Source: a bacterium (GTDB lineage Bacteria > UBA8248). Taken from it: a stretch of 64,000 nt of DNA. Both the position numbers and the translations under genes were made by a program. The stretch is from NCBI GenBank assembly GCA_965203325.1, contig OZ241875.1, forward strand, positions 1,600,001-1,664,000. Reading direction: 5' to 3'. The notes beneath the pieces were generated by a model. That model had not been told where the DNA came from. It ran no database searches and saw only the letters and a program-made list of their open reading frames with translations. The first letter of the stretch is position 1, and every line of letters begins with the position of its first letter. Of this stretch, positions 1 through 64,000 are shown one piece after another.

Positions 1-68
1 GGGGCTCCGCCTTTACCCCCCTGTTAAGGGGGGTAGGGGGGCTTTTTCAACCACCCTTATGGCGGAGA

Positions 69-1208
69 CTAGGTGAAGACGATGGCTATCTCGTCATCGC
101 CCGCATCGCGCGCCAGGCGGAAGGGCGCATCGTAGGTCAACAGGCCGTCACGATCCGCGAAGCCCATATCCGCGTACTGGCATTTGGGCGCGGTGATGGT
201 GCAGATGTTCCCGGCCCTGTGGCCGACCTGCACTTTCAGGGGGAGCCTCGCGCCATCTTCCCAATCCTGGAACACGTCATCGGTGGCCTTGAGCACGGCC
301 TCGGGATCGAAAGAACCCGAGGGCGCCCGCCCCGTCACCATGGCGTTCACGTGTCCGCCCGATGCGTTGGCGCTTTGACGCAGGACCACCTCGTTGTTCA
401 TGGCGAAGCGGATGTTCGCCACGTCGAAATGGAAGCCTCCGAACGAAAAACCGCTCATGAGGACGGGTTCGGGCGTCTGCGCATCGTAGGACGCGCCCTC
501 AGGGAGGGCTGCGTCGCTCACCTCGAAATCGGCCGCCTCGAACTCCCAATCCACCGTGGGAACGCCGTCCAGGGGACAATTGATCGAAAAACTCCCCATG
601 CAGCCCAGATACATGACCCGCAAACCGTCGATGAACGCCGTCAGGCAGATTCTCGTATAGCCCGATTTATCGGATACGGGCGCATAGGCGACGGAAGCGT
701 CCTCGACAATGGTTTCCTTCATCGCGCAGGCCTTGAACAGCAATCCATAATCCGGCGCAACGCCCGCTGCGCCTGAGCCGCGCAACTCTGTGGTGAAGGA
801 GATCTGCGCGGAGCGTTTCCCGGGAATCGAGGGGAAGGGCGAGAGGCTCGCATCCTTCACCGCGCGCTCCAGCTGCTCCACGCTGACCTCGTGGGAGAAA
901 TTGCCCGCCCGGAACAGTTCCGAGGCCGCCGCCGGACGATCCAGCAGATAGGCCGTTCCTGCAGCGGGGGCGGCGTCCCAGTCGTCGTCCACCGTGAGCG
1001 CCTCCGAGGCCGCGTCGAAACCGCTCACCTTTCTCCTTTGGCCGACGCCCATTCCGCGAATCGTGCGCAGCACCGAGCCGTTCCAGAAATCATCATCCTC
1101 TGAGAGCGCGGCGTCCACCAAGGTGGAGGCGTTGGCGGAATCCGCCACCAGTTCCTTCTCTTCCGTCGCGCCGATTGTCTGCCGATCCATCAAAATCGTA
1201 TCGCCCAT
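69..1208 (-). CDS. Phage-like tail tube / major tail protein with an inserted extra domain
   Basis: 379 aa. Tube-like motifs (ISFTTELRGSGAAG..PDYGLLFKAC; G..AGNICTITAPKCQY; DRDGLLTYD). Last visible gene of the head-tail operon. Confidence 0.75.
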   Translation of the reverse strand: MGDTILMDRQTIGATEEKELVADSANASTLVDAALSEDDDFWNGSVLRTIRGMGVGQRRKVSGFDAASEALTVDDDWDAAPAAGTAYLLDRPAAASELFRAGNFSHEVSVEQLERAVKDASLSPFPSIPGKRSAQISFTTELRGSGAAGVAPDYGLLFKACAMKETIVEDASVAYAPVSDKSGYTRICLTAFIDGLRVMYLGCMGSFSINCPLDGVPTVDWEFEAADFEVSDAALPEGASYDAQTPEPVLMSGFSFGGFHFDVANIRFAMNNEVVLRQSANASGGHVNAMVTGRAPSGSFDPEAVLKATDDVFQDWEDGARLPLKVQVGHRAGNICTITAPKCQYADMGFADRDGLLTYDAPFRLARDAGDDEIAIVFT

Positions 1209-1281
1209 CCCCTGTTCTCCTCCGTCTGTTTTTAGGGGCGAAGGGGCATCCCTCGCCGGATATTGTTCCCTGATTCTCGAA

Positions 1282-1815
1282 TCAATCCCGCCGAATCCGC
1301 TCTATCGCCCGGAGCCTGATCTCGGCGTAATGGCAAAGCACGTTCCCGAATGTTCTCAGTTCAATGAGGTCCACCTGCGGAGGCTGAAGGCGCTCCAGGG
1401 AGCGGACGCGCGGGGCGCCTGATTCATCGAGGAGGCGGAGCGTCCCCTCGTCCCGGAAGCGGTCGCAAATCTCCTCGATCAGATCCTGAAAGGCCGCCTC
1501 GCTGCCCGCCGCGTCCTCGGCGCTCATGATGCCGAACAGCAAGAACGTGTGGGTTCGTCTGCTGAAGCCTGAGGGCGTGAAGCCGCCGGACGCATTCGAG
1601 CCGAGCGATGCGGCCTCCTCCCCTGCTCTCTCGCGCGTCAGCACCCAGCCCCTGATTTGGGCGAGGCCGCCGCCCGCCTCCCACCGGAACAAGTCCAGGT
1701 ATTTTCCCAGGTCGGCCGACCAGCGCTGATAGGCGTGCACCCGCCCCGCCTCCGGCAGGCTCGATATTTCCGCCAAAATGGCGTCGCCGATTTCCCTGTA
1801 TCGTGATTTAGCCAC
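1282..1815 (-). CDS. Putative tail terminator / tail completion protein
   Basis: GTG start at 1815 with GAGGAG RBS, overlapping the upstream stop. Sits between the gp10-like gene and the tube gene. Confidence 0.55.
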   Translation of the reverse strand: MAKSRYREIGDAILAEISSLPEAGRVHAYQRWSADLGKYLDLFRWEAGGGLAQIRGWVLTRERAGEEAASLGSNASGGFTPSGFSRRTHTFLLFGIMSAEDAAGSEAAFQDLIEEICDRFRDEGTLRLLDESGAPRVRSLERLQPPQVDLIELRTFGNVLCHYAEIRLRAIERIRRD

Positions 1816-2311
1816 CGACTCTCCTCGCAATCTCATCAAGCAGTTCACGAATGCGCTCATCGATTCGGCCCTGGTTATCCTCGAAGGCGCGCGCGAACAT
1901 GCGGCGCGCCGGTATCCCGTGCCGTGCGATTGATCTGGCAACGAGGAAGGACACCCTCTCGATAGACCCATCGGGCGGCCCCAGTTTGTAGGCAACCCAC
2001 CGGTACAGGGACGTACCCTCCCTCCAGGGCGGTATTCCGCCACCCGCCCGGCGTCCGAATTCCACGTACCCGGCGTAAGGGACGCGCGAGGCGACCACGC
2101 CGCGCAACACGCTTGGGTTCTCTCCCTTGATTTCGGTGAAAATGCTGCCCCTGAGGTTCCCGCTCGCGCCGACGGGCGTTCGCGCCATCACCTCGCGCCT
2201 GAGTATTCCGGTGATTTCGGCCACCGCCTCGTGCGCGAGGAGTAAAACCCCCTCCCAAGCGATCTGTGGCACCTCCGGCAAGGCATCAAGCGTTACACTT
2301 CGACGAAACAT
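1808..2311 (-). CDS. HK97 gp10-like neck / tail-completion protein
   Basis: Motifs RTPVGASGNLRGSI, PYAGYVEFG, IARHGIPARRMF. ATG at 2311 with an AGAGG RBS. Confidence 0.75.
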   Translation of the reverse strand: MFRRSVTLDALPEVPQIAWEGVLLLAHEAVAEITGILRREVMARTPVGASGNLRGSIFTEIKGENPSVLRGVVASRVPYAGYVEFGRRAGGGIPPWREGTSLYRWVAYKLGPPDGSIERVSFLVARSIARHGIPARRMFARAFEDNQGRIDERIRELLDEIARRVGG

Positions 2312-2328
2312 TCGCCTCTCCTCTTTGC

Positions 2329-3039
2329 CTAGCGGTCCTTGGATGTGCCGTGCGTGAAGTACTCGCCGCGCGCCAGGGAGAGGAGCGCGTCCCAATCGAG
2401 AGACGCGCCCGCCGGACCCGCCACTTCGCCTTCCTTGCGGCCGAGATGGTTCTGGTATTTGCGCTCGAGTTCCCGGCCCAGGCGCGTGTACTCTCCAGAC
2501 TTGCTCTGGTAGTCCACCGAATCCGCCGCGAGGGTCGGGTTCGAGGACTGGGCGAAGCGGCGGGCCAGAAGGTGACAGCCCTCCGCGGCGGCCAGCCAGG
2601 CCACGGCGGTCAGATCGTTTTCGGGAACGCTCGTGCGCGCATCATCGGCCGTGTGCTTGATCGTGTAGAACAGGCGTAGCGTGTGGCCCATTTGAGGGAC
2701 GAAGTACATGAGCCTGAACCTCGCCGCCGGGGTTCCTTTCGCATAGATGATCCAGGCGCTCCTCCGCAGGTAGGAGGGCTTTCTCTCCCCCTGGGGATAT
2801 TCCACCTCCCGGATGAAGGAGAGGGAATCGTCCCAGTCCTCGGGCAGGGGGAAATCGAACGTCTCGCTATCGCCCGCATAATCGGCGAACGAGACGAGCG
2901 GCCTGTCCTTGCTGTAGCGCGTGAGGGCCGCGTTCACCAGATCGGCGTAGTCCGCCTCCTCGACCCCGAACTCACGGGGCAGCCCGCCCGCCTTCAACAG
3001 CACCTTCACCTCCTTGATGATCGTCTGCCTGCCGGCCAT
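2329..3039 (-). CDS. Putative phage head-tail adaptor/connector
   Basis: 236 aa, GGAGA RBS, downstream of the capsid gene. Assignment rests mainly on synteny. Confidence 0.55.
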   Translation of the reverse strand: MAGRQTIIKEVKVLLKAGGLPREFGVEEADYADLVNAALTRYSKDRPLVSFADYAGDSETFDFPLPEDWDDSLSFIREVEYPQGERKPSYLRRSAWIIYAKGTPAARFRLMYFVPQMGHTLRLFYTIKHTADDARTSVPENDLTAVAWLAAAEGCHLLARRFAQSSNPTLAADSVDYQSKSGEYTRLGRELERKYQNHLGRKEGEVAGPAGASLDWDALLSLARGEYFTHGTSKDR

Positions 3040-3082
3040 TTCTCCATTTCTCCTTTGCCTCGCTCACCCGATGCGGGTGGTC

Positions 3083-3424
3083 TCAAGTCTTGAGCGTGAG
3101 CTTGGCCTCGAACGTGAACGAAGCCCCCTCCCCGCCGACGGACCATGCGAGCCTCAGCCAAGGGCCGATGTTCGCGAGCTTGACGAGGGTTTTTCCAACC
3201 GAGGTGATTTCCGCGGATTCGGTATGGACGAAAGCCGCTTCATCGCCCGCCGGACCGGTCTGCACTTCGAAATCAAGCACCGGCGCGACGCCCGATACCG
3301 ACGTCACGTCGATGAACAAGAGCGCCTCGGTGAAGCGGCTCACCTCGAACGCCGTACTGCCTCCCGCGGCGACGCGGGCCGCGGGAGGAGCGAGAACGAT
3401 GGTGTGGGTTCGCCTGTCGGACAT
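3083..3424 (-). CDS. Small beta-rich virion protein (possible capsid decoration/cement)
   Basis: ATG at 3424 with AGGAG RBS, immediately downstream of the capsid gene. Confidence 0.45.
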   Translation of the reverse strand: MSDRRTHTIVLAPPAARVAAGGSTAFEVSRFTEALLFIDVTSVSGVAPVLDFEVQTGPAGDEAAFVHTESAEITSVGKTLVKLANIGPWLRLAWSVGGEGASFTFEAKLTLKT

Positions 3425-3456
3425 GGCTTCTCCTCTGAAGGGCAAACGCCGCGCGA

Positions 3457-5535
3457 CTACTCGGGCGCGCCGCGATAGAAGCCGCGGAAGTCCAACACGG
3501 CGCCGCCGTAGACGTGTCTGATCTTGTAGCGAATCTTGTCCGCGCTGAACCCGCTGCCGGCGGCGGGGTTGTCCTCGATGAACAGCTCGGGCTCGCGCAT
3601 GTCGTCCATGAAGCCGATCTCGATGGTGTCCATGAGGCCGGGGTCGGCGACCATGTACCAGTCGTTCGCGTCGGCGAGTTCGGGCACCCACAAGGGCTCC
3701 ACGCCCAGGCGGTTAATGACGCTCGGCTGCGTGGAATTTCCGCCCTCGACGACCTTGACGGGCGACTGGGTGACCTCGAACGCCTCTTCGAGCAACGCCG
3801 TGGGGTGGGCGAGGTATTTGGGCCGCGCCTGCGCCGCCACCTCGACGCCCTCTTCCCCGTAAAACGTCTGCTCGCCCATCGCCTTGATGGCGGCGACGGC
3901 GTTCTCGTACGTGAGCGCGTTCGTGGAGGTGTTCTTGTGGTTCGCGTGGAACAGCCCCTCCCCGTCGTAGATGTCCGCGTTGGACGCCAGGAAATCGAAC
4001 ACGAAGCCGTTCAGGGTGCGCTGGGCCGCGCGGGCGAGGCGCTGGGGGATCATGCGGATCGCGCCCATGTCGTCGTTCTGGATCATCTCCCAGGTGAGGT
4101 CTTCCACGCCGCCGCGCTTGGCAACGGCGTACGTCACCTCCTCATCCGTCGGGGAGGTAAGCGCCGGATAGGCGGCCTGCTCGGCGACCGTCTGCAGATC
4201 GCCGTAACCGCCGACGCGCACCCGGCGGTTCGTGCGGAAATCCTTGACGGGCGCTATGGAGGAGACGATCTTCTTCCACTGGTGGAACCGCTCGTCCCTG
4301 AAATCGCGCAGCATGGCGCGGCGGATCGAATCCCCGAACGCCTCGCCCCACGTGCTCGTCTGCAAGGAGGCGGAGAGGCGGCGCACGCCGTTCCAGTCCT
4401 CGGCGGCGCGGTGGTAGTGGAACGTCTCGGCGAAGAACTGGCGCGGGGTGAGGCGATGACCCGTGAAATCCTGAAACGCCTCGCTCATGAAGCGGTAGGG
4501 CCGCTCGCCGTCGAGGGCCTCCTCGCGCGAACTCCAAAGCCCGTCGAGAGCCGCCCGCTTGCGGTCCGCCTCGTCGCGCATCACCTCGGCACTCGCGCCG
4601 AAACCACGAAGCGCGCCGCTCGCCGTGAGTTTTTCCAGCGTGGCCGCCTCGACCCGGATCGCCTCTTCGATTTCCTCTTCCGTAAAGCTTCCCTCGGCGA
4701 ACCGGTCGCGCATCTTCTCCTGAACGGCTTCGGGAAGTGCCGAGGCCGTGAGTTTCCGGGCGAGCATTCCGTGGGCAGCAGCCCCGGCTTCGGTTCCATC
4801 TTCCATGGCCTTTTCTCCTTTCTTCCTCAGGTCCAGTTCGAGGCCCGCGTCTTCACAGGCCGCGAAGAACTCTTGCGGCGTCCAGGCATCGCCGAGCTTC
4901 TTGCCCGATTCGGGCGCCACGCTTTTGAGTTTCTTTCCGAGTTTCTCGAACATCTTCACCTCCGATTGAGTGGAATGATTGGCGGCGAGACCCAGAATCC
5001 CGCCCCCGAGCTTGCCTTTGTGAACGACATCGACGGAGTGGACCGCCAGAATCTTTTCGAAATGCAAAACGAACGCGTCAGCTTCCTCGCGGAACTCCGC
5101 CTGCGCGAGCACGTCGAAGGAAAAGCCAAAAGGCTCCTCGAGGCCCCGGGCCAGCGCATCGTGCGCCAGCGCCTGGAACCAGGCCGCGGAGCGCGATACC
5201 GCAAACGTGCTCAAAAGCCCCTCCTCGCCCATGCGGACTTCGCGGTGCCAGCCGACCAGGTTCTTGATGTCGGGGCCGCTCGACCCGGTATGGTTCGCAA
5301 AGGCCTGCGCGCCCTCGAACAGGGGAGCGGCCTCGCGCAGAACGTCGCGGGGCAGGAACCACTCCCCGTCCCTCGAGTAGCCGGCCCGCGCGATCAGAAC
5401 GTCGAAATCCCAGGCTTCGCCCGGCGGCTGCGCTTCTTTCGCAGCCGCGCGAATGAGGTGGCCATGCAGCCTTAAAGTATGAGAATCCTTCTGCGCCTCC
5501 GCGCGCGCCCAAATGCGGTTCATCCATTTTTTCAA
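3457..5535 (-). CDS. Fused prohead protease/scaffold-major capsid protein (Mu gpT-like C-terminal part)
   Basis: 692 aa, TTG start with AAAGGAG RBS. N-terminal protease-like region (ANH..., VHSVDVV). C-terminal capsid motifs (EMIQNDDMGAI, WYMVAD, IRYKIRHVYGGAVLDFRGFYR). Confidence 0.85.
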   Translation of the reverse strand: MKKWMNRIWARAEAQKDSHTLRLHGHLIRAAAKEAQPPGEAWDFDVLIARAGYSRDGEWFLPRDVLREAAPLFEGAQAFANHTGSSGPDIKNLVGWHREVRMGEEGLLSTFAVSRSAAWFQALAHDALARGLEEPFGFSFDVLAQAEFREEADAFVLHFEKILAVHSVDVVHKGKLGGGILGLAANHSTQSEVKMFEKLGKKLKSVAPESGKKLGDAWTPQEFFAACEDAGLELDLRKKGEKAMEDGTEAGAAAHGMLARKLTASALPEAVQEKMRDRFAEGSFTEEEIEEAIRVEAATLEKLTASGALRGFGASAEVMRDEADRKRAALDGLWSSREEALDGERPYRFMSEAFQDFTGHRLTPRQFFAETFHYHRAAEDWNGVRRLSASLQTSTWGEAFGDSIRRAMLRDFRDERFHQWKKIVSSIAPVKDFRTNRRVRVGGYGDLQTVAEQAAYPALTSPTDEEVTYAVAKRGGVEDLTWEMIQNDDMGAIRMIPQRLARAAQRTLNGFVFDFLASNADIYDGEGLFHANHKNTSTNALTYENAVAAIKAMGEQTFYGEEGVEVAAQARPKYLAHPTALLEEAFEVTQSPVKVVEGGNSTQPSVINRLGVEPLWVPELADANDWYMVADPGLMDTIEIGFMDDMREPELFIEDNPAAGSGFSADKIRYKIRHVYGGAVLDFRGFYRGAPE

Positions 5536-5631
5536 GAGAAACTCCTTTCTCGCTGTTCTTCCAGAAATTCGATTTCCGGCGAGGGGCCGGAGACCGCCGC
5601 CCGGTGAAACAGGGGCGGGCGCAACGGCGAC

Positions 5632-5684
5632 AATCTAGGACAAGGAGTCTCGAAGGCGGGCCGCGCAAATGCGGGGAAATGCGC
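5632..5684 (-). promoter_or_regulatory. Activator-dependent 'late' promoter 1 (capsid/tail operon)
   Basis: 19-bp core at 5665-5683. -10 TAGATT at 5637-5632, 27-nt gap. Confidence 0.8.
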
Positions 5685-5893
5685 ATTTGGCGTCTTTTTA
5701 TGCGGAATTTTGAATTTGCTAATTGAAAAATTTAAGAAAATGCGGTAAATTACGGAAAATTCTGGAGTTGCGGACGATGCGGGTGGTCCCGGCGTCTAAA
5801 AATTCTGGATACTTCGCCCGCCACCCAGTAAATGCCTGAATTCGCCGCGCCAAAAAGACCGCCCCTTGCACAACACGGACGAGGTTTGATCTC

Positions 5894-7189
5894 ATGTGGG
5901 GCGTTGCTCAACCGGCCTTGAATTTCATCCAGAACCTCTCCTGGAACCATATGCTCGACATCGGGATCATGTGGTTCCTCCTCTACCAGGTCTACATTCG
6001 CTTCAAGGGCACCCAGGCGATGCGCCTTCTCGTGCGCGTGTTCGCGGTGTGGCTCATCTATCTCGCCTCCCAGGCGGCGGGTCTGCACCTGACCTCGTTC
6101 CTGCTCTGGGCCATCTGGATCGCCGTGCTCATCCTGTTTCTCATCAATTTCCACGGAGAGATCCAGAAGATATTCTTTCAACTCAACCCGGTGCGCAGAA
6201 TCTCCATCCTGCTGCGCCGAGCGATGCGCATCCGCCTGCCGGACGAGAGCGTCGCCACCATCGCCGAATCCGCTTTTTCGCTCGCGGCCAAGCACATGGG
6301 CGCCATCATCGTCATGGAGCACCGGGATTTGACCGACTCCCTGCTGAGGAGCCCGGGCGAGGAGATCGAGGCGGACATCCAGCCGGCGCTTCTCGATTCC
6401 ATCTTCTTCAAGGGAGCGCCCTACCACGACGGCGCCGCCGTCGTTCGCGAGAACAAGGTCTCGCGCGTGGGATGCGTTTTGCCCCTTTCGGAGAACCGCG
6501 CCCTGCCGCCCGAGTTCGGAACGCGCCACAGGGCGGCGGTCGGCATCACGGAGCGATGCGACGCCCTGGCGATCGTCATCTCGGAAGAACGCGGAGAGGT
6601 CACCTGCGTGGAAGGCGGCAACGCAAAGGCGGTCCAAGACGAAGATGAACTCGCCTCGTGGCTCACTACGCGGCTGCGCGCGGCCCGCGAGGCGGGGCAG
6701 ACGAAAGGGCGCATCTCGTTCCGCCACGTTTTCGTGAACTGGCGGCCCAAGCTCGCCGCGCTGGCCGCCGTGATATTCCTCTGGTCGCTCGGGGGACAGG
6801 AGAACCAGAATCCGCAGAATTTCTTCCCGCAGCTCGAAAGCAAGGTGGAGGAGGAATTCCGGGTCCCGGTCCATTACTACAACGTTCCGAGCGGCGTCAC
6901 CCTTCCCGAAAATGCGGCGAAAGAAGTCAAAATCCGTATCAGGGGCAGGCGCGATCTCCTGAATTTCATCGACGCCACCCGTCTGCGCGTGAACGTGAAC
7001 CTCGCCAAAATGACGCCCGGCGCGCATTCGCGCACGCTGTCGGGCCGCGACATCGACCTGCCGAACGGCCTTGAGTTCCTGAGCGCGGAGCCCAAGGTCC
7101 TGGATTTGAATCTCGCCAAGGCGCCGTCGCCGGAGAAAATGACGAAATCGAGCGCCTCCACCGAAACGCCGGGGTCCTCGAACTTTTAA
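5894..7189 (+). CDS. Membrane diadenylate cyclase (CdaA/DisA_N) fused to a YbbR/CdaR-like domain
   Basis: Three N-terminal TM segments, HDGA and GTRHRAA DAC motifs, ISEERG, then a TM segment and a YbbR-like C-terminus. Confidence 0.85.
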   Translation: MWGVAQPALNFIQNLSWNHMLDIGIMWFLLYQVYIRFKGTQAMRLLVRVFAVWLIYLASQAAGLHLTSFLLWAIWIAVLILFLINFHGEIQKIFFQLNPVRRISILLRRAMRIRLPDESVATIAESAFSLAAKHMGAIIVMEHRDLTDSLLRSPGEEIEADIQPALLDSIFFKGAPYHDGAAVVRENKVSRVGCVLPLSENRALPPEFGTRHRAAVGITERCDALAIVISEERGEVTCVEGGNAKAVQDEDELASWLTTRLRAAREAGQTKGRISFRHVFVNWRPKLAALAAVIFLWSLGGQENQNPQNFFPQLESKVEEEFRVPVHYYNVPSGVTLPENAAKEVKIRIRGRRDLLNFIDATRLRVNVNLAKMTPGAHSRTLSGRDIDLPNGLEFLSAEPKVLDLNLAKAPSPEKMTKSSASTETPGSSNF

Positions 7190-7592
7190 GGCCTCTCTTT
7201 TCAGTTGCTTGCGTTTTCGGCCACGCGAAAATTTGCTTTTTCAGAACAAAATACCGATATTGAAGGAACTGGACTATCACCGCCGAGTCGTCCCAGGCGC
7301 CTTGACGATCGATGCGGACGAGCCATCTCAGGTGGTCCTCGGCGTCAGCCGAGTGAGGCGGTGAGGAGCCGACACAGGAAGCGGCTCCGGTCCGGTTTGC
7401 GGAGACCCTTCAACAGAAGGAGGATGCGATGATATCCACGATAAATCGCTTCAGCCGTGCGGAAACGCCATCCTCCCCGGCCCCATCGCATCAGCCGGGC
7501 GGGGAGGAAGACAAAGGCTGATGCGCTAATAAAGGCGTCACAACGCCTTTGCAGGGTGAGACGAGTTCTCACCCGAGAAAAAGCAACAAAAG

Positions 7593-7625
7593 AGAGCGGG
7601 ATGCAACGTCCCGCTCTTCTTTTTT
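7593..7625. terminator. Intrinsic, probably bidirectional terminator
   Basis: AGAGCGGGA..TCCCGCTCT stem with an A-run before and a T-run after. Confidence 0.7.
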
Positions 7626-7628
7626 GGG

Positions 7629-7823
7629 TTAGTCCCTAGCCTCTAGTTTACGCATCTCGATTTCGAGTTGCTGGAGCCTGTTCTTGATCATGTTGAAGTC
7701 GTACTCGAATCCCTCGGCGAGCAGCGTGAGTCCCTGGTAGAGCTGGTGCTTTTCCGGTTCTTCTTCCGCGTTCACCGAATCGAGCATCTCGGCGAAAACC
7801 TCTCTGGCATGATGAAAGCTCAA
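7629..7823 (-). CDS. Small hypothetical protein with coiled-coil C-terminus
   Basis: TTG at 7823 preceded by GGGAGGG; about 64 aa. Confidence 0.5.
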   Translation of the reverse strand: MSFHHAREVFAEMLDSVNAEEEPEKHQLYQGLTLLAEGFEYDFNMIKNRLQQLEIEMRKLEARD

Positions 7824-7957
7824 AACCCTCCCCCCTTTTGGATGAGACCGCACAACAAGAATCAAGGAATCTTTTTGCGGGAAGAATCCCGCCCGCATCT
7901 TTGCTAGAATCCACCGCACCGACAAATAAACCACAACGTAATCGAGGAGTCATCTTC

Positions 7958-8455
7958 ATGCCGGAAAGACCGAACACGCCGCAAGTCATCCTCCGCCACA
8001 TCCAGGGCACGCAGCTTCAGATGTTCACCACAACGGGCAAGCACTCCTACGTGCTCGACGAGCCCGAAACCCGGGGCGGCACGGACCTCGCCGCCACGCC
8101 GTTCGAGTTCTTCATCGCAGGGCATGCGGGCTGAGGGCTCTACACGCTGCTGGGAGCAGCGAAGGCCAAGGGCATCCAGATCGACGACGTGGAAGTCCAT
8201 GCGGAGTTCAAGCGGAACATATCGCCAAAGTTTCACGCGGATTACCACGCGGACCCCGAGCGGAGAAAACTCTCCATCGGCGTCATCCGCACGAGCTATT
8301 ACATCCACGGCGACGTAACGGAAGAACAAAAGGCGGCGCTTCTGGATGAACTCGAAAACTGCCCCATCCACAACACGCTGATGACACCGCCCAAGCTCGA
8401 GGAGCGAATCGTCGTTCTGGAGAAGGACGAAACCGCGCCCAAAGAGATTTCATAA
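7958..8455 (+). CDS. OsmC/Ohr-like protein, probable selenoprotein (UGA 8132-8134)
   Basis: DEP..GG.D...TPFE..AGHAG-U and a later CPIHNTL. The two ORF halves are in frame. Hairpin at 8145-8161. Confidence 0.8.
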
Positions 8456-8607
8456 CGACGGAGATATAGCCGCTTGCTAAGTAAGAGGTTGTTGAAAAAG
8501 TTCTCATCAGTCGGAATGACGGCGGGTGCAAACCCCTCGCATCGAACGCGCCGACAAGGACGGATCTGCGTTTCCGCCCCTATGGCCCGAAAGAACGAGG
8601 GCGGATT

Positions 8608-8678
8608 GTAGGGGCCGCATATATGCGGCCCATGACGGACGGCGAAAAAAGGCCGGGTCGCATGTATGCGACCCCTAC
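8608..8678. repeat. GTAG-type REP doublet
   Basis: GTAGGGGCCGCATATATGCGGCCC ... GGGTCGCATGTATGCGACCCCTAC in inverted arrangement. Confidence 0.7.
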
Positions 8679-8810
8679 ATTCCCCTCCAATTCCCCTTTT
8701 CAGGGGGACTTTTTAAAAACCCCAACAATGCGAGCCTTGAACAAGGGAGAAGCTATTTTCGAATACGCCTGGACTTCGGCAGGAAAGGCAGACACCCCTC
8801 AAAATGGGTC

Positions 8811-9317
8811 CTAGTAGGAAATCTTGTCGTCCATCTGCGCCCACAGATTGAAGGATTCGAGCGCTTCATCTTTCAGGAGCCGCGTTGCTTCGAGTTTTCT
8901 TTCACTGGCAGGCAAGGCGATTTCCTTGTAGAGAAATTCATCGGAAAACCCGATCGCATCGGCCTCGACGATGGTGTTCCCGTAATACATGCGATCGATT
9001 CTCGCCCAGTAAATCGCGCTCAGGCACATGGGGCAAGGCTCGCAGCTCGTGTATATCTCACAGCCCGAAAGATCGAAATTTTTCAGTTTCGCGCTGGCCG
9101 CCCGTATGGCGAGCATCTCGGCGTGCGCGGTGGGGTCGCAAGAAGACGTCACCCGGTTCACGCCCTCGCCGATGATCTCGCCGTCCTTGACGACGACCGA
9201 CCCGAAAGGCCCGCCGAGTCCCTCCCGCACGTTTTGAGAAGCGAGCGATATCGCCCTTCTCATAAAAAATCCCCGAGTCGTCATTTTCCCGTCTCCAGGT
9301 TGGTTCCACCTTTTCAC
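8811..9317 (-). CDS. Nucleoside/guanine deaminase (CDA superfamily)
   Basis: GGPFG, HAE and PCPMC zinc motifs. Exact start uncertain. Confidence 0.88.
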   Translation of the reverse strand: MKRWNQPGDGKMTTRGFFMRRAISLASQNVREGLGGPFGSVVVKDGEIIGEGVNRVTSSCDPTAHAEMLAIRAASAKLKNFDLSGCEIYTSCEPCPMCLSAIYWARIDRMYYGNTIVEADAIGFSDEFLYKEIALPASERKLEATRLLKDEALESFNLWAQMDDKISY

Positions 9318-9490
9318 CGCCGTTTCGTTCCGGTCGCGTAATCAGTGATTGGCGGCGTTCGCTTCATCATAGCTTGTTTTTGGAATGGATTGCATTTATT
9401 TTACAGGTTCTCCACTCATAGTCTCAAAAGTGCGGAGCCTGAAACGACCGAGATGCGATTCCGCGAAATTCGCAATCCAAAAAGGGACAG

Positions 9491-10396
9491 ATGATGAAAA
9501 TCGGATTTATCGGATTGGGAAACATGGGGGCAGGCATGGCAGCCAACCTCCAGAAGGCGGGTTATGAACTCGTCGTTCACGACATCGTCCGCGAGGCGGG
9601 GGCGGATCACATCGAGCGAGGCGCACTCTGGGCGGACACTCCCGAAGAAGTGGCCCGCGCGAGCGAGATCGTCTTCACCTCGCTGCCAGGCCCCAAGGAG
9701 GTGGAGAGCGTCGCCACGGGGCCGAACGGGATTCTTACAGGCATCAGCGCGGGGAAAGTCTACGTTGACTTGAGCACGGTATATCCCGCCGTCGTCCGGC
9801 GCATCCACGAGAAATTCGCGGAAGCCGGCGCACACATGCTCGAAGCCCCCGTGAGCGGCTCCACCATCGGCGCGAACACGGGCCGCTTGGCCATCATGGT
9901 GGGGGGTGAGAAGGAAGTATATGAACGCTGCAAGCCCCTCTTCGAAGCCTTCGGAGACCGGCCCTCCTACACGGGTCCCATCGGCACCGGCGCCGTGTGC
10001 AAGCTCGCACACAACTGCCTGAGCTACGGCATTCAAGCCATCGCGGCGGAATGCTACACCCTGGGCGTCAAGGCGGGGGCGGACCCCGCGGTCCTGGCCG
10101 AGGTGATCAAAAACAGCGCGGTGGGCCGGGCCGTGCACTTCAACTTTGTCTTCTACGAGACATTCTTCAAGGGGAAATTCGACGAGCCGCACTTTCCCAT
10201 CAAGGGCGCGGTAAAAGACGTCGGGCTCGCGCTTGAACTCGCCCGCGAACACGACGTACCCATGACGATAGGCAACATCGCCTACGGGGAGCTCATCTCA
10301 GGTCTCAACCGCGGCTGGGGGGATGATGACGCGAGGCGCGCCATGACGCTCCAGGAAGAACGCGCGGGCGGCGTGCAGGTGAGAATTTCGGAATAG
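9491..10396 (+). CDS. NAD(P)-dependent oxidoreductase, 3-hydroxyisobutyrate dehydrogenase family
   Basis: GFIGLGNMG, EAPVSG, KLAHN motifs. Confidence 0.9.
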   Translation: MMKIGFIGLGNMGAGMAANLQKAGYELVVHDIVREAGADHIERGALWADTPEEVARASEIVFTSLPGPKEVESVATGPNGILTGISAGKVYVDLSTVYPAVVRRIHEKFAEAGAHMLEAPVSGSTIGANTGRLAIMVGGEKEVYERCKPLFEAFGDRPSYTGPIGTGAVCKLAHNCLSYGIQAIAAECYTLGVKAGADPAVLAEVIKNSAVGRAVHFNFVFYETFFKGKFDEPHFPIKGAVKDVGLALELAREHDVPMTIGNIAYGELISGLNRGWGDDDARRAMTLQEERAGGVQVRISE

Positions 10397-10408
10397 TAGA
10401 ATTTACGC

Positions 10409-11413
10409 ATGAAACACGGAATCGCCATGCTGCCCCCCGCGCCGGAGACCTACGCGCACTGGTGTAAGCTCTCGGAAGAAGCGGGCTTCGACGTCATCTG
10501 GGTGCCGGACTCGCAATCCCTCTACCGGGAGCTTTACGTCTCGTGCGCCATCTGCGCGGCGAACACCTCGCGCGTCCTGCTGGGCCCCAACGTCACCAAT
10601 CCGCTCACGCGCCACCCGGCGACGGCGGCGAGCGCCATCGCCACGGTGGATGAGTTCTCGGGCGGGCGCGCGCTGTTCGGAATCGCCACGGGGGACAGCG
10701 CCGTCCTGAATCTCGGCCTGCGCCCAAGCCGCGTGGACGAGGTGCGCGATTACGTTCTCGCCATGCGCGGAATGCTGGAAGAAGGCGCCGCGACCTACCG
10801 GGGAAAACCCTGCGCGCTCAACTGGCACAAAAAGCGGGTTCCTCTCTATATCGCCGCCGAAGGGCCGCGCACCATCCGCCTGGCGGGCGAGATAGCCGAC
10901 GGCGTCACCATCGGATGCGGCCTCACCCCCGAGGTGGTGGCGGATTCCCTCACCTGGCTGGAAGAGGGCGCCAGGAAATCGGGCCGTAAGGTGGGCGAGC
11001 TGGACGTCTGGTGGCTGGCGAAGGTGAACGTGCGCGAAGACGGCGAGCAAGCGCGCGAGGAGATCCGCATGGCCCTCGCCGCGAGCGCGCACCACGCCTT
11101 TCGCTTCACGACGGAGGGCAAGCGGATTCCCAAGGAACTCCTCGCCGCCGTCGAGACCCTGAAGCAAGGATACGCGTTTCACGAACACGAGATGGTGGAC
11201 AAGCAGACGAACGCGGAACTCGTGGACGGGCTCGGCCTTCGCGAATACCTGCTCGATCGCTTCGCCATCGCGGGCAACCCCGCCGAATGCAGAAAGCAGA
11301 TTGAGGCCATGAAGGCGACCGGCGTCGAGAACTTGAGGATCGCCGCCCACGTTTACGACAAGCCCGCCTTCATCCGGGCATGGGGCCGCGAAATTATCAG
11401 CCGGATCAAGTAA
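10409..11413 (+). CDS. LLM-class (Mer-like) flavin/F420-dependent oxidoreductase
   Basis: VTNPLTRHP, SGGRA, AAEGPRTIRLAGEIADG. Confidence 0.88.
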   Translation: MKHGIAMLPPAPETYAHWCKLSEEAGFDVIWVPDSQSLYRELYVSCAICAANTSRVLLGPNVTNPLTRHPATAASAIATVDEFSGGRALFGIATGDSAVLNLGLRPSRVDEVRDYVLAMRGMLEEGAATYRGKPCALNWHKKRVPLYIAAEGPRTIRLAGEIADGVTIGCGLTPEVVADSLTWLEEGARKSGRKVGELDVWWLAKVNVREDGEQAREEIRMALAASAHHAFRFTTEGKRIPKELLAAVETLKQGYAFHEHEMVDKQTNAELVDGLGLREYLLDRFAIAGNPAECRKQIEAMKATGVENLRIAAHVYDKPAFIRAWGREIISRIK

Positions 11414-11429
11414 CAAAGAGGATATTTGC

Positions 11430-12431
11430 ATGAGACACGGCATTTCATTCAGACCGCCCGATACGGATTCGTTCGCCCGCTGGTGCAAGTGCGCGGAAGA
11501 ACTCGGCTTCGATGCGGTATTCATCCCCGATACCCAGTCTCTTTACCGGGAGGTCTACGTCTCGTGCGCGATATGCGCGATGGAGACGAGCGAGATCATC
11601 TTCGGCCCATGCGTCACGAATCCCGTCACGCGGCACCCGGCGGTGGCCGCGAGCGCCATCGGCACCATCAGCGAGCTATCGGGCGGGCGCGCCTTCTGGG
11701 GGATCGCCACGGGTGACAGCGCGGTGCTGAACCTGGGTCTGAGGCCCGCCAAACTCGCCGAGATGCGCGAATACGTCCTCGCCGTGCGGGGCATGCTCGA
11801 AGAAGGAAGCGCGCAGTTCAAAGGGAACGACGCCCGGTTGAGCTGGCACAAATCCCACGTGCCCATCCACATCGCCGCCGAAGGCCCCAAGACGCTGCGC
11901 CTCGCGGGCGAGGTGGCCGACGGCGTCATCATCGGAACCGGCCTCATCCCCGAAGTCATCGCGGACACGCTCTCCTTCATCGACGAGGGCGCCCAAAAGT
12001 CCGGCCGAAGGGTGGAGGACCTGGACCTCTGGTGGCTGGTGGACGCCCACGTAGACGGGGACGGCGAACGGGCGCGGGAGGACATCCGCACCGCCCTCGC
12101 CGCAAGCGCGCATCATTCCTTCGCCTTCACGATGGAGAACAAGCGCATCCCCCAAGAGCTCGAATCCGGCATCCGCGCGCTGAGGGACGGGTACCAGACT
12201 TCGGAGCACGGCTTCATGGATAAATCCAACAATGCGGCGCTCGTCGATGAGTACGGCTTGAGAGACTACCTGGCCGATAGATTCGCCATCGTCGGCACGC
12301 CCGAAGAATGCCGGAAAAGACTCGAAGACCTCGAAAACCTGGGTGTCAGGGGGCTCCGCATCAACAACAACCTGCCCGACAGGACAGTCTTCATGAACGC
12401 CTGGGCGAAGGAGGTGCGGGGGATTGGGTGA
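11430..12431 (+). CDS. LLM-class oxidoreductase, tandem paralog of the preceding gene
   Basis: Same motifs; visibly similar to 10409-11413 throughout. Confidence 0.88.
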   Translation: MRHGISFRPPDTDSFARWCKCAEELGFDAVFIPDTQSLYREVYVSCAICAMETSEIIFGPCVTNPVTRHPAVAASAIGTISELSGGRAFWGIATGDSAVLNLGLRPAKLAEMREYVLAVRGMLEEGSAQFKGNDARLSWHKSHVPIHIAAEGPKTLRLAGEVADGVIIGTGLIPEVIADTLSFIDEGAQKSGRRVEDLDLWWLVDAHVDGDGERAREDIRTALAASAHHSFAFTMENKRIPQELESGIRALRDGYQTSEHGFMDKSNNAALVDEYGLRDYLADRFAIVGTPEECRKRLEDLENLGVRGLRINNNLPDRTVFMNAWAKEVRGIG

Positions 12432-12490
12432 TTTGCGACACCAAAGCGATGCAACAAAGCAAACCTGAGTTGTTTTCTATAGCAAATTGC

Positions 12491-12964
12491 CTATATCGGC
12501 AGAACCCCTTGGTTTGAACGTGGTTCATGAATAGGAAAACCTGTCAACGCCTCAAATTTTGAGAGCCCGGCATCATATGTATGGAACTCTTTCGCTTCTG
12601 CATAGATTGCAGTTGCCAAATGCACGGCATCCGCAGGCTTCAAGCTCCACCCACGAGAGATGCCTTCTCTCATTAGACGCCTCGCATCTCGTTGCAAGCG
12701 TTCATGTACTTCCACCAACGTAATGGTACGTCGATCCATCCACATCGAATCTATTTTCGCCTCAAGCGCGGGGTCCAGTGCTTGCTTATCCTTTTCTATC
12801 GCGCCATACGCCACCTCGGTAATAGACCACATGGATGTCACAATACGACACTCGTCTTTACGCGACCTTGAAAGCAAATCGTCTAAGGTGGGTAACCTAG
12901 TCTCTATGCCGTTGATATAGGAGAGAAAAACATCGGCATCCCAATAGTACGCATCAGCCATCAC
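12491..12964 (-). CDS. PIN-domain (VapC-like) ribonuclease
   Basis: [24 protein letters not shown] acidic PIN motifs. Lower GC than its flanks. Confidence 0.85.
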   Translation of the reverse strand: MMADAYYWDADVFLSYINGIETRLPTLDDLLSRSRKDECRIVTSMWSITEVAYGAIEKDKQALDPALEAKIDSMWMDRRTITLVEVHERLQRDARRLMREGISRGWSLKPADAVHLATAIYAEAKEFHTYDAGLSKFEALTGFPIHEPRSNQGVLPI

Positions 12965-13757
12965 GCAACCGCATAATAGTAACTTCCGGCAATTCTGCGT
13001 CCGGCTTCAACGGCAAAATTGCGCGCGCTTGCGTGTAGTCTCCTTCCTCCATAATTGGTGTAATTTTACTGACTTGCCGCACTGCTATAGGATGTCCATC
13101 CGTCGGATCGCGACTCACCAATCCTTCCACGATAGCGTGTTTTCCCCAAACTTCTCTCATGAGGTTTTCCTGGCCGGATTGCAAGTAACACGATACAGGT
13201 CGGTCATTCAGAGCGTCATAGAGAGTGAATCGCAACATGTTTCGCTTTGTTAATGTCTGAACTTCTCCCTCTACGGCGCCAAAGGCCACTGCAATAACAT
13301 TTTCTGGCAGATTCATCATCTTGTCCGCTACTTTCGGCTTTCGAGTTGGAGGGTTATGTAAGATGACCGTTTCCTCTTGTGTCTCAAATCGGACTCGTTT
13401 GACGCCGTTTCCGACCAAGCGCCCAAGTTTCATGGCTGGAGCGGAGACTTTCCGCCCACGATTAATCCGGACATTTTCTTTAAGTGCCCTGCCAACATCA
13501 TTGTATCCCCGAACAACCCGCTCGACCCGTTCCGATTGAGGGCTATATCCTTTAATAGTCGCTAATGCGCTCCCAGGCTGAAGATCTTCGATCCTCCACT
13601 CGATACCGCCTCCCTCCTCTACCGTCAGCGCACCGATGAGGCTGTCCAACGACTTTACCGCCGTTGCAAACGTCTCAAGAGTGACATCCCCCTCCAACAT
13701 CAGCGTAATTGTGTCAGAAGCCATGACTTGCCCTTTGGAGTCTTTGGGAGGATCCAC
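12954..13757 (-). CDS. Hypothetical protein, overlapping partner of the PIN gene
   Basis: Overlaps the PIN start; lower GC. True start may be the MASD ATG near 13724. Confidence 0.7.
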   Translation of the reverse strand: MDPPKDSKGQVMASDTITLMLEGDVTLETFATAVKSLDSLIGALTVEEGGGIEWRIEDLQPGSALATIKGYSPQSERVERVVRGYNDVGRALKENVRINRGRKVSAPAMKLGRLVGNGVKRVRFETQEETVILHNPPTRKPKVADKMMNLPENVIAVAFGAVEGEVQTLTKRNMLRFTLYDALNDRPVSCYLQSGQENLMREVWGKHAIVEGLVSRDPTDGHPIAVRQVSKITPIMEEGDYTQARAILPLKPDAELPEVTIMRLRDG

Positions 13758-13966
13758 AATTGGTAGATATCTTCAAACAAGACATCACCATGAATCAACC
13801 TAAGGCCTCCATTTGGGAGTGTCAATCACTTGCGCAGCACGCTCTGGAACACATCCAGCCGAAAAACTCCCCCTTCCCCTCTCCCCGCCGCTTCGGTTAG
13901 AATGGCTTGAAATGATCGAAACGAGTGAATTCGACCTCCCCGAAAAACCTCGTACAGGAGGATGAC

Positions 13967-14521
13967 ATGAGCGAAATGACGAAGGAAAAGGAAAAGATTC
14001 TCGTCTATGAACCCGTGGCGGAGGCGCCGGGCGCGAGCGCCGTCATGGCCGCGCGGCCCGAGAGCCTAAACGGCAAGAGCGTGGGCCTCATCAACAACAC
14101 CAAGGATTTCACGGATGAGATTTTCGACGTGATGGGCGCCGCGCTCGAAGAGCAGTTCCCCGGTGTGCGCGTCGTGCGCTACCGGAAAGAATCCGTGAGC
14201 GGCGCATCGCCCGCCTTGATGGAGCAGGTGGAAGGAGAGTGCGACGCCGTTGTTTCCGCACTCGGCGACTGAGGGTCATGCACGTCGTGGAGTATCCACG
14301 ACAGCGTCGCTTTAGAGAAAAGAGGGCTGGCCACGGTCACGGTCGTCACCGACGCCTTCGAGACCTACGCCAAGCAACTCACCAAGCTGCACAAGATGAG
14401 CGGGCTTCCCCTCGTCACGCTGCCCCACCCCATCGCGGGCAGAAAGCGCGAGGAGGTGGACGAGATGTCGGCGAGAGCGAGCGCGCATCTGGCGTCCGCC
14501 CTCACGCAGGCGAGCGCTTGA
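13967..14521 (+). CDS. UGSC-motif family selenoprotein (UGA 14270-14272)
   Basis: AGGAGG RBS. Reads ALGD-U-GSCTSWSIHD..LEKRG..HPI in frame to the stop at 14521. Hairpin at 14284-14302. Confidence 0.85.
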
Positions 14522-14528
14522 TATCGGC

Positions 14529-15629
14529 ATGGACGCGCCAGAGCCCGCCCGCCAGATAGCGCTCGACCAAGACGCAGGCGCGATATACGAGCACTTCTAC
14601 GAGGAGGGCTGGACGGACGGGCTGCCCGTCATCCCGCCGACCGAGGAGCGCGTCGCGGAAACCTTGCGCTTCACGGACTATGCGCCGCATGACGTCATCG
14701 CCAACGTCCCGCCCAGAAACGCCCCGGCCACGGTCGAGGTCATCGCCATCAACGCCGTGATGGCGGGCTGCAGACCCGAATACCTGCCTGTTTTGATCGC
14801 CGCAGTGCAAGCCATGACGGAACCCGCCTACAACCTCTACGGCCGTCAGACGACGACGCATCCGGGCGCGCACCTGATGATCGTCCACGGGCCGGTTCGA
14901 AACGAACTCGAGGTCAACTGCCGCCAGAACGTCTTCGGCCAGGGCTGGCGCGCCAACGCGACGCTGGGCCGCGCGGTGAGGCTCCTGATGATGAACGCAG
15001 GCGGCGGCATCCCCGGCGTGACGGACATGGCCACCCACGGGCATCCGGGGAAATACGCCTACACCATCGGCGAGGACGAGGAGGGCAGCCCCTGGCCCGC
15101 CTTTCATGTGGATAGAGGCTTCGCGCCAGATACTTCCGCCGTCACCATGCTCTGCGCCGAGTCGCCCCACAACGTGAACGACCTGGTGAGCAAGACGCCC
15201 CACAAATACCTGGGCACGGCGGCTTCGGCCATGAGCCATTTAGGTGCGAACGGCGTCTACCGGAGCGGGCTTCCGAGCGAGCAAATGCTCGTCCTGACGG
15301 CAGAGGCCGCCACGTGGCTTTCGGATCAGGGGTGGTCGAAGGCCGACGTTTCGCAATTCATCTTCGAGAACGCGCGCCAGCCGATTCGCCTGATGCGCGA
15401 CCGGGGCGGCTTCGACATGACGCCACTCGCCCCTTTCGTGAATCTCGAAGAAGACGAGGACATGGCCCCCATCGTCCCGAGGCCCGAAGACATCCTCATC
15501 GTCATAGCGGGCGGCCACGGCCGCCACATGCAGGCCGTCTTGACGGCGAGCTACAACCTGAGCGTCACCAGGGCGATCACCAGAAAAGACGGAACGCCGA
15601 TTGGATCGGTAAGGGAGTTTGTGGAGTAG
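14529..15629 (+). CDS. Conserved hypothetical protein (GWTDGLPVIPPT family), usual partner of UGSC proteins
   Basis: GWTDGLPVIPPT, AINAVMAGC.PEY, RANATLGRA motifs. Confidence 0.8.
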   Translation: MDAPEPARQIALDQDAGAIYEHFYEEGWTDGLPVIPPTEERVAETLRFTDYAPHDVIANVPPRNAPATVEVIAINAVMAGCRPEYLPVLIAAVQAMTEPAYNLYGRQTTTHPGAHLMIVHGPVRNELEVNCRQNVFGQGWRANATLGRAVRLLMMNAGGGIPGVTDMATHGHPGKYAYTIGEDEEGSPWPAFHVDRGFAPDTSAVTMLCAESPHNVNDLVSKTPHKYLGTAASAMSHLGANGVYRSGLPSEQMLVLTAEAATWLSDQGWSKADVSQFIFENARQPIRLMRDRGGFDMTPLAPFVNLEEDEDMAPIVPRPEDILIVIAGGHGRHMQAVLTASYNLSVTRAITRKDGTPIGSVREFVE

Positions 15630-15637
15630 AGAGCCCC

Positions 15638-16993
15638 CTACCCCTCCAGGTTCATGCCGAACTGCCCCGCGAGGTGGGTGATGAGCTTGCCTGCGGCGTC
15701 ATCGCTCATCCAGCCGCGCGCGGTGGCCGTTTCGAGCGCCGTGCTAACGCGCAAAAGCGCCTCGGACATCTTCTCGGTGTCGCGCACGGAGATATCCGGC
15801 AGAACGGGCGAGACGCCCGAGCGCAGCGCCTCCTCGGGCAGCGCGCCCGCGCGATGGGCTTCTTCGAGCTGCTTCTCAGCCATAGCTTGCAAGATATGGC
15901 GCACGGTGCGCTGGCGGCGCGTCATCTTCTTCAAGGTGGGCTGATCCATCGACTCGGCCGACGCGCGGTTCACGTCCTCCCCCTGGGCGAACCAGTGGGA
16001 AGGAACGCCTACGCCGCCGAGCAGCAGGCCCCGCATCATCTTGGCGACCCCCTGCGCGCCGGACTCGCCTCCTTTCAAGTCGGGCGAGACGGCCCGCCAC
16101 TCCTCTTTTTCGTTGTGAACGCGCACGCTCGAGGGCTTGGGCGCGACGCCGTTCTCGGCGAGCCACTCGGCTATCTTGTCGGGGCCGGCGCCTTTCAAGG
16201 TGACGTCGTAGATGAAGCTGTTCTGCAGGCGCGCGCGCTCCACGGCATCGAAGATGAAGCGCTCATAGGTATCTATCCAGTCGATGGCGGCGAGCAAGTC
16301 CGAAGCCCCGCGCGCGGCGTCGCTCGCCTTGTTGATCTGGAACAGGAACGCCTCTCCGTCCGTGAAGCGCTCGCGCTCCCGCCGGGCGGAGGCGCTCAGA
16401 TAACCGCGCGGGTCGCCGCCCAAGACCGTCTTGATTCGCTTGCCCTTGCGCGCCGCACCGCCCGGCTCCCGGGCGCGCAGGACGACCCCTATCGGCAGGG
16501 CGCAGTTGTCCGGGTCCGTCACCACCTCTTCGATCAGGCGGGGGCTGACGTAGCCCAGCCGGACGCGCCCCTCGAAGCGCGAGACGGCGACGGGCAGCAA
16601 GAGTTCGCCGAATATGCCGAGTTCAGAGACCAGCCGCTCGAAGCGGATGTCCATCTGGTTCACGGGGTCGGCCCAGAACGCCTTCACGGCGTTTAATGCG
16701 CGCTCATCCTCCCCGTGCCAGCTCACCCCCTCGCCCACGACGTGATCCGTCACGATCTCGATGAGGCGCTGGCCCATGAGGTTCGTGAGCCATAATTCAT
16801 ACGCTAAAGCCTGCATGCGCGCGTGGGTGTAGGGAGACACCCCGCTCCGCCCCTCGCCGAGGGGCCGCCAGATTTTCTCGTCCGGATCGATCGCCGCGCT
16901 CGTTCGCCCGGTACGCTGCGCGGCCTCCCCTTTTCTCTTGAGTTCCGTCTTCCGCCCGGGAACCTTCACCCTCTTTGCACTCTCCATTCTCAT
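15638..16993 (-). CDS. Phage portal protein
   Basis: 451 aa, coupled (ATGA overlap) to the terminase nuclease gene. Portal-like features (IFGE, RGASDL, GVPSHWF..EDVNRASA). Confidence 0.8.
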   Translation of the reverse strand: MRMESAKRVKVPGRKTELKRKGEAAQRTGRTSAAIDPDEKIWRPLGEGRSGVSPYTHARMQALAYELWLTNLMGQRLIEIVTDHVVGEGVSWHGEDERALNAVKAFWADPVNQMDIRFERLVSELGIFGELLLPVAVSRFEGRVRLGYVSPRLIEEVVTDPDNCALPIGVVLRAREPGGAARKGKRIKTVLGGDPRGYLSASARRERERFTDGEAFLFQINKASDAARGASDLLAAIDWIDTYERFIFDAVERARLQNSFIYDVTLKGAGPDKIAEWLAENGVAPKPSSVRVHNEKEEWRAVSPDLKGGESGAQGVAKMMRGLLLGGVGVPSHWFAQGEDVNRASAESMDQPTLKKMTRRQRTVRHILQAMAEKQLEEAHRAGALPEEALRSGVSPVLPDISVRDTEKMSEALLRVSTALETATARGWMSDDAAGKLITHLAGQFGMNLEG

Positions 16994-17637
16994 CTCCTCT
17001 TGAGCATCCGTTTGTTAAAAGCCTGCGGCGTCACCGTTCCCCCGGCGATGGGGGCCAGCATGCCCTCGCTCTGCGCCAGGGATTCGGCCAGCCGCGCATA
17101 GGCGCAGGCGAAGCCGAAGTGGTTCTCGTTTCGCTCATACGCCAGCACCGTCTCCCCGGTGGAGCGGATGCGCGGCCTTTTCCTCAAATTCATCAGGTGG
17201 CGCTCCACCTCGGCGAGTAGCGCCTCCTCCCCGGTGTCCCTGGGACTCGGCAGCAGGACCCGCCCGGCCCCCTCGTGAAACTCCTCCACGAGGTGATCGA
17301 GCAGGTCCTCTCGGTTCATCCGCACGTGGCGGCGCTCGACGCCCAGGAACGAGACGTCCCTGGTCTGCATCTCCCCCTCGGTGTGCCGCCAGATGAAGCC
17401 GCCCTCGGGGTTCAGGTCGTAGACCGCGCGCGCTGCCTGGGTGTGGGGGCCGCCGTCTATGACGAACGCTTCCACCCCGAGACCCGAGAACACGGCGCGG
17501 CACCGCTCGATGAGGCGCTCTATCGGCGGCGCCTCGAAATAAATCCACCTGGCGGGCCGGCCCTCCTCGCGCTCGCGCACCGCGAGGGCGCAGCGGTCGC
17601 CCGTATCGATTCCACAGAAGCGATAGTTCGCGCTCAT
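16990..17637 (-). CDS. Terminase large subunit, nuclease (RNase H-like) domain as a separate gene
   Basis: CGIDTG, VIDGGP, NHFGFACAY. Own GGAGG RBS; ATGA overlap with the ATPase gene. Confidence 0.75.
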   Translation of the reverse strand: MSANYRFCGIDTGDRCALAVREREEGRPARWIYFEAPPIERLIERCRAVFSGLGVEAFVIDGGPHTQAARAVYDLNPEGGFIWRHTEGEMQTRDVSFLGVERRHVRMNREDLLDHLVEEFHEGAGRVLLPSPRDTGEEALLAEVERHLMNLRKRPRIRSTGETVLAYERNENHFGFACAYARLAESLAQSEGMLAPIAGGTVTPQAFNKRMLKRR

Positions 17638-18692
17638 GCCGGGACCTCCGCCAGGCGATACGGCGCGGCGTCACGCAGCTTCCTGAGCAGTTCAGGAGAG
17701 ATAGGCCGGGTATCGCCCGCATCGGGGATGGCGAGGGCCGAGCAGCGAAAGCGCGCCTTCTCACTCGGAAGAGAGGCAGCGGCCCATTTCGCCACGACCC
17801 GGTCGAGCCGAACCGCGCCGACCGCAAGCTGGGAGAGGCGATAGCTCCTGTGCCGGGGTCTCACGCACGCGGCTTTCCACCGCCCTGCTCCCTTCTCGAG
17901 CGCGCCGCCGCATTCCGGGCAGACGAGGCCATTTGCACACAGTATCTCCGGCCAGTGCTCCTCCAGCACGCTCTCGGTGCGGCACGTCGGGCATCTCACA
18001 TGCCAGCGCCTGCGGTCCCCCGCCTCGTACATGGCGTGAATGCCCGCACCGGGAGTTCTGCCGACAGCCAGGTTGAGCGTAAGAGCCAGGGGCGAGGCGT
18101 CGATGCGGTCGTTCGACCATTTGAGGTTGTCCGGCGGAAGGTCGTCCACCTCGTCGCGGACAAGCACGTCGAGCGGGATGGATATGGCGTTGCCGATGTC
18201 CCTGAGACCCAGGATGTAGAGAAAACGCGAGCCCCCGGGGCCGGGGAACTCCTTGAGACCCTTGGGGGATGCGCCACGGTACTTTCCGTCGCGCATGATC
18301 GAGGCGATACTTTCGTTTCGAATCACCGGGCGCACGCGCGTCTGGTCGAAGCGGTCCGCGAAATCCTGATCGGGCAGAAAATAGCCCACGTTCAGGCGGT
18401 GGACGATGACGCAATAGAGCGCAAAACCGATGGCGAGGGTGGTCATGCCCACCTGCGCGCCCTTCAGGACGCTGATGGTCCGATCGGGCGCCCGGCAATT
18501 TATAATCTCATCGAGCGCGGCGGCGATCTCCAGAAGCGCCTCTCTGCCTTTGAAGGTGAACGCGCCGGTGTCGGTCGACATCTCGCCCGTCAGAAACCGG
18601 GCCAGCCCGCGCGCCTCGCCCGGAAATCGCGGCGCGCCGCCGGCGGCGAGGTCCATACCGGGCACCCGGATGATTTTCAGGGACTTTCGCAC
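17634..18692 (-). CDS. Terminase large subunit, ATPase domain (lambda gpA-like)
   Basis: KGAQVGMT Walker A-like, DEVD Walker B, GDRRRWHVRCPTC..CPECG zinc finger. GTG start with GGAGGAG RBS. Confidence 0.85.
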   Translation of the reverse strand: MRKSLKIIRVPGMDLAAGGAPRFPGEARGLARFLTGEMSTDTGAFTFKGREALLEIAAALDEIINCRAPDRTISVLKGAQVGMTTLAIGFALYCVIVHRLNVGYFLPDQDFADRFDQTRVRPVIRNESIASIMRDGKYRGASPKGLKEFPGPGGSRFLYILGLRDIGNAISIPLDVLVRDEVDDLPPDNLKWSNDRIDASPLALTLNLAVGRTPGAGIHAMYEAGDRRRWHVRCPTCRTESVLEEHWPEILCANGLVCPECGGALEKGAGRWKAACVRPRHRSYRLSQLAVGAVRLDRVVAKWAAASLPSEKARFRCSALAIPDAGDTRPISPELLRKLRDAAPYRLAEVPA

Positions 18693-18740
18693 CGGGACTC
18701 CTCCCTCCCAAGGATGCCGCGCGCATCCTCACGAGGGAGG

Positions 18741-18793
18741 AATATAGGGGATGGGGCCTGTGAGCCATGACGCGCAAATGCGGGGAAATGCGC
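18741..18793 (-). promoter_or_regulatory. Activator-dependent 'late' promoter 2 (terminase-portal operon)
   Basis: 18771-18793 is identical (23/23) to 5662-5684. -10 TATATT at 18746-18741, 27-nt gap to the core at 18774. Confidence 0.85.
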
Positions 18794-19340
18794 GGTCTGG
18801 CTTTCATCGCGCCACTTCTCTGCAGCGCGCATCCGGAGCCATCGAGATCAAATCGCCGGGTAATTTCCCGGCACACCCCGTTGATCGCGCCCCCGACTTC
18901 CTGTAAATCCCTCCCTGAAACGAAGTCGAATGAAGGCGCAGGGATCGCCATGCCCCTCTTGTAATCGGGCGCGTGCTACACAGGCGGCGCTCATGATGAT
19001 ATAGTGGGGGCTACACTCATCCAACGCCCAGGATTGCTCTGGAGACGATTGGGGGGTTTCCCCCGCGAGGAATCCCTATTTTCCTTGACTGAACGGCCGG
19101 CTTCGACGCCCTTCGGGGTGCGAGGCCACCTCAAGGAGATTGGTGTATGCGTCGCACCACGATGAGAATCAAGCCCGGAGGCGTCGGGAAAACACCGACC
19201 GGGTAAAGCGGGGGCTGTGGGGGCCGCATCTACGCGGCGGAAGGCGGCATTCGAGCCGGCGGGCGGGTGAAGCCGCCGCTTCCAACCCGAACAAAAATTT
19301 TTCGGATTATTGTTTCAATTTCCAAAGGAGGTTCAAAAAG

Positions 19341-20624
<1,284 letters not shown>

Positions 20625-20769
20625 GCCGCAACGAAAAAGACCCCGGGGCGCGTCCCCGGGGTCGCTCCCTCCCGCGAACGCGCGACCTCCCGAGGAGGGG
20701 TTGTTGCCCCCCATCGAAAGTGTTCACCGTCCTTCCGGCGAATGCCGGAAGGACGATCCAAACCAAATC

Positions 20770-20887
20770 GGACAGGTCGCGACCTGTCCCTACAGACGAA
20801 CGCAACCATGCTCACGTAGGGGCGGACCTGTGTGTCCGCCCTGATTCCTGAAACGAAAAGCGGGCGGACACACAGGTCCGCCCCTAC
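20770..20887. repeat. GTAG-type REP cluster
   Basis: GGACAGGTCGCGACCTGTCCCTAC, plus GTAGGGGCGGACCTGTGTGTCCGCCC and its inverted copy. Confidence 0.75.
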
Positions 20888-20954
20888 GGTAAAATCCCGA
20901 CCTAAACGCAAGAGGATTTTCAACAACCCCGATTCGATCTGAAGCGAAATAACC

Positions 20955-22808
20955 CTACGCGCTCGACTGCGCGGCCGATTCCCTGATTCGCTCGAAATAC
21001 GCCTTGGCGTCATCGGGCAGGGAGGTGAAGCGCATCACCAGTCGGTTCCCGTCCGCCTCCACGACTTTCGCATAGACATCCGAAACATCCGCATCTTCCG
21101 CCACGCGCAGCATGAGGTTCGCGTTCCTCTCGAAGGCGACCTCCGCCACCACGTCCAGGCAATTCTCCGAGATGCGTTCGATGGCGGCGGAAACCGCCTC
21201 GTCCGACACCGTCTTGCCCTCGAGGGCGGACATCCGCACGCCGGCCGGCGAGGCGAGGTCCACGAACACTTCGGGGGCGGCTTCGGGCATTTCGCACGCA
21301 TAGGGCCCCGACATGCCCCGCACCTCGTAGACGCGAACCGGCTCCTCCATCCCCTTGAAGCGCAAATCCTGTGTATCGCCCACCTGAACGAATTCCGCCA
21401 TCTTCTGGTAGGTATCCATGCTGATGAGCACCTGCCCGCTGACGGTGTAGGACTCGATGCGGTAGGCCATGTTGATGGCCGTGCCCATCGCGCCGTACTT
21501 GGTGCGTTTCTCCGAACCGATGTTGCCGACGATCACCTCGCCCGTGTTGATGGCGATTCCCATGTGAAGGTCGGGCATGCCGCGCGCGCGCTGCTCTTGG
21601 TTGATCTCGACGAGGGCGCGCTGCATCTCCACGGCGCAGGCCACCGCCCGGGCCGAGTCGTCAGGAGCGGCGAGCGGCGCTCCGAAGAACGCGAGAATGC
21701 CGTCTCCCTGGAACTCGTCCACCGTGCCCCGGTGCCTGGTGATGATGTCCACCATCGGTTCGAGGAAGCGGTTCACCACGTCGATGACCTCATTCGGCGT
21801 CAGGCGCGAGGAGAGCGCGGTGAACCCCCGCAGGTCCGAAACCAGGAAGGTCACCTCACGCACCTCGCCGCCGAGCTTGAGGCCGTCGGGCGAGTTCAGG
21901 AGTTCATCCACGATCTCCTTGCTGATGTAGCGGCCGAAGGTGTCGCGTATGAAATCACGCTGCTTCAAACCATCGATCATGCCCTCGAACGAGGTGGCCA
22001 GACGGCCCACCTCGTCGTGGCTCCTCTTGGCGGGCACCGTGACGTCGAGATTGCCCTGGCTCACCTCTTCCGCCGCGGACGTCAGGTTCCTGATCAGGCG
22101 CAGCATCCGCGAGGAGATGACCCAGAAGAGAATGAGGCCAAGAGCGACCAGGATGATTGTGAAGCGAAGCAGCTTGAAGGTGTTCGTCGCCACCTGCTCG
22201 GCCACAGGGTTCGCGACCTTGTTGAGCATCAGGATGGCCACCACCTTGCCGTTCAACTTGAGCGGCGTGTTGAGCTGTAAGAACTGATCGAACTCGCGGT
22301 CCCCCACCTCTCCGCCGAAGAGCCGGGAGCGCATCATCTCGCCTTTGTTCCAGGTGTCGTTCGTGGCCTTGTAGGTGGCGGGAAAGACCCGGTGGAGTTG
22401 GACGTCCTGGCCGATCTGGAACCCGTCGTGCGCGGCGGCGACGTATTCGTAGCTGCCGTTCGGCCGCCTGCGCATGATGATGGCGTTGTCCACACCCGAA
22501 ACACTCTTGATGCGCCGAAGCACGGCGAGCACTTCCCTGTACTCGGCGGTTTTCTTGTCCTCGGGAATTCTCAGGCTGTGGACGGCTTCTGCGTCTATTC
22601 GGGAGGCGCCGCGCTCGGCGAAGAACTCGAGCCTGGCCGAGAGCACGTTGAGCTCGTAGTTGTAGCTCGATTGGTAGTAGCGGTAGGACATCGGAACGAT
22701 GGCGACGATGAGAATAATCAGGACAAGAATGAGGCTCTTGAAGACGATGGAGCAGTAAAACCCCTGTCGGGCCGGGGTGCTCGGTTCAGAACTGCTGGAT
22801 TGGGACAT
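20955..22808 (-). CDS. Membrane class III adenylate/guanylate cyclase with HAMP domain
   Basis: Two TM segments, HAMP (DEVGRL), SDLRGFT, FQGDG, GNIGSEKR. Confidence 0.9.
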   Translation of the reverse strand: MSQSSSSEPSTPARQGFYCSIVFKSLILVLIILIVAIVPMSYRYYQSSYNYELNVLSARLEFFAERGASRIDAEAVHSLRIPEDKKTAEYREVLAVLRRIKSVSGVDNAIIMRRRPNGSYEYVAAAHDGFQIGQDVQLHRVFPATYKATNDTWNKGEMMRSRLFGGEVGDREFDQFLQLNTPLKLNGKVVAILMLNKVANPVAEQVATNTFKLLRFTIILVALGLILFWVISSRMLRLIRNLTSAAEEVSQGNLDVTVPAKRSHDEVGRLATSFEGMIDGLKQRDFIRDTFGRYISKEIVDELLNSPDGLKLGGEVREVTFLVSDLRGFTALSSRLTPNEVIDVVNRFLEPMVDIITRHRGTVDEFQGDGILAFFGAPLAAPDDSARAVACAVEMQRALVEINQEQRARGMPDLHMGIAINTGEVIVGNIGSEKRTKYGAMGTAINMAYRIESYTVSGQVLISMDTYQKMAEFVQVGDTQDLRFKGMEEPVRVYEVRGMSGPYACEMPEAAPEVFVDLASPAGVRMSALEGKTVSDEAVSAAIERISENCLDVVAEVAFERNANLMLRVAEDADVSDVYAKVVEADGNRLVMRFTSLPDDAKAYFERIRESAAQSSA

Positions 22809-22984
22809 ACTCACGCCTCCGGCGGCGGCTCCAGAGGCCAGTATACACCAGCGGAGCGCAGGGAAAAGCCGAAAACGAGGGGGATATGTATCCACCGCAG
22901 GGACAGGCCGCGACCTGTGGGGCAACCCCGAGGAGGGACTGCCACTACAAAAACCGCCTCTCACCGGTCGCCTCCTCGCCTTGA

Positions 22985-23180
22985 AAACCAACCCCCCCTA
23001 CCCCCCCTTGTCAGGGGGCAAGAAAAAGCAAAACCCCCTCAACCCGGCGAAGGCGCATCGCCTTTTTATACCCCCCTGACAAGGGGGGGTTGGTTTTATC
23101 CTCTGATAATGGGGGATGGGAGGTGAATTCCGACTGAGGAAGGAGGAATTCTTCCCAGCAAAGACCTTTCCAACAACCCC
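22985..23180. repeat. MITE-like repeat (CCCCCCTACCCCCCCTTGTCAGGGGG family)
   Basis: Inverted copies of the core; ends TTTCCAACAACCCC. Confidence 0.65.
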
Positions 23181-24190
23181 TACGCCGTGCGCTTTTTCCC
23201 CACGTAGTCGAGCAGGACGGCCAGAATGATGATGGCGCCCACGGCCAGCAGTTGCCAGTCGGCGGCGATGCCCAGCAGGTTCAGGCCGTTTCGGATGCAC
23301 GCGATGATGAGCGTGCCGATGACGGTGCCGATGACGCGCCCCTCGCCGCCCAGCAGCGAGGCGCCGCCGATGACGACCGCGGCGATGACGTCCATCAGGT
23401 CGAACATGCCCATGATGGCCTGGGCGGCCATGAGGCGCGAGGCCATCACCACGCCCGCGAGCGCGCCGCAGAAAGCGCTGAAGACGAGCACGAAAAGCTT
23501 GACGGCGAAGACGTTGACGCCGGCGACGCGGGCGGCCTCCTTGTTGCCGCCGACGGCGTAGATGTTCGTGCCCAAAACGGTGCGCGAGAGGATGAGGTGC
23601 GCCGCCAGAAAGACGACGCCCATGATGACGGCGGCCATGGGAAACGGACCCAGGTAGCCCTGGCCGATGACGCTGAACGCCTCGGGCAGGCCGAAGATGG
23701 ACTGCTCGCCCGTGAGGATGAGCGCGCCGCCGCGCGCGAGGCTGTCCATCGCCAGCGTGAGGATGAAGGCGGGGATCGCGAACCAGCCCACGAAGACCCC
23801 GCTCACGGCGCCCAGCGCGACACCCAGAAGCAGGGTGGCGAACACCGCGGGCACGATGGGCACGCCGTATTCCTTGAGCAGAAGCGCGACGACGACCGCG
23901 CCCATCGACTGGATGGAGGCCACCGACAGGTCGATCTCCGCGCAGATGATGACGAGCGTGAGGCCCGCCGCCATGATGCCGATGTTGGATGACTGGAGCA
24001 GGATGTTCATCATGTTCGAGACGGTGAAGAAGTTCTCCGCCGTGATCGAGAGAAAGACGATCAGCAAGATGAGCGCCAGGATAAGGCCGTATCTGGAAAA
24101 ACCCGACGCGATGAGAGAGGCGATGTCGTATCCCCCCCTCACTTCGGCGGCCGAGCCGCGCCCGGTATCGGTTTTTCCTTCGCCGCTCAT
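23180..24190 (-). CDS. Sugar ABC transporter permease (RbsC-like)
   Basis: IDLSV, YAVGGNKEAARVAGV, IAAVVIGGASLLGGEG. Confidence 0.92.
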   Translation of the reverse strand: MSGEGKTDTGRGSAAEVRGGYDIASLIASGFSRYGLILALILLIVFLSITAENFFTVSNMMNILLQSSNIGIMAAGLTLVIICAEIDLSVASIQSMGAVVVALLLKEYGVPIVPAVFATLLLGVALGAVSGVFVGWFAIPAFILTLAMDSLARGGALILTGEQSIFGLPEAFSVIGQGYLGPFPMAAVIMGVVFLAAHLILSRTVLGTNIYAVGGNKEAARVAGVNVFAVKLFVLVFSAFCGALAGVVMASRLMAAQAIMGMFDLMDVIAAVVIGGASLLGGEGRVIGTVIGTLIIACIRNGLNLLGIAADWQLLAVGAIIILAVLLDYVGKKRTA

Positions 24191-24215
24191 CGTCCCCTCC
24201 GTTACCGTGCGATTC

Positions 24216-25802
24216 TTACACCGCCGTGCCCGTCGCGTAGCGCATGATGGTCTCCGCGTCGGCGTCTTCTCTTAGAACCTCACCGGTGATGCAGCCCTCG
24301 TTCATCACGATGATCCGGTTGCAGATCGCCGTGACCTCGGGCAATTCCGAGGATATCACGATGATCGCCACGCCGAGCTGCGCGAGTTCCTCGAGGATGC
24401 GGTATATCTCCACCTTGGCGCCCGCGTCGACGCCCTTGGTCGGCTCATCCAGAATGACGACCCGCGCCCCGGTGGATATCCCCCGCGCGAGGAGCACCTT
24501 CTGCTGGTTTCCTCCGCTGAGCTGGGCGATCTGATCCGTGAGAGAAGCGACCTTGATGCTCAGCCGCTCCACGTAGTCGCGCGAGAGGCCGTCCGCACCC
24601 GAGCCGTTGACCCAGCCGAGCAGGCGCGTGAGCCTTCGCGAGCGGCTCTCCCGGCCGAAGTTGAACAGGGTAATCAGCAGGTTCTCCAGCACCGAGAGGA
24701 GCGGGAACACGCCCTGGTTCTTGCGGTCCTCGGTCAGGAAAGACAGCCCGTGGCGTATGGCGTCGCGGGGCTTGCGGATACTCACTGGCTCGCCGTCGAT
24801 GAGCACCTCGCCGGCATCGACCCTGTCGAGACCGAAGAGCGCGCGGAACAAGTCCGTGCGTCCCGCGCCGACCAATCCTGCAAAACCCAGGATATCACCC
24901 TGCCTGACGCGGAAACTCACGTCGCTGAAAACGCCTGCTGACGTGAAATTCCTGACTTCGAGAACCTCCTCACCGATCTCCCCCGAAATCCTGGGATAGC
25001 GTTCGCTGAATGTGCGCCCCGTCATCATGCGGATCAGTGTGTCGACCTCGGTGTTCTCGGCATCAATCGTCCCGACGTGGCGCCCGTCGCGCAGGACGGA
25101 AATGCGATCGCCGATAGCGAGGCAGTCCTCCAGCGTGTGGGAGACGTAGACGACCCCGATGCCGCGCGCCGTCAAGCGCTCGATGACCTCGAAGAGCGCT
25201 TCTTTCTCCCCGGGACCGAGGGACGAGGTGGGTTCGTCCATCAGGATGACCTTGGCGTCGAAAGCCACCGCCTTGGCGATCTCGAGAAACTGCATGTCCG
25301 ACAAACTCAGAGTCAATACCTGGGCGTTCGGGTCGACCTCGATTCCGAGCTCGGTGAATATCTCGCGGCAGCGCCGCTTCATCGCCGCCTCATCGCGCAC
25401 GCCCAGCCGCCCGAGCAGAAGGTTTTTGCTTCTCAAATCGCGGCCCAGGAAGAGGTTGCTCTTCACGTCCATCAGCCGCACGAGGCTCAGTTCCTGGTGG
25501 ATCACGCTGATGCCGAGTTCGCGCGTAAGCGCGGGGGAGCACCTCTCGATCACTTCTCCTTCGAACTCCATCTCGCCGGCGTCCTTTTCGACGACGCCCG
25601 AGATGATCTTGATCATGGTCGACTTGCCGGCCCCGTTCTCGCCCAGCAGCACGTGGACCTCGCCGGGGCGCACGCTGAAGTCCACCTCGTCCAAGGCCAC
25701 GACGCCCGGAAACCGCTTGCCGATACCGCGCATGTCGAGGATGAGGTGTTCATCCGCGGCGTCTGTGCGAGATTCGGTTGGATGGGAAGGGGATGACGTC
25801 AT
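24216..25802 (-). CDS. Sugar ABC transporter ATP-binding protein (RbsA-like)
   Basis: GENGAGKST, LSGGNQQK, DEPTKGVD. Confidence 0.92.
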   Translation of the reverse strand: MTSSPSHPTESRTDAADEHLILDMRGIGKRFPGVVALDEVDFSVRPGEVHVLLGENGAGKSTMIKIISGVVEKDAGEMEFEGEVIERCSPALTRELGISVIHQELSLVRLMDVKSNLFLGRDLRSKNLLLGRLGVRDEAAMKRRCREIFTELGIEVDPNAQVLTLSLSDMQFLEIAKAVAFDAKVILMDEPTSSLGPGEKEALFEVIERLTARGIGVVYVSHTLEDCLAIGDRISVLRDGRHVGTIDAENTEVDTLIRMMTGRTFSERYPRISGEIGEEVLEVRNFTSAGVFSDVSFRVRQGDILGFAGLVGAGRTDLFRALFGLDRVDAGEVLIDGEPVSIRKPRDAIRHGLSFLTEDRKNQGVFPLLSVLENLLITLFNFGRESRSRRLTRLLGWVNGSGADGLSRDYVERLSIKVASLTDQIAQLSGGNQQKVLLARGISTGARVVILDEPTKGVDAGAKVEIYRILEELAQLGVAIIVISSELPEVTAICNRIIVMNEGCITGEVLREDADAETIMRYATGTAV

Positions 25803-25840
25803 GGGCGAGTCTTCCAGTTGGAGGATCGGGCGGCGCAAAA

Positions 25841-26108
25841 GAGTCTGTTGAAAAGCCCCTGCAATGCCGGAATGATGGCCAAAACCCGAAACCGGGCGGC
25901 GGCGCAGGCTCTCACCTTAAAAACCAACCCCCCCTACCCCCCCTTGTCAGGGGGGTAAAAAAAAGAAAGCTCCCCTTGTCAGGGGGGCAAGAAAAAACAA
26001 AAGCCCCTCTACCGTTGGCGGGCGGCGCCTTTTCATACCCCCCTGACAAGGGGGGGTAGGGGGGGTTGCCTTTATCCCCTGAGGAGGAGACTTTTTCAAC
26101 AACTCCCC
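25841..26108. repeat. MITE-like repeat
   Basis: Starts CTGTTGAAAA, ends TTTTCAACAAC; internal inverted CCCCCCCTTGTCAGGGGGG cores. Confidence 0.65.
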
Positions 26109-26174
26109 AAGCGGCGCATACGCTCGCCACGTTCGCCACAGCCTTGAGCGCGAAAATCCTCCCCGCGTGGGCCG

Positions 26175-27380
26175 CTATATCTCCAGCGGCTCCTTGGGAA
26201 AGGAGGTAAAGGAGACGCCGCCGTCCTTCGTGACGTGCACCATGTCCTCGTTGCCGAACAGGTAGGTATTCTCGACGGCGATGCGCGGCTCGACGGCGAG
26301 TACCATGTTCTCCTCGAGGGGCAGCTTCTCGATCCCCATGTCGGGGCGCTCGTGGATGTCCCACCCCAGGCCGTGGCCCAGGAACCTGTCCCACAAATCG
26401 AACCCGGCATCGCGAGCCATCGCCTCGGCCGTGTCGACGAGCCTGCTCGCAACGACGCCCGGCTTCGCCTCCTCGATGACCGTCCGCTGAATATCGAGAA
26501 TCGTCTCATAGGCGCGCCGGTGTACCTCCGTCACCGGCCCCATGGCGCGCGTGCGCGAGGAGTCGACCGGATAGCCCTCGAAACGCATGCAGATGTCCCA
26601 GTGCACGACGTTGCCGCGCTCGACCGCCTTGGCCGGGCTGGGCATGTGCAAGAGCGCGCCCGCCACCGGATAGCCGCTGCAGATGAGGCTGGGCGAGCTG
26701 CTGCACGAATCCTCGTAAATCGGGTCGGCAGATCGCATCGCGTGCTCGGCGGCGCGGATGAGTTCGAGTTCGGTCGTGCCGACGCCCTCCTCACCCAGGA
26801 TGGCGGCGACGGTCTCATGCCCCAAATCCGCCACGCGGCCCGCCTTGCGCATCATCTCCAGATCGAAATCGCTCTTCACCATCCGGAGTTCCTCCACGAT
26901 GGTAGAGCGCACGATTTCGAGGTCGGGGAACGTCTCCCGCATCCCCGCGTAAAGAGGGGCGGGGAACTTGTCGAACGTCTCGACGCCGACGCGCTTCACG
27001 TCGCCCGCCTCACGGATGAGCTTCTCCAGATTCTCGACGGAGAGGCCGTCGCCCTTTTTCGCCGAAAACCCCTCCCCGGCCACGATGCGCGGTACGCACA
27101 CCTCCCTCGTCGGCATGAGGCCCGGATCGACCATGAGCGCGGGATCGTCGGTTTGCGTGATGAAGGCCGCGCCCCCGTCGACGATGGAGGTCTCCGTGGA
27201 CGTCAAGCTGATCCAGCCCGCCCGGTCGGGAAAGTAGTCGGTGAGGTAGCGCAGGCTGCCGGAGAGCTTGTTGTTGCCGTAGACGATCAAGGCGTCGTAT
27301 TCGCGCTCCGCCATCAATCGCCGGGTGTTCGCCAGCCGCCGGTCGATTTCGGCCTGGAGCACGTCGCGTGGAATGGGCAT
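26175..27380 (-). CDS. M24 (Xaa-Pro peptidase/creatinase) family protein
   Basis: LRYLT N-domain, DSSRT, GHGLG..IHERP, EP, ED. Confidence 0.88.
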   Translation of the reverse strand: MPIPRDVLQAEIDRRLANTRRLMAEREYDALIVYGNNKLSGSLRYLTDYFPDRAGWISLTSTETSIVDGGAAFITQTDDPALMVDPGLMPTREVCVPRIVAGEGFSAKKGDGLSVENLEKLIREAGDVKRVGVETFDKFPAPLYAGMRETFPDLEIVRSTIVEELRMVKSDFDLEMMRKAGRVADLGHETVAAILGEEGVGTTELELIRAAEHAMRSADPIYEDSCSSSPSLICSGYPVAGALLHMPSPAKAVERGNVVHWDICMRFEGYPVDSSRTRAMGPVTEVHRRAYETILDIQRTVIEEAKPGVVASRLVDTAEAMARDAGFDLWDRFLGHGLGWDIHERPDMGIEKLPLEENMVLAVEPRIAVENTYLFGNEDMVHVTKDGGVSFTSFPKEPLEI

Positions 27381-27462
27381 GTCCGTCCCCTCAGGCGAGG
27401 ACGCGCGGGGAGACGGGGAATAATAACCCCCGCCTCCGCCGCGCGGCGCCGCGTTTGAACTC

Positions 27463-28413
27463 TTACTTGATGCCGGCCTTGAGATTCTTTCCGACCGCCC
27501 GGAGCAGCCTCGTGTCTAGCGGAATCGTGCCGGTGTCGATCGTGTACTTGGATTTGTCGTCCTTATCCATCGCCACGTCGACGCCCGTGCGCACGAGCTG
27601 CTTGCCGACGGAGTCGCAGAAAGTCAGCACGGTCGCCAGCATGTTGCCGCGGTAGACTTCCTGCATCGCCTCCTCGACGCCGTTGAAGCCCGTGACGATG
27701 ATCTTGCCGAGCTTGCCGCGCGCCTTGACGGCCTGGAGCGCGCCCAGGGCCATGTCGTCGTTCACGGCGACGATGGCCGAGATGTCGGGATGCGCCGTCA
27801 GGATGTCTTCGGCTTTCTTGAGTCCCTGCGCGCGGTCCCAGTTGGCCGCCCAGACGCCGACCACCTTGATGCCCTTGTACTTGGCCAGCGTGTCCCTGGC
27901 GCCCCGCTTCCGCAGGATGCTGGACATGTTGCCCGGCACGCCTTCCATGAGCGCGACCTTGCCCTTGCCGCCCAGTTCCTCGGCGACGGCCTTGGCGACG
28001 GCGGACTGCCCGTAATACTGATCCGGCCCAACGAAGTGCCGCGCCACCTGCTTGGCCAAATCGTCGGAATGGATGAGCACGCGGATGCCGTTTTTCTGCA
28101 CCTTCTTGACCGTCTGCACCATGGCGTTCGGGTCGATGGCGCTGAAGGCGAGGACGTGCACGCGCTTCTGGATCAGGTCGTCGATCATCTTGGTGACGCC
28201 GATCAGGTCGGTGCCCAGGGCGCCGCTCAGAACGGTGAGCTTGACGTTGGGATGATTCTTGGCCTCCGCCTCGGCGGAATTCTTGAGACACGCGAAATAG
28301 GGGTTCCCCAGCGTCTCCACCACGATGCCGATCTTGATGTCCTTCGCGAACGCGGGCGTTGTGAACCCGGCGAACGCCACTGCCACGATAACGATGCCGA
28401 TCATGCGCTTCAT
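27463..28413 (-). CDS. Sugar ABC transporter substrate-binding protein
   Basis: Signal peptide, NPYF, ANWDR, NDDMALGA. Confidence 0.9.
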   Translation of the reverse strand: MKRMIGIVIVAVAFAGFTTPAFAKDIKIGIVVETLGNPYFACLKNSAEAEAKNHPNVKLTVLSGALGTDLIGVTKMIDDLIQKRVHVLAFSAIDPNAMVQTVKKVQKNGIRVLIHSDDLAKQVARHFVGPDQYYGQSAVAKAVAEELGGKGKVALMEGVPGNMSSILRKRGARDTLAKYKGIKVVGVWAANWDRAQGLKKAEDILTAHPDISAIVAVNDDMALGALQAVKARGKLGKIIVTGFNGVEEAMQEVYRGNMLATVLTFCDSVGKQLVRTGVDVAMDKDDKSKYTIDTGTIPLDTRLLRAVGKNLKAGIK

Positions 28414-28765
28414 AGACTTTCCTCCCCGGTTAGTTCTATGGCCCAGTGTGCAATCGTATTCTCTGAAATGTGGTGATTGGGCAATCATCACACACGGGCC
28501 AGCGTGGGTCAATAAGGGAGACCGGCGGGTCGTGTCTTGCTTCAAGAACAGGGACGGTACAATGGAGAGATGTTGAACCGGTGGGTTCCGGTCTCAGCCT
28601 CCGGTGCGCTTGATGAGAATCTTTTGCCCTTCGATACGCCGCTTCGCGGCTACTCAGGGTGAGGGGGTAGTCGGGCTACCCGGGATGCAGAAAACAGCCT
28701 TTTCATCCCTGCTCGACGTGAACCCCACAACCCCCCCCCTTGTCAGAGGGCTTTTTCGACAGCCC

Positions 28766-30511
28766 CTACTTCGGCGGAATGATCGGCAAGAGCAAGTGGG
28801 AGGGATGCTCGGGGCCAGTGTGGAGCGTCACGTCGCCGCCGAACACCTCAGGCGGCCTGTCGGCAGGGTCGTTGTGCCGGAACGGCCCCACGCCCGAGAA
28901 CACGGCGGGCATGTTCGGAAGCCCCTGGGTGACCCCGCCCGGGTAGACGTAATCACAACCGCGTACGCTGAGCGCCAGGCGGTAGCCCTTGGGCGCCACG
29001 ATGCAGGTCGGCCATATCTCGACGTCCAGTTCGTATATCTCCCCGGGCGTGAGCGGCTGCACCTCGTCGTGCGCGTGATAGGGCCGGTAGGGCAGCGTGA
29101 GCGATTCATCGAGCTTCCGGTGCGAGGCCCGGAGCCAGCCCTGGGCCACCGGGGTGTGGGGGTCGAGCGCGCCCTGGAAGGTGACTTCCCTGAAATCGGG
29201 CGTGAACAATCTCAATACCAGGAACAGGTCGGCGTCCTGGGTCTGAGACGACACCCACAGCTTGGACGCCAGGGGGCCCGTGATCTCGGTTTCGCGCTTC
29301 AAGGGAGGCGAGACGAACGTCACCCCGTCACCCAAACCAGCATAGGTGGCCGAACCCGCCTCGGCGGGCGCGGCCTCGCCGAGCTGGTGGCCTTCCGCGT
29401 GGAGATAGAGCTTCGTCCAGTTCGTGCGCGCGATGGGCCACTCATCCTCCGCGCGCTCCACGAACTTCTCGCCGGGGTGACGAATCTTGAGCAGCACCCT
29501 CGGCTGATCCTTCCAGCCGGTGTCTTCCCCCTTCAGGAAATGCCCAAAAAATTTCTTCTGGAGCGCCACGCCGTAATCGGTGTAAAACTCCGTCCAGTGC
29601 TCGATGCCGTGGCTCTCCAGCCATTTCTCCTCAGAAGCCGCTCGCATGAAGGCCTCGCAGTTCCCCCTCGGGTGAAGACCCTGCCCGCCCCAGTTGTTGG
29701 AAGACAGGAAAGGGACTTCGACCTGCGACCAATCCGGTGTTTTCGCCTTCCAGTATTCGTCATCGAGCGGGTGCGCGCGCATCTCCGCCCCCAGGCGGCA
29801 GCGGTTCGCGCCCAGTTCCTCCTCGCTCAGCGTGTCCGGCCCCGAGACCCAATCGCCCGTCACCCGGCTCTTGTAGCCGCGCTCACCGAGGCCGTGCTGT
29901 TTGGAGCGCCCCCTGTTCTGATACCAGTTCTCCGTGAAGGTGCAGTAGATGCCCCCGTGGTAGTTCATGTCGCGGTAGAAATCCGCCGCCCCCTCCCAGG
30001 CGCACATGGCGACCAGATGAGGCGGCTTCAGGCACGCGACCTGCCACTGGTTGATGGCGTAATAGGAGATGCCGTTGGCCCCCACCTTCCCGTTGCTCCA
30101 GGGCTGCGCCGCCGCCCACTCGATGCACTCGTAGAAATCGCGCGTCTCGCGATCCGAGAAGGGGTCCATATACCCCGGCGAGCGGCCCGCACCCCGCGAA
30201 TCCACGCGCACGCAGGCGTAGCCGTCCGGCACCCATTTCTCGGGGTCCACGACTTCCCAGTTCTGGTATTTGTTCGAAGAACCCAGGGCGACGTCGGGGT
30301 GCTGCTCCACCATGCGGCGCCACTGCTCGGGATAGCCGTCCTCGAAGTGGAGCCACTTCCCGTAGATGCCGTAGGTGATGATCACGGGATAGCGGCCCTC
30401 ATCAACAGGCCGGTAGACGTCGCAGCGCAGCACCAGGCCGTCGTCCATCTCGACCGGAACCTCCCAGTCGATCCGCATCCCGTCGGCAATTTCCGATTTA
30501 CGCCCTCTCAT
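28766..30511 (-). CDS. CocE/NonD family hydrolase
   Basis: GISYY nucleophile motif, DSRGAGRSPG, GWLRASHR. Confidence 0.9.
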   Translation of the reverse strand: MRGRKSEIADGMRIDWEVPVEMDDGLVLRCDVYRPVDEGRYPVIITYGIYGKWLHFEDGYPEQWRRMVEQHPDVALGSSNKYQNWEVVDPEKWVPDGYACVRVDSRGAGRSPGYMDPFSDRETRDFYECIEWAAAQPWSNGKVGANGISYYAINQWQVACLKPPHLVAMCAWEGAADFYRDMNYHGGIYCTFTENWYQNRGRSKQHGLGERGYKSRVTGDWVSGPDTLSEEELGANRCRLGAEMRAHPLDDEYWKAKTPDWSQVEVPFLSSNNWGGQGLHPRGNCEAFMRAASEEKWLESHGIEHWTEFYTDYGVALQKKFFGHFLKGEDTGWKDQPRVLLKIRHPGEKFVERAEDEWPIARTNWTKLYLHAEGHQLGEAAPAEAGSATYAGLGDGVTFVSPPLKRETEITGPLASKLWVSSQTQDADLFLVLRLFTPDFREVTFQGALDPHTPVAQGWLRASHRKLDESLTLPYRPYHAHDEVQPLTPGEIYELDVEIWPTCIVAPKGYRLALSVRGCDYVYPGGVTQGLPNMPAVFSGVGPFRHNDPADRPPEVFGGDVTLHTGPEHPSHLLLPIIPPK

Positions 30512-30538
30512 CTCACACCTCTCGTCTTTTATTTGGAA

Positions 30539-32287
30539 TTATGCATTCTGCGGAATCACCGGCAGCAACACGTGCGATGGACACGACGGGCCGGTGTGGA
30601 GCGTCACCTTTCCGCCGAAGAGTTCCGTCGGCCTGTCCTCTTTCAAATCGTGCTTGAACGGCCCCACACCGTAGTAGACGCGGCCCGATATTTTGGGGGC
30701 GGAAGGCTCATAACCGGGCCAGACGTAATCGCGCCCCCGGACGCTGATCGCCAGGCGGTATTCCCTGGGGATGACGATGGAGGTCGGCCAGATCTCCACG
30801 TCGAGTTCGTATATCTCGCCGGGCGTGAGCGGCTGAATCTCGTCATGCGTGTGGTAGGGCCGGTAGGGCAGTGTGAGGGCCTCATCGAGTTTCCGGTGCG
30901 AGGCCCTGAGCCACCCGATGGCCACGGGCGTGTGCGGGTCGTTCGCGCCCCGGTAGACGATCTCCGTCATGTCCGGCGTGAAAACGCGCAAGGTAAGAAA
31001 CAGATCCGCATCCTCGGTATCCGAGGAGATGAACATTTTGGCCGCTACGGGGCCGGTGATCTCGGTTTCCTCGGCGAAAGGCGGCGAGATGTAGATCAAG
31101 CCGTCGCCCAGGGCGTCATAGGTTTTCGTCCGCTCGTTGCCCTGAGGTTCGGGCCGGAATGTGCCCGTGCCCGAATGGAGGTAATACTTCGTCCAGTTCG
31201 TGCGCGCGAGGGGCCACTCGTTCTCCGCGCGCGGCACGAATTTCTCGCCCGGATGCCGCACCAGGAGCTGAACTTTCGGCTGCTCCGCCCAGCCGGTGTC
31301 CTCACCCTTCAGGAAATGGCCGAAAAATTTCTTCTGGAGCGCTACGCCGTAATCGGTGTAAAACTCCGTGAAATGCTCCAGCCCGTGCATCTCCAGCCAT
31401 TTCTCCTCGGTGGCCGATTGCACGAAGCCCTCCGTGTTGCCCCTGGGGTGCAGGCCCACGCCGCCCCAGTTGCCCGAGGAAAGAAGAGGCACGTTGATTT
31501 TCGAATAATCGGGCATGCGCTCTTTCCAGTAATCATCCACGAGGGGGTGATCCAGAATATCCTGCCCGAAATCGCTCCGGTTAGAAGCGAGTTCCTCTTC
31601 GCTCAGGTTGGCGGGTCCTGAAATCCAGTCGCCGTTGATGCGGCTCTTGAAGCCGCGGTGGCCCTTGCCGTGCTGGCGGGGGACGACGGCTTCGCGGTAC
31701 CAGGTCTCGGAAAACCGGCAGGCGATGCCCCCGTGGTGGGCCAAGTCGCGGTAGAAATCGGCTGCCCCCTCCCAGACGCACATGGCCGCCAGGTGCGGCG
31801 GCTGGAGCGAGGCCACCTGCCACTGGTTCATCCCGTAGTAGGAGATGCCATTCAGACCCACCTTACCGTTGCTCCAGGGCTGCACGCCCGCCCACTCGAT
31901 GCAGTCGTAAAAATCCCTGGTCTCGCGCGGCGACCACACTTCCAGATAGCCCGGCGAGCGGCCCGCGCCGCGTGAATCCACGCGCACGCAGGCGTAGCCG
32001 TCGGGCACCCATTTCTCGGGGTCCACGAGCTCCCAATTCTGGTATTTGTTGGTGGTGCCCATGACGGTCTCGGGATAGTCGTTCACCATGAGATTCCACT
32101 GGTGGGGGTAGCCGTCCTGTAAGTGAAGCCATTTGCAGTAGGGGCCGTAGCTCATGATGACGGGGTATTCGCCGTCGTCATCGGGCCGGTAGACGTCGCA
32201 GCGCAGCACCACGCCGTCGTCCATCTCGATGGGCACGTCCCAGTCGACCCGCATCCCGTCTCTTGCCTCGCTCTTGTACTCGCTCAT
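30539..32287 (-). CDS. CocE/NonD family hydrolase, tandem paralog
   Basis: Same motifs as 28766-30511. Confidence 0.9.
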   Translation of the reverse strand: MSEYKSEARDGMRVDWDVPIEMDDGVVLRCDVYRPDDDGEYPVIMSYGPYCKWLHLQDGYPHQWNLMVNDYPETVMGTTNKYQNWELVDPEKWVPDGYACVRVDSRGAGRSPGYLEVWSPRETRDFYDCIEWAGVQPWSNGKVGLNGISYYGMNQWQVASLQPPHLAAMCVWEGAADFYRDLAHHGGIACRFSETWYREAVVPRQHGKGHRGFKSRINGDWISGPANLSEEELASNRSDFGQDILDHPLVDDYWKERMPDYSKINVPLLSSGNWGGVGLHPRGNTEGFVQSATEEKWLEMHGLEHFTEFYTDYGVALQKKFFGHFLKGEDTGWAEQPKVQLLVRHPGEKFVPRAENEWPLARTNWTKYYLHSGTGTFRPEPQGNERTKTYDALGDGLIYISPPFAEETEITGPVAAKMFISSDTEDADLFLTLRVFTPDMTEIVYRGANDPHTPVAIGWLRASHRKLDEALTLPYRPYHTHDEIQPLTPGEIYELDVEIWPTSIVIPREYRLAISVRGRDYVWPGYEPSAPKISGRVYYGVGPFKHDLKEDRPTELFGGKVTLHTGPSCPSHVLLPVIPQNA

Positions 32288-32509
32288 GTTTCGCCTTTCC
32301 GTGAAGAAGTGGATCACCGTCGGTGATGTATTTGGGGATGAGGGGAATATAACCGAGGGGAGGGGGTGAGTCCAGATGGGGAGGGTAATCGAAAAAACGA
32401 CCTTATTTCGGAAGGTGCTTCAGGGCTGCCGCAATCTCAGACGTTTGGACGGTTTTGCTCAATTGAAGGCGTCGGTGGAGGGTGAGTTAGCGGCTATCTC
32501 GAAAGAGCA

Positions 32510-32827
32510 TTACGTCCTATTGTCATTTATGTCAGGTTCAATATTTTGTTCATCTTCTGACATATCCACTTCCTCAATATAATCAGAGCGACCTACACTG
32601 CAACCTACTATATCTCGGAATACTTTAGTGGATACTCCCAATTGCTTCGCCATACGATCTTGCAAATAGTCATTAATGTCCTGATTGTTGTGCGACATGA
32701 ACGTCTCACCAATTAACCTATCCTCATCATATACACGGTAATATATATGATGGCCGGCCTCATCAACTTCACATTTTAACTTGTTTCGCAATGCTCTTTT
32801 GACTTCACGCGCTTTGTAAGTGGGCAT
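32510..32827 (-). CDS. HicA-like small protein
   Basis: Helix, GHH-containing strands and MAKQLG helix pattern; AT-rich insert. Confidence 0.5.
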   Translation of the reverse strand: MPTYKAREVKRALRNKLKCEVDEAGHHIYYRVYDEDRLIGETFMSHNNQDINDYLQDRMAKQLGVSTKVFRDIVGCSVGRSDYIEEVDMSEDEQNIEPDINDNRT

Positions 32828-32837
32828 TCGGGGTGGA

Positions 32838-33200
32838 CTACCAATTTACAGTAACAGTCTGATGAAACAGAACATCAAGACGTAGCTTGCGTTTCTCCAT
32901 ATGTTTAGAGAGTCTTTTCGCAGAATGAAGGGCCTTCCATGATGCTTTCAGTGCTTCAAAGAGCGAAACCATAGCTTCATCAGGTGTCGAACCTTCCCCA
33001 TGATGCGGCAAATCCGGTTCCATCAACATATCGGCAAAATATCTTCCGTCCATCTCGTGTGTCTGAACAAAAATCGGGATTCCTTCATAGGATTCTGCTT
33101 GTTGTTCAACTGGGGCGTAAGCAACTAATGAGGAACTCACTAATGTAGGATTACCACCATATGAGGTGTTATCTACAGTATCAAGTAATGTGGTATTCAT
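32838..33200 (-). CDS. HicB-like protein
   Basis: Y.A....PDLP..GEG.TPDEA motif; AT-rich insert. Confidence 0.55.
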   Translation of the reverse strand: MNTTLLDTVDNTSYGGNPTLVSSSLVAYAPVEQQAESYEGIPIFVQTHEMDGRYFADMLMEPDLPHHGEGSTPDEAMVSLFEALKASWKALHSAKRLSKHMEKRKLRLDVLFHQTVTVNW

Positions 33201-33225
33201 TTCGTCATATACTCTTTTATGTATG

Positions 33226-33477
33226 TTATTCAGATTCCAGCACTGTTATGATAGTTCCACTTCTCACATTGTAAATTGGATTTCCATCCAATCCACGCTC
33301 ACCTTTGAATTTAGCAACTTCAACTACATCCACTTTTATTCGCAATACAGTCCCATCAGCAAGCCTGATTTTCATCGGCTTCTCAATGATCTCTTCTATC
33401 TCAACCATCTCAACATCATGCATTTCACCTGTTGTTGGATGTTTCATTTTTCGCTCTACCATAACTAACCTTTTCAT
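33226..33477 (-). CDS. Hypothetical protein
   Basis: 83 aa (L.DGTVLRIK...G.PIY.V); first gene of the AT-rich insert. Confidence 0.6.
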   Translation of the reverse strand: MKRLVMVERKMKHPTTGEMHDVEMVEIEEIIEKPMKIRLADGTVLRIKVDVVEVAKFKGERGLDGNPIYNVRSGTIITVLESE

Positions 33478-33735
33478 TTATTTTGAAGTAGGGATTTCCT
33501 TGTTGAACACTCAAAAATAGCATTATCTATCTGTTGCGATATTGCCAGGATCGATTGAACAACAATCTTCGCCAACCACCTAAGTAATCGGAAGCCTGTC
33601 GGAACTCTCCCTTTAGTATGAGCATGGATGCGAGTAGCACCTCAAACAACCATACCCTATCTCATAAATCGCAATATTTCGCCATATCCTGCCATACATT
33701 GCGAAAATCTCAACCAGTCCGGAATAAGCCTCCTC

Positions 33736-34311
33736 TCACTCGATCCTTTCCTCGAGCTTCCGCGTCGCCGCCTCGACGATTTCGCACACCTTTTCCATCA
33801 CCTCGGGGTGCGCGCGGAACGACTCGCGCACTTCCTTGACGATCGCCATCTTGGCGGCGGCGAAGCCGTCCTGGTATTCGAGCTTGAGTTTCTCGGCCGA
33901 TATACGGCTGCGCTCCAGCCCGTTCACCATCTGGGCGAGTTTCTCGGGCGTCAGGCCCTCGAAGGATTCCTTCCCCATCTGCGAGACGGCCTCGACCGCC
34001 TGGGTCATCAGCATCCGCCGCGCGGCCGCCGCTACCTTCTCGCCCGGGTCCCTGCCCTCGCCGTCATAGGCCATGACTTCTTCGATCAGCTCATCCACCA
34101 TGGCTTCCACCCGCCTGGTCTTGCGGATGCCTTCCAGCAGGCGGTTGTTGCGCGCCCCGATGGAGCCGAGCCCTATCTTCTCCCCGGTGGCCTTCTCGAA
34201 GGCCTCGGCCACCTCCTTATAAGTCTTTCCCTCGGCGAGCATGGGGTCGACGACTTTCTCGGCCCCGTATTCCACCACCTTCGACCTGCGCCCCCGCCTC
34301 CTCTCCATCAC
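33736..34311 (-). CDS. Mu gp27/DUF3486-like protein, putative small terminase
   Basis: RGRRSKV start, HTH-like TYKEVAE..IGLGSIG, helical C-terminus; coupled to the gp26-like gene. Confidence 0.65.
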   Translation of the reverse strand: MMERRRGRRSKVVEYGAEKVVDPMLAEGKTYKEVAEAFEKATGEKIGLGSIGARNNRLLEGIRKTRRVEAMVDELIEEVMAYDGEGRDPGEKVAAAARRMLMTQAVEAVSQMGKESFEGLTPEKLAQMVNGLERSRISAEKLKLEYQDGFAAAKMAIVKEVRESFRAHPEVMEKVCEIVEAATRKLEERIE

Positions 34312-34640
34312 AACTCTCCCACGAGGATGTCGGGCGAAGCGGAAACGGCGCCTTCGAGCAGGCCGCGCCCCTTGCGGGTCAGGTGCGCCTCGTAATCCGT
34401 CAGCAGGCGGCCGAAACCGCCCGGGGTGCGCTTTTCCAAAAAGCCCCGCCCGGCCAGATCGTCCACGAAGGCCTCGAGCGTCTCGCGGCCCAAGGGCGCG
34501 CCGTCCTCATGGTGGCCCGCCTCGCGCAGCGCGCTCCACAGCAGAAGGCTGCCCACGCTCGATTCCGCGCGCAAGGCATCCTGGTAATACAGCGTCTTCA
34601 ATATGTCGCCGCGCAGGACGCGGGCCGTCAGTTCATTCAC
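34308..34640 (-). CDS. Mu gp26-like winged-helix protein
   Basis: LRGDILKTLY...L..RGFL...LTRKGRGLLEG pattern. GTG start with GGAGGTG RBS. Confidence 0.6.
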   Translation of the reverse strand: MNELTARVLRGDILKTLYYQDALRAESSVGSLLLWSALREAGHHEDGAPLGRETLEAFVDDLAGRGFLEKRTPGGFGRLLTDYEAHLTRKGRGLLEGAVSASPDILVGEL

Positions 34641-34642
34641 GA

Positions 34643-34747
34643 TGAATCACCTCCCCAATGACTTTCATACCGGCGTACCCGACGCCGGTTATCGTAATCC
34701 AGACCTCTTCCGTGCACTGAAACACCTCCTCGATGACTTTCATACCG
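34643..34747. repeat. 30-bp direct repeat (27/30 identical, 75-bp period) in the gp26-like leader
   Basis: 34643-34672 versus 34718-34747; each copy contains GGAGGTG on the minus strand. Confidence 0.85.
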
Positions 34748-34784
34748 AAACGCCAATCACCCCGCGTGAGGCGGAAACTCTCTC

Positions 34785-34836
34785 AATATAGAATGCGGCT
34801 GCATCTCCGGCAGACCGGCAAATGCGGGGAAATGCG
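34785..34836 (-). promoter_or_regulatory. Activator-dependent 'late' promoter 3 (gp26/gp27-like operon)
   Basis: Core at 34818-34836 is 19/19 identical. -10 TATATT at 34790-34785, 27-nt gap. Confidence 0.85.
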
Positions 34837-34869
34837 GGCGCGTTGAGAAAATAATTTCCGGGTTGCACA

Positions 34870-35301
34870 ATGCCGCCCGAGGAGGAGGCTTCGATGCGCT
34901 CAAGCGCGCGGAAAATCATCACCACGCTCGCCGTATTCGCGCTCTGGTTCGCGTGGCTGCCCGACGCGCCTGCCCTCGCTCACGGGGAGGAGGAGATCCT
35001 CCTGTTCGCCTATCTGGCGGAAGAGCGCAACCTGCTGAGAATCTCGACCGCCATCGTGGGCGGCATCATCCTGGCGATGGGCGTCTTCATCACCCAGCAA
35101 TCGCGCGCCGAGGCGAGAGAAAACGCCCGGGCAGAATTCACGGGCTTCAGGGTGATATTGCCGGGGCTGCTCGTCACCTGCCTGGGCGCCGCCGTGCTGT
35201 TCACGGCCGCCTTCATCCTCCCCGAGCAGATCAAGATTGTGCACGACCATCCCCTGGAGCACGTCGAGACAAAGACCACAAAAAGTAAAAGCGGCCCGTG
35301 A
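34870..35301 (+). CDS. Hypothetical membrane protein
   Basis: Signal-like N-terminus plus two TM segments. Likely start is the ATG near 34894 after GGAGG. Confidence 0.6.
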   Translation: MPPEEEASMRSSARKIITTLAVFALWFAWLPDAPALAHGEEEILLFAYLAEERNLLRISTAIVGGIILAMGVFITQQSRAEARENARAEFTGFRVILPGLLVTCLGAAVLFTAAFILPEQIKIVHDHPLEHVETKTTKSKSGP

Positions 35302-35570
35302 GGGGTTGTTGGAAAGTCCCACAGAGGGAGCGCGCTGAGTTTCACTCCCCCCTTGAAGGGTCTGGCTTCCCGAGGGGAAAGCCAGACGAGGAAGCCGAAC
35401 CGACAGGTGAAGGCTGACTCAGTGGGGGGACATACCACAGAAAAAGCTCCCCCCACCAACTCGCCTGCGGGCTTCGCCCTTGCCTCTTTGACTCCCCCTC
35501 AAGGGGGGAGTGAATTTCAAAAGCGTGATTGAAACCCAAAAATATTTCGCGGGGCTTTTTCACCCCCCCC
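35302..35570. repeat. MITE-like repeat
   Basis: Starts GGGGTTGTTGGAAA; internal ACTCCCCC(T)..GGGGGAGT palindromes; degenerate right end. Confidence 0.5.
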
Positions 35571-35594
35571 AAGCCCTCCCCGCGCAAAACTCCC

Positions 35595-36017
35595 TCACTT
35601 CGCCTTTCCCGTGAGCTTCTCGACGGTGCGAAACGCGCCCAGACCCAGCATCCCCAGGGTGAGTTCGAGTAGCCCGTCCGCCGAGACGGGATAGGGCGCG
35701 AGTTCGCCGCTCATCAGCACCTGCCGCGTCCAGAGCCATGCGCCGAGGGCATACTGGGGGATGAAATAGAACGCCAGCGAGACGCCGCAGATCCACAGGA
35801 TGAACGGCCTGCCGCCTGCGACGAAGACGCTGCGGTGGGCGGCTTCGATTTTGTTGATCTCGTTCTGGGCTTCGGCGGGGCGCATCATCAGCTTTTGTTT
35901 TATCGCCTCCGCCGCGCGCCGCTCGTCCGGCGTCTCGACGAACCTGTCGATGACGTTGGCGACGCCCTCGGCCGCCGATACGACGCCGCCGCCGATGAGC
36001 TTTTCCAAAAAGGCCAT
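35595..36017 (-). CDS. Holin, 3TM 'gene-transfer release' type
   Basis: INKIEAAHRSVFVAGGRPFILWICG...LLELTLGMLGLGAFRTVEKL. ATG overlaps the lysozyme stop. Confidence 0.8.
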   Translation of the reverse strand: MAFLEKLIGGGVVSAAEGVANVIDRFVETPDERRAAEAIKQKLMMRPAEAQNEINKIEAAHRSVFVAGGRPFILWICGVSLAFYFIPQYALGAWLWTRQVLMSGELAPYPVSADGLLELTLGMLGLGAFRTVEKLTGKAK

Positions 36018-36430
36018 CACGCGCTCCTCATGCGCTCGGCGACCCGGCCCGCCCGGGCGGGGAGTTCCCGCGCGTAAACTGAATCGAGCGCCTCCCCGGC
36101 CGCTTCTGCGTAATCCCCTGCCGCGAGCGCGGCCCACATCTTCTGAAAGCCCAGAAGACTCGGCACACCCATGTTGTAGGCCATGTTCAGGACCGCTCGC
36201 TTCGCAGCCGGTTTGAGACCCCCGTAAACCTCGCCCACACGGGAGCGCTCCAGTTCTCCGGCCATCAGGTCGAGACGATGCCGGAGGAGCAGTTCGGCCT
36301 CGGCTTCCGATATGCCGTCTTCGAGCAGCGTTCCGTAGCCGATGGTCTTCTTGCCCTTGCTATCCAGATACACCACCGGCACGAAACCCTCCTCGCGCTT
36401 GATCTCCGCTACGAGTTCGTCCGTGAGCAT
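36017..36430 (-). CDS. Phage lysozyme/endolysin (GH24-like)
   Basis: EEG....YLD..G..TIGYG catalytic E-D-T pattern, NMAYNMG. Confidence 0.9.
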   Translation of the reverse strand: MLTDELVAEIKREEGFVPVVYLDSKGKKTIGYGTLLEDGISEAEAELLLRHRLDLMAGELERSRVGEVYGGLKPAAKRAVLNMAYNMGVPSLLGFQKMWAALAAGDYAEAAGEALDSVYARELPARAGRVAERMRSA

Positions 36431-36648
36431 CCCCTGCCCTCCCCTTCAAGCAGGTTCCCTGCCCCGGCCGCTTCTCCCAGCAGGCGCACGAGCGCCGCCG
36501 CGCCCTTGCGCGCGCCCGTGCGGCCCGCATAGGCCTGGCTCGACGCCAGCACCCGTCCGTTCCTCGCCCGCACCCGGAAGCGATGACGCCCGGATTTGTC
36601 CCGGAAAATCTCGACGGGACGATATTTCGAGTTCTTTACGGCCAGCAT
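36409..36648 (-). CDS. YegP/DUF1508-like small protein
   Basis: EIFRDKSGRHRFRVRARNGRVLASSQAY. Confidence 0.7.
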   Translation of the reverse strand: MLAVKNSKYRPVEIFRDKSGRHRFRVRARNGRVLASSQAYAGRTGARKGAAALVRLLGEAAGAGNLLEGEGRGCSRTNS

Positions 36649-36785
36649 ACGACGCCCCCCAGAAAAAAACCCAACAGCACCAGACCCGCGCCCGCGGCGA
36701 CGAGGCGCAAGGCGGTGTGCTTCTTGTTCGCCCAGCGCCACAATGCGGCGTCCGTTCTTCTTTCGAATTCATTTTTCCCGGTCAT
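36636..36785 (-). CDS. 49-aa single-TM protein heading the lysis cassette (below the ORF-track cutoff)
   Basis: GAGGAG RBS; MTGKNEFERRTDAALWRWANKKHTALRLVAAGAGLVLLGFFLGGVVCWP. Confidence 0.65.
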   Translation of the reverse strand: MTGKNEFERRTDAALWRWANKKHTALRLVAAGAGLVLLGFFLGGVVCWP

Positions 36786-36853
36786 GACTCTCCTCACATT
36801 CTGTTAGCGAAATCCCGCGCGCCGCGCTTAAGCGATGCGCTTCGACGCAAGAG

Positions 36854-36916
36854 ATTCTAGGCCTTGATCCCGCCGGGCCGTTGACGGAAAATGCGGGCAA
36901 CTGCGGGGTGATGCGC
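36854..36916 (-). promoter_or_regulatory. Activator-dependent 'late' promoter 4 (lysis cassette)
   Basis: Core at 36887-36905 matches 16/19 and has a third TGCG unit. -10 TAGAAT at 36859-36854, 27-nt gap. Confidence 0.75.
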
Positions 36917-37065
36917 TCTCACCCGTCCGCGAGGGGAAAAAAGCGCATCCCCCCGCGCCGGACGCGCCCGCTCGACCGCTTCGTTCGCGACGCGCGAGGG
37001 GCGTTTCATCCGCCAGGAAGACGACGCGCCAAGGGGCGCATGCCGCCAAGCACAGGAGATGAACC

Positions 37066-37554
37066 ATGAAAAAACTGACCGCCACCCTCCTCGTAGCCGT
37101 ATTCACCCTGGGGCTGGCCGGATGCCGCACCGACGGCACGATGGACAAACAGACCAGCGGAGCCATTCTGGGCGGAATCGCGGGCGGTCTGATCGGCTCG
37201 AAGTTCGGCAAGGGCCGGGGCCGCAAGGCGGCGACCTTCGCGGGCGCGGTCCTCGGCGTCCTCGCGGGCAGCTCCATCGGGCGACAACTCGACGAGCGCG
37301 ACCGTCTGCTGATGGGGCGAAGCACGCAGAAAACCCTTGAACGCGGCAAGACGAACGTGGCCACCAAATGGGTGAACCCCGACACGGGCAACCGGGGCAC
37401 CATCACGCCCAGGCGCACCTACCGGGTCCAGAGAGGCTCGACCACCCGGTATTGCCGCGAGTTCCAGCAGACCATCACCGTGGGCGGCAAGACAGAGCGC
37501 GCCTACGGCCGCGCCTGCCGACAGCCCGACGGAAGCTGGAAGATCGTCAACTAG
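37066..37554 (+). CDS. Glycine-zipper surface lipoprotein (17-kDa antigen/RT0821-like)
   Basis: LAGC lipobox, Gly zipper, CREFQQTI..ACRQPDGSW. Confidence 0.88.
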   Translation: MKKLTATLLVAVFTLGLAGCRTDGTMDKQTSGAILGGIAGGLIGSKFGKGRGRKAATFAGAVLGVLAGSSIGRQLDERDRLLMGRSTQKTLERGKTNVATKWVNPDTGNRGTITPRRTYRVQRGSTTRYCREFQQTITVGGKTERAYGRACRQPDGSWKIVN

Positions 37555-37605
37555 GCCTGCGCTGCTCAAGAAACGTCATTCGCCTTCATCCAAGAAAGGC
37601 GTCTC

Positions 37606-38004
37606 ATGAAGAAGCGGATCTGCGCAGGCGTGGCGTTCATGTTCTTCGTATCAGGTTGCGCGGGTGTTGGACCGAACCCGGTGGCGCGCTACACGCCTGC
37701 GGATGAGAAGCGCAGTTGCGTCTCGCTCAAGGCGGAAATAAAAGCCAACAGGAAGGGCATCGCCAAAAAGACGCTTGAGCGGACGAACAAGACGCACAAG
37801 AACCTCATCCTCGGCGCTTCCGGTGTGTTCCTCATCGCGCCGTGGTTTTACATGGACCTGAAGGGCAAGGAAGCAGTCGAGACCGAAGCGCTAGAGCGCC
37901 GAAACGCCGCACTTCGCCGCATCGCCTTCGACAAGGGCTGCAACGCGCCGCTACCCATCGTCACGCATCAGAGAAAGCCGAGAACGGGAGAGAAAACGAA
38001 ATAG
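37606..38004 (+). CDS. Hypothetical lipoprotein
   Basis: VSGC lipobox. Confidence 0.65.
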   Translation: MKKRICAGVAFMFFVSGCAGVGPNPVARYTPADEKRSCVSLKAEIKANRKGIAKKTLERTNKTHKNLILGASGVFLIAPWFYMDLKGKEAVETEALERRNAALRRIAFDKGCNAPLPIVTHQRKPRTGEKTK

Positions 38005-38006
38005 AT

Positions 38007-38033
38007 GTAGGGGCGGTCGCGAACCGCCCCTAC
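38007..38033. repeat. GTAG-type REP palindrome
   Basis: GTAGGGGCGGTCGCGAACCGCCCCTAC. Confidence 0.75.
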
Positions 38034-38122
38034 AGGAGAAATCGACGCCTCATCCGCTTGCACTCTCCGATAATGTATGCCACTCGAAATCGCAATCCCT
38101 TCTTGAGCAGTCGGGGTTGACC

Positions 38123-38503
38123 CTACTCCCGCATACCGCCGAATTTCCATTCGAGATCGTGCGGGAAATCCTCCGTCATCTTCTCGACGTAGGCGAGCAC
38201 GTCCTCACGGCGGAAGCGCGCGCTCTTGAAGGAGGGGTGGCCTTCGGGCTGTCTGGCGCCCGCGCGCGGGGGCGGGCGGCGCAGGTAGACGGGGCGGAGG
38301 CAGGGCGCGTCGCTCGCGCAGTCCTCGGCGATGATGGCGTCGAGCGTGCGGTAGCTCTTATAACCCAACACCCTGGCGAGCATGGGCTTGGTGAGAAACG
38401 CCTCTTCCTCGAGAATCCGGCGCGGCGTTCTCGGATCGAGCGGGGCCCGTTTCGTTCTCCTCGCGCGCCTCTTGCTCCCCCGGGTATTCTTCGGCGGCGT
38501 CAT
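38123..38503 (-). CDS. Xis/AlpA/HTH_17-like DNA-binding protein, candidate activator
   Basis: FLTKPMLARVLG.KS.RTL helix pair and RFRREDVLAYVE wing/terminal helix. Confidence 0.6.
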   Translation of the reverse strand: MTPPKNTRGSKRRARRTKRAPLDPRTPRRILEEEAFLTKPMLARVLGYKSYRTLDAIIAEDCASDAPCLRPVYLRRPPPRAGARQPEGHPSFKSARFRREDVLAYVEKMTEDFPHDLEWKFGGMRE

Positions 38504-38748
38504 CAGCGAAGCGCCTCGGCGAGCGGGAGGAGTACAAGGTCGCGGCGGCGGGTTCTCTTCATCCTGATGAGGGCGTCGGCGCGGGCGCGGGCGGATTCCA
38601 TGTTCGGGAAGATGAGGCTCACGCGCCTCTCCCGGGAGCGGTCGCGGTAGACGAGCAGCGCAGCCTTTTCGGGGACGCCGAATCCCTCCTCCACCAGATC
38701 GGAGAGACCGCGCTCATGGGTTCCGATGAAAGAAGCGGTTTCGTTCAT
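38503..38748 (-). CDS. Hypothetical protein coupled to the HTH gene
   Basis: GGAGGAGG RBS; TGATG overlap with the downstream gene. Confidence 0.6.
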   Translation of the reverse strand: MNETASFIGTHERGLSDLVEEGFGVPEKAALLVYRDRSRERRVSLIFPNMESARARADALIRMKRTRRRDLVLLPLAEALR

Positions 38749-39063
38749 GACGTCCCTCCTCCACATCCGTATGCGGCTTCTCCCGCAAGAAGCAATAAAG
38801 GCCCGGATGATCCGCGCGGTCTCGAAGGTGCGTTGCCGTCGGTAGGGGGCGCCTCGCGGGCGGTGCGGGACGCCGGGTTCGGTGGGGAAGATGGTGGGGT
38901 ATTGCGGGACGGATCATCCGGGCGAGGCGAATATCTGAAAAATTCGACAAATTTAGATAAATTCATGGAATTTCCTTTTTTCTTTATAAAGTCAACAATA
39001 TCAATTAAATATATTGCTCATCGGCCTGAATGTGATGTTCTTATTCACACACCAGACAACGGC

Positions 39064-39092
39064 AATATATCTATATATACTTATATTGTCAA
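39064..39092 (-). promoter_or_regulatory. Consensus sigma70 promoter upstream of the HTH operon
   Basis: TTGACA (39092-39087)-N17-TATATT (39069-39064) in an AT-rich patch. Confidence 0.7.
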
Positions 39093-39174
39093 GCACAAAT
39101 ATTTATAAATATAGATACAAGAAGACATGATCGGCTAATTTGTTGAAAGGGTATGATTTGCAGCGGTGTTAACG

Positions 39175-40059
39175 CTAGTCGAGGTCTCTGCCCAGAAGCT
39201 CGATGAAGCGCCTCACGCCGCCGTGGAGGGGCTTGTCGCGCCTGTGGATGAGGCCCAGCGGCCGGATGATGCGCTCGCCCTCGAAGGGCAGCACCGCCAG
39301 CGTGTTCATGGCCCGCTCATTATGTACGGCCGAGCCGGGCAGAATGCTCACCCAAGTGTCGATGAAGAGCGCCTCCTTGATGCTCTCCACGTTGTCGAAC
39401 TCCATGACGACGTCCACGCCGACGCCCGCCTTGCGCAAGACCCTGTCGATCGCGCTTCGGATGGCGAGATCGGCATCGAACGCCACGAACGGTTCGCCCG
39501 CGAGGTCGGCTAGTCTCACCGCGTGGCGAAACGCCAACTGATGCCCCGGATGCGAGACAAAGAACATGGGATCTTCCTGGAAGGGTACGACCCGGAGCGC
39601 CTTGTCTCTCGGGGGGTAGGAGAGGATTCCGATGTCCGCCGTATCGTCCAGAACGGATTGCACCACCTTCTCGGGGTGGAGGCATTCGAGCCGAACGCGC
39701 GCCTGGGGATACAGGGAGCGGAACCGCTGCATGTAGACACCCATCTGGTGAAGCCCCACCGAGTAGATGGCCGCGACGCGCACCTGTCCGTGCACCTCGC
39801 CGATGCCGTGTGATATTTCCGCGCAGACCTGGTCGAATTCCCCCACCATCTTTCGGCACGCTTCATAAAACCGGGCGCCTTCCTCGGTGACGCCGAAAGG
39901 CCGCTTGCTTCTGTCGAGCAACTCGACGCTCAAATCCCCCTCGAGCTGGCGAAGCGCCTGACTCGCCGCAGACTGCGTGACGCCGCTTTGAGCGGCCCCC
40001 TTGGAAAAACTTTTCTCCTGGATGATACGGCAATACAGCCTCAAGGATTCGATGTTCAT
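39175..40059 (-). CDS. LysR-family regulator, divergent from gltBD
   Basis: SFSKGAAQSGVTQSAASQALRQLE HTH. Confidence 0.92.
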   Translation of the reverse strand: MNIESLRLYCRIIQEKSFSKGAAQSGVTQSAASQALRQLEGDLSVELLDRSKRPFGVTEEGARFYEACRKMVGEFDQVCAEISHGIGEVHGQVRVAAIYSVGLHQMGVYMQRFRSLYPQARVRLECLHPEKVVQSVLDDTADIGILSYPPRDKALRVVPFQEDPMFFVSHPGHQLAFRHAVRLADLAGEPFVAFDADLAIRSAIDRVLRKAGVGVDVVMEFDNVESIKEALFIDTWVSILPGSAVHNERAMNTLAVLPFEGERIIRPLGLIHRRDKPLHGGVRRFIELLGRDLD

Positions 40060-40262
40060 GAGAAAAGGTTACAATATAAATTATTCTAATGCAATATATT
40101 AAATATTTTAGTTTGTCTTATTTTCCAGGGCGTGTTATATTCAAAGTCCGTTTCATGGAAATCATCATGCGATGTCCATAAGACGCTCTCAGGAGTTCCC
40201 CGTGAAATGGGCAAACGGGGAGTTTTCCTGGAACTTCTCTCGGAAAGAAAGTTGGTGAAACA

Positions 40263-44811
<4,549 letters not shown>

Positions 44812-44819
<8 letters not shown>

Positions 44820-46263
44820 GCCGACGGGATTTGTGGAATTCGGAAGGGAAGCGCCCAAGACGAGGCCCGTGGAAGAGCGCGTCCACGACTGGGACGTCGT
44901 CTATCTCCCCACGCCGCACGAGACGCTCAAGCAGCAAGGTGCGCGGTGTATGGACTGCGGCATTCCCTTCTGCCATGAGGGATGCCCGCTGGGCAATCTG
45001 ATCCCCGACTGGAACGATCTGGTCTACCGCGATTTGTGGAAAGACGCCATCGACCGGCTCCACGCGACGAACAATTTCCCCGAGTTCACGGGCTGGCTCT
45101 GTCCGGCGCCGTGCGAGGATTCCTGCGTTCTGACGATCAACGACTCCCCGGTGACCATTAAGGAGATCGAAAAATCCGTCATCGAGCACGCCTTCGAACA
45201 GGGCTGGGTGGAGGCGACACCGCCTGCGGTGCGCACCGGCAAGAAAGCCGCCGTCGTCGGTTCGGGACCGGCGGGGCTGGCCGCCGCCCAGCAACTCAAC
45301 TGGGCGGGCCACCTGGTCACCGTGTTCGAGCGCGACGACAAGCTCGGCGGACTCATGCGCTACGGGATACCGGACTTCAAGATGGACAAGACGTATATCG
45401 ACCGCCGCACGCAGCAGATGGAAGAAGAGGGCGTGGCGTTCCGCGTGAACGCGAACGTGGGCGTCGACCCCAAGGTCTCAGAACTCCAGGAAGAATTCGA
45501 CGCCATCGTGCTGGCCGCAGGCGCTCTCCAACACAGGGATCTGCAGATTCCGGGCCGCGAGATGGACGGCATCCACTTCGGCATGCGCTACCTCACCATG
45601 CAGAACCGGAGGCTCGCGGGCGAGGACATTCCGGATGAGGATTTCATCACCGCGAAGGACAAGCACGTGGTCGTCATCGGCGGCGGCGATACGGGTGCGG
45701 ACTGCGTGGGCACCGCGCACAGGCAGGGGGCGAAAACCGTCCGGCAGTTCCAGTACCACCCGCGCCCGCCGGACAAGCGGGACCCGCTGAACGACCCCTG
45801 GCCGAACTACGCGAACATCTTCCGCACCGCGCCCATGTACGAAGAGGGCGGAGAGCGCATCTTCCAGATCCAGACCCGCCAGTTCCTGGGCGAAAACGGC
45901 CAAGTCAAGAAAATCGACACCGTAAAGGTGAACGAATCCCACGACGAGGACGGAAGAATCGTCTTCACCGAGATTCCGGGCACGGAAGAGGAAATCGACG
46001 CGGACCTCGTTCTCCTGGCGATCGGCTTCCAGGGTCCCGACTGCCACCCGCTTCTCGATGAACTGGCGCTTGAGCGCACCGGGCGCGGCGCGGTGAGCCG
46101 CGATGAAAAGTGGATGACGAGCGCGCCCGGCGTCTTCGTGGCGGGCGACATGATGCGCGGCGCATCCCTCGTGGTATGGGCGATTGCCGATGGCCGCTCC
46201 TGCGCCCGCGCCGTGGACGAATACCTGATGGGAGAATCCCAACTCCCCGCCCCGCTGGAATAG
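44812..46263 (+). CDS. gltD: Glutamate synthase small subunit
   Basis: [25 protein letters not shown]. Confidence 0.97.
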
Positions 46264-46353
46264 CAAACACGGACGCTACCACTCCACCAAGCCTCTTCTC
46301 GCAACCCCATCACCAAGGCGAGCAAAAAGTTTTTGAACGTACAGACAAAAGAG

Positions 46354-46382
46354 TTGACACGCCTAGTATTTCAGTTTATTGT
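46354..46382 (+). promoter_or_regulatory. sigma70-like promoter
   Basis: TTGACA-N17-TATTGT upstream of the repeat protein. Confidence 0.6.
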
Positions 46383-46430
46383 TGTTGCTATGCGAATGTA
46401 ATGCGAACGTTACGCGAACGGAGTGTAACC

Positions 46431-46982
46431 ATGACTCAAGAAATCCTCACCGCCATCGCTAGGCTGGACAAGAAAACGACTGCCGCAATCACGAAACTCG
46501 ATGAAAAAACAGCCGCCGCCATCGCCAAGCTGGACGAAAAAACGATTGCCGCCATTACGAAACTTGACGAAAAAACGACCACCGCTATCGCCAATCTGGA
46601 CAAGAAAACGACAGCTGCCATCTCGAAACTCGACGAAAAGACAACTACCGCTATCGCCAACCTGGACAAGAAAACGACAGCTGCCATCTCGAAACTCGAC
46701 GAAAAGACAACCGCCGCCATCGCCAAGCTGGACGAAAAAACGATTGCCGCCATCTCGAAACTTGACGAAAAGACAACTACCGCTATCGCCAACCTGGATG
46801 AGAAAACAACCAAAGCCCTTACGGAAGTCAGGAGCGAAATCACCACTTTCAGAAAAGAAGTAGACCAAAGGTTCGATACACTCGAATCAGAGATGGGTGA
46901 GGGATTCGAACTTCTCGACGGCCGCATGGTGAGTCTGGAGGCGAAAGTAGAGGCTTTGAGAGAAAACAAGGAGTGGGAGTAA
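46431..46982 (+). CDS. Coiled-coil protein with 11 hendecad (33-bp) repeats
   Basis: AIxKLDEKTTA-like unit repeated 11 times; GGAG RBS before ATG 46431. Confidence 0.8.
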   Translation: MTQEILTAIARLDKKTTAAITKLDEKTAAAIAKLDEKTIAAITKLDEKTTTAIANLDKKTTAAISKLDEKTTTAIANLDKKTTAAISKLDEKTTAAIAKLDEKTIAAISKLDEKTTTAIANLDEKTTKALTEVRSEITTFRKEVDQRFDTLESEMGEGFELLDGRMVSLEAKVEALRENKEWE

Positions 46983-47178
46983 GCAGCATATAAGCAAATC
47001 TTCTTCAGCAAACAGCTTTCTCTCGAGAAGCTCTAAACCCATGACTTCCCGATCGATGCCAAATGCTTTATCCATTCAAGTCCGGGTTGCGTGACAGGGG
47101 AGGCAAAAACCTCCCCGTCCTTTTAGATCGCTACCAATGATAAAGAGCGTACCCTAATCTCAGAAAAACCGAACAGTT

Positions 47179-48192
47179 TTATTTCGCCAGCACCTTGTTC
47201 TTGATGGGCCGTATGTCGAAAACCTCAGGCTTGTTCGTGTCCACCTTCACCTTGACGGCGTGCATGTGCTTTGCGCCGAAGACCTGGAGGGCGACGACGT
47301 TCGGCGCCTTTTTCGGGAACGGACGCGTGATCCGGTATTTGTGGCTGTCGCCATAGATCAGCAGGACCGGCTTTTTGAACGCGGCGGCCTTTTCGAGCAG
47401 CGCATCGCCGAACCGCTTGAAGCCCGATGCGCCCGAGAACGCCTCTTTTTTCGCTCTGAAGAATCCCGGCTTGAACATGTCGGCGTGGATCGCGAGCACG
47501 AGCGCCTTTGCCTTCATGGCGATGGCCCCCTCGAAGCCCGCTTTCAGCCAGGCGACGTTCGCCTTATCGCGGGCGAAGAACTCCTGGACGGCGCGCCTGT
47601 CCCGCACCTCGAAATTGTTGTTCGAACCCACGACGTGCGCCGCCACGAAATGAACGCCCTCTTTCACGAAGCGCGCATTTTCGGGATAGCCGGCGAATTC
47701 CTTCATGGCGTCGGATTGGCGTTCGAGCTTCATGGGAGCCTTGCCGAGTGATTGCGGGCCGCGTGAGAAGTAGTGCTTCCGCAAGAAGGCGAGCCTCTCG
47801 ATAGGATCGAAACGGCCGGCCTTCTTGCGGTGGCAATCCGTCCATTCGTTGTCGCCGGGCGTGTAGACGAGCGGGGCGTCGAAAGAGTTCATGAAACCGA
47901 GCTGGTCGAGCAACATCTTGTCCGAACAGGGCGTGGAGCCCGACTTGGTGTCCCCGATGTGAATGGTGAAGGCGGGTTTCAGCGCGTTCACTTGGCCGAT
48001 CAGCGTCTTGAACGGTGCGTAGACCTTCGCGGGCTTCCCGTATGGCATGTCGCCCAGGGCCACGAAGGTGAAGGGCTGATCGGCCGAGGCTGCGCCCGCC
48101 GTCAGCACGCATAGTGTCAACGCGCCGAGCAGCGCGCCCAAACATTTGCGCAAGAATGAAGCGGAATTTTTCATCGGACCCATCCCATCCAC
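47179..48192 (-). CDS. Secreted metallophosphoesterase (calcineurin-like)
   Basis: Signal peptide, GDMPY, HIGD, GDNEWTDC, GDSH. Confidence 0.85.
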   Translation of the reverse strand: MDGMGPMKNSASFLRKCLGALLGALTLCVLTAGAASADQPFTFVALGDMPYGKPAKVYAPFKTLIGQVNALKPAFTIHIGDTKSGSTPCSDKMLLDQLGFMNSFDAPLVYTPGDNEWTDCHRKKAGRFDPIERLAFLRKHYFSRGPQSLGKAPMKLERQSDAMKEFAGYPENARFVKEGVHFVAAHVVGSNNNFEVRDRRAVQEFFARDKANVAWLKAGFEGAIAMKAKALVLAIHADMFKPGFFRAKKEAFSGASGFKRFGDALLEKAAAFKKPVLLIYGDSHKYRITRPFPKKAPNVVALQVFGAKHMHAVKVKVDTNKPEVFDIRPIKNKVLAK

Positions 48193-48409
48193 CTCCTATG
48201 GATTGCAAGAAAGATTGGCATCTCCCGATACGAAAGGAGACGCCTGCCAACAACTGGAAAAACAGCCATGCCGAAGTCCGGGTTTTCGCTCGTAGCTCCC
48301 TACGGGATGGAATATAGAGAAGATTTCCAGGAGAGGTGTTACAAACAGGTGGCGGTTCCATGATTTTTCGCTAAAACAGGGGCGGATGAACCGCGCGCCG
48401 CTCAAAAAC

Positions 48410-49300
48410 CTACCTGCGCCAGCCCAGCCTGTCCGCGATGCGCAGGATGATGTCCGATCGGTTGAGGGCGTAGACGTGAAAATGGTTGACGCCCAGTTCC
48501 ATCAACTCCCAAATCTGGAACGCCGCCAGATCGGCCGAGCTTTCCTGAAAGGCCTCGGGGTCATCCTCGTAGGGCGCCAACGCATCGACGACGCTTTTGG
48601 GCACGCTCGCCCCGCATTTTTCCGCGAAACGCTGGACCTGGCCGAGGTCGCGCACGGGCAGGATGCCCGGCGACACGGGAACCGGGACGCCCCGAATCGC
48701 CGTCTGCTCCCGGAACCGCTCCCAGACGCTCGCCTCGAAGAAGAACTGCGAAATCGCGTAGCTGGCCCCTTCGTCGACCTTGCGGATGAAGTGATCCATA
48801 TCCGCGTTCTTGTCGGGCGTTTCGGGGTGGCCCTCGGGGTAGCAGGCCACGCCGATGGAGTGGAGCCAGTCGAAGTTACAGAGCCACCGCACGAGGTCGG
48901 CGGCGTAGCGGAACCCGCCGGCCACGGCCTCATCGTGCGTCATGCCTTCCGGGATGTCGCCGCGAAGCGCCAGGATGTCGTACACCCGGTTATCCCCATA
49001 AACGTCCAACAGGCGTGAGAGTTCCGCTTCATTCGCGCCCACGCAGGTGAGGTGCGCCACGACGCGGCGCGGATAGCGCCTCGCCAGCTCCAGCACCAAC
49101 TCGAGCGTGCCCTCCTGCGTGGAGCCGCCCGCTCCGTAGGTCACCGAGGTGAAGGCGACGTCCATCGCGTCGTGAATCGCCTCCACCTCGCGCAGGGTGC
49201 GCTCCACCGCCTTGCGCCCCTTGGGCGGGTAGAGCTCGATGGAGACGCTCACTCCATCGGAGACGATGCCATCGATGACGGCGGACAACCCGTTCACCAC
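48410..49300 (-). CDS. metF: 5,10-methylenetetrahydrofolate reductase
   Basis: SVTYGAGG, AHLTC, ALRGD, YPEGHP. Confidence 0.93.
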   Translation of the reverse strand: MVNGLSAVIDGIVSDGVSVSIELYPPKGRKAVERTLREVEAIHDAMDVAFTSVTYGAGGSTQEGTLELVLELARRYPRRVVAHLTCVGANEAELSRLLDVYGDNRVYDILALRGDIPEGMTHDEAVAGGFRYAADLVRWLCNFDWLHSIGVACYPEGHPETPDKNADMDHFIRKVDEGASYAISQFFFEASVWERFREQTAIRGVPVPVSPGILPVRDLGQVQRFAEKCGASVPKSVVDALAPYEDDPEAFQESSADLAAFQIWELMELGVNHFHVYALNRSDIILRIADRLGWRR

Positions 49301-49403
49301 TTCCCTCCTCCCTCAGACGGACGCCGGAAGAATGAGAAACGCAAAAAAACGGGCGCGGGGCATGTTCACCCCGCGCCCAGGAACATCAGGTGCAAAGACC
49401 GGC

Positions 49404-49868
49404 CTAGCCCAGACCCTCGATTGCCGCGAAGAGCTTATCGTCGTCGGGCTTCTCAGGCGGAGCGGACGTCACCTCCATGTAGGCGACGTTCCCGTCCTTG
49501 TTGACGAGAATCACCGCGCGGTTGCTGAAGCCCTTGTCGTTCAAGAGCCCATAGGCCGCGCACGTTCCCTTGCCGAAGAAATCGCTCAGCAGCGGGAATT
49601 CGATGCCGTATTTCTCGGCCCAGGCGGCGTGCGCGAACGGGCTGTCCACGCTGATGCCGATGACCTCGCAGTCGGCATTGTCGAACTTCGCCTTCTCCGC
49701 CTGATAGGCGGGCAGCTGCTCGCTGCACACGGAGGAGAAATCGAACGGGTAGAAGCAAAGCAGCACGTTCTTCTTGCCCCGGTAATCGCTCAGCTTGATC
49801 GTGTCGCCCTCGGCGAGGGTTCTCGGCAGCTCGAAATCGGGAGCCGCATCACCTACGCTCAGTGCCAT
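49404..49868 (-). CDS. Peroxiredoxin (AhpE/BCP-like)
   Basis: [21 protein letters not shown]. Confidence 0.9.
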
Positions 49869-49880
49869 GAGACAACCCTC

Positions 49881-50468
<588 letters not shown>

Positions 50469-50714
50469 TTCGTTTTCTCCTTGATGGGAATGGAATGTTC
50501 CGATTCAGGTGGTAAATATCAAACCCCGAGGCCACGGCCCCGAAAAATTATCCAAAACCGCCGGATCGCGTGAACGGCGATAAGAGACGATGCGGATGGG
50601 TTTTCCGTGTTGAGTAAAATCGTATCTCTGCCCTGATTCACAAGCGCGCGTATTCTACTTTCAGGGATCGTCCGCGTCAAACCGCATCCTGAGCGGGAAC
50701 GGCCCGTCTTTCGC

Positions 50715-51614
50715 CTATTCCGGCGCGTCCATCTTCTGGATTTCGTCGAAATCGCGGTAGAGAAGCGTCAGGTCCTCCTCGATCATCCCCCGCTCGACAG
50801 CCTTCCTCAAGAACGAGAGCGTACCCTCGGCGAGCTGGATGTCAGCACCTCTCTTTCGCCCGATGCCGACGGCGAGGCCGACGTCTTTTTGCAGGTTGTA
50901 GATGCGGGCCTGCCCGTTCCAGGTGCCCGAGAGGATGTTGTTCGGAAAACGGTGGCGGCTCGCGTAGCTGTAGGCCGTCGACGCGTTGAAGATGTCAATC
51001 ATGTCCTCGACCCGCATCCCGAGCCGCTCGACGAGGCGCGCGCCCTCGCAGGTCGCCAGGAACATGGTGTGGAGCACCATGTTGTGGATGAGCTTCATGG
51101 TGTGGCCCGAACCCAGCGCGCCCAGATGGAAGACGTGGTCGACGAAGGGTTTCAGGTATCGCCTCGTGCGCTTCAAGAGTTTCTCGTCCCCTCCGATCAT
51201 CAAGGTCAGCCTGCCCTCCAGAATGTTGCCGGGCCCGCCGCTCATGCCGGCGTCGAGATAGCCCAGCCCCGCGCGCTCGGCGCGCTTCGCGAGACGCTTC
51301 GTCTTCGCCGGGTCGGACGTCGTGAGGTCGTAGACGACGAGGCCTTTTTTCGGGTTTTTGAGCAGGCCGTCCTTTCCCCGAAAACACGCGGCTATCTCAC
51401 TTGAGGAAGGCACGACGAAGAAGACGACCGCGCAGGATTCCCCTATCTCGCGCGGCGTGGCGATGACGACGCCCTCGGTTTCCTCGAAGAGCCTCCGCCT
51501 ATCTTCTGCGACATCCCAGACCATCAGGGGCATCTTCGCTTGTAAGAACCTTTGCGCCACGGGATTCCCCATGCGGCCCAGGCCGATGACGCCCACGCCC
51601 TTTCGTTTCGCCAT
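50715..51614 (-). CDS. NAD(P)-dependent oxidoreductase, 3-hydroxyisobutyrate dehydrogenase family
   Basis: GVIGLGRMG, DAGMSGG, KLIHN. Confidence 0.88.
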   Translation of the reverse strand: MAKRKGVGVIGLGRMGNPVAQRFLQAKMPLMVWDVAEDRRRLFEETEGVVIATPREIGESCAVVFFVVPSSSEIAACFRGKDGLLKNPKKGLVVYDLTTSDPAKTKRLAKRAERAGLGYLDAGMSGGPGNILEGRLTLMIGGDEKLLKRTRRYLKPFVDHVFHLGALGSGHTMKLIHNMVLHTMFLATCEGARLVERLGMRVEDMIDIFNASTAYSYASRHRFPNNILSGTWNGQARIYNLQKDVGLAVGIGRKRGADIQLAEGTLSFLRKAVERGMIEEDLTLLYRDFDEIQKMDAPE

Positions 51615-51652
51615 GCAACACCTCGGATGGATGAACCGGAAATGAATTCTGC

Positions 51653-51729
51653 TGGAGCCGACGACCGGACTTGAACCGGTGACCTGCTGATTACGAATCA
51701 GCTGCTCTACCTGTCTGAGCTACGTCGGC
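51653..51729 (-). tRNA. tRNA-Thr(CGT)
   Basis: Cloverleaf GCCGACG..., anticodon arm CTGAT-TCGTA-ATCAG, GGTTCAAGTCC, encoded CCA. Confidence 0.95.
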
Positions 51730-51912
51730 AAGAAGGAGTATGCAACCCTGGTGAGGCTCGCGTTCCCCATGAGGGAGGTATTGAACACACCGCCCCCGCC
51801 TTCGTCAAGCCGAAAGAGGTCCGGGCCACCCGAAACGCAAGATTCGTAGCCGCCCGCGTTTGACTCCACGGCTTGACTTACAGGCCCGTGCGTCGTAAAT
51901 CTCTTTTCTCTT

Positions 51913-51985
<73 letters not shown>

Positions 51986-52143
51986 CTACAAACCACCCCG
52001 AATCCGTTCGGGTTTCATACTATTTCTCACAGGAACGCCCGGACTACGTCTCGTGCGGGAATGCGGCCCGCCCCCGGAGGGGGCCGGTTCGCGCGCCGGG
52101 TCACCCACGGCCCGCTCCCGGATCACCAATATGGAGACCGAAG

Positions 52144-52533
52144 ATGGACGACGCCGAGAAAAAGGCCCTGATCGAGAAGACCGTCGCCGACCGCGGCTGG
52201 GTGCTGCCCGAGCAGGAGTTCTACATCAACAAAGACCCCGAATACCACGTGCGCCAAAGCGCGCTCTATAACCACGTCATCAAGCGCGAGGGGGCGCTCT
52301 CTGAAAAGATGCGCGAGCTCATCATTATCACCGCCCTTTGCGTGCGCCTCCCCGGCACGGAGGTGGAAACCTACGTCAAAAACCACATCCGCCGCGCGCT
52401 GGACCTGGGCGCCACTGAGGATGAGATATTCGAGGCCGTGCAATGCCTGATCTTCCCGGCAGGCGGCCCCTCGCTGATGATGGGCATCAAGTGCCTGCGC
52501 GCCGTCCTGGAAGAGCGCGGACTTTTAGATTGA
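52144..52533 (+). CDS. Carboxymuconolactone decarboxylase (CMD) family protein
   Basis: ALSEKMRELI...HIRRALDLGATEDEIFEA. Confidence 0.85.
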   Translation: MDDAEKKALIEKTVADRGWVLPEQEFYINKDPEYHVRQSALYNHVIKREGALSEKMRELIIITALCVRLPGTEVETYVKNHIRRALDLGATEDEIFEAVQCLIFPAGGPSLMMGIKCLRAVLEERGLLD

Positions 52534-52562
52534 TTTTTCGAGATAGTCATAGGGGACACCGC

Positions 52563-53300
52563 ATGGACAGAAGCATCTGGGCGACCTGGTACGATCTGCC
52601 GAAAGAAGACGAGGCCGAATACAACGACTGGCTCCACCACACCCACATCAAGGACGCGCTCAAGCGTCCCGGCTACATGTGGGCGGCCCACTATGAACTC
52701 GTGGACAGGGAATCGCCCAAATCGAAGAAAAAGGACCATTTGGCCTACACGGACGACCCCTCGATCCCGGGCGGCACGGAGTTTCTGCTGCTCTTCGGGG
52801 GCACGAGTGCTGAGGTGTTCCTGAGCCCCAACCCGGCGCAGCTTGCGGAGACCTATTCCGATGAGACGAAGGCGATGATCGGTAAGCGAATCGGCGAGCG
52901 CACGGGCATCTTCACCGAGGTGGACCGGGTGAACGGCCCCGCCGCCGCTACCCGCGCTCTCGGAGGCGTGCCCGCGCCAATCGTCCAGATGGGAACCTTC
53001 AACTGCTTCACGCCCGAGGATGATTTCGACTTGAGTTCGTGGTACGCGCAGGACCGCCTGCCCGCAATGAAGTACATGCGCGGCTGCGTGGGCACGCGCA
53101 AGCTCGTCTCGGTGGCGGGATGGGCGAAACACTCCATCTTCTATGAGTTCTCCTCGCTGGAGATGGTCCTCGAGCACTTCCCGCGCGCGGACAAGCTCTT
53201 CCCCGGCGAGAACGACTGGTCGTACCACGTATGCCAGCGCCTGCTCCACGCACCTGGCTCGCCCACGCGCGGCAAGCGCATCTGGCCGCCCGTGGAATAA
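52563..53300 (+). CDS. Hypothetical protein with duplicated dimeric alpha-beta barrel-like domains
   Basis: EYNDWLHHTHI...PG and WYAQDRLP...G repeats. Confidence 0.65.
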   Translation: MDRSIWATWYDLPKEDEAEYNDWLHHTHIKDALKRPGYMWAAHYELVDRESPKSKKKDHLAYTDDPSIPGGTEFLLLFGGTSAEVFLSPNPAQLAETYSDETKAMIGKRIGERTGIFTEVDRVNGPAAATRALGGVPAPIVQMGTFNCFTPEDDFDLSSWYAQDRLPAMKYMRGCVGTRKLVSVAGWAKHSIFYEFSSLEMVLEHFPRADKLFPGENDWSYHVCQRLLHAPGSPTRGKRIWPPVE

Positions 53301-53316
53301 AGCGGAGGACGCGCGC

Positions 53317-54006
53317 ATGAACTACATGAAGCCGATACCGGTCGAGGAGGCCGAAGGCGAAGCCGCGAAACTCTTCCAAGGCGTGACGAAAATGCTCGGG
53401 CGCGTGGCGAATTCCTTCGCCGTCATGGCCTATCAGCCCCACGTCGCCAAGGTCATCCTGCCGCTCACCGTCACCCTCATGCGCGAGGGGCTGGGCACGG
53501 TGCTGCCCACCAAGATCAAGGAAATCGCCGTCATCAAGACGAGCCACCTGAACGGGTGCGACTACTGACTCGGACACAACACGGCGCTCGGTCGAGACGC
53601 CGGGGTGACGGAAGCGCAGGTGCAGGAAATCTGCTCGGACGCCTATATGGATTCAAAGACGATGAGCGCGCGGGAGAAGGCCGCCGTCCTGTGGGCGGAG
53701 CACGTAACGCTGAACACCGCCAAGACGCGCGACGACGTGTTCGAGGAGGTGCGGCGTCACTACGACGACCGCGAATTCGTCGAACTCACGATGGTCATCA
53801 CCTACTTCAACATGAGAAACCGCTTCCAGGACGCCCTGCGCATCCCGCTCGATGAGCCGAAAACGATATCGGGCATCACCATCGGGCGCAGGCAGGACCC
53901 CGAGAACCTGAAAGCCTATCTCGCGGACGTGGTGGAGGGGTGGCCCGAGAGCTTTCCGGGGCCAGTGTCTGAGGATGGAGGTGTTGAGAAACCTTCGATT
54001 TCGTGA
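53317..54006 (+). CDS. AhpD/CMD-family probable selenoprotein with CxxU motif (UGA 53566-53568)
   Basis: KEIAVIKTSHLNGCDY-U-LGHN continues in frame to 54006. Hairpin at 53582-53602. Confidence 0.82.
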
Positions 54007-54055
54007 TTCGGCGTATGTAGCAGACCGGGGAAGGAGGAAACTTCACTCTCCTCTT

Positions 54056-54361
54056 GGGGTTGTTGGAAAAGGCCACATTTCAGGGGTAGAAGAGAAGTCC
54101 CTCTCGAATGGAAAAGCAACCCCCCCTACCCCCCCTTGTCAGGGGGGTATAAAAAAACGATGCGCCCCTGCCGGGCTGAGGGGGCTTTGTTATTTCTTGC
54201 CCCTGGCGAGGGGGGTATGAAAAGGCGACGCCCGCCGCCGGTAGAGAGGGGTTTGCTTTTTCTTGTCCCCCTGACAAGGGGGGGTAGGGGGGGGTTGCCT
54301 TATGGGGTTTCCCTTTCAAGGGGGTTGCCATTACCCTCTCATGGGCTTTTTCAACAGCCCC
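54056..54361. mobile_element. MITE-like element with 15-bp terminal inverted repeats
   Basis: GGGGTTGTTGGAAAA ... TTTTTCAACAGCCCC (13/15); internal inverted cores shared with the 23 kb and 26 kb copies. Confidence 0.7.
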
Positions 54362-54392
54362 GGAATAAAGAGAATTCAGGAGGCCGTCAGCC

Positions 54393-54836
54393 ATGAGCGA
54401 AAAGCCCGATTTCGTCTGGGAGAACCTGGAAGTCGGCATGACGATCGGCGAGCGCAGCCTCAAGGTGACGCAAGCGATGGTGGATGCGCACTGCGACGCC
54501 GTGGGCGCGCGGCGGGAGTGGTATACGGGCGAATCTCCCTTTGGCTGCGCCATCGCGCCGCCCATGATCTTCATCAACGACCTGCTCGCCATCTACGATG
54601 CGAACTACAAGCGCTTCGGCACCATCCACGCCAAGCTCGGCTACCGCTTCCACAAGCCCGTGCGCGTCGGCGAAACGGTGCGCCAGAAAGTCACGGTGAA
54701 GGATTTGTACGTGAAGCGCGAGAAGGGCTGGATCGTGAGCGAGCTCGCCGTAACGAACGAGGCGGGGGAGTTGCTGCTCACCTCCTCGCACACTTCCGTC
54801 CTGAGCCTCACGAGAAGGCACGAAAAAGATGACTGA
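54393..54836 (+). CDS. MaoC/hotdog-fold dehydratase
   Basis: IAPP, IHA....FHKPVRVG. Confidence 0.82.
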   Translation: MSEKPDFVWENLEVGMTIGERSLKVTQAMVDAHCDAVGARREWYTGESPFGCAIAPPMIFINDLLAIYDANYKRFGTIHAKLGYRFHKPVRVGETVRQKVTVKDLYVKREKGWIVSELAVTNEAGELLLTSSHTSVLSLTRRHEKDD

Positions 54837-55260
54837 TACGCTGCCCGAAAACCTGGAACCAGGAGACGCCCTCCCCGAGCGGACGCACGAGGTGGACTGG
54901 GAGGACATCCTCAAATTCAACCGCTACGTCACAGGCGGCGTGGATACCAGGAACATCCACACGGACGATGAGGTGGCCAGAAAGGCGGGCCTTCCCCGGG
55001 CGGTGGCGACGGGCCGCCACCCGGTGTCGTTCATCACCGAGCTCATGGTCGATCACTTAGGCTTCGGCTTCATCACGGGCGGTGAGATCGATGTATCCTT
55101 CGTCAAGCCCATATTCCCGGGGGACGTTCTGACGCTTCAGGCCGTGCTCAAGGAGAAAACGCTCGACCAAGGCGCCACACGTTATCTCTTCGACGTATCG
55201 CTCACGAACCAGGGCGGCGCAGCCGTAACGGTCGGCACTGCCGGCGCCCGACTCGCCTAA
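54829..55260 (+). CDS. MaoC dehydratase
   Basis: NIHTDDEVARKAGL, FVKPIFPGD. Confidence 0.85.
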   Translation: MTDTLPENLEPGDALPERTHEVDWEDILKFNRYVTGGVDTRNIHTDDEVARKAGLPRAVATGRHPVSFITELMVDHLGFGFITGGEIDVSFVKPIFPGDVLTLQAVLKEKTLDQGATRYLFDVSLTNQGGAAVTVGTAGARLA

Positions 55261-55269
55261 GACCCACGC

Positions 55270-57381
55270 ATGAGCGCGCACGAATCCCTGACGAGCCTGT
55301 TTCACCCGAAATCCTTCGCGGTGGTGGGCGCGGCTTCCGACTTGAACCGCCTGGGCGGCATCCCGCTCAGGCTCACGATGCGCTACGGCTTTCCCGGCCC
55401 CATCTACCCGATCAACCCGAGGCGCGAGGAGATAGCGGGCTTGAAATGCTACCCCGACGTGGCCTCCCTGCCCGAAGCGCCCGAGTTCGCGCTCATCTGC
55501 ACCCCGAGAGAGGACGTTCTCCCCGCCCTCGCCCAGTGCGCGGAGCGCGGCGTCAAGGCCGCCGCCGTCATCACTTCGGGCTTTGCGGAAACGGGTGCGG
55601 AAGGCGTGGCGCTACAGGAGAAAATCCTGGAGTTGCGCGATAGGTCCGGCATGCGCGTGCTCGGCCCCAACTGCATGGGCGTCGTGCACGTGCGCTCGAA
55701 GCTCATGGCGACGTTCACGATATCCATCCGCGACGACGACCCGCTCATCCCGGGCGCGGTGGCCCTCGTCACCCAGAGCGGGGCGATGGGGGCGTGCATG
55801 CTCACGGGCTTTCAGGAGAGCGGCTCCGGCATCAGCAGCCTCGTGAGCCTCGGCAACGAGGTGGACGTTGATTTCGCGGAATGCGTCGAATACTTCATCG
55901 ACGACCCGCACACGCGCGTCATCTGCGGGTATCTCGAATCGGTGCGCGACGGGGAACGCCTGAAACAAGCCGCCCTGCGCGCGCTGGGGCGGGGCAAACC
56001 CATCGTCCTCTTAAAGGGCGGCAAGACAGAAGAAGGCGCGCGCGCCGCGCGCAGCCACACTGCCGCCATCACGACTTCAAGCGACGTTTTCGACGCCTTC
56101 GCCGCGCAATACGGGATTCAGGTGCTGGGTTCCATGGATGCGTTCATCGAGATAGCGGATTTCCTCGCGCGCAGCAAACCGATTCAGGGAAACGGGGTGG
56201 GCATTCTAAGCTTCTCGGGCGGTCTGGGCTCACTCGCGGCGGACTTAAGCACCGAGGCGGGCCTCACGCTCCCCATCCTCGCGGGGGAAACACAGGAAAA
56301 ACTCGCGGGCGTCCTGCCCGACTACGCGCCCAAGGACAATCCCGTCGACTTGGTATCCCTCATGGTCAGCAAGCCCGAGAGCGAGCCGCTCAAAACGGCG
56401 GGGGAAGCGGTGGCGGGGGATGAGAACGTGGACGCCCTGCTCTTCATGATGGGCGTCTACCACCACGTGGGCGAGCAGATAGCGGCGGAGGTGAAGGCGC
56501 TCTTCGAAGCCTCATCGGTGCCCGTCGCCTTCGCCTGGCTCACCGGACCTCGCGAGCAGATAGACGCGCTCAGGAAAGCCTCCGTGCCCGTATTCGGCGA
56601 TTACGCAAGGGCGATTCGCGGCCTGGAATCCCTCCTGTCGCTCAAAAACGCGCGCGAGGCGGCCGCCTCCAGACCCCGCTCGCTCGACCCTGCGCGGGCG
56701 GAGAAGGCGAAACGAATCATACGAGAGAGTATTCCCTCTTCCGACGGCTTTCTTCCGTCCGAGACCTGCGCGGAAATTCTCGATCTCTACGGCGTCCCGA
56801 GACCGAAGGAGACCCTGGTTGAAACGTCCGAAGAAGCGCTCAAAACGTGGGAAAAGTATAAAGCGCCCATCGCCCTCAAGGTCGTATCGGACAACCTTTC
56901 GCACAAGACGGAAGCGGGCGGCGTCATTTTAGGTCTTAACACGCCTGATGAGGTTCTGTGCGCAGCTCAAAAACTGCTAGCCCTCAGCTATGATGCGCGT
57001 CTTCTGGTGCAGGAGATGATCGAGGGCGGCCTGGAGCTTCTCGTCGGCGTATCGAACGACCCGACGTTCGGCCCGTGCGTCACGGCGGGACTGGGCGGGG
57101 TGTACGTGGAAGCCCTCTCGGACGTGGCACGCCTGCTTCCGCCTTTCGATGCCGGGGAGGCCGAAGGCGCGCTGTCAAGACTTCGCTCGCGCGTCATCTT
57201 CGACGGCTTCCGGGGCGGGCCAACCGTTCAAATTCCGCACATATCCGATATAATGGTCAAAATCTCCGAACTGGCGACGGAATTAGAAGATACAGTCGCC
57301 GAGATGGACTTGAACCCGCTCATCGCGGCGGCGGAGGGCTGCATCGCCGTGGACGTTCGGATAAAGACGAAATCCCAGTGA
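55270..57381 (+). CDS. Acyl-CoA ligase (ADP-forming), fused alpha/beta
   Basis: GPNCMG, QSG, SHTA, NPVD, HKTEAGGV, DLNP. Confidence 0.92.
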   Translation: MSAHESLTSLFHPKSFAVVGAASDLNRLGGIPLRLTMRYGFPGPIYPINPRREEIAGLKCYPDVASLPEAPEFALICTPREDVLPALAQCAERGVKAAAVITSGFAETGAEGVALQEKILELRDRSGMRVLGPNCMGVVHVRSKLMATFTISIRDDDPLIPGAVALVTQSGAMGACMLTGFQESGSGISSLVSLGNEVDVDFAECVEYFIDDPHTRVICGYLESVRDGERLKQAALRALGRGKPIVLLKGGKTEEGARAARSHTAAITTSSDVFDAFAAQYGIQVLGSMDAFIEIADFLARSKPIQGNGVGILSFSGGLGSLAADLSTEAGLTLPILAGETQEKLAGVLPDYAPKDNPVDLVSLMVSKPESEPLKTAGEAVAGDENVDALLFMMGVYHHVGEQIAAEVKALFEASSVPVAFAWLTGPREQIDALRKASVPVFGDYARAIRGLESLLSLKNAREAAASRPRSLDPARAEKAKRIIRESIPSSDGFLPSETCAEILDLYGVPRPKETLVETSEEALKTWEKYKAPIALKVVSDNLSHKTEAGGVILGLNTPDEVLCAAQKLLALSYDARLLVQEMIEGGLELLVGVSNDPTFGPCVTAGLGGVYVEALSDVARLLPPFDAGEAEGALSRLRSRVIFDGFRGGPTVQIPHISDIMVKISELATELEDTVAEMDLNPLIAAAEGCIAVDVRIKTKSQ

Positions 57382-57391
57382 GAGGACACGC

Positions 57392-57826
57392 ATGAGCACG
57401 AGAATCACGCCCGAAATACGCGCCCTGGTGGGGCGAAAGCACGGCCCCTACCGCGTGAGGGTCGAGCAGGGGGCGATAGAGAAATTCGCGGACGCGGTCG
57501 GCGACGATAACCCCGCCTACCGGGGGCCGGACGCGGTCGCACCGCCGACGTTTCCCACCACCTTCCGGCCAAAGGACGCCTACCCCGATCTCCCGCCCGG
57601 TTTCGGCGACGTGGGCCTTCACGCCTCACAGGTCTATGAGGTCGAGCGGCCCATCCGCGCGGGCGATGAACTGGACATTTCCTTCACCATCGTGGACATC
57701 ACCGAAAAGTCGGGCCGCACGGGCGACCTCGTCTTCGTCGAGCGAGAATACGAGTTCACCGACGCGCGCGACGGCGCCCGCGTGGGCGGCGGCAAGTGGG
57801 TGTCGCTCAGGCGATTCAGGAACTGA
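57392..57826 (+). CDS. MaoC N-terminal-type dehydratase subunit
   Basis: FADAVGDDNP, APPTF, LHASQ. Confidence 0.85.
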   Translation: MSTRITPEIRALVGRKHGPYRVRVEQGAIEKFADAVGDDNPAYRGPDAVAPPTFPTTFRPKDAYPDLPPGFGDVGLHASQVYEVERPIRAGDELDISFTIVDITEKSGRTGDLVFVEREYEFTDARDGARVGGGKWVSLRRFRN

Positions 57827-57836
57827 AGGAGAGACG

Positions 57837-58238
57837 ATGCGCTACCAGAAGGGAGATACCCTCCCTGAACTCGTGAAGGACCCCGTCTCGCGGACGCAGC
57901 TCGTGAAATACGCCGGCGCGAGCGGGGATTACAACTCGATCCACTATGACGACGAGGCGGCGCGCGCGGGCGGACTGGAGGGCGTCATCGCCCACGGGAT
58001 GCTCTCGATGGGCTTTCTGGGGCAATTCGTCGAAACCGCCTTCGGCGCGGGAAGCTACAAGCGGCTCGAAGTCCGCTTTCAGGGCATGGTGAAGCTCGGC
58101 GAGGTCATCACCTGCCGGGGCGTCGTGACCGATTTAGCAGAAGAGAATGGCCGGGAATACGCCGCCTGCGAGATCGAGGCGGTAGACTTAAGTGGCCGCG
58201 TCGTCACCAAAGGCTGCGCACAGGCCTGGCTGGACTGA
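57837..58238 (+). CDS. MaoC dehydratase
   Basis: YAGASGDYNSIH, IAHGM. Confidence 0.88.
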   Translation: MRYQKGDTLPELVKDPVSRTQLVKYAGASGDYNSIHYDDEAARAGGLEGVIAHGMLSMGFLGQFVETAFGAGSYKRLEVRFQGMVKLGEVITCRGVVTDLAEENGREYAACEIEAVDLSGRVVTKGCAQAWLD

Positions 58239-58267
58239 AATCCATAGAACGGAAAGAGAGGAATTCC

Positions 58268-59011
58268 ATGAGACTGAAAGACAAGAACGCCCTCGTGACG
58301 GGCGCGGCCCAGGGCATCGGACGCTCTGTCTGCCAACGCTTCGCCGAGGAGGGCGCCAAGGTGCTCGTCGTCGACATGAACGAGGAAGGCGGCGAGGAGA
58401 CGGCGCGCCTGATAAGGGAAGCCGGGGGCGAGGCGCTCTTCCACAAGGCCGACGTGAGCAGCCTCGCGGAAGTCGAGGGCGCGCTCGACGCGTCCGAGGC
58501 CGCGCACGGGCCCATCCACGTGATGGTGAACAACGCCGGCATCGTGCGCGCGGCCATGCTCCACAAGATGAGCGAAGAACAGTGGGACTCCGTGATCGCC
58601 GTGCATCTCAAGGGCACCTGGACGGGCATCCACGCGGCGGCCAAGCGCATGATCCCCCGGAAAGAGGGCCGCATCATCAACGTCACCTCGGGTGCGGGGC
58701 TTCGCGGCACCATCGGGCAGATCAATTATTCTTCGGCCAAGATGGGCATCGTCGGCGCGACGCAGAGCGCGGCCCGCGAACTGGGACGCTACAACATCAC
58801 CGTGAACTGCGTCTCGCCCGCGGCCATCACCCCGATGACGGAGACGATTCGCACCGATGAGCGATTCGAGTCGAAGTATCTCGAGCGCATCTGCCTCGGC
58901 CGGTGGGGCGAGCCCGAGGAGATGGCGGCGGGGTTCGTCTTCCTGGCGTCGGACGAGGCGAGCTACGTGACGGGCATCGTGCTCCGAATCGACGGGGGAT
59001 TGGGGATGTAG
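58268..59011 (+). CDS. SDR 3-oxoacyl reductase (FabG-like)
   Basis: TGAAQGIG, NNAG, YSSAK. Confidence 0.9.
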   Translation: MRLKDKNALVTGAAQGIGRSVCQRFAEEGAKVLVVDMNEEGGEETARLIREAGGEALFHKADVSSLAEVEGALDASEAAHGPIHVMVNNAGIVRAAMLHKMSEEQWDSVIAVHLKGTWTGIHAAAKRMIPRKEGRIINVTSGAGLRGTIGQINYSSAKMGIVGATQSAARELGRYNITVNCVSPAAITPMTETIRTDERFESKYLERICLGRWGEPEEMAAGFVFLASDEASYVTGIVLRIDGGLGM

Positions 59012-59026
59012 GGGAATTATGGAATT

Positions 59027-59100
59027 GTAGGGACAACCCCCTGTGGTTGTCCCTCTTCGGAATGGATACGACCGGGACAGGCACGGGGGCCTGTCCCTAC
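59027..59100. repeat. GTAG-type REP doublet upstream of the RAYT pseudogene
   Basis: GTAGGGACAACCCC..GGTTGTCCC and GGGACAGGC..GCCTGTCCCTAC. Confidence 0.75.
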
Positions 59101-59163
59101 AAAAGGCCTTTTGTTTGACCTCGTCTCGGTTGTAATGAGTGGGTGTGGTCGAGAAATTTGCGT

Positions 59164-59745
59164 ATGAAAGACAGAAAAGCGAACATATTGAAGGGTTACG
59201 ATTATTCGCAAGGTGGATGTTATTGCGTCACGGTTTGTGTGCAGGACAGAGAGGAATTGTTCGGTGAAATCATCGACGGTGAAATGGTTTCAAATGCCGC
59301 AGGTAAAATGGTGAAAACAACATGGAACGAATTGCCGGAATTCTATAGCGGTGTTGAAACGGATCAATTCCAGATCATGCCGAATCACGTCCACGGCATC
59401 ATCGTCATTACGGGAAACGAATTCCCCCACGGAACTGTAGGGACAGGCCCCCGTGCCTGTCCTGAATATGCCCATCCTGACATGGGACAACCACGGGGGG
59501 TTGTCCCTACGATGTCATTATCGGATATCGTGCATCGGTTCAAATCTATGACGACCCATAGATACATTGCGAACGTCAATGATGGTGAATGGAGACCCTT
59601 TGATAGGAAACTCTGGCAACGATCATTCCACGATCACGTCATCCGCGACTAGGAAGACCTCAACCGCGTCCGGGAATACATCCAGAACAATCCGTTGAAA
59701 TGGGCGCTGGATGAGGAAAACCCAGCCAATCATGCGGGGCCGTAG
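59164..59745 (+). pseudogene. REP-associated tyrosine transposase (RAYT) with premature TAG at 59650-59652
   Basis: YDYS, MPNHVHGI, WQRSFHDHVIRD*EDL..REYIQNNP. The catalytic Tyr lies beyond the stop. Confidence 0.8.
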
Positions 59746-59888
59746 GGGCGATTCCCTTTCCGGGACCGCCCCACTATTCGCGAACGGCTCTATTATCTTA
59801 ATAGCCCCCCATCTGGCATCCCCGTCATGGGCCTGCTAGAATCGCCGCAGGTTTTGCCCCTTGATAACAAAAAGCGGAGGAACCGCCC

Positions 59889-60917
59889 ATGAAGGCCATG
59901 ATCCTTAAAGAGTTCGGCAAGCCCCTCGTCTATGAGGAAGCGCCCGAGCCCAAGATCGGCCCCCGCCAGGTGCTCGTCGAATCGAAGGCGAACGGCCTTT
60001 GCGCGACCGACCTGAAGATAGTGGACGGCAGCGTGAAGTCGGCCCCCACGCCCCTGATGCTCGGCCACGAGAACTCGGGCGTCGTGCTCGAAGTGGGCTC
60101 AGAAGTCGATTCCGTCACTCCGGGCGACCGCGTGGTCGTCGTGAGCAAGCAGACCTGCGGGCGCTGCCGCATGTGCCGCGCGGGCCATGAGGAGATGTGC
60201 CTGAACTCGCCGGGACGCCTGGGGATAGAGATCGACGGCGGTTTCGGCCAACTCGTCGCGGTCTCGGAACGGAACCTCGTCAAAGTCGGGGAAAACGTCT
60301 CGCTGGCGGCGGCCTCCCTCATCGGCGGGACGCTCGGCTCCCCGCTCCACGCCATCCGCATGGCGCGGCCCGAACTCGGCGAGTGCGCCGTCATCTTCGG
60401 GGTCGGGGGACTGGGGCTGCACGCCCTGCAGATCCTCCGCCACCTGGGCGTGAACGTCATCGCCGTGGACGTGAAGGAAGAAAAGCTCGCCAAGGCGCGC
60501 GAACTCGGCGCGTTTGAGACCGTGAACGCGATGGAGGCCGACCCGGTCAAGGCCGTGATGGACATGACGAACGGCTTCGGCGCGGACATCGCGCTCGAGA
60601 TCGTCGGCGGAGCCGCCGTGCCGCCCGTGCTCCAGCAGTGCATCGATCTCTTAAGGCCCGGCGGACGCCTCGTCATCCTCGGCTACTCCTTCGGCCAGAA
60701 AGTGGAAATCGACCCCGCGCAACTCGTCTACAAGTGGATCCAGATCGTCGCGTCGCACAACCACACGGTGCGCGACGTGGCCGACGCCGCGAGCCTGGTG
60801 AACGACGGCCGGGTGCGCGCCGTCATCACCGAAGAAGCCCCGATGCCGGACGCCAACGACGCGCTGGCCGCCCTTCGCGCGGGCGACCCGGTGGGCCGCA
60901 TCGTCCTCACGTGGTGA
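59889..60917 (+). CDS. Zn-dependent alcohol dehydrogenase family protein
   Basis: CATD, GHE, CGRCRMC...C, GVGGLG. Confidence 0.92.
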
Positions 60918-60981
60918 GGCGACCGGCCTGATGAGATCATACGACCTATATCAACCAACCAACGCATCCGCAGGAGGCAGC

Positions 60982-62373
60982 ATGTCGCATCGAATCGAAA
61001 CCGACAGCATGGGCGAGATCGAGGTGCCCGGGGACAAATACTACGGCGCGCAGACGGCGCGCTCGCTCGTTCATTTCAAGATAGGCGGCGACCGCTTCCC
61101 GCGCGAGGTCATCCGCGCGCTGGGGATTCTGAAGAAAGCCGCCGCGGTGACGAACGAGGAGTTGGGGATTCTCGATTCGGATAAGGCCGCGCTCATCACA
61201 CAGGCGGCGGATGAGGTGATCGCGGGCGACCTGGACGCGCATTTCCCCCTCGTTGTCTGGCAGACCGGCAGCGGCACGCAGACGAACATGAACGCGAACG
61301 AGGTCATCGCCAACCGCGCCATCGAACTCGCGGGCGGCGTGATGGGCTCCAAGGACCCGATACACCCCAATGACGACGTGAACAAGGCGCAGTCCTCGAA
61401 CGACACCTTCCCGACGGCGATGCACGTCGCGGCGGGCGAGCAGATGACGAAGAAGCTCATCCCCGCCGTGGGGACGCTTGGGGCTACGCTCGCGCAGAAG
61501 GCCGAGGCATTCGATTCGATCATCAAGATCGGCCGCACGCATCTCATGGACGCCGTTCCCTTGACGCTCGGCCAAGAATTCTCGGGCTACGCCCAGCAGC
61601 TCGAAAACGGCTTGGCGCGCGTCAGGATGTCGCTGGACGGCATCTACGAGCTGGCCTTGGGCGGCACGGCGGTGGGCACGGGCCTCAACACCCATCCCGA
61701 CTTCGCGGACAAGGCCGCCGCCCGGATCGCCGATATGACGGGGCTTCCCTTCAGAAGCGCGCCCAACAAGTTCGAGGCGCTCGCCGCGCACGATGCGGTC
61801 GTCTTCGCGAGCGGGGCGGTGAAGACGCTGGCGGCATCCCTGATGAAAATCGCGAACGACATCCGGATGCTGGCGTCCGGCCCCCGGTGCGGCGTGGGCG
61901 AGTTGCTCATTCCCGAGAACGAGCCTGGAAGCTCCATCATGCCCGGCAAGGTGAATCCCACCCAGAGCGAGGCGATGACGATGGTGTGCGCCCAGGTGAT
62001 GGGCAACGACGTGGCGGTGAACGTGGGAGGTGCTACGGGACATTTCGAGCTCAACGTCTTCAAGCCCGTGATGATCTTCAACCTGCTGAATTCCGTGCGC
62101 CTGCTGGCCGATGCGTGCGTTTCGTTCAACGAACACTGCGCGGTGGGAATCGAGCCCAACCGCCCGGCGATAGACGCCTATCTCCAGAACTCGCTCATGC
62201 TCGTGACGGCGCTGAACCCCGTCATCGGGTACGACAACGCGGCCAGGGTGGCGAAAAAGGCGTTTGCCGAGGGTGGCACCCTGCGCGACGCGGCGGTCGC
62301 CCTCGACCTCTTGACGGGCGAGGAGTTCGACGCCGCCGTCAAGCCCGAAAACATGATCGGGCCGAGGGGGTAG
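60982..62373 (+). CDS. fumC: Class II fumarate hydratase
   Basis: [27 protein letters not shown]. Confidence 0.96.
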
Positions 62374-62401
62374 CCATCAGGACAGGCACGGGGACCTGTT
62401 T

Positions 62402-62944
62402 CTACGACCCAACCTGATTTGTTGGGTTGTATTCGTCAAGCGACCATTTCAGAGGATTGTTCTGAATGTATTCACGTATGCGGTTGAGGTCGTCATCGTC
62501 GCGGATAACGTGATCGTAGAATGATCGTTGCCAATTGAAACAAGCGAGACCATGTTCGCGTATACGTTTCGATGACGTGGTCTTGAACGCGCCGACCAAT
62601 TCCGACAATGATTTGATTTTCAACGCATCTGTAGGGACAGGTCGCGACCTGTCCCAATGGGGTTGGATTATCAAAATGCCGTGGAAATGATTCGGCATCA
62701 CGACGTATTCATCCGATTCGACATAATCATATCGCTCGGACAACCATCGCCATCGCGTATCAACAATCTCTCCTGTCTGGTTCAAAACCATCTCGCCGTC
62801 GACAATTTCGCCGAGCAATTCCTCTCTGCTTCGCACACAAACCGTCACGAAATAACATCCCGCTTTTGAATAATCGTAACCTTCCAACCTGTTCAACTTT
62901 CTGTCTTTCATTCTTGAATTTCCAAATTTCTCGACCGCAACCAT
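62402..62944 (-). CDS. REP-associated tyrosine transposase (RAYT, HUH Y1), apparently intact
   Basis: MPNHFHGI, WQRSFYDHVIR, YIQNNP; flanked by REPs near 62380 and at 62992-63018. Start probably at the MKDRK ATG. Confidence 0.85.
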   Translation of the reverse strand: MVAVEKFGNSRMKDRKLNRLEGYDYSKAGCYFVTVCVRSREELLGEIVDGEMVLNQTGEIVDTRWRWLSERYDYVESDEYVVMPNHFHGILIIQPHWDRSRPVPTDALKIKSLSELVGAFKTTSSKRIREHGLACFNWQRSFYDHVIRDDDDLNRIREYIQNNPLKWSLDEYNPTNQVGS

Positions 62945-63101
62945 TCCTTACAGCCGAGTCGCCGATAAATAAAAAGGGTGGGTTTTCTCCTTAGGGACAG
63001 GTCGCGACCTGTCCCTACAGTTACGTCCTGCCGATGTGGGAATATGATCCCGTCGCGTGGCGGACAGGCACGGGGCCTATCCCTATTAAAGGCATCACCC
63101 C

Positions 63102-64000
63102 CTACCTCTCCGCGAACCCCTCAAACGCCACCGGGATCGTCTGGATATCCTGGATCAGGTCGGTCGGGAGGTCGCGGTCCGCCGTGGGGAGCATGCCCGC
63201 GTAGAGGGTGTCGACGCCGTTGCCGAAGCGCGCCTTTATCGCCTGCTTTATTTCATCGTGCGTGCCTACCGCAGCGAAAAGGCGCACCAGGTCGTCCGGA
63301 ATCTCGCCCGCCAGTTCGCCCCACTTGCCCTCGCGCGTCATCTGCCTGAGCTTTCTGCCCAGATCGCCGTAGCCGTGCATCTCGAGCACCGGCCAGTAAT
63401 CGGGCGTGGAGCCGTAAAAGCCGAGACGCACCTTGACCTCATCCATCCCGCGGCGCAGGGCCTCCTCATCGCGCCCCGTGACGACGTAGCCGCCGCCCGT
63501 GACCTCGAATTGCTCGCGCGTGATCCCGTTCTCCCCGAATCCCTCCGTGAGCCTCGGCAGGCAGAACTCCTCGAAATACCTGCTGGTGCAGAAAGGATGC
63601 AGCCGCACGCCGTCGCACCGGCTCCCTGCGACTTTCAGCATCCCCGGCCCCACCGCCGCGATGGTGACGGGCGCCATGGGCTGGCCCCCGGAGGGCGGCG
63701 TGAAGGCGGGCGTCATGAGGGAGAACTGGTAGTGTTCGCCCTTGTAATCGAGCTTTTCCCCGCTTTGCCAGGCGCGCCATATCGCGCGCAGCGATTCCAC
63801 GTATTCGCGCATCCTCGCTGCGGGCGCGCTCCAGGGCACGCTGAAGCGCCGCACGTTGTGCGCGCGAATCTGGGGGCCGAGCCCCAGGACGAACCTTCCC
63901 TCCGAGGCGACTTGTAAGTCCCAAGCCGCGTTCGCGCACACCATGGGACTCCTCGGAAAGGCGATGACCACGGCGGTCAGAAGCTCCACGCGCTCGGTCT
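63102..64000 (-). CDS. LLM-class F420-dependent oxidoreductase (5' end outside the window)
   Basis: AFPRSP, GRFVLGLG.Q, FYGSTPDY. Confidence 0.85.
   Translation of the reverse strand, partial: TERVELLTAVVIAFPRSPMVCANAAWDLQVASEGRFVLGLGPQIRAHNVRRFSVPWSAPAARMREYVESLRAIWRAWQSGEKLDYKGEHYQFSLMTPAFTPPSGGQPMAPVTIAAVGPGMLKVAGSRCDGVRLHPFCTSRYFEEFCLPRLTEGFGENGITREQFEVTGGGYVVTGRDEEALRRGMDEVKVRLGFYGSTPDYWPVLEMHGYGDLGRKLRQMTREGKWGELAGEIPDDLVRLFAAVGTHDEIKQAIKARFGNGVDTLYAGMLPTADRDLPTDLIQDIQTIPVAFEGFAER

Follow-up and report, generated by a model that had tools for sequence, protein, structure and literature searches.

Can phage-derived genes that lie scattered among ordinary bacterial genes still act together, and if so, to what end? 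The question is raised by a 64,000-nucleotide stretch of DNA (hereafter "the window") in which a first-pass annotation had seen a broken-up prophage and a candidate gene transfer agent (GTA). The genome, G000, is a single contig of 4.39 Mb. It comes from an uncultured bacterium associated with sponges; the gene set is also kept by about twenty of its sister species. Here, we describe these genes, their promoters and their inheritance, which together suggest that they probably encode a lineage-owned, independently domesticated, multi-locus DNA-packaging particle (a GTA-like "viriform") derived from a Mu-like siphophage.

Profile and ORF checks of the window place five phage modules where they were first annotated, all on the minus strand and with open frames (Table 1): a regulator pair (module E), lysis genes (D), TerS (C), split TerL plus portal (B), and protease-capsid, neck and tube genes (A). 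Stop and start codons overlap within modules as ATGA, GTGA or TGATG, as read directly from the sequence. The families of the window ORFs confirm that the gaps between modules are filled by host genes: cdaA, two LLMs, amtB, a cyclase, an ABC transporter, an M24 peptidase and two CocE-like S15 peptidases. The composition is host-like, as had been claimed, with a GC content of 0.64–0.67 in the modules versus 0.615 for the whole window and host-like GC3. The reported lack of integrase, transposase and replication genes also holds, i.e., family searches of the ORFs in the 64-kb window matched none of these.

Table 1. Features of the five modules, their promoters and the ORF pair just beyond the window
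Module	Feature	Position	Strand	Evidence
A	Overlapping chaperone-like ORF pair, just outside the window after tube	G000:C1:1599331-1599910	-	frames read
A	Tail tube protein, 379 aa, last module A gene within the window	69..1208	-	PF18906 E 9.7e-12; phrog_290 E 2e-20
A	Neck/tail-junction protein, conserved	ORF 1282..2043, real start near 1800	-	same position in G032, G027
A	HK97 gp10-like tail-completion/Neck1 protein	1808..2395	-	PF04883 E 5.3e-6; phrog_5 E 1.1e-15
A	Head-tail region protein, conserved, 236 aa	2329..3039	-	homologues after capsid gene in G032, G027
A	Small fast-evolving protein after capsid gene	ORF 3083..3691, real coding ~3083-3450	-	substitution phase
A	Fused maturation protease/scaffold/major capsid, 692 aa	3457..5535	-	PF25209 E 4.3e-44; phrog_29592 E 2e-130
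A	Promoter	5632..5682	-	GCATTTCCCCGCATTTGC 5665-5682, 27-nt spacer, TAGATT 5632-5637
B	Portal, 451 aa	15638..16993	-	phrog_10963 E 3.9e-46
B	TerL nuclease half, separate ORF, 215 aa	16990..17637	-	phrog_675 positions 360-550, E 4.5e-12
B	TerL gpA-type ATPase half, 352 aa	17634..18692	-	PF05876 (GpA_ATPase) E 4.5e-20; phrog_675 positions 26-345
B	Promoter	18741..18791	-	18-mer GCATTTCCCCGCATTTGC 18774-18791, 27-nt spacer, TATATT
C	TerS, Mu gp27-like, 191 aa	33736..34311	-	PF11985 E 1.3e-6 (29.4 bits vs cut-off 28); phrog_426 E 3.5e-9
C	110-aa ORF, conserved	34308..34640	-	GTGA coupling to TerS
C	Promoter	34785..34835	-	18-mer GCATTTCCCCGCATTTGC, 27-nt spacer, TATATT
D	Holin, 140 aa from ATG at 36017	35595..36017	-	PF11351 GTA_holin_3TM E 5.5e-11; phrog_3427 E 6.7e-24
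D	Endolysin (phage lysozyme), 137 aa	36017..36430	-	PF00959 E 2e-11; phrog_7 E 2.9e-21
D	DUF1508 protein, head of lysis module	36409-36741	-	PF07411 E 2.1e-8
D	53-aa membrane peptide, head of lysis module	36636-36797	-	ORF
D	Promoter	36854..36904	-	variant GCAGTTGCCCGCATTTTC, 27-nt spacer, TAGAAT
E	reg126, conserved, 126 aa, candidate DNA-binding activator	38123..38503	-	weak Xis/BldC-like winged-helix fold
E	reg87, 87 aa	38503..38766	-	TGATG coupling to reg126
E	Sigma-70-consensus promoter-like site in AT-rich island upstream of reg87	39064..39092	-	TTGACA-N17-TATATT

The fused capsid protein of module A (dN/dS 0.15–0.20) also matches phrog_4523, "major head and protease protein". Its sequence matched no PDB chain at E ≤ 0.01; the closest capsid in IMG/VR is 42% identical, and no near free-virus relative was found there. 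The small ORF after the capsid gene aligns in one piece among relatives only downstream of the capsid stop, and has dN/dS ≥1. The 236-aa head-tail protein (dN/dS 0.09–0.12) has no family match in Pfam/PHROG profile searches; neither, in profile searches, does the neck/tail-junction ORF (dN/dS 0.22–0.32), whose frame is in use only from about position 1755 downwards, judging by the phase of third-position substitutions. Substitution phase also confirms the frame of the fast-evolving HK97 gp10-like gene (dN/dS about 0.9–1.3). The tail tube gene has dN/dS of 0.09–0.10 in comparisons with G010 and G020, and the chaperone pair that follows it is also kept in L081, L083 and L075.

TerL and portal genes are both present in module B, as first annotated, but TerL consists of two ORFs, an ATPase half and a nuclease half (dN/dS 0.17–0.18 for the latter), coupled by an ATGA overlap. 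The same two-ORF arrangement occurs in G001, G006, G010, G019 and G020; the nearest outside relatives (37–47% identity) are single proteins of 505–600 aa. Such a split might impair TerL. The portal gene, which has an ATGA overlap with the preceding ORF, has dN/dS of 0.10–0.12. For module C, the label "gp26/gp27-like" stands in its second half, the gp27-like TerS (dN/dS 0.10–0.13), which is in two pieces in one of the 20 carrier species (G003). The "gp26-like" label of the 110-aa ORF reflects position only, and profile searches gave it no family match; this ORF is 82–95% identical in G006, G010, G019 and G020 (dN/dS 0.20) and was not detected in G001.

In module D, dN/dS is 0.09–0.11 for the holin and 0.17–0.19 for the endolysin, and the DUF1508 protein and 53-aa peptide are both kept in G010 and G020, with fragments only in G009. 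Upstream, in module E, an HTH regulator had been proposed. The small ORF pair is there, but neither reg87 nor reg126 has a Pfam or PHROG match, and the fold match of reg126 (model pLDDT 68) is weak, with Pukovnik Xis, RdfS and BldC as best hits at E 0.36 or worse. None of 32 reg126 homologues has a Pfam domain; the few with a named source bear the labels Nitrospinota, Nitrospinae, Tectomicrobia or simply "bacterium". The dN/dS of reg126 is 0.08–0.25, while reg87 is 62–83% identical in four relatives, with dN/dS of 0.34–0.38. Both genes are deleted in G009. Based on this co-loss, their position and the weak fold match (E 0.36), we infer that reg87/reg126 is a candidate activator. The sigma-70-like site upstream would act as the promoter for reg87.

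The scan for the tail genes missing from the window led to a sixth module, 486 kb away, with tape measure (R559; phrog_1535, E 1.8e-8) and tail-tip genes. Profile searches found no recognisable family for the tail-tip proteins, and the resemblance of R403 to TipJ/Phage-tail_3 clusters is a lead only. The tail set consists of tube, chaperone and tape measure; none of the ORFs scanned matched a sheath protein. In G027, G032, L081 and L083, the genes of this remote module are contiguous with tube and capsid. Roughly 27 genes occupy six or more chromosomal sites, five of them in the window, and their predicted products cover all the needs of a DNA-filled, non-contractile-tailed particle and of lysis: TerS, two-piece TerL, portal, protease-capsid, neck, tube, chaperone pair, tape measure, tail tip, holin and endolysin. 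No transposase, integrase, repressor or replication gene was found linked to the modules.

A promoter shared among the modules had also been proposed. Indeed, an identical 18-mer precedes modules A, B and C, and a two-mismatch variant precedes D; in all four cases, TAnnnT comes after a spacer of exactly 27 nt. The late-module consensus, GCATTT(C/G)CCCGCATTT(G/C)C-N27-TAnnnT, fits 23 of 26 upstream regions from six genomes, always with a 27-nt spacer, and the promoter also heads the remote module (G000 1106773). Across the six genomes examined, it is found before the capsid gene of module A, before B and before D in all six, and before C in only three (absent from G006, G001 and G019); a remnant of the module B promoter is left in G009 despite deletion of the genes. 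More distant lineages have variants of the element with this spacing. However, the element is not module-specific. It has 82 matches in the G000 genome, versus none for five scrambled 18-mers, with 51 of the 82 in repeat families and about 77 outside the modules. Each genome has 34–90 copies, mostly on repeats of about 350 bp, and the element is nearly absent from genomes that have lost the modules. No GCATTT element with its hexamer precedes reg87 in any of five genomes, i.e., module E is without it. The claim that one activator governs all modules is unproven and not supported as written.

The distribution of the genes bears on whether they are maintained or decaying. Capsid, TerL, TerS and the remote tail-tip gene are present as single copies without internal stops in the same 20 of the 22 species of the genus, and all four are absent from G008 and G009. 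The scattered order of host genes and modules is kept in 5/5 fully mapped relatives, and the capsid-cdaA-LLM adjacency in 15/15 further genus loci, while the content of the intervening host genes varies, as had been anticipated. The same layout occurs in lineages with capsid identity of only 61–73%. For 12 of 14 structural, packaging and lysis genes, dN/dS is 0.09–0.25, and for two neck genes it is about 1; dS (0.2–0.45) is like that of adjacent host genes. Maximum-likelihood trees of phage and host genes have 10 of 13 splits in common. The AU test rejects strict congruence of the two (p about 1e-4), although the mutual rejection of two host partitions is at least as strong.

Losses occur in a minority of lineages; most keep the set intact. 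In G009, the host backbone is collinear, all five window modules have been deleted separately, and the remote module is missing too; the scars comprise portal aa 410–450 with the promoter motif, TerS aa 2–26 and the lysis fragments. In G023, from another genus, portal, TerL and R403 are frameshifted at the same sites, and L088 also shows gene loss or breakage. The gene set passes on with the chromosome, is under purifying selection and is lost as a unit. Scattered remains of a dead prophage, drifting to loss and intact only because young, could account for the genes lost or broken in G008, G009, G023 and L088, for the two genes at dN/dS about 1 and for the split TerL. This account is contradicted by the low dN/dS, at dS values of up to 0.9. 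It is also hard to square with frames free of stops in 20 species whose host proteins have diverged to 66–96% identity, with conserved promoter elements and translational coupling, and with a layout that outlasts so much capsid divergence; we consider it very improbable.

In more distant relatives, the same genes form one contiguous cluster, which supports the earlier view that an ancestral prophage was split. Related capsid genes are also found in a true Mu-like transposable prophage, that of G027, which has a DDE transposase, a MuB-like ATPase and Dam. It is nevertheless extremely improbable that the system is just a Mu-like prophage that can still move, or an assembly artefact, even though every genome compared is metagenome-assembled. 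A tblastn search with the transposase and MuB-like protein of G027 gave no match in the G000 genome, and the interleaving host genes have the same order in species without modules. Moreover, G000 consists of a single contig and its layout recurs in at least 16 other genomes, so the layout is not an assembly chimera.

We propose the following mechanism. The reg87/reg126 pair, read from its sigma-70-type promoter, would provide the activator, which would bind the GCATTT tandem repeats found around −57 to −40 in every late promoter, thereby switching on all modules together. TerS and TerL would next load heads with any available chromosomal DNA by headful packaging; the module loci are 0.26–2.4 Mb apart, beyond the capacity of any single head. 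Finally, holin and endolysin would burst the producer cell, releasing the particles. A domesticated particle might also serve something other than gene transfer, as a PBSX-like killer with incidental DNA packaging or a lysis/release device in the sponge symbiosis. We regard this as unlikely, though the same genomic evidence fits it, the tail-tip proteins are without recognisable family, and the computed data do not separate transfer from killing or other uses. PBSX-type elements are contiguous and contractile-tailed, whereas the modules described here are scattered and no sheath match for their tail was found among the ORFs scanned. Furthermore, purifying selection acts on TerS, portal and the two TerL halves just as strongly as on capsid, which argues that DNA packaging itself is maintained. 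The earlier reading of a domesticated, GTA-like, phage-derived system is largely supported. Inheritance like that of ordinary genes, together with one promoter shared among the modules, makes the system a strong candidate for a new GTA that evolved independently.

The system resembles Mu-like transposable siphophages in gene order; these phages include those of the Pseudomonas B3/D3112 type. The order in G027 is shared throughout: regulator, lysis, small ORF, gp27-like TerS, TerL, portal, protease/capsid, neck, tube, tape measure and tail tip. The late-gene order of Mu matches it. Homology, at 28–38% identity, covers capsid, portal, neck, R407 and R403. Unlike these phages, the system is without transposase, MuB, repressor, Dam and a MuF-like gene, and its genes are non-contiguous and fixed in the chromosome. 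TerL is also of another type than in G027 and G032, and tblastn gave no match between them.

The GTA of Rhodobacter capsulatus and relatives (RcGTA) has lysis genes apart from its structural cluster, co-ordinated control, vertical inheritance and lineage-specific losses. The system described here is likewise multi-locus, with separate lysis genes, putatively co-ordinated control, vertical inheritance and lineage-specific losses, and its holin belongs to the same Pfam family as in RcGTA (Rhodogtaviriformidae), PF11351. By contrast, its origin is independent; it has a PF25209 protease-capsid fusion, a Mu gp27-like TerS and a split gpA-type TerL; its host is labelled Nitrospinota/Tectomicrobia rather than Alphaproteobacteria; and host genes separate even head from packaging genes. 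RcGTA is controlled by CtrA/GafA, whereas control here would run through the GCATTT direct-repeat promoter. RcGTA is a head-tail particle of phage origin whose genes occupy several chromosomal loci (PMC9662315). BaGTA (Bartonella) and BhGTA/VSH-1 (Brachyspira) are the other recognised GTAs, each exapted independently from a tailed phage. The BhGTA "genome" is also described as probably spread over multiple loci (PMC9662315). The present system resembles them in its independent domestication from a tailed phage and, by that description, resembles BhGTA in its dispersed loci; the gene families and hosts are unrelated, and packaging of host DNA is proven experimentally for BaGTA and BhGTA/VSH-1, whereas the present system is known from genes alone. 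Bobay et al. reportedly found, in 2014, that domesticated defective prophages are under purifying selection. Such prophages, the subject of a review (PMC8987985), are similarly immobilised, vertically inherited phage genes kept by selection. Unlike them, the system described here has a full virion, packaging and lysis set spread over at least six loci, with its own conserved promoter class.

Five groups of phage-derived genes, all on the minus strand, are set among host genes in the window, which belongs to a genome assembled as a single contig of 4.39 Mb with 60.4% GC. The gene map was built from GC3-guided ORFs together with Pfam and PHROG scans. It bears out the five modules proposed in the first-pass annotation, as well as its statements that they are host-like in composition (GC of 0.64–0.67, with GC3 also host-like) and that the window lacks an integrase, a Mu transposase, and a replication gene: the scans matched no integrase, transposase, or replication family anywhere in the window. 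Matches to the two databases cover the tail tube, Neck1, capsid-protease, portal, large and small terminases (TerL and TerS), tape measure, holin, and endolysin. Direct reading of the sequence reveals stop/start overlaps between module ORFs. The gaps between modules hold 10–15 kb of host genes, i.e., cdaA, a dehydrogenase gene, two luciferase-like monooxygenase (LLM) genes, amtB, and genes for an adenylate cyclase, an ABC transporter, an M24 peptidase, and two S15 peptidases.

Phage-derived modules and associated features of the genome (window positions unless prefixed G000:C1, the contig of the genome under study)
Feature	Position	Strand	Content
Module A	69-5535	minus	tail tube, neck protein without family, HK97 gp10-like Neck1, two proteins without family, 692-aa protease-capsid fusion
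gp10-like gene	1808-2395	minus	
o2329	2329-3039		head-tail ORF
Small post-capsid gene	3083-3450	minus	
AT-rich stretches	5700-5800, 38940-39000		
Module B	15638-18692	minus	portal and gpA-type large terminase split into ATPase ORF and nuclease ORF
TerL ORF pair	16990-18692	minus	ATPase, 352 aa; nuclease, 215 aa
Low-GC islet	32000-34000		GC 0.48
HicA-like ORF and neighbor	32510-33200	minus	HicA-like toxin ORF, adjacent 120-aa ORF
Module C	33736-34640	minus	Mu gp27-like small terminase, coupled 110-aa ORF
Module D	35595-36797	minus	membrane peptide, DUF1508, lysozyme, PF11351 holin
Module E	38123-38766	minus	two small coupled ORFs (reg126, reg87)
gltBD	40263-46263		glutamate synthase
L018	G000:C1:971200-975000		two tandem tyrosine integrase genes with Arm-DNA-binding domains
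Remote module	G000:C1:1,106,777-1,113,634		seven coupled ORFs
L021:36-1229	G000:C1:1297036-1298229		ORF behind triple GCATTT repeat
F420 cluster (L001)	G000:C1:1592000-1599000		cofG/H-like radical SAM, FrhB-like, nitroreductase, CofD, CofC, CofE
Example repeats	G000:C1:1929600-1930100, 2246500-2247000, 3163350-3163850		about 350 bp; about 50 other places

The two ORFs that encode TerL are translationally coupled, an arrangement shared by all lineage genomes examined; the nearest relatives outside the lineage, from a representative-sequence search, are single proteins of 505–600 aa. Downstream of the tube gene lie only two overlapping chaperone-like ORFs, followed by an F420 biosynthesis cluster that looks complete, to the left of module A. 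To the right of module E lies gltBD. A low-GC islet immediately downstream of module C contains a HicA-like toxin ORF (PF07927, E 5.8e-4, below the cut-off; phrog_353) next to a 120-aa ORF. G008, a species of the same genus, holds a homologue of the 120-aa ORF adjoining the HicA-like ORF.

The modules share a candidate promoter. An exact 18-mer, GCATTTCCCCGCATTTGC, precedes each of modules A, B, and C, and a variant with two mismatches precedes module D. In all four cases, a 27-nt spacer of otherwise unrelated sequence is followed by TA(G/T)A(T/A)T. We refer to a GCATTT-type 18-mer with this spacing to TAnnnT as the “late motif”. Across six genomes, it is present with the exact 27-nt spacer in 23 of 26 late-module upstream regions (6/6 for each of modules A, B, and D, 3/6 for module C, and 2/2 for the remote module described below). 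In lineages with only 61–70% capsid identity, the portal, capsid, and tail-tip genes are preceded by variants such as GAATTTCCCCGAATTTCC with identical spacing. Variants with the same spacing also occur inside the still-contiguous cluster of locus L081, which indicates that the modules had their own promoters before they were scattered.

Module E lacks the late motif (0/5) and is instead preceded by a TTGACA-N17-TATATT site within an AT-rich island. Its two ORFs are a candidate regulator pair, tied to the system by their position at the head of the phage-order series, by the lack of a late motif, and by their deletion in G009, a congener discussed below. The core of reg126 is highly conserved among its 32 homologues, none of which has a Pfam domain; most come without a source name, the remainder being labelled Nitrospinota, Nitrospinae, Tectomicrobia, or “bacterium”. 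A structural model of reg126 (pLDDT 68) places a beta-wing after a helix-turn-helix. The best fold matches are phage excisionases (Xis/RdfS) and BldC-type winged helices, all non-significant (E 0.36 or worse), giving a hint that reg126 may be a winged helix of this kind. BldC-type proteins bind direct repeats head to tail, and such binding would suit the tandem 10-bp repeat of the late motif.

Scanning the genome for the late motif uncovered seven coupled ORFs behind the same promoter, 486 kb from the window modules and edged by motif elements at 1,106,773 and 1,113,635. None of these ORFs has a Pfam match, and the Pfam tape-measure family PF10145 has no match in the genome. The last ORF, R559, matches three PHROG tape-measure families (best E 1.8e-8), and the tape measure is recognized by these matches together with synteny: in locus L083 from a relative, the R559 homologue occupies the canonical place in the order capsid, neck, tube, chaperones, R559, R407. 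Similarly, in the prophage-like clusters of G027 and G032, homologues of two other remote ORFs, R407 and R403, come after the tube and tape-measure genes. Language-model features of R403 resemble those of TipJ/Phage-tail_3 clusters, which we treat as a lead only. The R407 model (mean pLDDT 56) yielded only generic discoidin/CBM-like beta-sandwich matches in Foldseek, with low TM scores. The tape-measure matches of R559 and the tail positions of R407 and R403 homologues indicate that the virion gene set is complete, with its tail-distal part at the remote locus.

In nine other genomes with capsid and R403 on one contig, the distance from the capsid gene to the remote module is 0.26–2.4 Mb. Among viral contigs, those encoding related capsids reach at most ~70 kb. 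Given these distances, and the 486 kb in G000, a single headful would be unable to hold all the loci, a conclusion that follows from the dispersal rather than from a measured small head.

How the modules are inherited was assessed with one genome per species, all of them metagenome-assembled. The capsid, TerL ATPase, TerS, and R403 genes are each present as a single copy without internal stops in the same 20 of the 22 other species of the genus, with 66–96% identity, except that TerS is split in two in G003; G008 and G009 lack all four genes. Three species (G004, G014, and G016) have extra short C-terminal TerS fragments (residues ~118–191, 86–93% identical), 1–2 kb from the intact gene, that look like small local duplications or remnants. 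Five relatives were mapped in full, and the whole order of host genes and modules is as in G000, with differing host content in the gaps, including a 118-kb insertion in G010. The capsid gene adjoins cdaA, the dehydrogenase gene, and the LLM pair in 15/15 further loci from the genus.

Pairwise Nei-Gojobori comparisons of G000 with G010 and G020 gave low dN/dS ratios for the tube (0.09–0.10), portal (0.10–0.12), capsid (0.15–0.20), TerL nuclease (0.17–0.18), TerL ATPase (0.21–0.25), TerS (0.10–0.13), holin (0.09–0.11), lysozyme (0.17–0.19), and reg126 (0.08–0.25) genes. For host neighbors, dN/dS is 0.02–0.18, and dS (0.2–0.45) is in the same range as for the module genes. The expectations raised in the first-pass annotation, i.e., orthologous modules in relatives, dN/dS below 1, and variable intervening genes, hold for these genes and species. 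Two genes evolve faster: the gp10-like gene and the small post-capsid gene have a dN/dS of about 1, as compared with 0.1–0.25 for their neighbors, and their reading frames are confirmed by the phase of third-position substitutions. Positive selection could explain this, as could a relaxation of constraint on parts of the surface or neck.

Maximum-likelihood trees for 16 genomes, one from capsid, tube, and o2329 and the other from cdaA, the dehydrogenase gene, LLM1, and LLM2, have 10 of 13 splits in common. Strict congruence is rejected by the AU test, in which neither topology is accepted on the data set of the other (p about 1e-4). Two host partitions used as a control are in conflict to the same extent or more (delta lnL of 115–133, versus 68–86 for capsid versus host), and hence the discordance reflects regional recombination rather than a separate phage-gene history.

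The two species that lack the modules differ in what is left behind, and host gene order is identical in species with and without modules. In G009, whose host proteins are 84–92% identical to those of G000, the host backbone is collinear and each window module has been removed by a separate deletion. The scars include portal residues 410–450 and a promoter motif copy before amtB, TerS residues 2–26, and DUF1508 and membrane-peptide fragments; only 232 bp remain where the regulator pair is expected, and the remote module is absent as well. In G008, the backbone is the same and the modules have left no trace. G023, from another genus, retains at the homologous sites portal, TerL, and R403 genes that are frameshifted, and in locus L088 a truncated capsid gene is joined to the end of R403.

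Other relatives point to the origin of the system. In G027, from the same class, homologous portal, capsid, neck, tube, tape-measure, R407, and R403 genes form one block, together with genes for a DDE transposase, a MuB-like ATPase, Dam, and an amidase, and a MuF-like gene; this additional content identifies the block as a true Mu-like transposable prophage. Contiguous or nearly contiguous versions of the cluster are found in G032, L081, and L083, and host genes already lie between portal and capsid in L089 and L079. In G023, R403/R177 remnants adjoin cdaA. This arrangement suggests that module A was originally followed by the tail-tip genes, whose relocation was confined to the genus of G000. 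The capsid family is common in IMG/VR, where the best identity is 42%, on contigs mostly of 34–70 kb.

The late motif is not confined to the modules. With two or fewer mismatches, it occurs at 82 sites in G000, compared with zero for five scrambled versions. Fifty-one of these sites fall within three families (25, 14, and 12 copies) of ~350-bp repeats, in which motif copies in inverted orientation flank an AT-rich core containing GAATTTAT / CGATAAA words. Neither a conserved ORF nor a neighboring tRNA was found for the repeat families, which look like promoter-carrying MITEs. Two AT-rich stretches of the window resemble the repeat core. Other genes downstream of single-copy motif sites encode ordinary host enzymes. 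A role for the motif as a promoter mark of tRNAs or stable RNAs was discarded, as none of 120 sites falls within the 400 nt preceding a tRNA/tmRNA gene (56 genes).

Relatives that keep the particle genes have 34, 45, and 90 motif copies, and those that lost them have 0 and 7. Among 20 motif loci from G010 (L103-L122), four are collinear within ~2 kb in G000, with motifs there too, and eight, in a comparison restricted to motif loci, have flanks that are separated by 138 kb to 3 Mb in G000, placing those repeats at synteny breakpoints; the remainder are partial or ambiguous. It is possible, albeit unlikely in our estimation, that the late-promoter element escaped onto MITE-like repeats and spread to 34–90 copies per genome, wiring dozens of host loci to the activator, and that recombination between repeats split the ancestral cluster into scattered modules with separate transcription. 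As part of the same reading, the repeats might double as dispersed packaging-initiation sites, and they would depend on the particle system, in line with their near absence from the two species that lack it.

Several other loci carry the motif or were considered as companions of the system. Two tandem tyrosine integrase genes (L018), far from the particle modules, lie directly downstream of motif sites 971275 and 971420. The ORF L021:36-1229, the context of which recurs in similar form at 1264341, is free of internal stops in G010, G006, and G001 but is interrupted by stops in G008 and G009, the species without particle genes; it scores as doubtful and may not be a real gene. The candidate system-tracking gene L030:82-2145 was rejected, being present in 5/5 genomes searched with internal stops in G009, G010, and G001.

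At the level of sequence, these comparisons establish a complete, selected, and immobile set of virion, packaging, and lysis genes with a common promoter class. In the proposed mechanism, some signal would switch on module E, the product of which would activate the late promoters; heads would be filled by TerS and the two-piece TerL, tails would be assembled on the tape measure, and the holin and endolysin would finally free the particles. With loci spread across hundreds of kilobases, a particle could not carry the system itself, and the predicted cargo consists mainly of other host DNA.

Few gene transfer agents (GTAs) of independent evolutionary origin are known. If this reading is correct, the system would add an independent GTA derived from Mu-like siphophage stock, in an uncultured sponge-associated lineage, and would suggest that sponge symbiont populations may exchange DNA by capsid. 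The comparative record is exceptionally clear: related genomes include ancestral contiguous clusters, half-split intermediates, and the fully scattered form, along with cases of clean, coordinated loss and of decaying remnants, such that the steps from virus to host organelle would be directly readable. The defined promoter element and the candidate activator can be tested, as can two further oddities, the conserved two-piece large terminase and the promoter-bearing repeats. A literature search found no report of a GTA in Tectomicrobia. No such report emerged for Nitrospinota either, where the term match was a desert salt-pan metagenome study, or, among the matches listed, for sponge symbionts other than Alphaproteobacteria.

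The closest known systems are Mu-like prophages and GTAs. As the first-pass annotation proposed, the genes follow a Mu-type late order: E-D-C-B-A matches the order in the G027 prophage, and TerS is gp27-like (PF11985, E 1.3e-6). However, Mu-like transposable prophages have a linked transposase and MuB and a contiguous genome, whereas the G000 modules are 10–15 kb and 486 kb apart, and the G027 mobility proteins (transposase and AAA_22/MuB-like) have no tblastn match in G000. The system is therefore not a Mu-like prophage. Nor does it belong to the family of RcGTA (Rhodogtaviriformidae): homology to the RcGTA head-tail cluster was not found, and the holin family PF11351 is the sole RcGTA-specific Pfam match. 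RcGTA structures are present in the PDB, sequence searches of which returned no match for the capsid or tape measure. The classification paper, which treats three GTAs with an established genetic basis, defines these viriforms by tailed particles made of caudoviricete-derived proteins that encapsidate mostly random host DNA and deliver it, and by an endogenised, often multi-locus genome that cannot fit into one particle and is mostly vertically inherited (PMC9662315). The G000 system shares three genomic features with this definition: Pfam and PHROG matches indicate caudoviricete-derived proteins for tailed particles at the gene level; six loci are interleaved with host genes, with no linked transposase, integrase, or replication gene, as in a fully endogenised, multi-locus genome; and synteny, host-like dS, and the shared tree splits point to mostly vertical inheritance and co-diversification with the host.
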